IMG/VR virus record: IMGVR_UViG_3300012862_000048
Span: 1 to 28,879 of that record
Source: a virus
Lineage: Duplodnaviria > Caudoviricetes
Length of the DNA stretch: 28,879 nt
Strand: one strand, 5' to 3'
Shown: in pieces, positions 1 to 28,879 of the stretch
Layout of the letters: each line of letters begins with the position of its first letter
How positions within the stretch are numbered: position 1 is the stretch's first letter
Notes under the pieces: model-generated
What the model saw: the letters and a program-made list of their open reading frames with translations, nothing else
Database searches by the model: none
Told to the model about the DNA's origin: nothing
Position numbers and translations under genes: made by a program

Positions 1-117
<117 letters not shown>

Positions 118-124
118 TATCCAG

Positions 125-148
125 GTAGTGCCGAGCCCATGATCGGCA
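125..148 (+). repeat. GTAG-family REP (SMAG-like) single unit
   Basis: GTAG followed by the imperfect palindrome TGCCGAGC-CCAT-GATCGGCA, just after the rpoD stop; resembles Stenotrophomonas REPs. Confidence 0.6.
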
Positions 149-164
149 GCTGCTTCTGTTGAGA

Positions 165-195
165 GAAAAGCCCCGCTTCGGCGGGGTTTTTCTTT
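165..195 (+). terminator. Intrinsic terminator of rpoD, probably bidirectional
   Basis: AAAAGCCCCGC-TTCG-GCGGGGTTTTTCTTT: GC stem, UUCG loop, U tract, upstream A tract. Confidence 0.92.
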
Positions 196-244
196 GGTCG
201 CGCCGGGCCGTGCCCGTTGAATTTCATGTGATATTCGTAATTTT

Positions 245-367
245 TACGTAACACTATTTCTGATGTCTGCACCTGCAGGATTTGTAGAAATCCATGTAAA
301 ACAATAGCTTTGAAGTTTCCTCTTGCTTGCAGGCCGCATTGTTTTGCGATAAATACGTAACACTATT
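245..367 (+). repeat. 14-bp direct repeat TACGTAACACTATT (245-258 and 354-367), candidate operator pair
   Basis: Two exact copies 109 bp apart in the AT-rich region upstream of the YjjJ-like gene. Confidence 0.6.
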
Positions 368-385
368 CGTCCCGTAGGCCCTGCC

Positions 386-1786
386 ATGGCCCGCCGCGCG
401 CTCCTGCACCCCGAAGATCTGATCGCCCAGCTTCCCCCCGGCCAGCCACAGCCCGCAGCGGCGCTGGCCGAGCACCTGGGCGTGAACCGCATGACCCTCA
501 GCCGCCTGGTCTCGGCCAGTGGCGATCAGGTCGTGCGCCTGGGCCAGACCCGCGCCACGGCCTATGCCCTGCGCCAGCCCTCCCGCGTGGGCAGCGAATG
601 GCCGCTCTACCGCCTGCGCGAAGACGCCACACTGGAAGAGCTGGGCCGACTGATCGCGCTCAGTGGCGACACCTTCCACGTGGACGCCAGCCGCGCGCGT
701 CCCAACCTGCTGCGCGCGCCCGAGGGCGATATTGCCGCCTTCTTTCCGGGCCTGCCGTGGTACCTCGACGACCTGCGCCCGCAGGGCTTCCTCGGCCGCA
801 GCTTCGCGCATGGCCGCGCGCGCGGGCTTGGACTGCCTTCGGATCTCACGCGCTGGCAGCGCGACGACGTGCTGGTGGCGCTGGTACATGGCGGCGGCAC
901 CGAGACCGGCGATCTGCTGCTGGGCGGCGAGGCCGTACAAGCGGCCCTGGCTGCGCTGGATGCACCGCCTGACCGCGTGGCTGCACGTGACCGCCAGCAG
1001 CAGTACCCGCAACGCGCGCGTGCCGCGCTGGCTGGCGAAGACGTGGGTTCTTCGCCTGGAGGCGAGCAGCCCAAGTTCACCGCCACTGTGGAAAGCGAAG
1101 GGGGGCGCCGCGCCGTGATCGTGAAGTTCGCCCAGCCCGATGGTGGCGAGGCTGCGCAGCGCTGGGCCGATCTGCTGGTGTGCGAGCACCTCGCGCTGGA
1201 AACCCTGCGCGACGCCGGCGTGGAGGGCGCCCGCAGCGAGCTGCTGCAGACGCCCACGCATACTTTCCTGGAAGTGACGCGCTTCGACCGCAGCGCCGAT
1301 GTGCTGGGGCGGCGGGGCTTTGTTTCGCTGCTGTCGCTTTCGGCCGCGTTTACGGGCGAGGCGACGGCGGAGTGGCCGCGTGCGGGCGCGCAGCTGCAGG
1401 CGCTGGGCTCGTTGTCTGCCGATACCGTGCAGGCGATGGCGCGGCTGCATGCGTTTGGCCGGTTGATCGGCAACAGCGACATGCACCAGGGCAACATCGG
1501 TTTCCGCCTCGTTGATCGCGGCGCGCTGCCGCTGGCGCCGGCCTACGACATGCTGCCGATGTCGTTGGCACCGTCGCGGTTGGGTGTGTTGCGGCAGGAT
1601 GTGGTGCTGGAGGCGGTTGCGCCGCGTGAGAGCGGCGAGCTGGAGCATCTGCGCTGGGCGGCACCGCTGGCGAGCGAGTTCTGGGGGCGCGTTGCGGGGG
1701 ATGCGCGGGTGGGGTCGGATGGACTGCGCGCGCTGGCGGCGACGAATGCCGAGCGGGTAAGGGCGATGGCGGCGCGGTTTGGGTGA
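386..1786 (+). CDS. yjjJ: HipA-family Ser/Thr kinase toxin, YjjJ type
   Basis: N-terminal HTH (LAEHLGVNRMTLSRLV), P-loop SSPGGEQPKF, catalytic NSDMHQGN and LAPAYD motifs; no adjacent hipB. Confidence 0.88.
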   Translation: MARRALLHPEDLIAQLPPGQPQPAAALAEHLGVNRMTLSRLVSASGDQVVRLGQTRATAYALRQPSRVGSEWPLYRLREDATLEELGRLIALSGDTFHVDASRARPNLLRAPEGDIAAFFPGLPWYLDDLRPQGFLGRSFAHGRARGLGLPSDLTRWQRDDVLVALVHGGGTETGDLLLGGEAVQAALAALDAPPDRVAARDRQQQYPQRARAALAGEDVGSSPGGEQPKFTATVESEGGRRAVIVKFAQPDGGEAAQRWADLLVCEHLALETLRDAGVEGARSELLQTPTHTFLEVTRFDRSADVLGRRGFVSLLSLSAAFTGEATAEWPRAGAQLQALGSLSADTVQAMARLHAFGRLIGNSDMHQGNIGFRLVDRGALPLAPAYDMLPMSLAPSRLGVLRQDVVLEAVAPRESGELEHLRWAAPLASEFWGRVAGDARVGSDGLRALAATNAERVRAMAARFG

Positions 1787-2136
1787 TTTCGGATGACGCA
1801 TCTCCCCGCGTTTCCAATGATTGAATCGCTCTTAGTGCCTCGGCGCTGCGCCCTGTGACGTACTTGGCTTTGAGGATTGTTGGAATCTGATCGCAGGATT
1901 CTCATGCACAACGCGCCGGCTCAGCCAAATTCCCAATCCCTTCAATGCGTTGGATCTTCGGGACGTGCCGGGCACTCCAAGGCGTGTCGCAATCAGCAAT
2001 TGAGCCATCTACCTTCGCTTCTGCACAGTCCTTCGCAGGTGCTCAACACACCTTTGTAGGCGGAATGTCTGATGCAATAGCAGGCAGTCCAAGGTCAAGC
2101 CGTATCACTCGCCATCCCGGTGAGCACCAAGGTTTC

Positions 2137-2222
2137 TGGCCGGGTGGCGCGTAGCCATACAAGACTCCGCAAGGAGGAAAGCTGCGGGCGGCCCTACGAC
2201 CGTGTTGAAGCGCCCGGTCGCC
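2137..2222 (+). ncRNA. C4/P4-CI-like antisense RNA in the leader of ORF 2271
   Basis: Outer stem GGCCGGGTG/CGCCCGGTC, internal CTCC-GCAA-GGAG GNRA hairpin, and TGTTGA (2203-2208) complementary to two flanking hairpin loops CTCAACA (2042-2048 and 2226-2232). Confidence 0.6.
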
Positions 2223-2270
2223 TCTCTCAACAGGAGGCGGAAGAGGTTCGACGAATCGTAGGAGAGCGAG

Positions 2271-2603
2271 ATGGGACTGAAGGCGATAGCTGGTGCCGCT
2301 TCTGATGGAAGAGAGCTGGCGGACGACTGTGATTTCGCGCCGTTGATGGACTGGGATGAGGTGTTGCAGGATGAGCGCGAGGATCGGCTGGGGTTTGCAC
2401 GGCGCACGACGTATGCATTGCTGACGCTCCCGGGCTCGGGACTGGTTGAGGGCTTTGGTGGCGGCAATCAGCCAGGGCTTGAAGGGGCCCGGCGGACGGT
2501 AGCCCTGTTTCAGGCGCATCTGCGGCAGATGCAGCACTTCGCGGAGATTGCCGAGATGCGGCTGGAGCAGGTGGCCAAGGCACTGGCCGTGATGCCTGAG
2601 TAG
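2271..2603 (+). CDS. Hypothetical protein (110 aa)
   Basis: ORF with GGAG RBS downstream of the structured leader; no family recognised. Confidence 0.6.
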   Translation: MGLKAIAGAASDGRELADDCDFAPLMDWDEVLQDEREDRLGFARRTTYALLTLPGSGLVEGFGGGNQPGLEGARRTVALFQAHLRQMQHFAEIAEMRLEQVAKALAVMPE

Positions 2604-2643
2604 CCGGGCGGGGGCGCGCTCCACTACACTGTGGCGCTGCGCA

Positions 2644-2719
2644 GGGCCTATAGCTCAACGGTTAGAGCAGAGGACTCATAATCCTTTGGTTCCAGGTTCG
2701 AATCCTGGTGGGCCCACCA
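2644..2719 (+). tRNA. ileX: tRNA-Ile2 (anticodon CAT, lysidine type); integration target
   Basis: 76-nt cloverleaf GGGCCTA...TGGGCCCACCA, anticodon arm GAGGA-CTCATAA-TCCTT, TTCGAAT T-loop, encoded CCA. Sequence and position near rpoD match Ile2; no initiator features. Confidence 0.9.
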
Positions 2720-2787
2720 CATTGACGTCCATCGGAGTCCAAGGACGTCTTACGAAGCCTAGTGGTGCTGGATTTGGAGTAGTTTTT

Positions 2788-2896
2788 GCGTCCAGCGGTG
2801 TCCAGTGGCATCCACTTGCATCCACGAAAAAAGTGAGTCAGGCTGTGTGTCAGCGGGCTAGACGCCCCTAGACGACTCACAGGCGCTCGACTCACA
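2788..2896. promoter_or_regulatory. att-arm recombination sites: phased candidate RDF sites and integrase arm-type repeats
   Basis: TCCA at 2791, 2801, 2811 and 2821 (exact 10-bp period); GTGAGTC (2833) and GTGTGTC (2845) facing inverted GACTCAC (2874, 2889). Confidence 0.65.
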
Positions 2897-4110
2897 TGCT
2901 GACCGACACCAAGTTGCGCTCGCTCAAGCCGAAGGCCAGTCCCTTCCGTGTGGCTGATGCCAACGGCTTGTGCATCGAAGTGCGTCCATCGGGAGCCAAG
3001 GTCTGGCGTTACCGCTATCGCTACCTGGGCAAGGCCAGCATCGTCACGCTTGATGAGTACCCCTCAATGTCGCTGCAGGCTGCTCGCGTCGAGCGCGACC
3101 GTCTGCGCTCATTGCTGCGCGGCGGGGCAAATCCTGCTCAGGTGGCTCGGGTGGAGAAGGCCGCACACGGCGAGCGGTCCGCCAACACCTTCAGTGCCAT
3201 CGGCCTTGAGCTGCTGGCAAAGCGCACCAAGGAGGGGCTGTCTCCCGGGTCGGTCGTGCGGGAGCGCAGGCTGATCGAGAAGGATCTGGCCGGGCTGGCG
3301 GATCTGCCTATCGGGGACATTACTGCTCCGGTTCTGCTAGCTGCACTCAGGAAGCTGGAACAGAGGGGCGTAGTCGAGACTGCCCATCGCGCCCGGGCCC
3401 ATGCCGGCCGAATCTTCCGCTATGCCATCGCCACCGGTCGTGCTGATAGGAATCCGGCCCAGGATCTAACAGGGGCGCTCGAGCAGCCGCAGACGAAGCA
3501 CTTTGCGAGCGTGACCGACCCCGCCGTCATCGGCGATCTCTTGCGCGCGCTGTGGGGCTATCAGGGAGCACTGGTCACTCAGGCGGCCCTGAAGCTGGCC
3601 CCTATGCTGTTCGTTCGTCCGGGCGAGCTGCGCCAAGCGAAGTGGGCCGATATCAATCTGGATGCAGCGGAGTGGCGCTACGTCACCAGCAAGACCAAAA
3701 CCCCGCACATCGTCCCGTTGTCCGACCAGGCCGTCGAAGTCCTGCAGGAGCTTTACCCGTATACGAAGCGGAGCGAGTTCGTCTTCCCTGGCGTGCGCAG
3801 TGCGCTCAAGCCGATGAGCGAGAACACGATGAACGCAGCGCTCCGAAATCTTGGCTTCGACTCAGACACGATGGTCGGCCACGGCTTCCGCGCAATGGCT
3901 AGAACGGTGCTGGACGAGGTTCTTGGCTACCGCCCGGACTACATCGAGCATCAGTTGGCGCATGCCGTGAAGGATCCGCTCGGGCGGGCCTATAACCGGG
4001 CAACCCACCTGCCGGAACGCCGGAAGATGATGCAGGCCTGGTCTGACTATCTCGACCAGCTGCGCGTTGCAGAACCGAACGTGCTGGCCTTCAAGGCCAA
4101 GCGCGCCTAA
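2896..4110 (+). CDS. int: P4-family tyrosine integrase
   Basis: Arm-binding N-terminus (MLTDTKLRSLKP...GLCIEVRPSGAKVWRYRY); catalytic R (RPGE), K, HGFR, LAH and Y (AYNR); adjacent to the tRNA. Confidence 0.96.
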   Translation: MLTDTKLRSLKPKASPFRVADANGLCIEVRPSGAKVWRYRYRYLGKASIVTLDEYPSMSLQAARVERDRLRSLLRGGANPAQVARVEKAAHGERSANTFSAIGLELLAKRTKEGLSPGSVVRERRLIEKDLAGLADLPIGDITAPVLLAALRKLEQRGVVETAHRARAHAGRIFRYAIATGRADRNPAQDLTGALEQPQTKHFASVTDPAVIGDLLRALWGYQGALVTQAALKLAPMLFVRPGELRQAKWADINLDAAEWRYVTSKTKTPHIVPLSDQAVEVLQELYPYTKRSEFVFPGVRSALKPMSENTMNAALRNLGFDSDTMVGHGFRAMARTVLDEVLGYRPDYIEHQLAHAVKDPLGRAYNRATHLPERRKMMQAWSDYLDQLRVAEPNVLAFKAKRA

Positions 4111-4157
4111 CCACCACATAGGCCTCTAAGGAGGGCCATAGCAAGAAGCAGGGCCGC

Positions 4158-4249
4158 ATAAACAAAGCGGCCGAGGAAGGGGCTGGAACCCCTAGCTCGG
4201 CCTACCACAACCGACTATTGGAGAGTCGATCATGGATTGCAACATTGTA
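4158..4249 (-). ncRNA. Putative SymR-like cis-antisense RNA (including its -10 box) over the leader and RBS of ORF 4232
   Basis: Minus-strand TACAAT at 4249-4244 within the first codons; hairpin 4169-4202 followed on the minus strand by CGCTTTGTTTAT; RBS hairpin CGACT-ATTGGAG-AGTCG. Layout resembles symE/symR as I recall it. Confidence 0.45.
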
Positions 4250-4474
4250 CCTGTTGCGCCTGAACGGGCGCGCTCGGCCGAAATCCGGCCGTCAGTCACT
4301 ACGCGGGCTATTCGCCCCACCACGTTCGTCCGAGTCCACCGCTGGCTCGCCCTCAACGACGACGCAAATACCTACAAGCTCTGCACGGCGCTGTTTGTCG
4401 TCGCTCTGGCATCGGCCGCTACTTCTCCTGCGTCAATCACTGCGTGCCTGGGGGTGATCCATGTCTGCTTCTGA
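4232..4474 (+). CDS. Hypothetical small protein with hydrophobic C-terminal half
   Basis: GGAG RBS; first of a chain of overlapping ORFs. Confidence 0.55.
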   Translation: MDCNIVPVAPERARSAEIRPSVTTRAIRPTTFVRVHRWLALNDDANTYKLCTALFVVALASAATSPASITACLGVIHVCF

Positions 4475-4718
4475 AGTCACCATTGAAGCTGCGTATGGCG
4501 CGATTCCGGTGCAGGACAACGCGCCCACCTACAAGATCTGCGCCGGCATCGACACGCTGCATGCACTCGGTGACGCCAGCGTCTACGTCAGCTTCGTGCG
4601 GTCCTTCTTCAGGACTTGCATGGAGAACCAGCTGACGCCCACGTTCGATGACCTTGCTGTTCTCGACCACCTTCTGGAGCAGGCCCAAGCTCTCCGCCGT
4701 GCATCGAGGGTGGACTAA
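4461..4718 (+). CDS. Hypothetical protein (85 aa)
   Basis: GGGGGTG RBS; TAATG coupling to the next ORF. Confidence 0.65.
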   Translation: MSASEVTIEAAYGAIPVQDNAPTYKICAGIDTLHALGDASVYVSFVRSFFRTCMENQLTPTFDDLAVLDHLLEQAQALRRASRVD

Positions 4719-5419
4719 TGAGCGCTTCGGACAAGCAGGTGGGATGCGCCCTCGATATGCCCACTGGCCGCGGCCAGGTGCGGGATCCTCTTGAGGCGCT
4801 AATAGCTGGTGGAATTCCGATTAGGACACTGCTCGGCCATCACCTTTGCAGCATCGACTGGCTTGCTGCCCGACTCGATCAGAAGTTCCGGCTCTGCTAC
4901 TACGGTGAGGATGGTGAAGTAGTGACTGAGGCGGTATCTGCGGTCTCGTTGCTCACGAGAGGCAAGGAGCTGGGCTGGCGCCCACTGGAAGATGAGCCGA
5001 CCGAACTGGGCTGGCCGGAGCTCTTCGAGGACACCACGCATCATGAGCGTGGCGGCGTCCATTGGTACTCGACCGCAGTCTCGGACACGGACGGAATGCT
5101 TCCTTTGGGTCTGCCGAAGTCAGTCATTGAGGCCGACCGCAGGGCATCGGAAGCGAGGGCGAAGAAAGCGCAGGCGCGCCTAAAGCGGGAGAAGCAGGCG
5201 GAGGCCAGGAAAGCTGCTGCTGAAGCGAAGGCCGTTGCTCAGCGCAACATCGAACGCGTCACCAAGTCCCAGCAGCGAGAGGCAGCTAAAGCAGGAAAGC
5301 CAATCTCCGTTGCTACGGCGAGGCGAAGGGCGCGGGCTTGGATTCGCCAGTGGGAGAAGGACGTCGCCACTGTCATGAAGCGTTTCACGGATAGCCAGGA
5401 GGGCAACCATGGTCAGTAA
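4718..5419 (+). CDS. Hypothetical protein with basic coiled-coil C-terminus
   Basis: 233-aa translationally coupled ORF; Ala/Lys/Arg-rich helical tail. Confidence 0.7.
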   Translation: MSASDKQVGCALDMPTGRGQVRDPLEALIAGGIPIRTLLGHHLCSIDWLAARLDQKFRLCYYGEDGEVVTEAVSAVSLLTRGKELGWRPLEDEPTELGWPELFEDTTHHERGGVHWYSTAVSDTDGMLPLGLPKSVIEADRRASEARAKKAQARLKREKQAEARKAAAEAKAVAQRNIERVTKSQQREAAKAGKPISVATARRRARAWIRQWEKDVATVMKRFTDSQEGNHGQ

Positions 5420-5933
5420 CAAAGGCCGTTTCAAGCGACCAATCCGGTTCAATCGGACACGTGCGAACCCAATCCAGCGCTTGCCTTTCTACCGCCAGAG
5501 CCACGCCAAGACGGGGGACTACTGGCGGATGCCGGAGGTCCAGGGTTACCTCATGGGCCGTGAGGTTGGAAGGGTCTGCGCGATAGCCTTTGTACAGGCT
5601 CTGGAGGAAGCTTCAAGCCGGATTGGCATGGCGGCAAGTGTGCAGCTGGCCGACACCGTGGCATCAGCAATTGAGGCTCACGGTGGATCTTTGACCGACG
5701 GTCAACGTGGGATCATTGAGGGGTTCTTTGGTCGCGGATCCAAGCTGATGGACGTCATTCGGTCGGGTATCGTGTCGCTAGAGAAGTCGCCAAAGTTCGA
5801 AATGCAGCAGATCGAAGCTGCGCTCAGGGACTTGTCCAGCATGACTGTGGAGGAATATGCCATCCGCAGGCTTGGCTCGATCAATGGTGCGATTCCTGAT
5901 TCAAAATCGCGGCCACCGTTCTCCCTAGAATGA
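5409..5933 (+). CDS. Hypothetical protein (174 aa)
   Basis: AGGAGG RBS; overlaps the upstream stop. Confidence 0.7.
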   Translation: MVSNKGRFKRPIRFNRTRANPIQRLPFYRQSHAKTGDYWRMPEVQGYLMGREVGRVCAIAFVQALEEASSRIGMAASVQLADTVASAIEAHGGSLTDGQRGIIEGFFGRGSKLMDVIRSGIVSLEKSPKFEMQQIEAALRDLSSMTVEEYAIRRLGSINGAIPDSKSRPPFSLE

Positions 5934-5985
5934 GATCGCTGTGGCTCCAGGGCATTGACCCTGCAACCGGGTATTGGAGGCCCGA

Positions 5986-6741
5986 ATGAAAAAGCAAACG
6001 CAAGGCGCACAGCGCTGGGTGTTGGGCTTACGCGCAGCGGAGTGGTACAGCTTCGAGCTCATGGTGGACAGGTACTTGCCACCGCCAGCGCCCATCGGAG
6101 CCGGCACTTGGGATCACCTCCCCCCGTTCAACTGGGCTGGGTCTCTCCGTGTCCTGAATCGGCTATTCGCATTGGGAAGGGAGGATGCTGTGGCGAGTGC
6201 TTTGTCCACAAACTTCCCTCAGGGTCTCGCTTTAGAGGACCTGTGCAGAATCTTTGAGGCGGCAGACTTGGCGATTCGTCGTTTTGATCTAGTCGCCATC
6301 ACGCAGTCCGAGAGGAGGCGCAAGGCAAAGATCATTGCAGACGCAGCTAGGTTGATTGCTGCGGAGCTGAGCCATCCTGCGACTCAGAATGATTTTTGGC
6401 GAGCACGCCGAAGGCTGAAGCTGATTGACGGTCGAGGGCGGGGGATGCTCGGCGCGTTGCCCGACGCGTTCGAAAGCTTCGCTCAGATTGCAGAAGAGAC
6501 AGCCGAGCTGCCTAAGGATGTTGGCAACCCCAATGCTTCCAGCGCGCACAAGCTCTTCTTCCTAAGAGAGGTGACCGAACATTTGTACCGCAGGCATGGG
6601 AGGCCAATGAGGTCGCTCGTTCTTGTTCTAGCGGGTCTGTACTTCGACGTGTCAGACATGACGACCAATGACTTGGCTAAGTATGCGCAGGTGAAGAAAG
6701 AGAGAGGGAAAAGGCAGGTTTCATCCCCTCTCTATCTTTGA
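5986..6741 (+). CDS. Hypothetical protein, possible regulator upstream of alpA
   Basis: GGAGG at 5976-5980 favours the ATG at 5986; helical; function inferred from position only. Confidence 0.65.
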   Translation: MKKQTQGAQRWVLGLRAAEWYSFELMVDRYLPPPAPIGAGTWDHLPPFNWAGSLRVLNRLFALGREDAVASALSTNFPQGLALEDLCRIFEAADLAIRRFDLVAITQSERRRKAKIIADAARLIAAELSHPATQNDFWRARRRLKLIDGRGRGMLGALPDAFESFAQIAEETAELPKDVGNPNASSAHKLFFLREVTEHLYRRHGRPMRSLVLVLAGLYFDVSDMTTNDLAKYAQVKKERGKRQVSSPLYL

Positions 6742-6833
6742 AGTAATAGCCTGCTTTTTCTCAATTACCTAGAGAATTGCGGTGTCCCAATCTGTCCGAA
6801 ACCGGCCATTTCGGTCCGGTGCAGGGCAGAGAC

Positions 6834-7052
6834 ATGCAAGCAAGTGCAACGGGTGATCTTCCGGCAACTGGGTTCATGCGGCTCCCCGACGTACTTCGGG
6901 TCTATCCGGTTTCACGGTCTACCTGGTGGTCTGGGGTCCGTTCGGGTCGCTACCCTCAGCCGTTCAAGATTGGAAGCAGGGCGACGGCATGGCGTGCTGA
7001 GGATATTCGCGCGCTGATCCTTGGCGCCCCCTCGTCGGAGGGGCGTCAATGA
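6834..7052 (+). CDS. alpA: AlpA-family excisionase/regulator
   Basis: FMRLPDVLRVYPVSRSTWWSGVRSGRYPQPFKIGSRATAWRAEDI, a classic AlpA pattern. Confidence 0.88.
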   Translation: MQASATGDLPATGFMRLPDVLRVYPVSRSTWWSGVRSGRYPQPFKIGSRATAWRAEDIRALILGAPSSEGRQ

Positions 7053-7303
7053 CTGGATTCAACTTCTCCGACCTGAGCGCCGATCAACGCCGTCTGCTGG
7101 ACTTTGGAGGCTGGACCGCCGATCACCCTCACGCCGAGGCCAAGCCGGCCCGCAAGGACGCTGTAGGCCTGATTGAGCGCGGGCTCCTGCTGGCCGTCAG
7201 CGTCCGCAGGCGCGACAAATACGGTTCCTACTCCCTGACCGAGTACCGGGTGCCTGATACCGCTCGCCGGGCATGGGCACTGCACAAGGAGGTCACCCCA
7301 TGA
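7049..7303 (+). CDS. Hypothetical protein (84 aa, possible winged helix)
   Basis: ATGA overlaps at both ends; GGAGG RBS. Confidence 0.7.
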   Translation: MTGFNFSDLSADQRRLLDFGGWTADHPHAEAKPARKDAVGLIERGLLLAVSVRRRDKYGSYSLTEYRVPDTARRAWALHKEVTP

Positions 7304-7530
7304 CTTCCGATGCTATCCGAGCCGGCCGAGTGGCTGCCAGGGGGCGGACCTTGATGCGCCTACCCGAGGTAGTCGCGGCCTGCGGTATATCCCGCTCCCT
7401 CATCTACAAGATGGCGAAGGAAGGCCAGTTCCCCGGGCCCATCCGCGTAGCTGCCCGTCTGTCCGCCTGGGACTCGGAGGCTGTGCAGAGCTGGATCGAC
7501 TCCCGCTGCGAAGAAGGGAGGGCGACCTAA
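7300..7530 (+). CDS. alpA: Second AlpA-family excisionase/regulator
   Basis: LMRLPEVVAACGISRSLIYKMAKEGQFPGPIRVAARLSAWDSEAVQSWI; AGGAGG RBS before the ATG at 7300. Confidence 0.9.
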   Translation: MTSDAIRAGRVAARGRTLMRLPEVVAACGISRSLIYKMAKEGQFPGPIRVAARLSAWDSEAVQSWIDSRCEEGRAT

Positions 7531-8225
7531 TGGCTACTGGAATCGTCCACGTAGAGTTCCACGGGGCCGAACTGATCGGCCGACTCCATCAGGGACAGCC
7601 CTTTGTGGCGATGCGACCCATTGTGGAGGCCATGGGCTTGGACTGGTCCAAGCAGCTGGACAAGCTGAAGTCCCACCCGGTGCTGGCCCGCCAACTGTCT
7701 ACCTTAAGGGGGATGGTTGCTGGCGATGGCAAGGGCCGCCAGATGCAGGCGCTGCCCTTGTCCAGGCTTCCGTTTTGGCTGGCCACGGTCAATCCCAACA
7801 AGGTGAAGGCAGCGATCCGGGAACGAGTGATTCTGTTTCAGGAGCAGGCGGCCGACGCCCTTGCAGCTGCGTTTTTGTCGAATGGGGAAAGGCGTGATGC
7901 GGCAATGGCAAAGCGCGTCGCAGGAACCGTCATGTGCCGGATCTTGCACGACACGCTGGTGGGCCTCGGGAAGGACCCGAAGGGCTATGACTACGCGACA
8001 GAGCATCGTCTGGTGAACCACTGCATCACCGGCATGTTCCAGGGCGTGTCCGAGGACTCCCTCTCGACTGACCAACTGAAGCTGCAGCAGGAGCTGCGGA
8101 TGCAGAACGCCGTATGGATCGGGCAGGGCATGGCCTACCGGGATCGCAAGCCTCTCCTCGAACAGCACGCGGCAACCTGGTGCCGCACTCAGCACATTGG
8201 CTTGGAGGCTTCCAATGGCCACTAG
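7530..8225 (+). CDS. Phage antirepressor (P22 Ant N-terminal domain) protein
   Basis: VEFHGAEL...PFVAMRPIVEAMGLDWSKQLDKLK...LPLSRLPFWLATVNPNKVK matches P22_AR_N. Confidence 0.85.
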   Translation: MATGIVHVEFHGAELIGRLHQGQPFVAMRPIVEAMGLDWSKQLDKLKSHPVLARQLSTLRGMVAGDGKGRQMQALPLSRLPFWLATVNPNKVKAAIRERVILFQEQAADALAAAFLSNGERRDAAMAKRVAGTVMCRILHDTLVGLGKDPKGYDYATEHRLVNHCITGMFQGVSEDSLSTDQLKLQQELRMQNAVWIGQGMAYRDRKPLLEQHAATWCRTQHIGLEASNGH

Positions 8226-8748
8226 AGCGACTCAAAGGTTGCTGCACGGGCCGAGCGGACTCTTGGTTTCACCCGCGACAGGAGAGCTCTGGAGCGCCTG
8301 CGGTCGTGTGATGGGCCGCAAGAGCCGAGATGGATACATCCGGGTCATTGTCCGCCTGGCGGGTGGCTCCTGCGCGACTTGGTACGCCCATCGGCTTGTC
8401 TGGGAGGTCGTGAACGGGCCCGTGCCAAGGTCTATGGAGGTCGATCACCTCGATGGCAATCCGTCGAACAACCGGCTGGACAACCTCCAACTGCTGACTG
8501 GTGCGGACAATCGGCGCCTTCAGCGTGTTCGGAGCATGGCCAAGTACGGCAGCCCCTCGCCCCACTGCAAGCTCAGCGTTGCGGAGGTGGAAGCAGTTCT
8601 CCGCACTGTTGGAACGGTTCCGAGCAATGTCTGGGCGCGTCGATACGGTGTCACCCCGCCGGCCATAAGAAGCATCCGTAAGCGGAAGACCTGGCGACAC
8701 GTCGAAGCAGATACGAACACCAAGGCCAATCGCTCCAAGCGCGGCTGA
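8215..8748 (+). CDS. HNH endonuclease (HNH_3 type) with C-terminal HTH
   Basis: AHRLVW...EVDHLDGNPSNNRLDNL...N motif; C-terminal WARRYGVTPPAIRSIRKRKTW. Confidence 0.88.
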   Translation: MATRATQRLLHGPSGLLVSPATGELWSACGRVMGRKSRDGYIRVIVRLAGGSCATWYAHRLVWEVVNGPVPRSMEVDHLDGNPSNNRLDNLQLLTGADNRRLQRVRSMAKYGSPSPHCKLSVAEVEAVLRTVGTVPSNVWARRYGVTPPAIRSIRKRKTWRHVEADTNTKANRSKRG

Positions 8749-8776
8749 GGTCGCGTCTACCGCCCTTGGGGGGCAC

Positions 8777-9253
8777 ATGCACAGTACAGGCCACGACCGC
8801 GTTCAGCGGTCTGTAGAGGGCGCTGCCGGCTACGCGCCGGCACAGCCCAAGAAGAACATCGACAGGCGGCGACAGAAGCTCCAAGGGCGCTCTAAGGGGC
8901 CGCCCTTCCTCATGATCGAGCACAGAATCTCTGACTCGCCCGAGTTCGGCAGGCTGTCCGGCAATGCGGTGAAGCTGCTGCTGGAGCTGGCTCGGCAATA
9001 CCGCCCAGGAAAGAACGGTGATCTGAGCATCCCTTGGTCGATGCTGTCCACGCGTGGATGGAAGAGCAAGGCGACGGTCCACAGCTCGAAGCTGGAGCTA
9101 CTGGCCGCAGGCTGGATCATCGAGACGCGAAAGGGCGGCAAGAACATGTGCAGCCTGTACGCCCTGACGTACTACGCGGTTGATGAATCAGAGAAGCACC
9201 TAGAGCCGGCGACCGTCACTCCACCGAACCTCTGGAGGGCACGCAATGGCTAG
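8777..9253 (+). CDS. Winged-helix protein, putative replication initiator
   Basis: LSGNAVKLLLELARQY...NGDLS...SKATVHSSKLELLAAGWI wHTH pattern; directly followed by iterons and a DnaA box. Confidence 0.65.
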   Translation: MHSTGHDRVQRSVEGAAGYAPAQPKKNIDRRRQKLQGRSKGPPFLMIEHRISDSPEFGRLSGNAVKLLLELARQYRPGKNGDLSIPWSMLSTRGWKSKATVHSSKLELLAAGWIIETRKGGKNMCSLYALTYYAVDESEKHLEPATVTPPNLWRARNG

Positions 9254-9404
9254 TCGCTATGTGGGCCAATGTGGTCGCTATGCAGGCCAATTCCCCAACG
9301 AGTTGGCCCGCATACAGACCTACGAGGTCGCAATGCAGGCCAGTCAGGCGGTTATCCACAGTGCCCCGAGGTCGCTATGTGTACACCCTTCTAGATATAT
9401 ACCA
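9253..9404. other. Putative iteron-type replication origin
   Basis: 16-bp repeats GTCGCTATGYRGGCCA at 9253, 9274, 9327 and 9371 (degenerate), one inverted copy at 9304-9319, perfect DnaA box TTATCCACA at 9352-9360, short AT-rich patch at 9389-9404. Confidence 0.75.
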
Positions 9405-9555
9405 AGCGGAGCGCGCTTCTACTGCTTCAAAGCACTGTCTTTAGGGCTTAGAGCCTGGGCGGCCGTTTCGCGGGCAATTCGGTGCATTGAACTGACCGGT
9501 TCGCGTGAGGGACTGGTTCGCCAGGCGGACGGCCAGCGGCATAGGGAGGGCGCCT

Positions 9556-10302
9556 ATGGCAGCCCGAGACCATGAGCGCTACGTGGAGCTGGTGCTGCTG
9601 TCGGACGACTCTGTCGACTTGGTAGTGAGGGCCATCGCTGGCGCATTTGGTTTCGGGGTGCCCACACGGCCCGCAGTCCGGCACGCGTCAAGGCGGAGAT
9701 CCAGCGAGGAGTCCTGTCCGGATGAAGGCGCGTACCTGCCCATCCATCGGGTGCACTCGATTGAGCAGGCCGCATCCAAGTACCTACCGGCGCAGGCGGC
9801 GGCTCGTAAACAAGCGCTAGAGACATTCAGCCCGAAGGATCGCCAAGCGGTGCTGGACTTTGACCATATGGCGGTGATGCGCTCCCCGGCCGCGGCTGAT
9901 CGCACTCGCCAGCTAAGGGGCTGGAAAGCACAAGGCTCGCTGACAGCTGCGCCTGCCAAGGGGCCGAGTAGGCTGGTGCTGCACGCATTGGCGGACGCGC
10001 AGCTGGACGGTCCTCTAGGTGCCTGGCTGATGCTGTATGCGATTGGAGACCAAAGGGAGTGGTCAGTGGTCTGTCGACACATGACCGCCTGCGGGCACCC
10101 CGATTGGGCTTCACTCGAAGCAGCTAGGAGACTGCTAGCCGGATGCCACCAGCAGTCCTATCGGGAGTCGGCCAAAGGCCACGCCCGCCAAGAGGCGCGA
10201 TTTCGTCGCGAGGTGCAATCGGCTGAGAGGCGCCTGCTTGAATGGCTGGCTCGCGCCAGCCGGAGAGTTGCCGCCGCGATGGGCTCTGCCTGCGAGCAGT
10301 AG
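9556..10302 (+). CDS. Hypothetical protein, candidate late-gene regulator (Q-like position)
   Basis: GGGAGG RBS; C-terminal HTH-like segment (SYRESAK...RFRREVQSAERRLLEWL); lies just before the terminator-gated operon. Function is inferred. Confidence 0.55.
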   Translation: MAARDHERYVELVLLSDDSVDLVVRAIAGAFGFGVPTRPAVRHASRRRSSEESCPDEGAYLPIHRVHSIEQAASKYLPAQAAARKQALETFSPKDRQAVLDFDHMAVMRSPAAADRTRQLRGWKAQGSLTAAPAKGPSRLVLHALADAQLDGPLGAWLMLYAIGDQREWSVVCRHMTACGHPDWASLEAARRLLAGCHQQSYRESAKGHARQEARFRREVQSAERRLLEWLARASRRVAAAMGSACEQ

Positions 10303-10393
10303 ACCTACGTGGACGGCAGTGGACGCGGGAGTCAAAAGCACCCGGATTCCGACCTACCTAGTAGGGCCCCACGTCCCCCCAAGGGCGGGTCCG

Positions 10394-10431
10394 GGCGGCA
10401 GCCCCCAGAGAGCTGCCGCCTTCTTTTTTTT
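10394..10431 (+). terminator. Intrinsic terminator upstream of the ejection-protein operon
   Basis: GGCGGCAGC-9 nt-GCTGCCGCC followed by TTCTTTTTTTT. Confidence 0.85.
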
Positions 10432-10496
10432 GCGACTCAAAGCTCGCAACCGAATTCGGCACGCATGCAGGCTGCCACTTAGGCAACGGAGATCTG

Positions 10497-11048
10497 ATGC
10501 CACCAATCATTGTCGACAATGCGATCTCCGATGCGCCGGGCGTCCGGGCGGCGGCAATGCGCGCGCAGTACGTGGACTGGCCCGGCCATGACGGTGAGGT
10601 CTACAAGCGGGTGTCGCTGACGCCGGTTCCTGGGCTGCAGGAAGCCATCGAGGCGCAGCTTGGCCCGGTGGAGATGCTGGGCATGGGCTACCGGCTCAAC
10701 TTCGATGGTGAGCTGCCCAACGCTGCGATCCACTCTGATATGGGCTGGGGGACGCACGCCGCCGTGCTGTACTTGAGCGAAGGCGAGGGCGGCACTGCGT
10801 TCTGGCAGCACAAGGCCACTGGCGCCACGCGCATCGATCCGGGCGACGTGGCTCTGTTCGCGGCCATCGAGGGTGATTGGGACGCTGCTGATCGCTGGGA
10901 GCAGACCGGCCTGGCGGAAATGAAGATGGGCCGCATGGTGATCTACGAATCGGCCATGTTCCACAGCCGCTGGCCTTTTGCCGCTTTCGGCACTGACTAC
11001 GAATCTGGCCGCCTGGTTGCGGTGGCCTTCTTTACTCCGAGGGGCTGA
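10497..11048 (+). CDS. 2OG-Fe(II) oxygenase-like protein (DUF6445-like)
   Basis: HxD (IHSD), AAVLYL, GGTAFW, distal H (MFHSR) and R (GRLV) of the double-stranded beta-helix fold. Confidence 0.78.
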   Translation: MPPIIVDNAISDAPGVRAAAMRAQYVDWPGHDGEVYKRVSLTPVPGLQEAIEAQLGPVEMLGMGYRLNFDGELPNAAIHSDMGWGTHAAVLYLSEGEGGTAFWQHKATGATRIDPGDVALFAAIEGDWDAADRWEQTGLAEMKMGRMVIYESAMFHSRWPFAAFGTDYESGRLVAVAFFTPRG

Positions 11049-11497
11049 TGACCACGATCCGCAAAGCAACTCTGGCCGATGTGCCGGAGATCGTCCGCAT
11101 GTCCGCAGCTTTCTACCCGACAACGCACTACGCGCAGTGGTGCGAGATGGACGAGGACAGCGTGGCCGGCCTTGCCACTGGCCTGATCGAGAACGACGTG
11201 TTCTTCGTGGCCGAGAGTGACGGCGCACTGGTTGGCATGGTCGGCGTGATGCTGGTCCCGTTCCTGTTCAACCGCGACCACCTGTTCGCCACTGAGATCG
11301 TGTGGTGGGTCGCCCCGGAGTCGCGCGGTACGTCGGTGGCCGCCCGCCTGCTGGACGTGATCGAAGCCCCGTGCCGCGAGCGTGGCGCAGCTCGCATCCA
11401 GATGGTGCATATGCCCAACAGCCCGCCACAAGCCGCCGCTCTGTATGAGCGGATGGGCTATGCGCGCTCCGAAATCTCCTACACGAAGGATCTCTGA
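11048..11497 (+). CDS. GNAT acetyltransferase in the phage virion-assembly position
   Basis: IRKATLADV, WWVAPESRGTSVA (motif A), LYERMGY (motif B); TGATG coupling. Confidence 0.88.
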   Translation: MTTIRKATLADVPEIVRMSAAFYPTTHYAQWCEMDEDSVAGLATGLIENDVFFVAESDGALVGMVGVMLVPFLFNRDHLFATEIVWWVAPESRGTSVAARLLDVIEAPCRERGAARIQMVHMPNSPPQAAALYERMGYARSEISYTKDL

Positions 11498-11499
11498 CA

Positions 11500-12249
11500 A
11501 TGGCCGCTATCACCGCAGCAGCAGTGGTCGGCGCCGGCATGGCCTATTCGGCCAATCGCCAAGGCGCCGCACAGAAGAAGGCGGGCCGCGCCCAAGCAAG
11601 CGCAGCCCAGCAGACGCTGGACACCCAGCAGGGCATTTACGACCAGTCGCGCCAGGAGGCCATGCCGTACCTAGAGGCGGGTAACAACGCCCTGACCGGC
11701 CTGAACGCCTTGGCGGCTGGCGACTACTCAGCCTTTGAGAACTCGCCGGACTACCTGTATGCCCAGCAGTCGGGGCTTGCAGGTCTGGACCGTAGCGCGG
11801 CGGCGCGCGGCGGCCTGTACTCCGGCGGCGCTGACGCTGATCGCATCGCCCTGTCCTCGGGGCTGGCCACGCAGAATTTGGGCAACTACCGGAACTCGCT
11901 GATGGGCCTGGCCAGCATGGGTCAGAACCAGAGCCAGTACCTGGGCCAGCTCGGACAGAACTACGGCAACCAGTTCGCCAATGCCATGGGCATCAAGGGC
12001 AACGCACTGGCCCAGATCGCGTCTGCAGGGCCGATGACGCAGGCGGGGTATGGCAATGCCTTGGCAGCGGCAGCCAGCACCTATGCAGGGGCGGCCGGTG
12101 GTGGCGGTAACGGACTGTCCGGCTGGCAGCCATCGTCTGCTTGGGGTCAGTCAGTCACCGCGTCGCCAGGATCCAATCTGGGTTTTGGCAACAACATGCA
12201 GAATTTCCTGGCCTTGGGTAATGGCCGCAAATCCAGCTTCGGCGGCTGA
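11500..12249 (+). CDS. DNA ejection protein, P22 gp7-like
   Basis: Hydrophobic Ala/Gly N-terminus, Q-rich helix, PYLEAGNNAL, SAAARGGLYSG motif, G/N/Q-rich tail; first of three ejection-type genes. Confidence 0.8.
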   Translation: MAAITAAAVVGAGMAYSANRQGAAQKKAGRAQASAAQQTLDTQQGIYDQSRQEAMPYLEAGNNALTGLNALAAGDYSAFENSPDYLYAQQSGLAGLDRSAAARGGLYSGGADADRIALSSGLATQNLGNYRNSLMGLASMGQNQSQYLGQLGQNYGNQFANAMGIKGNALAQIASAGPMTQAGYGNALAAAASTYAGAAGGGGNGLSGWQPSSAWGQSVTASPGSNLGFGNNMQNFLALGNGRKSSFGG

Positions 12250-12260
12250 GGGAGCTAGCA

Positions 12261-13778
12261 ATGGCAGACTACCAACAGAATCTCCTGGCATCTCTCCAGG
12301 GCGGCTTGAACTTCGGGCAGCAGATAAAGAAGCAACGCGACACCAACCAACTGAACCAGCTTGCTTCCCTCTCCTACAGTGCGCCGATGGAGCAGCGGAA
12401 CTCGCTTTTGGGACAGATGGCGGCAATCGATCTAGAGGCTGCCCAGCAGCAGCAGAAGGCGTTCGTAAGTGACGATGATCGCCGTACCACCACGATGGTA
12501 AACATGGCCAAGCTGCTTACGACCATGCCGCCAGAGGCCCGAGAGAGCCTGTACAACAACCGGATGCTCCCCGAGCTGCAGAAGATGGGGGTGTCTGGCG
12601 CCCCTCGGTGGTCCCCTGAAACCGAGGCGGTCATTATGAAAAGCGCCAATGACCTCTACATGGCTGGCACCGGCGGGCAGATGCCGACGGATGTTCGGTC
12701 CTTCCAGATGATGACTGCAGGTCTTTCGCCGGAGGATCGCGAGAAGGCCCGCCGGATCAACCTCGGCTTGGCAGGCCGCGAGTCCTCAGCGGCAATCACC
12801 TATCAGAAGGTGAGGGGGCCTGATGGGCTGGAGCGGCTGGTCGCCGTTGACCCGCGCCAGATCGGGGCGCAGGTTGTTGGCGATGGATCAGGGTATGGCT
12901 CATTCGCCAGCCAGCAACAGCCCACGATTTTCCGTGGGGCGGGCGGCGAGGTGGTCGATGTTTCCCAGGTGACCGAGCCGGGGCTTCGCGAGGCAATTAT
13001 GCAAAACCCCACCGCGTGGGGTCTGGTTCCCGATGGCGGGTCGGTACAGATGCCCGACCGGATGGTAAATGCCCCGGGTGGCCCCACCATGAACCCGTTC
13101 GTTGGCCGAAGCCCAGAGGATCAAGCGGCTCTCACGGAGGCAGCAAAGGCCGGAGTCGAAAACGCGAACTTCCCCAACAGGCTTTCCCAAGAGCGTCAGT
13201 TGCAGGACGTCAAGACTCAGGGGGCGATCACCCAAGCGGCCGGCACAGCGGCAGCGGAGGCTCAGGCGAAGGATGCCTCGCAGCGCCCCAAGCGCATCCA
13301 GCAATACAGGCAGGCTCTTTCCTCGGCCGGGAATGTCGAGACGTCTTTGGACAAGGCTCTTGGCCTTCTGAGCCCGTACTCGACTGGCTTCGTAGGCGCG
13401 CGCTCTCGTGGAGTTGAAGGGAGCCCGTCCTACAACCTGGCTGCGGAGCTGGAAACGATCAAGGCCAACCTCGGCTTCGACAGGCTGCAGCAAATGCGCG
13501 ATTCGTCGCCCACCGGCGGCGCGCTTGGCGCTATTGCCGTGCAGGAACTGGTGGCATTGCAGTCCACGATTGCCAATCTCGATCCAAATCAGTCCGAAGA
13601 CCAGATCCGAACGAACCTTGATCGGGTAAAAACGCACTACAAGAACTGGCGTTCTGCGGTTCAGCAGTCCCTTGCTGATGAGGAGCGCGCCCAATCAGAG
13701 CGGCCAGCCGCATCGCCAGCGGCGAGAGCTCCGGCAGCTGCCTCATCCGCCTCCAGTTACAGCAACCTTTGGAACTGA
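12261..13778 (+). CDS. DNA ejection protein, P22 gp20-like
   Basis: 505 aa, Q/A-rich and helical; LASLQGG N-terminus; C-terminal SPTGGALG..ELVALQ..LDPNQS segment and SYSNLW ending resemble gp20-type proteins (from memory); synteny. Confidence 0.72.
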   Translation: MADYQQNLLASLQGGLNFGQQIKKQRDTNQLNQLASLSYSAPMEQRNSLLGQMAAIDLEAAQQQQKAFVSDDDRRTTTMVNMAKLLTTMPPEARESLYNNRMLPELQKMGVSGAPRWSPETEAVIMKSANDLYMAGTGGQMPTDVRSFQMMTAGLSPEDREKARRINLGLAGRESSAAITYQKVRGPDGLERLVAVDPRQIGAQVVGDGSGYGSFASQQQPTIFRGAGGEVVDVSQVTEPGLREAIMQNPTAWGLVPDGGSVQMPDRMVNAPGGPTMNPFVGRSPEDQAALTEAAKAGVENANFPNRLSQERQLQDVKTQGAITQAAGTAAAEAQAKDASQRPKRIQQYRQALSSAGNVETSLDKALGLLSPYSTGFVGARSRGVEGSPSYNLAAELETIKANLGFDRLQQMRDSSPTGGALGAIAVQELVALQSTIANLDPNQSEDQIRTNLDRVKTHYKNWRSAVQQSLADEERAQSERPAASPAARAPAAASSASSYSNLWN

Positions 13779-13781
13779 CTA

Positions 13782-16337
13782 ATGGCCAAGAAATGGGTTG
13801 AGGTAGCGGCTTCGCCTGCCTATCAGGCGCTAGCACCGGAGCAGCAGGAAGAGGCTCGGAACCAGTACTGGAACGAGGTGGTCGCGCCAAACGTTCCGCA
13901 GGCAGAGCATGCCTATGTTCGGCAGGCCTTCGATTCCGACACCAGTCGCACGGTGAACTGGCCAGGGCAGGCGCCGCTTGAAGCCGAGATCGTGGGAGGC
14001 ACACGCCAGAGCGCGACGCAGCAGGCTGCGCCGGCCCAGCAGCAGCCGCAGACCGCCCCGGATGGCTGGGAGTATGGCCCTCTGCGCGACACCATGTTCG
14101 GCGCACGATCCGTCCTGCAGGGCCTGGGAGGCCTTATCGGCGCAGTCGGCGGCGACGCTGGCAACTATGCGCTGGTGAATCCGATCCTGCGCGCCGTCGG
14201 GGCGCAGCAGGTTCGTCCGTACCGGGAGGAATTTGGCGCCCTGGCCGATCAGCTTGGCCTGCCCAAGGCGCAGACCTCCGGCGACCGCGTGCTGGGTGAC
14301 ATTGGCGAGGCGCTGACCGGAACCGGCCTGACGCTGGGCGCTGGTGCTGGCCTGAATGCGCTAGCGAACATGGGTAGGGGTGCCGCAATCCGCACCCCGG
14401 GCTATGTGGCTCCGGTAGAGAACAGGCTGGCGAACTTCCTGACGGCGCAGCCCGGCTTGCAGACCGTCTCTGCCGCCACGGGCTCCGGCGCATCGTCCAT
14501 CAGCCGAGAGTCTGGCGGATCGCAAGGCAACCAGCTGCTGGCTGGTCTTGCGGGTGGCCTGGGGCCGGGTCTCGTCACGGCGGGTGGCGCAGCGGGCTTA
14601 CGCGGGGTGGTGCGCGGCGGATCTGGCGAGAACATGAAGAACCGTTTGGCCGACTTCAACGCACTGGGAGCGCAACCGTCCGTAGGTCAGGCATCGGGCA
14701 ACCCTATGGTGCAGGGGTTGGAGAATCTTCTGGCTCAGGGTCCCACCAGTTCGGGGGTCATGGCTCGGGCTGCGGAGCGTCAATCGGGCGAGATATCCAG
14801 CGGCTTGGGGAAGATGGCCAACGACTTCTCGCGTAGCGCTAGCGGCGAGCGTGCAGGCCGGGCAATCAAGCGTGGGATCTACGACGAGGGCGGTTTCAGC
14901 AGCCAGTTTAAGGCGACGCAGGATCAGCTCTACGACAAGGTTGACGAGTTGATTCCCCCCGCCCAAGGCGTGGCAATGGGCAACACCCGCGCCACCTTGG
15001 ACTCCCTCAGTAATCCGATCAAGTCTCCTGGAGCACCGAATACTGCTCGACTGTTCCAGAACGGGCGCATTACCGGAATTGGGAATGCTGTTGAGGCGGA
15101 CTTGGCGATTCCCACCCCCCAGCAGTTGTCGCTTGATGAGGCGGTTGCCAAGGTCAATCAGCTCTATGCATCGCGTGACTCTGCCTCTCAGGATGCTGGG
15201 CGGTTCGCTGCCTTTGCCAACGACCAGGCCAATGCTGCGCAGCGGTACTTCCCCGTGGCTGGGCAGCCCCGATTCCCCGGCCGGTATACACCGGCCCAGG
15301 CAAACGTTGCTCCGGGCCAGCAGGCCGCAGCTGAGGCCACCGAGATCGCGCGAGACCGTGTTTCACAGGCCGCAGAGATCGAAGCGACCATTGGCGACCT
15401 GACTGCTGCTGCGGAACGCGCCGGCGGCCGACTGCCATATGAGGCCGTCAAGAAGCTTCGCTCCTTGGTGGGAGAAGAGCTACAGGATGCCGGGCTAGCG
15501 TCCGATTTCCCCAGGTCCAAGTTCAAAGCCCTATACGCGGCTCTATCGGAAGATCTGGGTGTCGCCGCTCAGGAAGCTGGCCCGGAAGCCGTTGCGGCCT
15601 ACAGTCGGGCCAACGCCTACACCCGCGCTGGTATGCGTCGCATTGAAGACATTGAAAGCGTGATTGACCGTGCCGGCGGCGCTGAAAAGGTGTTTTCGTC
15701 GCTTATGGCCACTGGCAAGGAGGGTGGCTCCACACTGCGGTCCGTTCTTCAGTCACTGCCCGTCGAGAGTCAGCGGGCCGTTACCGCCGCCGCCATCAAG
15801 CGCCTCGGGAGAGCAAGTCCAGGTGCGCAAGACGCAACCGGTGAGGTGTTCAGTGCCCGGACCTTCCTCACCAACTGGAACAACGTCAGCACCGAGGCCC
15901 GCCGCGCGCTGTTCGACCGCTACGGAAAGGGTTTCAGCGAGCAAGTGGATCGCATCGCAAAGGTGGCCGACATGATCGACAAGGGCGCCGGAGTCTTTAA
16001 GAACCCGCCTGGCACCGCCAAGAGTCTGGCTGGCCTGACGTATGGCGCGTCGCTGGTGGGAAGCATGTTCACAGGCGGAACGGCGCTGCTCCTCGGAGCG
16101 GGCGTCAGCGCAAATGCAGCTGCCCGGTGGCTCACCAATCCGCGAGCAGTGAAGTTCTTGGCCAACGCCACCACGCTTCCTAAGTCTCAGATCCCTTCGT
16201 TCATCAACTATGTCGCGCAAGAAGGGCAGAAGACGGGTGACCAGGATTTGCAGGATCTAGCCAAAGTACTTGGCAACGCGGAACAGGAAGTAGCCAACTC
16301 CTCCGACAATCGCAACGACACGGACAACCGGCGTTAG
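13782..16337 (+). CDS. Large DNA ejection protein, P22 gp16-like
   Basis: N-terminus MAKKWVEVAASPAYQALAPEQQEEARNQYWNEVVAP closely resembles the start of P22-like gp16 variants as I recall them; Gly/Ala-rich hydrophobic segments; 851 aa. Confidence 0.78.
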   Translation: MAKKWVEVAASPAYQALAPEQQEEARNQYWNEVVAPNVPQAEHAYVRQAFDSDTSRTVNWPGQAPLEAEIVGGTRQSATQQAAPAQQQPQTAPDGWEYGPLRDTMFGARSVLQGLGGLIGAVGGDAGNYALVNPILRAVGAQQVRPYREEFGALADQLGLPKAQTSGDRVLGDIGEALTGTGLTLGAGAGLNALANMGRGAAIRTPGYVAPVENRLANFLTAQPGLQTVSAATGSGASSISRESGGSQGNQLLAGLAGGLGPGLVTAGGAAGLRGVVRGGSGENMKNRLADFNALGAQPSVGQASGNPMVQGLENLLAQGPTSSGVMARAAERQSGEISSGLGKMANDFSRSASGERAGRAIKRGIYDEGGFSSQFKATQDQLYDKVDELIPPAQGVAMGNTRATLDSLSNPIKSPGAPNTARLFQNGRITGIGNAVEADLAIPTPQQLSLDEAVAKVNQLYASRDSASQDAGRFAAFANDQANAAQRYFPVAGQPRFPGRYTPAQANVAPGQQAAAEATEIARDRVSQAAEIEATIGDLTAAAERAGGRLPYEAVKKLRSLVGEELQDAGLASDFPRSKFKALYAALSEDLGVAAQEAGPEAVAAYSRANAYTRAGMRRIEDIESVIDRAGGAEKVFSSLMATGKEGGSTLRSVLQSLPVESQRAVTAAAIKRLGRASPGAQDATGEVFSARTFLTNWNNVSTEARRALFDRYGKGFSEQVDRIAKVADMIDKGAGVFKNPPGTAKSLAGLTYGASLVGSMFTGGTALLLGAGVSANAAARWLTNPRAVKFLANATTLPKSQIPSFINYVAQEGQKTGDQDLQDLAKVLGNAEQEVANSSDNRNDTDNRR

Positions 16338-16451
16338 GACGACTTTGAGGCTCTCCCAGCCTGAGAACTCTACTTCCGCCTCACGATCCTTTTGAGCCCA
16401 ATCCTTCGGCTGGCCGCCGACGTTGGACAGGTCGAACTTTTCCTTGCTCAT
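16257..16451 (-). CDS. Small membrane protein (64 aa), candidate superinfection exclusion factor
   Basis: GGAG RBS; MSKEKFDL...VVLTPVVRVVAIVGGVGYFLFRVAKYFG with one C-terminal TM segment; overlaps the 3' end of the gp16-like gene. Confidence 0.55.
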   Translation of the reverse strand: MSKEKFDLSNVGGQPKDWAQKDREAEVEFSGWESLKVVLTPVVRVVAIVGGVGYFLFRVAKYFG

Positions 16452-16482
16452 CTGATCACTCCATGGGTGCGTGATTTTCCAG

Positions 16483-16827
16483 TCATCGATGCTTCTCAGC
16501 GCATGATGACTCGTCAGTCTGCAGGCAGCAGATATAAGACCAGTCCTCCGCGCTGTCTCTTCTTCTAGCCTGCGCGGCATCCCAGGCAATTGCTCCGCAC
16601 TGTTGGAGCCCAACAGCCGTGCCAAGGAACAGCTCATTCGGCTCCGCAGGTGGCTCCTTGCCTTCGTAGTAGTAGACGTTGAAGGTCTGAGTTTCAAGCT
16701 GCTTGCAGGTGAATCGAGAGTATTCCTTGCAGGAGTCTCGCTCGCAGCCCGTGAGGGCGAATAGCAGAGCTAGGGACGCCGCCGTCAGAGCGGGAGTAGT
16801 GAGTCTCCGCAGGCATCTGGTGTCCAT
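16483..16827 (-). CDS. Cysteine-rich lipoprotein
   Basis: AGGAGG RBS; basic N-region, hydrophobic h-region, lipobox LTG-C; six further Cys in the mature part. Confidence 0.8.
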   Translation of the reverse strand: MDTRCLRRLTTPALTAASLALLFALTGCERDSCKEYSRFTCKQLETQTFNVYYYEGKEPPAEPNELFLGTAVGLQQCGAIAWDAAQARRRDSAEDWSYICCLQTDESSCAEKHR

Positions 16828-16895
16828 AGCCCCTCCTTGAGTCGACAAATCGTAACACCAGCAGGGCGCCCCCCTGCACAGAGGAATTGAACCCC

Positions 16896-17597
16896 ATGAG
16901 GAAAGAGAACCGGCCCGCCGACGGTGCCAGCCAGCGCTCGGCTAAGCTCGATGTGCCTCTCGATAAGGGGCAGACCCTGGAGGAGAAGTCGGCCGGGCTG
17001 ATTGCTGAGGGCATTGCCAGCAACGCCTTCGTCAGCCTGCTGTTTGCGCAGCACTCCGGGGTGGCCGGCGGGAACGAGCTGAACGAGCTGGTGAAGTCGA
17101 CCCGGGCGGTAGTAGGGCGTGCCGCCAAGGGCGAGACCGACCAGGCCGATGGGCTGCTGACCAGCCAAGCCATTGCCCTGAATGCGGTCTTCTTGGAGAT
17201 GAGCCGTCGAGCGGCCCTCAACATGGGGGAGCATATGGGCGCCATGGAGACCTACATGCGGCTGGCCCTGAAGGCGCAGTCCCAATGCCGGACCACCCTA
17301 GAGACCCTGGCCGAGATCAAGAACCCGAGAGCCGTGGCGTTCGTGAAGCAGGCCAACATTGCCGGCGGCCACCAGCAGGTGAACAACCACCCCCCAGGCA
17401 GCCCCGTGTCGGTCCCGGATGAGGCCGGGCGCGCGGAAAGCAAAAGACGGCCGAACGAACTATTGGAGGAGATCTCAGATGCGCAATGGCTGGACCCCAG
17501 AGCGGCGCCGGCGACAGGCGCAGGCAATCCAGAACTGGCGACCGTGGGAGCAGGCGACCGGCCCGCGCAGCGTCGAAGGAAAGGCCAAGGCGGCTAG
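16896..17597 (+). CDS. Conserved island hypothetical protein, possibly packaging-related
   Basis: GAGGA RBS; helical core with LALKAQSQCRTTLETLAEIKNP...VKQANIA.GHQQVNN, a motif I recall from satellite-like islands; function unknown. Confidence 0.7.
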   Translation: MRKENRPADGASQRSAKLDVPLDKGQTLEEKSAGLIAEGIASNAFVSLLFAQHSGVAGGNELNELVKSTRAVVGRAAKGETDQADGLLTSQAIALNAVFLEMSRRAALNMGEHMGAMETYMRLALKAQSQCRTTLETLAEIKNPRAVAFVKQANIAGGHQQVNNHPPGSPVSVPDEAGRAESKRRPNELLEEISDAQWLDPRAAPATGAGNPELATVGAGDRPAQRRRKGQGG

Positions 17598-17670
17598 GAA
17601 CGCCTGGAAGGGCGGGGAGCGAATGACGCTCCGTCAGCTGGCTGCTGTCCTTCGGGAAGTCAGGTGCTGA
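17479..17670 (+). CDS. Small basic protein with STGP-x-T-x-EGK-like motif (HGGxSTG-related)
   Basis: GGAGGA RBS; WTPERRRRQAQAIQNWRPWEQATGPRSVEGKAKAARNAWKGG; overlaps the upstream gene by 119 bp. Confidence 0.65.
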   Translation: MRNGWTPERRRRQAQAIQNWRPWEQATGPRSVEGKAKAARNAWKGGERMTLRQLAAVLREVRC

Positions 17671-17712
17671 CACAGGAGTCCTCACGCGACTCAATTTTGA
17701 GTTTTGCTTTGA

Positions 17713-17725
17713 AATCAATGGGTTA
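17713..17725 (+). promoter_or_regulatory. IHF consensus site
   Basis: AATCAATGGGTTA matches WATCAANNNNTTR, in an AT-rich context. Confidence 0.55.
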
Positions 17726-18033
17726 TTTTGACAAGGTCGGCCCATCGGCTAGGGCGCGGGAGTTTCTGGACGCCTCTACGCGCAAGCCTCTGGCGGGCGA
17801 AGCAGTTTTGTCAGGCCCTAAAGTAGGTGGGTAGACGGGCTCCTACGATACGGCCCCCATCGCGCCCATCGCCCCAGCGATTGCCTCCCATTTCGCGACA
17901 TGTACGCGCGCACGCGCGCGAGGCCGGCCGGGTCTTCGGAATTTAGTTACACCTCTACGCGCGCGCGATGCGTGCCAAACAGCTTAGGTCGGCCTAACTT
18001 CCGGTCTTTGGAGTCCCTAGAAGGAGCGGTTCC

Positions 18034-18285
18034 ATGTTGCTTTGTGATGCCCCCCAAGTCCTTTCGGCAGAGGGGGAGGTGGACTACGTAGACCTGATCA
18101 CCCGAGCCGGCCTGGCCAAGGACCTGATCGGGAAGATCAACTGGCACTACCTCCTGCATGAGGACGGGTGCCCTGGTGAGGTCGGTGAGGCGTGTGCCTG
18201 TGGCCTGGTCGTGGCCTTCGTAGGGCGGTCCGCCATGGTCATGGTGGATAGCCACTATGCCTATCGTGCAGACCCCATCAACTGA
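18034..18285 (+). CDS. Hypothetical protein (83 aa)
   Basis: AGGAG RBS; His/Cys cluster HEDGC...CAC. Confidence 0.55.
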   Translation: MLLCDAPQVLSAEGEVDYVDLITRAGLAKDLIGKINWHYLLHEDGCPGEVGEACACGLVVAFVGRSAMVMVDSHYAYRADPIN

Positions 18286-18510
18286 GTTCTGTCAGGTCAT
18301 AAAGCCGATCGTGCTCGTCCCCGACGTTCGCCGCCTGATGTGCCCAATCCGGCTGCCTGTTCAGGGACGGCCGAGTTTGGCGACCGCTTTCGTTGAACTG
18401 TAAGTTGCCGTACTGTAAAGGGGAGGCGAAGTCGGCTAGTTGGAGCAGACCTGCATAGTTGACCTCAGCTCGGAACGGATACCGCGCCTACACTGGAGAG
18501 CTTAGGGCCT

Positions 18511-19098
18511 ATGCCAATTCCCCCCTTTGGAATTAATGGGGTACTTCCGCCCTATGTTGGTGCGAACGGTCCGGGCGGTCAGCCAGAAGACATGTCGCCG
18601 TATGTCGTGTCTGCGCTTGAGGTGGTGACTACCTTAGGAAATAGTGAGCGCCGAAGAGAAATACTGCGTGGCTGGTTGGAGCACAGAGCCGCGCTACGAG
18701 CGCTAGGGTTCGTTCAAGGCTTCCAATGGTTGGATGGCAGCTTTTTGGAGCAGAAGGAGCCCAATGACCTCGACCTTCTGAGCTTCTTGTTCCGGCCGCA
18801 GAATGCTTTGGCCGCCCCCCAACTGCGGCACCTAATGTATGCAAATGCGGCGATTTTTGACCGCGTAGCCGTCAAGGCCGCTTACAAGCTTGATGCTTTT
18901 TTTACCGACATGAATGCCAGTCCGATAGGGTTGGTGAATTTCACCCGGTATTACCTTGGCCTGTTTTCTCATAGGCGTGGTGACGATGTATGGAAGGGCA
19001 TGCTCCAAGTAGACCTGGCAGATGTTGCTGATGACATTGCGGCGCAAGCGGTTCTCGGCCCGGCGCCGTTGGTAGCGAGTCAAGGGGTAGCCCCGTGA
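18511..19098 (+). CDS. Pol-beta-type nucleotidyltransferase-like protein (DUF6932-like)
   Basis: IPPF..NGVLPP N-terminus; QWLDGSF....EPNDLD gives the GS plus DxD signature; lower GC. Confidence 0.75.
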   Translation: MPIPPFGINGVLPPYVGANGPGGQPEDMSPYVVSALEVVTTLGNSERRREILRGWLEHRAALRALGFVQGFQWLDGSFLEQKEPNDLDLLSFLFRPQNALAAPQLRHLMYANAAIFDRVAVKAAYKLDAFFTDMNASPIGLVNFTRYYLGLFSHRRGDDVWKGMLQVDLADVADDIAAQAVLGPAPLVASQGVAP

Positions 19099-20036
19099 GC
19101 AGAGTTAGGAAATTGGATCGTGACTTTACGCAGGCTGATATCGCTGCAGTCACCTCTTTGCTTGATCAGCTGACTGATGAAGACGTGATGGCGAGGTTCA
19201 GTCTTGAGTCGCGTTTGGGCGAGTTGCAAGCCGCTTTGGCTAGGATGGAGGAGGAGCCTGATCTGCCGGGCGCCTCTGCTGCGCTCTTCTTTGGTGGGCG
19301 CCCAGTAGTGGGTACTCGTGGGATAGAAACAGAATTCGGTGGATCTGCCGTTGCAAAGTTTCAAGATATCATCGCCAAAGTAATGGCCCACGAGGCAGGG
19401 AGGCTAGGGCAGCGTGGTGTGGTGCCCAATAAGGGGGCCTCATCGCTTCACATTACAAATGTGGTTCGAGGTTCATTTGGGTTCCTGCTAGAGGAGATTC
19501 ACGATCAGACAGAGATGCTTGATGCACCATTGAAGCATGCTGTCGAAGAGACATCGAGGATGCTTAGTGCCTTTGGAGAGCCCGATGAAGAAAAATATAG
19601 GACTGCGGTAGAAGATATCGATCAGCGAGTCCTAAGTACTGCTAGGGAGTTCTTTGATTTGATGAAAAGCAACGGCGCTACGCTGAGGGTCGTTGCTGGT
19701 GATCGAGATAACTCGTTCGGCCCAGACGCAGTCTCTCGTGCAGCGGAGCGTGCTCAGTCTACTTCAGTGGAAGAAGGCGACGAGTCCATTCATGGGCAAC
19801 TGTCTGGAACTTTGCCTGACGCTCATCAATTTGAGTTCCGCCGCCAGGCAGACGGCGTAGCAATTCGTGGAAAGATTGCAAAGTCGTATACGGCTGAAGA
19901 GTTGTTGAGATTCAATCGAGAGTTTGTAAATCGCGATGCGATTGCGAAGGTGAGAGTCGTTAGGGTGCGGCGGAATGGGGAGGTTGTCCGCGAGAAGTAC
20001 ACGCTTTTGGAGCTGGAAATGATGGGTATCGAGTAG
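19095..20036 (+). CDS. Hypothetical protein coupled to the nucleotidyltransferase
   Basis: GTGA overlap; 313 aa; GSFGFLLEE segment; beta-rich C-terminus, possibly an OB fold; lower GC. Confidence 0.75.
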   Translation: MSRVRKLDRDFTQADIAAVTSLLDQLTDEDVMARFSLESRLGELQAALARMEEEPDLPGASAALFFGGRPVVGTRGIETEFGGSAVAKFQDIIAKVMAHEAGRLGQRGVVPNKGASSLHITNVVRGSFGFLLEEIHDQTEMLDAPLKHAVEETSRMLSAFGEPDEEKYRTAVEDIDQRVLSTAREFFDLMKSNGATLRVVAGDRDNSFGPDAVSRAAERAQSTSVEEGDESIHGQLSGTLPDAHQFEFRRQADGVAIRGKIAKSYTAEELLRFNREFVNRDAIAKVRVVRVRRNGEVVREKYTLLELEMMGIE

Positions 20037-20105
20037 TTCTGCCCTTATCGAAGGATATCTGTAGCGCTGGATTCATTAGGCGGGAAGTTGAGGGAAAGCG
20101 TCGCT

Positions 20106-21074
20106 CTACGGTTGATTTTCTGCGGTCACCGTCGCCTTGCGTGCTCTATGCTTCCAGAAAGTGCGGACTATCGCCTCACTATTTCCAAAAATGTAGCTCT
20201 GAGCCCGTTGGGCTTGAATCATGTTTAAGTGGTTGACCGTGTCGGGTGATACCGCGTTAACTCCTGCCGCGAACTGATCTGTGTCGCAGATCGCGTACGC
20301 TACCGTTGCGCAGATGGGGTAGACGAAATCTGCCTTCTCTGGCGGTGCCGTACCGATTTTGGGTAGCACGTTCTGTATCGGCTGGTCAGACGTGATGAAG
20401 GGGTGCTCTGGATCGGTCACGAGCACGCAATGTCGTTCAAGGGTTCGGTGTGCAAAGAAGTGCCACCCGAGGTTGACGCCATACATGTAGGAAACGAACC
20501 ACCACGCACTCGAAAAATCGTCTGCGAGGTCCTTCGTGAACGTATCCCGCAGAGTGTCTAGGCAAGAATCACGGAATAGCTTCGTTCTCGTGATCTGATG
20601 GCCGAGAAAGCTCATGAGGTGGATCAGTGATTCCTGAGAGTTCAACACAGAAAAGTCATGCGCTGCTAGCGCATCGATTACTGGTCTAGCTCTCAGTTCG
20701 TGGCCTGAGTGGAGATTCTCAATGAAATTACTTCGATGAATTTCCAGGGTCTTGGCAGCATCTCGTCCCCATTGGCCTTGGTCGACTAGTGCTCCCTCCA
20801 TTGCTTGGATATCTCGCCAAGCCTCGAGGTGTCGGCGATGTATTTCCCGGACGTGGTCCCCGTGGACACTAAATACTCGCTCAAGTAGATTCAGTTGGCG
20901 TTCTGAAATCGGGTTTGCGCGATAGAAGTGCTGCTCGCGTGCGACCCCCTGCACTGAATCGCAAATGATCTTTCCCCTGGGTGAAGGGAACCAGACCCGC
21001 TTTCCATCGCAGGACCATCGCCGTAGATAGTGCGCCCACACGTAGTGGTGATTTTTTTTTGTCGGTAGCTGCAT
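20106..21074 (-). CDS. DUF4238-family protein (anti-phage-associated)
   Basis: N-terminal NHHYV...YLRRW and FITSDQP motifs; ATG at 21074 chosen because the family motif is N-terminal. Confidence 0.8.
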   Translation of the reverse strand: MQLPTKKNHHYVWAHYLRRWSCDGKRVWFPSPRGKIICDSVQGVAREQHFYRANPISERQLNLLERVFSVHGDHVREIHRRHLEAWRDIQAMEGALVDQGQWGRDAAKTLEIHRSNFIENLHSGHELRARPVIDALAAHDFSVLNSQESLIHLMSFLGHQITRTKLFRDSCLDTLRDTFTKDLADDFSSAWWFVSYMYGVNLGWHFFAHRTLERHCVLVTDPEHPFITSDQPIQNVLPKIGTAPPEKADFVYPICATVAYAICDTDQFAAGVNAVSPDTVNHLNMIQAQRAQSYIFGNSEAIVRTFWKHRARKATVTAENQP

Positions 21075-21171
21075 CTGTGGCGTGCAAGATGAGATCGGCT
21101 GAGTGTAGCGCTGGCGCCAGACTTCGGCAGCGCCTGAAGAGAGCTGATGTCCCAAATAGGATTCTTTCTAA

Positions 21172-21459
21172 CTATGTGACAGGATCGAAGGGCATGATCC
21201 CAGCCGCCTCGTTGATTTGCGCCCCAATCGTCCTGAGGCCACGTTGCAGTGCCGCATTGAAGTCAACGTGGCCAGTCGAGGCATGATGATCCGAGATCTC
21301 GGGCAGCATCTGTGCCCACAGTAGGGCCATTGTTTCCGCTGCTGGGTGTGCCGCGATTGCCGCCCGGAGGCCGTACTCAAGAGCCTTGATGTATCCCAGT
21401 TGGGCGGCAAGTTCTGCTTCAACGCCGGCATGGGCGCCGGCAACGCTGGGGGTGTCCAT
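21172..21459 (-). CDS. Hypothetical helical protein (95 aa)
   Basis: GGAG RBS before the ATG at 21459; host-like codon usage. Confidence 0.6.
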   Translation of the reverse strand: MDTPSVAGAHAGVEAELAAQLGYIKALEYGLRAAIAAHPAAETMALLWAQMLPEISDHHASTGHVDFNAALQRGLRTIGAQINEAAGIMPFDPVT

Positions 21460-21525
21460 GTGAGCTCCCATCGACAGTGAGTGGAATAACGGCAATAGTG
21501 GGTTGGCCCCATATGGACCCGAGCT

Positions 21526-22140
21526 TTGAGCATCCTCAATGTTCTGCTGCGCGCTGACCAGCTCCTTGTTGCCGTCGACACTTTGGCCGAGGACGCACTC
21601 ACCGGAGCGCCCTCAGCGGGGGCCAAACTACTACTGATCCCCCAGCACAATCTGGTGCTGGCGACTCGGGGAAGCGCGCAGTTCTTCCTACGCATCTACG
21701 AACTGGCCCTGCAGGCCAGCTTCCGCGCGGATTTCACCATGGAGCAGCTCGGCAGGGAGCTTGGACTTGTGGTTGACCAGGTGTGGCCAGCGTACGAGAA
21801 AGCCGCGCTGAACGCCGGAATGGCTCCGTCGGTTATAGGAACCGAACTCGTCCTGGGCGGGTGGTCACCTCAGGCGGGGCGCATGGTGGCCACCGCATAT
21901 GCCAAAAGCGTCAGCGGGGAGCCCGCGCGAGTGCAGCAGCTGGCTGGTGGCTTGGCGTCGCCTGGCGATCCACTGAAGGGGAGAAGCGACAGCTTTGATC
22001 CAGAGGATGTTCTGGTGGCCGGTCGGCTGCAGGCCGCCTGGCTCAATGGCCGTGTAGGAAGGACGGTGGCAGGCGGTCGTCTGCTGGCGGCTGTCCTACG
22101 GCAGGGGCAGGCGACTGTCCAAGATATTGGACCCCTCTAG
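21526..22140 (+). CDS. Putative Ntn-hydrolase/proteasome-beta-like protein
   Basis: TTG start; S-ILNV....LLVAVDT...K.LLIP..NLVLATRGS parallels the T-x-x-x...aD...K...G pattern of the fold. Confidence 0.5.
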   Translation: MSILNVLLRADQLLVAVDTLAEDALTGAPSAGAKLLLIPQHNLVLATRGSAQFFLRIYELALQASFRADFTMEQLGRELGLVVDQVWPAYEKAALNAGMAPSVIGTELVLGGWSPQAGRMVATAYAKSVSGEPARVQQLAGGLASPGDPLKGRSDSFDPEDVLVAGRLQAAWLNGRVGRTVAGGRLLAAVLRQGQATVQDIGPL

Positions 22141-22303
22141 GGGCTCATAGCGGGGCAGCGCGCTACATGTCGGCCGATGCCTCGACAGCCAGGCGTCAGA
22201 CGAATCGTAGTCACCTGGGCGAAGTCGCCCCGGCATCCGCGCTCAGGGTGAGGTATGAGATTTGCTGATAACCTCGTGTCGAATCCTGTATAGGCAGCAA
22301 TCC

Positions 22304-23132
22304 GTGATTGATGACCCGCTTCCGCAGAGTTGGAAAGATCTTCAGGATGGTGTGGCACGTATATTCACAAATCTGGGCCTCATTGCTGATACCGAGGTTA
22401 CAGTGGAAACTTCGCGGGGCTCCGTAACTCTGGATGTCTTGGCATTGGATTCCGCTAGTCTTGATAACATTAAATACGTTGTTGAGTGCAAGAATTGGGG
22501 TTCTGCAATTCCTCAGTCGGTAGTGCATTCGTTTACAACGGTGATGCATGAGACGGGGGCCAATATTGGATTTATTGTTTCAAAGGTAGGGCTGCAGTCA
22601 GGCGCGGAGCAGTACACGGCGAATACCAATATTTCAGGCCTTACCTACTTGGAATTTCAGCAGCGATATTTCAATTCTTGGTGGTATAGATATTTCTGCC
22701 CGTTGGTGGGGGACGCGGCTGATAAGCCGCTGCAGTTCATCGAGCCGATCAATTCTGCAAGGGATAGGGCATGCAGCGATCTGTCAGCAGAAAAGAAGGC
22801 TGAATTTGATGCTTTGAGAGAGCAAAATGGCATCTTGGTAATGATGCTATCAATGTTGAATATTGGATCTATTGCCCCCCCATCTGGCGACAGCCGATTT
22901 TCAACATCCGCCTCCTAGTATCGAAGAATTTAAACTCTCGGTGGCATCTGTCGCGCCTCACGTCACCCTTAGCGCCGCAAGCTATAGAGGCATCATGCAC
23001 GAGCTGATTGACTATCTGGGGGACTTGTCCGTTCAGTTTGACGCTATTTTGGGGTTCGAATTGTTCCCCGGCGACCTCTCCTTGACGGGGGTCACTCTCA
23101 GGGGCCCGCCTGGTAACAGGCCTCGGAGATAG
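22304..23132 (+). pseudogene. Mrr-like PD-(D/E)xK restriction endonuclease, frameshifted in a C7 run
   Basis: DVLA...VVECKNW catalytic motif and GLQSGA. The frame stops at 22918, but removing one C from 22875-22881 joins it to ORF 22863..23132. Confidence 0.72.
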
Positions 23133-23261
23133 GGTTCCGGCGTTCTAGAGCCTCCCGTCGCGTGAGCGCGCGGGGTGTCAAGGCTGGCAGTGGCTCTCGA
23201 TTTCGGGATAGCATCCCGTCCCCCTCTGGCGGTGCCGGGGCAATTGGATACACTACCCCGC

Positions 23262-23936
23262 ATGACGAGCATCACCATCCCCGGTGGCCTGCTGGTTGCC
23301 ATCGAGGGAATCGATGGGGCCGGCAAGTCGACCTTGGCCAAAGGCCTGACCGAGCGGCTGCGCGCCCATGGCGTGGCCGTTTCGACCAGTAAAGAGCCAA
23401 CCAATGGCCCCTGGGGCGCCAAACTTCGTCAATCCGCCGAATCCGGTCGTCTGAGCCCGGAGCAGGAGGTCGAATACCTGCTAGCGGATCGTCGCGATCA
23501 CGTCGAGCAGTTCATTGAGCCAGCGCTGCAGCGCGGTGAAGTGGTGATCTTGGACCGTTACTTCCCGTCCATGGTGGCCTACCAGGGCGCCGCTGGGCTG
23601 CCCATTGAAGACCTGTCGACTGCGAACGACTTCGCGCCGCGGCCGCACCTGATGCTGCTACTCGACGTAGAACCGGCCACAGGGCTGGAGCGGATCCGTG
23701 CACGCGGTGACCGCCCCAACCACTTCGAGAATGAGGAGAATCTGGCCATGTGCCGGCAGATATTCCTAGGCATGGCGGAGCGATCTAAGGTGGTGGTGGA
23801 CGCATCTAAGCCAGAAGCAGACGTCCTCGAGGACTGCTACGCACGGCTGGTGGTCCTGTTCGCTCAGAACGTCGGTAACCTGTCGCTGGAGAACATCCAG
23901 AAGGTCGGCGCGCTGATGGAAGGGCACTTGGCTTAA
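23262..23936 (+). CDS. tmk: Thymidylate (dTMP) kinase, accessory copy
   Basis: IEGIDGAGKST P-loop, KEPT, ADRRDH, VILDRY and AYQG motifs. Confidence 0.9.
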   Translation: MTSITIPGGLLVAIEGIDGAGKSTLAKGLTERLRAHGVAVSTSKEPTNGPWGAKLRQSAESGRLSPEQEVEYLLADRRDHVEQFIEPALQRGEVVILDRYFPSMVAYQGAAGLPIEDLSTANDFAPRPHLMLLLDVEPATGLERIRARGDRPNHFENEENLAMCRQIFLGMAERSKVVVDASKPEADVLEDCYARLVVLFAQNVGNLSLENIQKVGALMEGHLA

Positions 23937-23990
23937 GCCAGTCAGCTCGCAATCGCAGTCTCTGCGACTCCCGGCCGTATTCTTACGGCC

Positions 23991-24497
23991 ATGCTCCCCT
24001 CGATTGGCTACCAAGGCTTTCGCACCGCCCCCATCCCGTCGGGTTGGGTGCAGATGGGTGACCGCTGGGCACTGTGGTGGAACGGGCGCGAGGTGGCCAG
24101 CGTCACCTCGGCCCGCGAGGGTGGTTACCGCCTCCATCTGGACGCCCTGAAGATGTGGCAGACCAAGAACGCCCCAGTCGCCAGCATTCTCCAGGGCAAG
24201 CGCTTCGCCGAGCGTTGGTGCGCCGCCAGGCTGTACCCGGGCCTGCCGCTGCGAGAGGCGGTCGTCCGCCTGACCGACAGCACACCCATCAAGCCGGCGC
24301 CACCGCTGCCTGGCTTGCCGCCTACTCCTGAGCAACAGCAACAGGCCGAACGCCTAGGCGCGGCGGCGGCTGCAGCATCGGCCCGCGTGATGGCCGCATT
24401 GGAGCCGATCCAGCCGCCGACGGAGATCAAGCCCAGGGCAAAGGGGCCATGGAAGGGGAGAATCCGACCCAGCAATGCCGATTTCTCAAGGGTGTGA
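23991..24497 (+). CDS. Hypothetical Trp/Pro-rich prophage-type protein
   Basis: Clean ORF with host-like codon usage; TATTCT lies 7 nt before the ATG. Confidence 0.7.
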   Translation: MLPSIGYQGFRTAPIPSGWVQMGDRWALWWNGREVASVTSAREGGYRLHLDALKMWQTKNAPVASILQGKRFAERWCAARLYPGLPLREAVVRLTDSTPIKPAPPLPGLPPTPEQQQQAERLGAAAAAASARVMAALEPIQPPTEIKPRAKGPWKGRIRPSNADFSRV

Positions 24498-24563
24498 CCA
24501 TTCCCTTGGTCGTCGCGGGGGCTACTCTATTCGTCGCGAAGGCTGGGGTGCTGCAGGGTCACG

Positions 24564-24761
24564 ATGAGATTGATGACGCCCGAGCGGTGGCTAGACCGCT
24601 ACTTCGAAGAGGGCAGCCGCCCGTCCATGCAGGTTCTGCAGCGACTGCTGCGCGAAGGTAAGCTGCCCGGCCGCAAGGTCGGCGGTGCCTGGTTCATCGA
24701 CGAACACGAATGGCTGGCGAATGGCGACGATCTTGTCCTGAGGGTCTTGAGTAGTTCTTAA
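24564..24761 (+). CDS. Excisionase-like wHTH protein
   Basis: 65 aa; LMTPERW...PSMQVLQRLLREGKLPGRKVGGAWFID, a lambda-Xis-like pattern. Confidence 0.75.
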   Translation: MRLMTPERWLDRYFEEGSRPSMQVLQRLLREGKLPGRKVGGAWFIDEHEWLANGDDLVLRVLSSS

Positions 24762-24924
24762 GGCTGGAGGCAGTCCCGCCGCCTGGCTTCGGCATCGCCT
24801 TGGGTTCGGAGCTATAGCCATGAATTGGCTCCGCATCCAATGAGGGGTAGCATCCGCTCAGGCAGCCACGCCGGCTGCAGGACGCCCTCTTGGGGATGAC
24901 CCCAGAGGCAGGGGAGTGGGGGCA

Positions 24925-25569
24925 GTGAAAGGATTTCTGATGCTCTTTCTGGGGCTGGCATTGGCGTGGGCAAGCGTGGCTGATGCGCGCGGCGTTCGGG
25001 TCAGCGGTTACGTCAAGAAGGACGGGACCTATGTCGCCCCGCACTACAGAAGCGCTCCGAATCGGTCGACGCAGGACAACTACTCAACGCGGGGGAACTA
25101 CAACCCCTATACGGGCCAAGCTGGCAAGAAGGATCCGTACGCGCTACCTCCGCCGAGGGGAGGATACGGATCCGGATACGTGCCCAGTGCCCAGGCGTCG
25201 ACCTATTCCCAACCGGTCTATAGGAGCCCTTCGGCTCCGACGGAACCGACTACATATCGCTTGGCAGACTCCAGCGGCGGCTGGCCCAGGTTCAACGCGC
25301 CGGCCATCGCAAGCCCGGAGAGTGTGGACGATGCGGAACGCTACGGTAGTGGCCGCTCTAACTATCTGGCGTCGGCGGTCGGAAGTCTCTGCAACGAGTT
25401 CTTGCTAGCCGCTGATGAGATGGCCAGGTCGGCAGAGACCTTGGCCAAGTGTGCTTCGCGGATGGATCCCAGGCAGACCTGCGCAGTCGAGGCTGATGAC
25501 GCTATGCAGTCGTCCATTCGATACCAAGTCAGCGCAAGCAAGGCACAGAGTTACTGTCGCGGGCCGTAG
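24925..25569 (+). CDS. Secreted protein with a GYxRxDGTYV-type N-terminal module
   Basis: Signal peptide (KGFLMLFLGLALAWASVADA), VSGYVKKDGTYVAPHYRSAPN...NPYTG, P/S/Y-rich linker, four-Cys helical C-terminus. Confidence 0.7.
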   Translation: MKGFLMLFLGLALAWASVADARGVRVSGYVKKDGTYVAPHYRSAPNRSTQDNYSTRGNYNPYTGQAGKKDPYALPPPRGGYGSGYVPSAQASTYSQPVYRSPSAPTEPTTYRLADSSGGWPRFNAPAIASPESVDDAERYGSGRSNYLASAVGSLCNEFLLAADEMARSAETLAKCASRMDPRQTCAVEADDAMQSSIRYQVSASKAQSYCRGP

Positions 25570-25591
25570 CAGATCGATTGGAGGAAGCGCC

Positions 25592-25876
25592 ATGTCTAGT
25601 GAAGATTGCACCGTACCGTGGGAACTGAGGGCAATCGGTGCACATGACGTCGGGATCCTTTTAGGCTTGGCGCCACGCACGGTCCTAGAGACCGTCGCCT
25701 GCAGGCCGGATTTCCCTTTGCGTGTATCAATGCGGCCAGCGACTTGGGTTGCAGGAGAGGTTCTCAAATGGAGGGACGAGAACAGGGGCATTCCGAAGGG
25801 CCGGAAAGGCAAGCGGAGCAGTGCATCGGCCGCCGCCGCTAAGCCTGCCGCGCGTCGGTCCGCCGGCGACCCTTAG
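25592..25876 (+). CDS. AlpA-like excisionase
   Basis: GGAGG RBS; IGAHDVGILLGLAPRTVLETVACRPDFP...ATWVAGEVLKW. Confidence 0.7.
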   Translation: MSSEDCTVPWELRAIGAHDVGILLGLAPRTVLETVACRPDFPLRVSMRPATWVAGEVLKWRDENRGIPKGRKGKRSSASAAAAKPAARRSAGDP

Positions 25877-26165
25877 TTCTCCGGTTCGTCGGTGCCAAGA
25901 GGGCCGCAAGCCTTTCATCGGCCGAGCCAGGGCGGGGGACTGATTGGGATGTTCTTGGTGCTGCTTGCCCTACTGCCGATGCCCGCCGCGAGCGCTCCCA
26001 CCAATCCTCAAGATCGGCCGGGTGAATGCGATCCGACCTGGCACTAGCTCCTAGCCGGACAGCCACAAGTTGGCCTGCGTCTATGGCTCTTCGAATCGTC
26101 TTGGGCGAGCAGGCGCTGCATTCTGCCGCCTCGGCAATCGTCATCAGCCTTCCAGACAGGGCCAC
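25839..26165 (-). CDS. Excisionase-family HTH (HTH_17-like)
   Basis: LMTIAEAAECSACSPKTIRRAIDAGQLVAVRLG...RIHPADLEDW; GTG start overlapping the upstream stop. Confidence 0.8.
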   Translation of the reverse strand: MALSGRLMTIAEAAECSACSPKTIRRAIDAGQLVAVRLGASARSDRIHPADLEDWWERSRRASAVGQAAPRTSQSVPRPGSADERLAALLAPTNRRTKGRRRTDARQA

Positions 26166-26530
26166 TAGCGCTTCCCCTGGCGCTGTTCATGGCGCCGCAG
26201 TCGGGCCAATGCCTCCGCGACCTGGGGCGAGGTGGTCCCAGCCGAAGGAGCGGAAGTGACCGCGCTCCGCGACTTCCAGCTGCCCGAGTCGTGGATTGCC
26301 CTGTACAGCTCGCTCTTCTCGTAGAGCTTCTTCCCCATGAACTGTCTAGGAGAAAGGCCGCACTCTCCGGCCTTCGAATTGAACTGGCTGACTGACACGC
26401 CGCAGTAGTGCGCGGCCTCGTCCACGGTTAGCCAGTCCTTGCCAGAAAGGTCGATCCGCAGGGCGGTCAGCTGCTGCCTCAGCAGGGCGATCTCCTGCTC
26501 AAGCAGCAGTTCGGCTGGCAACTCGTCCAT
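26165..26530 (-). CDS. Excisionase-like HTH with N-terminal coiled coil
   Basis: AGGAG RBS before the ATG at 26530; WLTVDEAAHYCGVSVSQF...GKKLYEKSEL. Confidence 0.72.
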   Translation of the reverse strand: MDELPAELLLEQEIALLRQQLTALRIDLSGKDWLTVDEAAHYCGVSVSQFNSKAGECGLSPRQFMGKKLYEKSELYRAIHDSGSWKSRSAVTSAPSAGTTSPQVAEALARLRRHEQRQGKR

Positions 26531-26602
26531 GGCGTCTCCTCTGTCTGTACCCGAGAGTAGCGCCCTGCGGCATGATCGGCACAGGCCACTCTGAGATGTC
26601 CG

Positions 26603-26803
26603 ATGAATGGGCAAGTGCTTTCGCGCGATGAAGTCGAAGAGATCACTCGAACTCCTATCAGGGTGCGGCAGTTGGCCTTCTTCACGCAGAATCGGATCCC
26701 TCATTACATCAACGAGTACAACCGGGTGATCGTGCTGCGTAAGGCCGTGGGAGCGCCAGAGAGGCCTGACGCGCCTAGGCCCGTGTGGCGTTCTAACAAG
26801 TAG
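26603..26803 (+). CDS. DUF4224-family excisionase-like protein
   Basis: LSRDEVEEIT......QLAFFTQNRIPHYINEYNRVIVLR. Confidence 0.75.
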   Translation: MNGQVLSRDEVEEITRTPIRVRQLAFFTQNRIPHYINEYNRVIVLRKAVGAPERPDAPRPVWRSNK

Positions 26804-26810
26804 GTTTGAA

Positions 26811-27035
26811 ATGTCTGAAAAGCTCTGCCTGACCAAGGACGAGATCAAGGCGCTGACGCGTACACCTCTAAAGGCGCGACAGCTCCAGTTCCTTCGCCAG
26901 AACGGCATCCGCCACTACATCGATGGGTACGGGTGGCCGGTGGTCCTGCGGGCCGCAGTGGGCATCGACGAGCCGGCGCCGGCTGTCAAAGCCGTCCCGT
27001 GGCGATCCAACAAGCTCGGGCCACTTCCTGGCTGA
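26811..27035 (+). CDS. DUF4224-family excisionase-like protein (divergent tandem paralogue)
   Basis: LTKDEIKALT......QLQFLRQNGIRHYIDGYGWPVVLR; shares TRTP and WRSNK with the upstream copy. Confidence 0.78.
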   Translation: MSEKLCLTKDEIKALTRTPLKARQLQFLRQNGIRHYIDGYGWPVVLRAAVGIDEPAPAVKAVPWRSNKLGPLPG

Positions 27036-27139
27036 TCGGCCAAGCAAACGAATTTCAAACCCATAACACGATAGGGAGGGGCATCAGCCTCTCCTCTATG
27101 CCGGCGCAATGCCGGCTCCCTACTGACTAGGAGCCTATC

Positions 27140-27235
27140 GTGTTCATCGAACGATCCAATTCCCCCCTCGAGTACCTGGCCGCCTTCGCGGTCGTCTTCA
27201 TGGCAGGCGTTCTGGCAAGCAGTCGCTCGACCTGA
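27140..27235 (+). CDS. 31-aa hydrophobic peptide, candidate type I toxin (below the ORF-track size cutoff)
   Basis: AGGAG RBS plus GTG; MFIERSNSPLEYLAAFAVVFMAGVLASSRST*; SD lies in a hairpin; terminator directly after. Confidence 0.55.
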   Translation: MFIERSNSPLEYLAAFAVVFMAGVLASSRST

Positions 27236-27241
27236 CGATCA

Positions 27242-27275
27242 GCCGGGGCGCATTTTTTGGCCCCGGCCACTTTTT
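27242..27275 (+). terminator. Intrinsic terminator
   Basis: GCCGGGGC-10 nt-GCCCCGGC then CACTTTTT. Confidence 0.65.
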
Positions 27276-27329
27276 AACTAGTTCCTCCCCTCTGAAAAGT
27301 TAGATCCCGGCTGAATTTTGGGTCAAATA

Positions 27330-27362
27330 AATCAATGGCTTACGCACTGTATTTTTCTACAG
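27330..27362. promoter_or_regulatory. IHF consensus (27330-27342) and E. coli-type SOS box (27347-27362)
   Basis: AATCAATGGCTTA matches WATCAANNNNTTR; CTGTATTTTTCTACAG matches CTGT-N8-ACAG. Confidence 0.5.
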
Positions 27363-27433
27363 GGGGCTAAATGGATGGTTCTGCCAGCGCTTGGTTCGTA
27401 GGCTCGTCCACACACCACAGACGGCCAGGCGTC

Positions 27434-27664
27434 ATGCAGAACAACTCACCAAAACCACTCCGAATGCTCCGTCGGGCAGAAGTCCAGGCTCGCTTGGGCA
27501 TCGCACGATCCACGCTGTACGGCTACCTCAACAAGCGCTCGCCGAGCTACCTGCCGTCCTTCCCGAAGCCGCTTCGCTTGGGAGCGTCAGTCCTGTTCCT
27601 TGAACATGAAGTTGATGACTTCGTTGTGGGCCTGATTCAGGCCAGGGAGGTGGGGCGCCGCTAG
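27434..27664 (+). CDS. alpA: AlpA-family regulator/excisionase
   Basis: MLRRAEVQARLGIARSTLYGYLNKRSPSYLPSFPKPLRLGASVLFLEHEV. Confidence 0.9.
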   Translation: MQNNSPKPLRMLRRAEVQARLGIARSTLYGYLNKRSPSYLPSFPKPLRLGASVLFLEHEVDDFVVGLIQAREVGRR

Positions 27665-27799
27665 CCCTAAATTTCCTAGATCGACGCCGATCTTAGCCCC
27701 CTGCATGGGCTGGAAACGGCACGTGTGCTGGGCATCTTCTTACATTGGCTCAGTAGGAATAAACACTGTTACTCCTGACCTCCAGTAGGAGGGATGGGG

Positions 27800-28879
27800 A
27801 TGGCAACGACAATGAAAACACCATTGAAGAACAACAGCAGTTTCATGCGCGAACGCGCTTACGTTTGGGGTGAAGACGGCACCCTCTTCATCACCCACCA
27901 GTTGAACGCAGTCTTAGAGGTCAAGCGTATTGTCGAGATGATGGGTAAGCTAATGGCAAGCCGTAAGGCGCCGTTCGGAGTCATGACGAAGCACGGCCGC
28001 GAGTGGGTTGAAAAGACCGAGCTGGGCGATTCCATCCTGCTCTGCCTCAAGTCCGGTCTCCGGGAAATTGATGAGCACTTCCCCGCTCACCGCCATAGCC
28101 CGCTCTTTACCCTGTTCAAGCGTTTCCTCGGTCCGTTCATGTTTCTGGGAGGCAAGGCTTGGCCGGAGGACGTCCCGCGCCTCAATGCTGCGGTAGCGAA
28201 GATCCGGGCCTTCGCAAAGGGGGAGGCCTTAGGCCGCCGTCTGGGCAACCTGAAGCGGGCGGAGCGCGAGAACGCTAAGTCTTGCAAACGACTGCTCAAG
28301 GCGCTGCGGGCACGCTACTCCAAGCTGCTGGTGGTTCGCCTGGACCTGGAATACTTCTCGAACTTCTGTCCAGGGAGTGGCTTCAGGGGGCAGGCAATGA
28401 CCTTGAAGGACGCGCAGACCCATCGTGATCGCTTTCTAGACCATCTCCGCAAGGGGGCGTATGCCGAACACCTCGCAGGTTACATGTGGAAGATGGAATA
28501 CGGCTTGGAGAAAGGCCACCACTTCCACATGGCTATCTTCTTCGACGGGCAGCGTGTGTCTCGCGACATCGTCCTCGGGGACTTGCTGGGCCGCTATTGG
28601 CAGGAGAAGGTAACCGCCTCCAAAGGCATGTTCTTCAACTGCAACAAGAAGAAGGACGCCTATGATCGTTGCGGCATTGGCATGGTTAATCGCGGGGACG
28701 ACGAGAAGTGGGTGTGCCTGGAAGACGCGCTGCGCTACTTGACGAAGGTTGATCTGTACCTGCGCTTCCGACCCGAAGGTCGCGCGCGCACGTTCGGGTT
28801 GGGCGGTCCGTACGGTGGGATCAAGGCTGGTCCGGCCCTCGCGCCCTCTTTGGGGCTGGAAACTAGGGCTTCCGCCTAG
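27800..28879 (+). CDS. YagK/YfjJ (inovirus Gp2-like) protein, HUH-like
   Basis: YSKLLVVRLDL, GYMWKMEYG..KGHHFH.AIFFDG and YLTK motifs; AGGAGG spaced for the ATG at 27800; follows alpA. Confidence 0.82.
   Translation: MATTMKTPLKNNSSFMRERAYVWGEDGTLFITHQLNAVLEVKRIVEMMGKLMASRKAPFGVMTKHGREWVEKTELGDSILLCLKSGLREIDEHFPAHRHSPLFTLFKRFLGPFMFLGGKAWPEDVPRLNAAVAKIRAFAKGEALGRRLGNLKRAERENAKSCKRLLKALRARYSKLLVVRLDLEYFSNFCPGSGFRGQAMTLKDAQTHRDRFLDHLRKGAYAEHLAGYMWKMEYGLEKGHHFHMAIFFDGQRVSRDIVLGDLLGRYWQEKVTASKGMFFNCNKKKDAYDRCGIGMVNRGDDEKWVCLEDALRYLTKVDLYLRFRPEGRARTFGLGGPYGGIKAGPALAPSLGLETRASA

Follow-up and report, generated by a model that had tools for sequence, protein, structure and literature searches.

A PICI-like element of a Stenotrophomonas-like host that carries podophage ejection-protein genes, and its probable role as a satellite

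Introduction

EcCIMP1, a PICI of E. coli MP1, is mobilised by the podophage Kapi1 at a very low transfer rate, leaves the lytic growth of its helper unrestricted, and adds superinfection immunity (PMC11773190). It has an ejection cassette, for which its authors suggest a role in packaging (PMC11773190). PLE satellites of Vibrio cholerae use their own tape-measure protein, and its deletion cuts transfer by 96-99.9% (PMC12987554). PICIs are defined by five core components in SatelliteFinder, and their median length is 9.5 kb (PMC10085698).

Here, we analysed a stretch of 28,879 nucleotides (the window) containing most of an integrated element whose host is Stenotrophomonas-like and lies outside the Vibrionaceae range of PLE and PICMI (PMC11773190). 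Both EcCIMP1 and the element are integrated at a tRNA gene and carry int, alpA, an antirepressor gene, and a replication gene (putative in the element), followed by an ejection cassette (DUF2824/ejection in EcCIMP1); no capsid or terminase gene was recognised in either, and both have a helper-like excisionase gene at the far end on the opposite strand. However, detectable homology between them is limited to int (36%) and alpA, and their cassettes gave no tblastn match at E 0.05. EcCIMP1 has a TOPRIM-DUF927 primase, Ash/Icd genes, and a tRNA-Thr site, none of which is found in the element, whereas the Stenotrophomonas family is distinguished by a putative initiator of 158 aa, a leader together with a Q-like candidate, an oxygenase gene, and a cassette that mostly consists of gp20 and gp16 only. 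The likeness to PLE is that a satellite version replaces a helper virion component, which is experimental in PLE and inferred for the element; PLE differs in using myophage tail parts instead of podophage internal proteins, and its backbone is unrelated. The original prediction held that no known satellite is defined by its own ejection proteins. This is qualified by two precedents for the idea, EcCIMP1, with its similar cassette and other replication module, and the tape-measure substitution of PLE. No Xanthomonadales satellite with ejection genes was found in the literature searched, which was mostly open access.

The element shares an integrase, AlpA, a unidirectional layout, and the lack of lysis genes with Gram-negative PICIs (PMC10085698). 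It differs from them in that genes for a primase-replicase, capsid morphogenesis, and TerS could not be recognised, in a length of 19-27 kb as against the median of 9.5 kb, and in encoding virion-internal proteins. The capsid, portal, and TerL genes that cf-PICIs carry themselves are absent, and Psu, Sid, delta, and alpha primase of the P4 type gave no Pfam or PHROG match when 44 and 43 ORFs were scanned.

Results

Extent and integration site of the element

The element is about 26.9 kb long from the attL core to attR (Table 1). Its right end had been placed at 18030, which is wrong, since attR was found at 29590-29603 of the extended sequence. The tRNA gene at the integration site is probably of the Ile2 type, given that three further Met(CAT) genes are present in the genome. 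In a low-stringency alignment attL and attR match and are accompanied by arm-like repeats, with the attR core one base short; neither the window nor the genome contains the tRNA 3' end as a perfect repeat. Beyond the homologous site in G014, G474, and G478, the sequence resembles the post-tRNA sequence of empty-site genomes, and intact att pairs were found in five genomes. No circular junction of the element was present among the matches listed. The Rfam matches in the window were the tRNA and sRNA-Xcc1 only, and there were none within the element.

Table 1. Positions of the features of the element and its integration site in the window.
Feature	Position	Strand	Remarks
Whole element	2705..28879	+	runs 724 bases beyond the window to attR (extended 29590-29603)
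tRNA-Met(CAT), integration site	2644..2719	+	attL core 2705-2719
Tyrosine integrase	2896..4110	+	PF00589, PF13356, PF22022
AlpA regulator 1	6777..7052	+	PF05930
AlpA regulator 2	7273..7530	+	PF05930
P22-type antirepressor	7530..8225	+	PF10547, phrog_524
HNH endonuclease	8197..8748	+	PF13392
Conserved 158-aa protein, putative replication initiator	8777..9253	+	
Candidate origin, four direct 9-mer repeats	9253..9379	.	repeat count
Family marker protein; candidate antiterminator/activator of late genes (Q-like, a lead only)	9505..10302	+	
Conserved non-coding leader, immediately 5' of cargo	10320..10432	+	fixed 27-nt spacing; terminator-like hairpin 10393-10422 and T run
DUF6445 oxygenase-like protein	10497..11048	+	DUF6445, phrog_1644
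GNAT acetyltransferase	11048..11497	+	Pfam/PHROG; slot of the gp14-type DUF2824 gene of EcCIMP1
gp7-like ejection protein	11500..12249	+	phrog_598, E 3e-31
gp20-like ejection protein	12261..13778	+	phrog_2534, E 7e-13; synteny in G013 prophage
gp16-like ejection protein	13782..16337	+	phrog_26400, E 6e-11
64-aa single-pass membrane protein, exclusion candidate by position	16257..16451	-	
114-aa putative lipoprotein	16483..16827	-	seen in elements only
Overlapping pair (233 aa and 73-83 aa), packaging candidate	16896..17670	+	
Conserved 83-aa ORF, end of conserved block	18034..18285	+	dN/dS 0.06-0.11
Variable low-GC cargo	18511..23936	.	DUF6932 (PADLOC PDC-M63A), DUF4238, Mrr-like nuclease, thymidylate kinase-like
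Excisionase-like gene, far end	25839..26165	-	50-63% identity to P22-like phage Xis
Third alpA and YagK/YfjJ-family gene, within att sites	27371..28879	+	PF05930 for alpA

Left arm

The int, two alpA, antirepressor, and HNH genes of the original prediction were each backed by a Pfam match, and the dN/dS of the integrase was 0.01-0.03. The replication gene and origin that it had placed next to them are suggested at 8777-9379 by four 9-mers (4 matches against 0.59 expected, for a pattern picked after the repeats were seen) and by the relaxed dN/dS (0.57-1.82) of the overlapping ORF at 9246-9575. On the other hand, the presumed initiator matched no family in Pfam, PHROG, or NCBIfam. Its dN/dS was 0.08-0.13, and a protein with a 34% match is encoded behind helicase/primase genes in L221. 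Except for the HNH gene, the left arm is unrelated to four P22-like phages.

Ejection operon and its leader

From the oxygenase gene to the gp16-like gene, all frames are open and the stop and start codons overlap or are near-adjacent, as expected of the coupled operon described initially. No gp10 remnant precedes the oxygenase gene, in agreement with the absence of degraded remnants noted there. The gp7-like protein is 53% identical to gp38 of the Xylella phage Xfas53, which is annotated as similar to P22 gp7, and its profile had no real match among solved structures. The N-terminus of the gp16-like protein showed 59-66% identity to Xfas53 gp40, Sf6 gp13, and others. The middle of the gp20-like protein (about aa 170-290) is swappable: relatives have either an M15 peptidase domain or an SLT domain there, whereas it had no family match in this element.

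The leader hairpin is retained despite altered stems in all 28 leader-bearing records, with a clear U tract in 21 of the 28; the standard scan missed it. Because this terminator-like hairpin precedes the operon, it suggests that the operon is silent in the integrated state. A sigma-70 promoter scan returned no sites, and comparison of the non-coding pieces with phage loci, and likewise with five phage records, revealed no convincing DNA match to a pac-like sequence or promoter common to phages. For the protein encoded at 9505-10302, an ESM feature match to PF06323 Q at 0.92 is the one supporting test. Three others did not support it: the hhalign probability was 0.05 with shallow alignments, hmmsearch against phage Q proteins was negative, and the predicted model was poor (pLDDT 49) with no fold match. 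The Q identity is therefore taken as a lead only.

Absence of head, tail, lysis, and terminase genes

Proteins of eight related phage loci were used as tblastn queries, and no match to TerL, portal, capsid, gp4, gp10, tail, or lysis proteins was obtained at 2701-33000 of the extended sequence. Head, tail, and lysis genes also had no accepted Pfam or PHROG match in the element. The absence of recognisable capsid, portal, large terminase, tail, and lysis genes was thus confirmed, and head or tail genes were not found just beyond the window either. Three PHROG rows were rejected: 'scaffold' at 4718-5419 (E 0.005) as a weak cross-match, 'TerL' at 21526-22140 (E 2.5e-4), where the 204-aa protein is without Walker A, and 'TerS' at 25839-26165 (E 5e-7) as an HTH cross-match equal to the excisionase match of the same gene. 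Searches of the element for a terminase, a primase, or a pac-like sequence gave no match, and Pfam, PHROG, phage-record, and fold searches gave no small terminase. A helper in cis was rejected, since no P22-type head or tail gene was found elsewhere in this genome; its single portal match, to phrog_21, belongs to another type. P22-type head queries also had no match in the prophages that neighbour the element in G457, G458, and G461, and the neighbours in G457 and G461 appear lambda-like and P2-like.

Recurrence of the element and exchange with phages

The 9505-10302 profile and the leader were picked as family markers regardless of cargo. The profile matched 9 of 147 Stenotrophomonas genomes, all nine of which carry gp20-like and gp16-like genes with no head or tail match. 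The leader-bearing set comprises 28 records (26 distinct; many partial, two of about 5 kb), and none has a head or tail match. A gp20 match was present in 28/28 and a gp16 match in 26/28, the remaining two having a phage-gene match in the gp16 position. Five of the 28, including this element, add the oxygenase, GNAT, and gp7 genes; gp7 is missing from the other 23, and oxygenase and GNAT occur exactly where gp7 does. Because the pair position is filled in all 28 records and only five add the rest, the defining cargo is the gp20 and gp16 pair, with the five-gene operon as the less common form. The view of an ejection set as the defining trait hence holds for gp20 and gp16 and fails for the trio with gp7. 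One locus, L092, was left out of the element count as its upstream side is cut.

The dN/dS of the module was 0-0.27, indicating purifying selection. Compared with G457 and G459, the values were 0.04 and 0.05 for oxygenase, 0.09 and 0.08 for GNAT, 0.03 and 0.05 for gp7, 0-0.08 for the gp20 ends, and 0.04-0.27 for gp16. Capsid-less relatives under purifying selection thus recur, and homologues are not confined to full prophages. The gp16 gene is split in L206.

Temperate P22/Xfas53-like Xanthomonadales podophages (for example, NC_013599, the G013 prophage, and L011) are the source of the block. In them, oxygenase, GNAT, gp7, gp20, gp16, and a small membrane gene follow gp10, with oxygenase directly 3' of gp10 in L011. 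Of the genes of such phages, those for TerL, portal, scaffold, capsid, gp4, gp10, tail, and lysis are missing from the element, whose early region is not related to theirs. The element in G458 groups with phage L011 (100/100), with a gp7 dS of 0.028 and 87% identity across 5.77 kb. A test of whether four element modules are monophyletic rejected this (p-AU 0.004). These results show that the module has been exchanged with complete P22-like phages.

Region downstream of gp16

The 64-aa membrane protein (hydrophobic stretch aa 31-63) travels with this gp16 type: of 14 phage loci with a gp16 match to aa 90-330, 10 encode it, as do four related elements. The slot at 16896-17670 contains a small-terminase-like gene in relatives: DUF5681 in seven elements and an Sf6-type TerS in L092. 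The pair in this element had 2726 homologues and no match in 50,697 phage records; the product of 16896-17597 was modelled as a helical bundle (pLDDT 71) with no fold match in PDB or BFVD, and the gene is interrupted in G458. Relatives diverge from the element at 18283. The third alpA and the YagK/YfjJ-family gene are placed identically in G014, G460, G487, and G550.

Discussion

The reading that we favour, and consider fairly probable, is that the element is a PICI-like satellite of P22/Xfas53-like podophages that loads its own gp20 and gp16 into helper particles. Induction of the helper would switch on alpA and the antirepressor gene, and the element would then excise and replicate. The 9505-10302 protein may drive read-through of the leader terminator, and the ejection genes are predicted to be expressed late. 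The slot after gp16 may redirect packaging, while the matched gp20 and gp16 of the element (here gp7 too) would enter helper-built particles as a DNA-delivery channel. Their co-occurrence with gp7 suggests that oxygenase and GNAT serve it. This reading is supported by the recurrence of the pair behind markers picked regardless of cargo, the purifying selection, the unrelated left arm, the exchange of the module with complete phages, the mobilisation of EcCIMP1 by a podophage (PMC11773190), and the tape-measure protein of PLE (PMC12987554). Furthermore, P22 packages ejection proteins of foreign origin, which remain functional, and its gp16 and gp20 can be swapped only together (PMC10883804). 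Counting against it are the failure to find a P22-type helper in this genome or in the neighbouring prophages, the lack of a terminase, primase, or pac-like match, the mostly non-supporting tests of the Q identity, the many partial records, the split gp16 in L206 and interrupted 16896 gene in G458, and the very low transfer rate of EcCIMP1 (PMC11773190). We also know of no way in which satellite proteins could be sorted into satellite particles. P22 virions with mixed gp16 and gp20 are dead (PMC10883804), an outcome that would hurt satellite and helper alike.

The likeliest benefit, possible rather than probable when taken by itself, is that the element could enter cells in which exclusion proteins stop the gp16 and gp20 of the helper. 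In P22, these two proteins are the target of SieA; against such a benefit, only one of four foreign sets escaped SieA in P22 hybrids (PMC10883804). The variable cell-wall-hydrolase slot in gp20 would be a second lever on entry.

It seems unlikely that the module is instead an anti-phage poison, in which mismatched gp20 and gp16 make helper virions non-infectious and protect the host population, with transfer of the element itself being secondary. P22 particles with unmatched gp16 or gp20 do assemble and fail to infect (PMC10883804), and the module is highly mosaic and adjoins a defence-type cargo slot. However, one mismatched protein would suffice for this purpose, yet the full-length pair is kept in 28/28 records and gp20 has hydrolase domains. 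Furthermore, the G458 set, being close to that of a complete phage, would be a poor poison for that phage, and EcCIMP1 does not restrict its helper (PMC11773190).

Quite improbable, too, is a supply role without any exclusion benefit, in which the satellite, dampening the late genes of its helper or working with several helpers, carries the pair to top up limiting or incompatible ejection proteins. Re-acquisition of the module from helper-like phages, its position behind its own leader, and the five-gene form, which reproduces in full the block that follows gp10 in phages, would fit such a role, but other structural proteins are not topped up. In addition, the retained genes are the most variable and exclusion-targeted ones, and gp7 is dropped in most records.

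We give very little credence to the idea that the right arm of a P22-like prophage was left behind by deletion or captured passively. A gp7 relative is indeed accompanied by head genes in 76 of 80 viral loci, as it is in 12 of 12 regions from 11 family genomes. The far end has a xis resembling that of helpers, and some members have an integrase there with 72-84% identity to that of a phage. In contrast, purifying selection, the clean junction, the unrelated left arm, the several module types that occupy one slot, the intact att pairs, and the retention of oxygenase and GNAT after relocation in L091 (Pseudoxanthomonas) all argue against this idea. A non-virion role, with the proteins working inside the resident cell, perhaps as decoys that jam incoming phage channels along with the small membrane protein and the lipoprotein, is likewise highly improbable, because gp7 and gp20 act in cis only, from the virion (10.64898/2026.09.03.749273), and the leader hairpin suggests silence when integrated, even though P22 gp16 complements in trans outside the cytoplasm (10.64898/2026.09.03.749273) and EcCIMP1 confers superinfection immunity (PMC11773190).

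Under the satellite reading, we tentatively propose a distinct class that hijacks DNA entry and has arisen more than once (the EcCIMP1 type, the Stenotrophomonas family, and Pseudoxanthomonas L091). Its members would sort their own gp20/gp16 channel into podophage particles, pass exclusion that stops the helper, and refresh the channel by recombination with helpers. Known satellites alter capsid size, packaging, or tails, and ejection-channel substitution would add another route of piracy, one acting on which cells a particle enters. Since the islands occur in 9 of the 147 genomes of the genus that were searched, this also bears on phage use against Stenotrophomonas. The two- and five-gene forms in one backbone, the shared gp16 type, and the swapped cell-wall hydrolase domains are natural experiments that probe the choice of ejection proteins for packaging, the role of the acetyltransferase and oxygenase for gp7, and superinfection exclusion in relation to ejection-protein diversity. 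One gp16 type was observed in both the two-gene and the five-gene form.

Gene content and extent of the element

An integrase gene, two alpA genes, genes for a P22-type antirepressor and an HNH nuclease, and then five coupled open reading frames were all borne out at the positions originally predicted. After the HNH gene, these frames encode a DUF6445 oxygenase-like protein, a GNAT protein, and three proteins that matched the DNA-ejection families phrog_598, phrog_2534, and phrog_26400 in a PHROG search. Among phage records, the top match of the gp7-like protein was gp38 of Xylella phage Xfas53 (53%), annotated as similar to P22 gp7, and the N-terminus of the gp16-like protein matched Xfas53 gp40 and Sf6 gp13. 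The gp20-like protein is named from PHROG and position, because, among phage records, it matches virion proteins of Brucella phages and cyanophages over a stretch at the C-terminal end. A Stenotrophomonas prophage (G013) carries genes for TerS, TerL, portal, scaffold, capsid, gp4, and gp10, followed by the identical five-gene order. The host is Stenotrophomonas-like. The predicted replication gene and origin were upheld in part: Rep had no family match in Pfam, PHROG, or NCBIfam, but four 9-mer repeats 3' of it (4 observed versus 0.59 expected, for a pattern picked after the fact) and the near-neutral dN/dS of the overlying ORF are compatible with a candidate origin, without proving it.

The right end had been placed at 18030, which was wrong; the element runs on to an attR outside the window, where the 3' core of the tRNA recurs, one base short, behind arm-like repeats. 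In G014, G474, and G478, the DNA past the homologous attR resembled the DNA after the tRNA in the empty-site genomes G019, G026, and G017; G550 also has a homologous attR site. Four near-empty genomes lead from the tRNA to hns in 2–5 kb. The element is 26.9 kb long here and 19.3–23.4 kb in four relatives. Head or tail genes just outside the window had been named beforehand as evidence against the prediction; none was found in 2701–33000, where a search with the head, tail, and lysis proteins from 8 related phage loci gave no match. Of five ORFs scanned past the window, four encode HipA-like, DUF3037, H-NS, and glycosyl hydrolase proteins, and the fifth had no match.

HipA-family kinases lie on both sides of the locus, and the remains immediately beyond attR were left by an earlier member of this element family. 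The tRNA-Met site is a hot spot, where unrelated prophages of lambda-like or P2-like type have integrated on the upstream side (L010, L014 first 1.3 kb; G457, G458, G461).

Features of the tRNA-Met locus (window positions unless stated)
Feature	Position	Strand	Remark
HipA_C	386-1786		before tRNA
sRNA-Xcc1 (RF02221)	2138-2227		just 5' of tRNA, outside element
tRNA-Met(CAT)	2644-2719		upstream of integrase
Rep	8777-9253		158-aa putative initiator
9505 gene	9505-10302		5' of leader
Leader	10320-10432		conserved, non-coding
Five-gene module	10497-16337		oxygenase, GNAT, gp7-, gp20-, gp16-like
64-aa membrane protein	16257-16451	-	accompanies gp16 type in 10/14 phage loci
16896 gene pair	16896-17670		slot after lipoprotein
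DUF6932 nucleotidyltransferase-like + 313-aa partner	18511-20036		slot differs among relatives
204-aa protein	21526-22140
160-base stretch	27052-27213		precedes third alpA
attR	29590-29603 (extended)
attL-like tail + decayed 18034 gene copy	29604-29709 (extended, L001)
HipA_2 + DUF3037	17231-18801 (L001)		past attR

An invariant gp20/gp16 pair behind a conserved leader

Searches with three backbone markers (the 16896 gene, the leader motif, and a profile of the 9505 gene) all converged on one tRNA-Met element. The leader motif was found at 11 viral and 8 metagenome loci, and the 9505 profile in 9 of 147 genus genomes. The leader-bearing set comprised 28 records (26 distinct, several partial), L199 being excluded as identical to the window. 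Behind the leader, gp20 matches were present in all 28 and gp16 matches in 26, the other two matching phage genes in the gp16 position; no record (0/28) had a head or tail match within its available DNA. The oxygenase, GNAT, and gp7 genes were present in 5, always all three together, and absent from 23. The ejection trio was originally regarded as the defining set; gp20 and gp16 are indeed the invariant core, but gp7 is not part of it. The left arm has only HNH in common with four P22-like phages.

The leader has a fixed 27-nt spacing and a hairpin kept, with altered stems, in all 28 records, and a clear U tract in 21. The gene 5' of it gave a language-model match to antiterminator Q (0.92), an identity to which three further tests lent no support. 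Behind the 64-aa membrane gene, the lipoprotein gene is specific to elements; judging from position, both products may act in exclusion. The slot after the lipoprotein holds the 16896–17670 pair here, DUF5681, the family of the Xfas53 gene preceding terL, in seven elements, and an Sf6-type TerS in L092; these sequences suggest a packaging slot. The pair itself had no family match, no fold match, and no counterpart among 50,697 phage records. At the far end, an excisionase-like gene is 50–63% identical to Xis of P22-like phages. The 204-aa protein is conserved in most family members and is also encoded close to one end of a prophage in G458 and at another place in this genome; its PHROG label 'TerL' is weak, and the Walker A motif is absent.

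A glycine-rich protein of 219–235 aa without family match follows gp16 in seven elements (including L234 10366–11031 and L235 6597–7256) and has a short C-terminal motif in common with the gp7-like protein. The DUF6932 gene and its partner match the candidate defence model PDC-M63A. The 160-base stretch, 97% conserved in G014, G459, and G460 between diverged flanks, is perhaps a small RNA, or a leader with a short hydrophobic ORF.

Exchange of the module with phages

Relatives of the gp7-like gene are mostly in phages. Among 80 viral loci kept of 174, 76 had head genes, three were capsid-less elements, and one was too short upstream. Of the 14 other family genomes with a match, 11 supplied 12 regions, every one a prophage. 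The four GTDB loci were two prophages, L092, left out of the element count for its truncated upstream side, and L091 (Pseudoxanthomonas), a capsid-less element with a different replication module that retains the oxygenase and GNAT genes despite their relocation behind the 16896 pair.

The module of G458 was 87% identical over 5.77 kb to that of the complete phage L011, as against 72–82% to the window, and their gp7 genes differed at 7 sites. In a tree of oxygenase, GNAT, and gp7 (42 rows), G458 was sister to L011 (100/100), with L091 and L092 placed elsewhere. A single clade of four Stenotrophomonas element modules, a group named after the first tree was seen, was rejected (AU test, p 0.004, LG+G4). 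The module has been exchanged between elements and complete phages, the tree being neutral as to direction. The middle of gp20 differs even among elements 97–99% identical: G458, G014, and L011 have an M15 peptidase there, and G031 and G028 an SLT domain. In L202, which has the two-gene form, gp16 is 86% identical to that of the window.

Predicted role of the pair

P22 virions take in foreign ejection proteins, and Sf6 gp16 or gp20 alone gives dead P22 particles, whereas both are jointly functional; escape from SieA maps to genes 16 and 20, and one of four foreign ejection sets partly escaped it (PMC10883804). gp7, gp20, and gp16 assemble the channel sequentially, gp7 and gp20 acting in cis (bioRxiv 10.64898/2026.09.03.749273). 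The minimal cargo of the family is exactly gp20/gp16, the pair that is required to match and is targeted by exclusion. The element is therefore read as a predicted satellite, probably one that would load its own gp20 and gp16 into helper-built particles. Against this reading, helper-type genes were not found in its own genome, a packaging signal was not found, and copies are damaged in L206 (gp16 split) and G458 (16896 gene interrupted). We know of no sorting mechanism for satellite proteins.

Poisoning of helper virions by the element's proteins would resemble the dead particles formed with a single Sf6 protein and is unlikely for a family that carries both. Simple supply of ejection proteins is unlikely, with the cargo reduced to the exclusion-targeted pair. 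A remnant is highly improbable: dN/dS, proposed at the outset as a check, was 0–0.27 for all five genes (Nei-Gojobori, versus two sister elements; part of that divergence may stem from time spent in phages), no gp10 remnant lies 5' of the oxygenase gene, consistent with the claimed lack of degraded flanking remnants, and homologues are not confined to full prophages, the outcome set beforehand as adverse, since capsid-less elements recur. A non-virion role is just as improbable.

A 39-kb contig (run X1 record 7, depth 44), from a run that is possibly the source sample, matches pieces of gp20 and, similarly spaced, the gene of the small membrane protein; it is possibly a helper-type phage of the same sample. 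A phrog_21 portal gene (G000:C13:190937-192391) belongs to another prophage, not of P22 type, in the element's own genome.

Comparison with known systems

EcCIMP1, a PICI shown by experiment to be mobilised by podophage Kapi1, has a DUF2824/ejection cassette and a far-end excisionase; its authors proposed the cassette for packaging, untested there (PMC11773190). Detectable homology to the element is limited to int and alpA, so the two layouts look convergent or very old. In PLE, the satellite's own tape-measure protein replaces that of the helper, and the word 'ejection' is absent from the main text of that paper (PMC12987554). By the SatelliteFinder definition of PICI (PMC10085698), two of five core components are present and two absent, with Rep lacking a family match; the element would work like a PICI, though outside the PICI classification. 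No published description of this ejection-pair family was found in the main-text literature covered. New here are the extent set by the att sites, the recognition of the pair as the constant core, the variant with five genes and its exchange with phages, the linkage of the oxygenase and GNAT genes to gp7, and the anatomy of the leader and candidate packaging slot.

In small viral contigs of 17–24 kb (L221/L222 6621–9416, L227 12240–13763), a gene distantly related to the 16896 gene adjoins that of a tape-measure protein; these contigs may follow the same strategy, using delivery proteins of siphophages.

Follow-up and report, generated by a model that had tools for sequence, protein, structure and literature searches.

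The window analyzed here, a stretch of 28,879 nucleotides (IMG/VR record IMGVR_UViG_3300012862_000048), carries towards its right end a run of seven small genes, all of which proved to be real, open reading frames at the positions given by an earlier sequence-only reading. Six of them, here called x1 to x6, encode excisionase-like proteins: x1 (24564-24761, plus strand, 65 aa); x2 (25592-25876, plus, 94 aa), AlpA-like; x3 (25839-26165, minus, 108 aa), of the HTH_17 type; x4 (26165-26530, minus, 121 aa), which has an N-terminal extension; and x5 (26603-26803, plus, 66 aa) and x6 (26811-27035, plus, 74 aa), both DUF4224 proteins. The seventh (27434-27664, plus, 76 aa) encodes the AlpA of an AlpA-YagK module and lies outside the captured panel. 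Between the divergent x4 and x5 is a gap of 72 bp (26531-26602) that may hold promoters, and an alignment of the islands bearing x5/x6 revealed a conserved motif in it; a sigma-70 promoter scan returned no sites and no consensus site in this gap. Several of the genes had been credited with clear ribosome-binding sites, which is correct for x2 and x4, each preceded by a clear GGAGG, but the other five have no clear one by motif score. Contigs from each of three other runs span the whole cluster.

Support from profiles differed among the genes. x3 matches HTH_17 (E 3e-9) and, above cut-off, TIGR01764; x5 and x6 both match DUF4224 above cut-off and the PHROG excisionase profile (E 2e-12 and 1e-19, respectively); and the seventh gene matches AlpA (PF05930, E 1e-8), all as first proposed. 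x1 had been described as lambda-Xis-like. It matches a PHROG excisionase profile (E 1e-5), with an HTH_17 match below cut-off, but no direct likeness to lambda Xis was shown. Homologues of x2 are named AlpA by JGI, in keeping with its original label, but the protein itself has no Pfam match; its profile aligned with the GIsul2 excisionase (8c3t) at E 0.0098. Only weak matches were obtained for x4 (HTH_17, E 0.013; PHROG_66, E 5e-4).

These profiles point to a small, Xis-type winged helix-turn-helix protein for x1, x3, x5 and x6, as does the structural model of x6 (pLDDT 71), which has the Xis-type winged-helix topology in the order strand-helix-helix-strand-strand-helix and whose structural neighbors include phage directionality factors at low Z (2.0-3.7). 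The x2 model was poor (pLDDT 63), with no clear structural match, and PDB sequence searches with the profiles of x4, x5/x6 and x1 yielded nothing beyond summed repeat artefacts. In profile-profile comparison the families were only distantly alike, except for x5/x6 and the two AlpAs.

In the rest of the 4.25-Mb genome, the same profiles matched only the two AlpA-like genes of the island described below and one diverged DUF4224 gene; because they match so little elsewhere, the cluster is more than a chance gathering. No further excisionase family was evident by eye among 124 unassigned small ORFs near such clusters. Positions 16000-28879 gave no Rfam match, the window held no informative repeats, and a GenBank phage collection returned matches only for the gene at 23991 and a weak one for x3.

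The tRNA-Met island and its satellite-like character

The cluster occupies the distal end of an island of 27 kb inserted in a Stenotrophomonas tRNA-Met gene, and this island is a capsid-less, satellite-like element. Its left end (attL side) is the tRNA-Met(CAT) gene (2644-2719, plus), and a copy of the 3' end of this gene, one base shorter, lies about 710 bp past the end of the window (window-equivalent position 29591), as it does in six related islands. The island encodes its own P4-type tyrosine integrase (2896-4110, plus; Pfam Arm-DNA-bind_3, Phage_int_M and Phage_integrase), which lies 21 kb from the cluster and had been overlooked. Downstream are a second AlpA-like frame (near 6876-7052), the island's own AlpA-like gene (7354-7530, plus), whose profile matches the AlpA at 27434 with 98% probability, and an antirepressor (P22_AR_N/Ant; 7530-8225, plus; Pfam E 2e-33; PHROG 524), present in two of nine islands. 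A conserved island gene (9505-10302, plus) gave a weak match to antiterminator Q (ESM Atlas score 0.92), which we treat as a lead only.

The next block (10497-16337, plus) comprises an oxygenase, a GNAT protein and three P22-like DNA-ejection genes, and a podoviral prophage of the genus has this block in the same order. The oxygenase and GNAT proteins are 80% and 72% identical to those of the prophage in genome G093, and the largest ejection protein is 77% identical to that of the G052 prophage. Profiles built from the latter found no capsid, portal or large terminase in ten islands; a weak PHROG terminase match at 21526-22140 (E 2.5e-4) was not accepted as real. Directly upstream of x1 lies a phrog_26768 gene (23991-24497, plus), of a family common at prophage ends, and a YagK/YfjJ family gene (27794-28879, plus) closes the window. 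The suggestion that the last AlpA may belong with YagK was upheld, as all eight distinct copies come from loci that have YagK or are cut just there, and islands without YagK lack this type of AlpA.

Like the phage-inducible chromosomal islands (PICIs), the element has an integrase at a chromosomal att site with a flanking repeat and an AlpA gene downstream of it, and itself encodes neither capsid nor portal nor large terminase. We call it only PICI-like because no primase was recognized: the island ORFs scanned against Pfam, PHROGs and NCBIfam gave no primase match, and several ORFs are unannotated. We infer that the island is mobilized by podoviruses sharing its ejection genes.

Phage origin, capture and selection of the panel

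The six genes derive from five kinds of temperate-phage integration module. Outside the islands, relatives of the x1-x6 families lie, wholly or mostly, beside phage integrases. All 26 x1 relatives directly precede an integrase; 10 of 15 x2 relatives adjoin one (2 of the 15 are cut at a contig end), and in phages x2 is convergent with the integrase and overlaps it; for x3 the count is 18 of 18 (17 of them retrieved using the integrase as query), for x4 31 of 35, and for DUF4224 all 21 loci of the genus. The source phages integrate at tRNA-Pro(GGG) for x1, mostly at tRNA-Leu(TAA) for x3, and at tRNA-Arg(CCT) for x4.

x1 nests within a phage clade and is 85-92% identical to its closest phage copies, 92% in its core to working phage copies, and 88% to the Xis of a podoviral prophage in which the ejection gene also occurs. 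For x2-x6, identity to the nearest phage copy reaches only 67-81% in the core and 31-38% in the tail; therefore, their specificity may have drifted. The C-terminal motifs common to the phage copies are retained in the panel proteins. Fifteen x3 copies that lack an integrase group in a single clade (89/93), and those that have one nest among phages in two places; the x4 phylogeny is a quick tree.

That DNA-binding cores are much better conserved than tails would suit dominant-negative decoys, which would bind att arms or int/xis promoters without forming a productive complex and so delay excision of helpers or competitors. Two non-cognate excisionases reduced helper yield in an xis mutant, according to the accessible text of PMC11773190. 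We nevertheless consider decoys quite unlikely, given the 92% core identity of x1 to working copies, the retained terminal motifs and the catalytically intact integrases that accompany x3 in six loci (pairwise pN/pS 0.05-0.22).

The earlier statement that no integrase or integrase fragment is adjacent holds for the window: no remnants of the five cognate integrase types were detected in 16400-29700 (best tblastn E about 0.1), and the cluster contains no tRNA-end copy, so that neither integrase remnants nor att scars separate the genes. It fails for related islands, whose clusters retain integrases, whole or fragmentary, and the genes therefore came from xis-int cassettes. Fragments occur in G053, G028, L327 and L329, and nine loci keep a whole captured integrase. 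For the seven of these that were checked, similarity to phage does not extend past the stop codon, and none is followed by the tRNA-end copy found after most phage copies. Capture thus involved gene cassettes without att sites, not stacked, decayed prophages.

Nine tRNA-Met islands (integrase at least 80% identical, plus an ejection gene) were found in 147 genomes of the genus. All nine carry part of the panel, with x3 in every one and most holding more, and cluster content varied across strains, with 15 combinations among 57 island-type loci. The core is intact in 133 of 142 distinct copies, and in independent pairs of integrase-less copies pN/pS was 0.11, 0.17, 0.35, 0.24, 0.17 and 0.10 for x1 to x6, each far below neutral. 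The integrase-less copies are kept under purifying selection; some of the divergence counted here may predate capture. With selection, strain variability and no cognate att in cis, the proposed collected panel of phage-derived directionality factors stands.

Eight of the 142 copies are disrupted, and further genes of prophage ends are found close by, which, with the integrase fragments of related islands, is what neutral leftovers of prophages stacked and decayed at the island end might look like. This is highly improbable, being already largely refuted by the low pN/pS, the old island-only lineages, the tight packing of x4-x3 and x5-x6 with other early phage genes absent, and the lack of att copies and integrase remnants in the window. 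Co-option of the proteins as transcription regulators of the island, of phage promoters or of the host, or as additional directionality factors serving the integrase that the island encodes, is very unlikely: regulators such as BldC and P2 Cox do have this fold, and Cox has dual roles according to the abstract of PMC3936717, but the island already has its own AlpA-like genes, content varies, and collection was confined to genes of the xis position, in some cases together with their integrase.

Candidate helpers, known systems and the likely role of the panel

To our knowledge, excisionases are regarded as private, cis-linked parts of one element, with cross-talk known from single cases. Together with its cognate integrase, Xis excises a prophage, and it disfavors integration; an intact prophage makes its own Xis. 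Among ejection-gene prophages with a visible integrase, 10 of 13 use x1, x3 or DUF4224 modules and are therefore candidate helpers. Conversely, an ejection gene was present in only 4 of 20 sampled phages with panel modules (x1 1/5, x2 0/5, x3 2/5, x4 1/5), which shows that the panel reaches beyond helpers; no helper with an x2 module turned up.

The sequence-only reading suggested that the panel could evict co-resident prophages or block lysogenization. Such a device would be expressed in the resting host, blocking incoming integration or cutting out repressed prophages to their loss. The coverage of phages without an ejection gene agrees with this, as do the position of x4/x3 and x5/x6 outside a phage early operon, with their own upstream DNA, the disfavoring of integration by Xis, and the adjoining defense-like cargo. 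As a standing activity it found no support: elsewhere in panel-bearing genomes, 1-2 cognate integrases were seen against about 2.8 expected (P 0.21-0.46, in few, related genomes that give little power), so that cognate prophages were neither depleted nor enriched. Moreover, G040 holds the island x4 alongside a prophage locus with x4 and its integrase at tRNA-Arg, and captured whole integrases would be useless for a block. We regard such a device as unlikely.

The closest precedent, which like the link to podoviruses with the ejection genes was missing from the sequence-only reading, is EcCIMP1 of E. coli MP1. In the accessible text of PMC11773190, this PICI, like the island here, encodes an integrase, AlpA, an antirepressor and DNA-transfer genes similar to those of a podoviral helper, and lacks capsid and terminase genes; a further excisionase gene, alpA_1, lies oppositely oriented at its far end. 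There, alpA_1 supports excision of the helper and not of EcCIMP1, and made a difference only in a phage xis deletion. EcCIMP1 differs, in the same text, in having a primase, none being recognized here, and one extra AlpA-family gene instead of six genes from five modules and several protein families, strain-variable, repeatedly captured and sometimes with att-less integrases; its gene's function was tested experimentally, whereas a function is predicted from sequence here.

PICMI satellites of Vibrionaceae also combine an integrase with an AlpA excisionase, and, in the accessible text of PMC10803314, six divergent elements carry two or three alpA copies. Those copies belong to one family and are ascribed to repeated integration and recombination, in contrast to the several families here; PICMI AlpA excises the satellite itself, and PICMI's primase and fis site are absent here. 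The EPIP satellite of Mycolicibacterium likewise induces excision of a resident helper prophage, by an unknown mechanism; the accessible text of PMC12822802 describes a serine integrase, a tape-measure protein and no antirepressor, and mentions no excisionase panel. Lambda and HK022 Xis, TorI, P2 Cox, RdfS and the GIsul2 excisionase are small winged-helix proteins, as x1, x3, x5 and x6 are by profile, and are among the low-Z structural neighbors of the x6 model. Relatives of the panel genes hold the xis position beside integrases, but, unlike phage directionality factors, the panel genes themselves have lost their link to integrase, att site and phage early operon. The literature searched, which reached few subscription papers, contained no multi-family excisionase panel. 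What appears new here is such a panel on a satellite-like island, the single-gene precedent being EcCIMP1 alpA_1 as described in the accessible text.

We therefore favor, at a probability of about one half, a satellite-like island that holds six excisionase-like genes, integrase-less and att-less, under selection and would use them to excise co-resident prophages in trans, predicted podoviral helpers included. On activation of the island, or on its entry into a lysogen, the panel would pair with the integrase supplied by the prophage (or, in some islands, by a captured copy) and free whichever helper type is present; islands that have the antirepressor would use it to de-repress that helper, whose re-integration would meanwhile be disfavored. 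By repeated capture, the panel would stay matched to local temperate phages. Several observations weigh against excision in trans. Panel-bearing genomes show no enrichment in cognate prophages, and the window's own genome has none of the four integrase types searched and no DUF4224-linked one at cut-off. Intact prophages supply their own Xis, the EcCIMP1 gene having mattered only without phage xis, and x2-x6 have diverged. Excision leaves unexplained the x4-type integrase kept without an intact x4 in three islands, and the antirepressor is limited to two of nine.

More tentatively, the panel might be an updatable ring of master keys, in which a satellite family repeatedly captures excisionases, sometimes with att-less integrases, from surrounding temperate phages and excises several unrelated prophages at will, mobilizing helpers and removing competitors. 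We hold this bolder proposal to be possible but doubtful; if true, it would add a new layer of lysogeny control, and the gene content of an island would be a record of the phages met in the past.

That a satellite carries a panel drawn from several families, variable between strains and under selection, implies an evolved strategy of acting on the recombination of other elements. The data support DUF4224 as an excisionase family and point to an undescribed family of ejection-protein satellites in Stenotrophomonas, whose panel offers ready-made pairs, such as x1 and the podoviral Xis, for testing the control of prophage excision and lysogeny.

The excisionase panel and its island

The seven ORFs of the sequence-only reading proved real, with open frames: six excisionase-like panel genes, x1 (24564), x2 (25592), x3 (25839), x4 (26165), x5 (26603) and x6 (26811), and an AlpA gene (27434). 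Profile support was strong for x3, x5, x6 and AlpA, moderate for x1, and weak for x4 and x2; the complete cluster is also found on single contigs in three other sequencing runs. The predicted x6 model (pLDDT 71) shows the topology typical of Xis; among the 21 structural neighbours listed for it, 8 are BldC or known excisionases, all with low Z. The AlpA gene travels with YagK and is missing from YagK-less islands, in agreement with the suggestion that it belongs to the YagK module.

The island's left part begins at a tRNA-Met (2644-2719), followed by a P4-type integrase, AlpA-like genes, an antirepressor, an HNH gene, an oxygenase, a GNAT gene and three P22-like ejection genes. A copy of the tRNA 3' end, one base shorter, lies ~710 bp beyond the window; thus the island spans ~27 kb, with the cluster at its far end. 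Terminase, portal and capsid had no match in ten such islands, and since no primase was recognised in the island, we term it only PICI-like. A conserved gene of no known family follows the ejection block (16896-17597); a packaging role for it would be a guess. Defence-like cargo (18511-23936) comprises a DUF6932 gene matching PADLOC PDC-M63A, the gene beside it, DUF4238, a nuclease of the Mrr type and a second dTMP kinase. Within island cargo, a copy resembling tRNA-Arg(TCT) was seen in genome G018 (island ~12665-12737) and in locus L140 (9032-9090). Finally, a leader at 27050-27236 (+), 92-98% conserved in related islands, folds (z -2.6, stems conserved) so as to cover the ribosome-binding site of a hydrophobic ORF of 31 codons that starts at 27141; it showed no compensatory changes and no Rfam match. 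Leader and ORF resemble a type I toxin mRNA, and this unit might stabilise the island.

The genus, as indicated by a scan with x4 relatives, is Stenotrophomonas. The largest ejection gene occurs in 23 of 147 genus genomes; in nine of them it lies in a tRNA-Met island whose integrase shares at least 80% identity with that of the window. All nine islands carry x3, and most carry further panel genes. No panel gene was found within up to 20 kb in four islands with related integrases and no ejection gene, and partial panels without an ejection gene occur in G102, G088, G119, G115 and G069. Cluster content varies across strains: the 57 island-type loci compared (25 taken from genomes and IMG/VR and 32 from metagenomes; near-duplicates retained, one locus identical to the window excluded) show 15 gene combinations, and 5 of them have the full six.

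Phage origin, selection and probable recapture

Outside these islands, relatives of the panel genes adjoin phage integrases, occupying the xis position. This held for x1 directly before the integrase in 26/26 loci (one weak match below the score limit excluded), for x4 beside it in 31 of 35 loci in viruses (2 truncated by a contig end), for DUF4224 (the x5/x6 family) in 21/21 non-cluster loci of the 147 genomes, for x2, convergent with it, in 10/15 (2 cut; ambiguous locus L154 set aside), and for x3 in 18/18, 17 of which were located using the integrase as query. These module phages integrate at tRNA-Pro(GGG) for x1, mostly tRNA-Leu(TAA) for x3, tRNA-Arg(CCT) for x4, and tRNA Lys, Cys, Leu or Gly for DUF4224. 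Among the matches listed, phage copies form the end of an early operon, and island copies have unrelated upstream DNA.

Relatives of x4 without a downstream integrase occur in other genera or other islands (L416:3800-7260, L414:6995-7276, L105, L360-L363), possibly reflecting the same strategy elsewhere; one, in another genus, adjoins ejection-gene pieces. In the window's own genome, a solitary DUF4224 gene whose middle is garbled (G000:C18:362912-363109, -), just downstream of tRNA-Val(CAC) and with no nearby integrase, seems to be a genuine decayed relic. The genome's only prophage-like region (G000:C13:207693-209059) has a distant DUF4224-like gene, by eye, before an integrase, and is a possible target for x5/x6.

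No pieces of the five cognate integrase types were found in 16400-29700, as the sequence-only reading had noted for the cluster's surroundings, and no tRNA-end copy, as an att scar would leave, lies inside the window's cluster. That the panel consists of neutral relics is scarcely credible. Counting identical sequences once and cores only (some tails are shortened), intact versus broken copies numbered 8/1 for x1, 22/1 (plus 1 cut) for x2, 41/2 for x3, 36/4 for x4, and 13/0 for both x5 and x6. Independent pairs of integrase-less copies gave pN/pS of 0.10-0.35 (pooled 0.24), similar to or below that of integrase-linked copies; part of the divergence counted may be older than capture.

In the x3 tree, 15 integrase-less copies form one clade (89/93), to which the G053 copy, wrongly labelled in the tree, also belongs, and x3 copies with an integrase nest among phages in two places. 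Island x1 nests in a phage clade, the x2 tree needs at least 3 changes of label, and in a quick tree x4 island rows separate from most phage rows. These patterns fit old capture followed by fresh recaptures. A whole integrase accompanies x3 in six loci, and an x4-type integrase without intact x4 occurs in three; as G128 counts in both groups, these are 8 distinct loci with 9 integrases. In all 9 the catalytic motifs are intact and pN/pS is low; neither the 7 whole copies checked nor one broken copy has an att copy behind its stop codon. Integrase fragments are also present in related loci. Separately, small islands at tRNA-Leu(TAA) (L275:12954-15000 in G052; L277:10300-12500 in G013) possess a second integrase, of the x4 type and with its motifs intact, and lack x4; no att copy of its own was evident in L275.

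Proposed action on co-resident prophages

Since the panel has no att site in cis and the island already has an AlpA, its proteins would most simply act in trans. We give roughly even odds (about 0.5) to a model in which they productively excise co-resident prophages. This model is favoured by the occasional retention of whole, catalytically intact xis-int pairs, by the near-identity of x1 to working copies, by the terminal motifs kept, and by the precedent of EcCIMP1, in which this layout was demonstrated to assist excision of the helper. That the proteins instead serve as decoys is doubtful, and a role as regulators slightly more so.

Candidate helpers share the island's ejection genes. We read 16 ejection-gene loci outside islands (excluding two further G078 contig copies and two small fragments); an integrase was visible in 13, and 10 of these use panel-type modules, namely x1 (3), x3 (2) and DUF4224 (5). 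By comparison, all five cognate integrase types together make up ~75 loci, against ~800 tyrosine recombinases (XerC/D not counted) across 146 genomes (G130 left out), a denominator in which non-phage elements are counted too. One of the ejection-gene prophages has an oxygenase-GNAT-ejection block ordered as in the island; in another, x3 and its integrase occur together with an ejection protein that is 77% identical to that of the window. As just 4 of 20 sampled phages with panel-type modules carry the ejection gene, the panel would also reach non-helpers.

The panel might alternatively block lysogeny or evict prophages, which we consider unlikely. The eviction proposed in the sequence-only reading was not supported as a standing process: with all families taken together, panel-bearing genomes contained 1-2 cognate integrases versus ~2.8 expected, neither a depletion nor an enrichment given approximate background counts and related genomes. 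Moreover, G040 combines the island's x4 with a further locus, at tRNA-Arg, where x4 occurs together with its integrase; in G018, a truncated integrase lies at tRNA-Arg.

Relation to published satellites

According to PMC11773190, one extra excisionase on a PICI substitutes for the helper's Xis; its authors state that they found a single earlier report of trans-acting excisionases. PMC10803314 describes six PICMI-like elements with alpA present in two or three copies, and PMC12822802 satellites inducing helper excision, by a mechanism unknown there. No multi-family excisionase panel was found in the main texts searched. By analogy with EcCIMP1 alpA_1, the single extra excisionase of an E. coli PICI, the panel may work in the same way. 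It differs from alpA_1 in scale, diversity and turnover.
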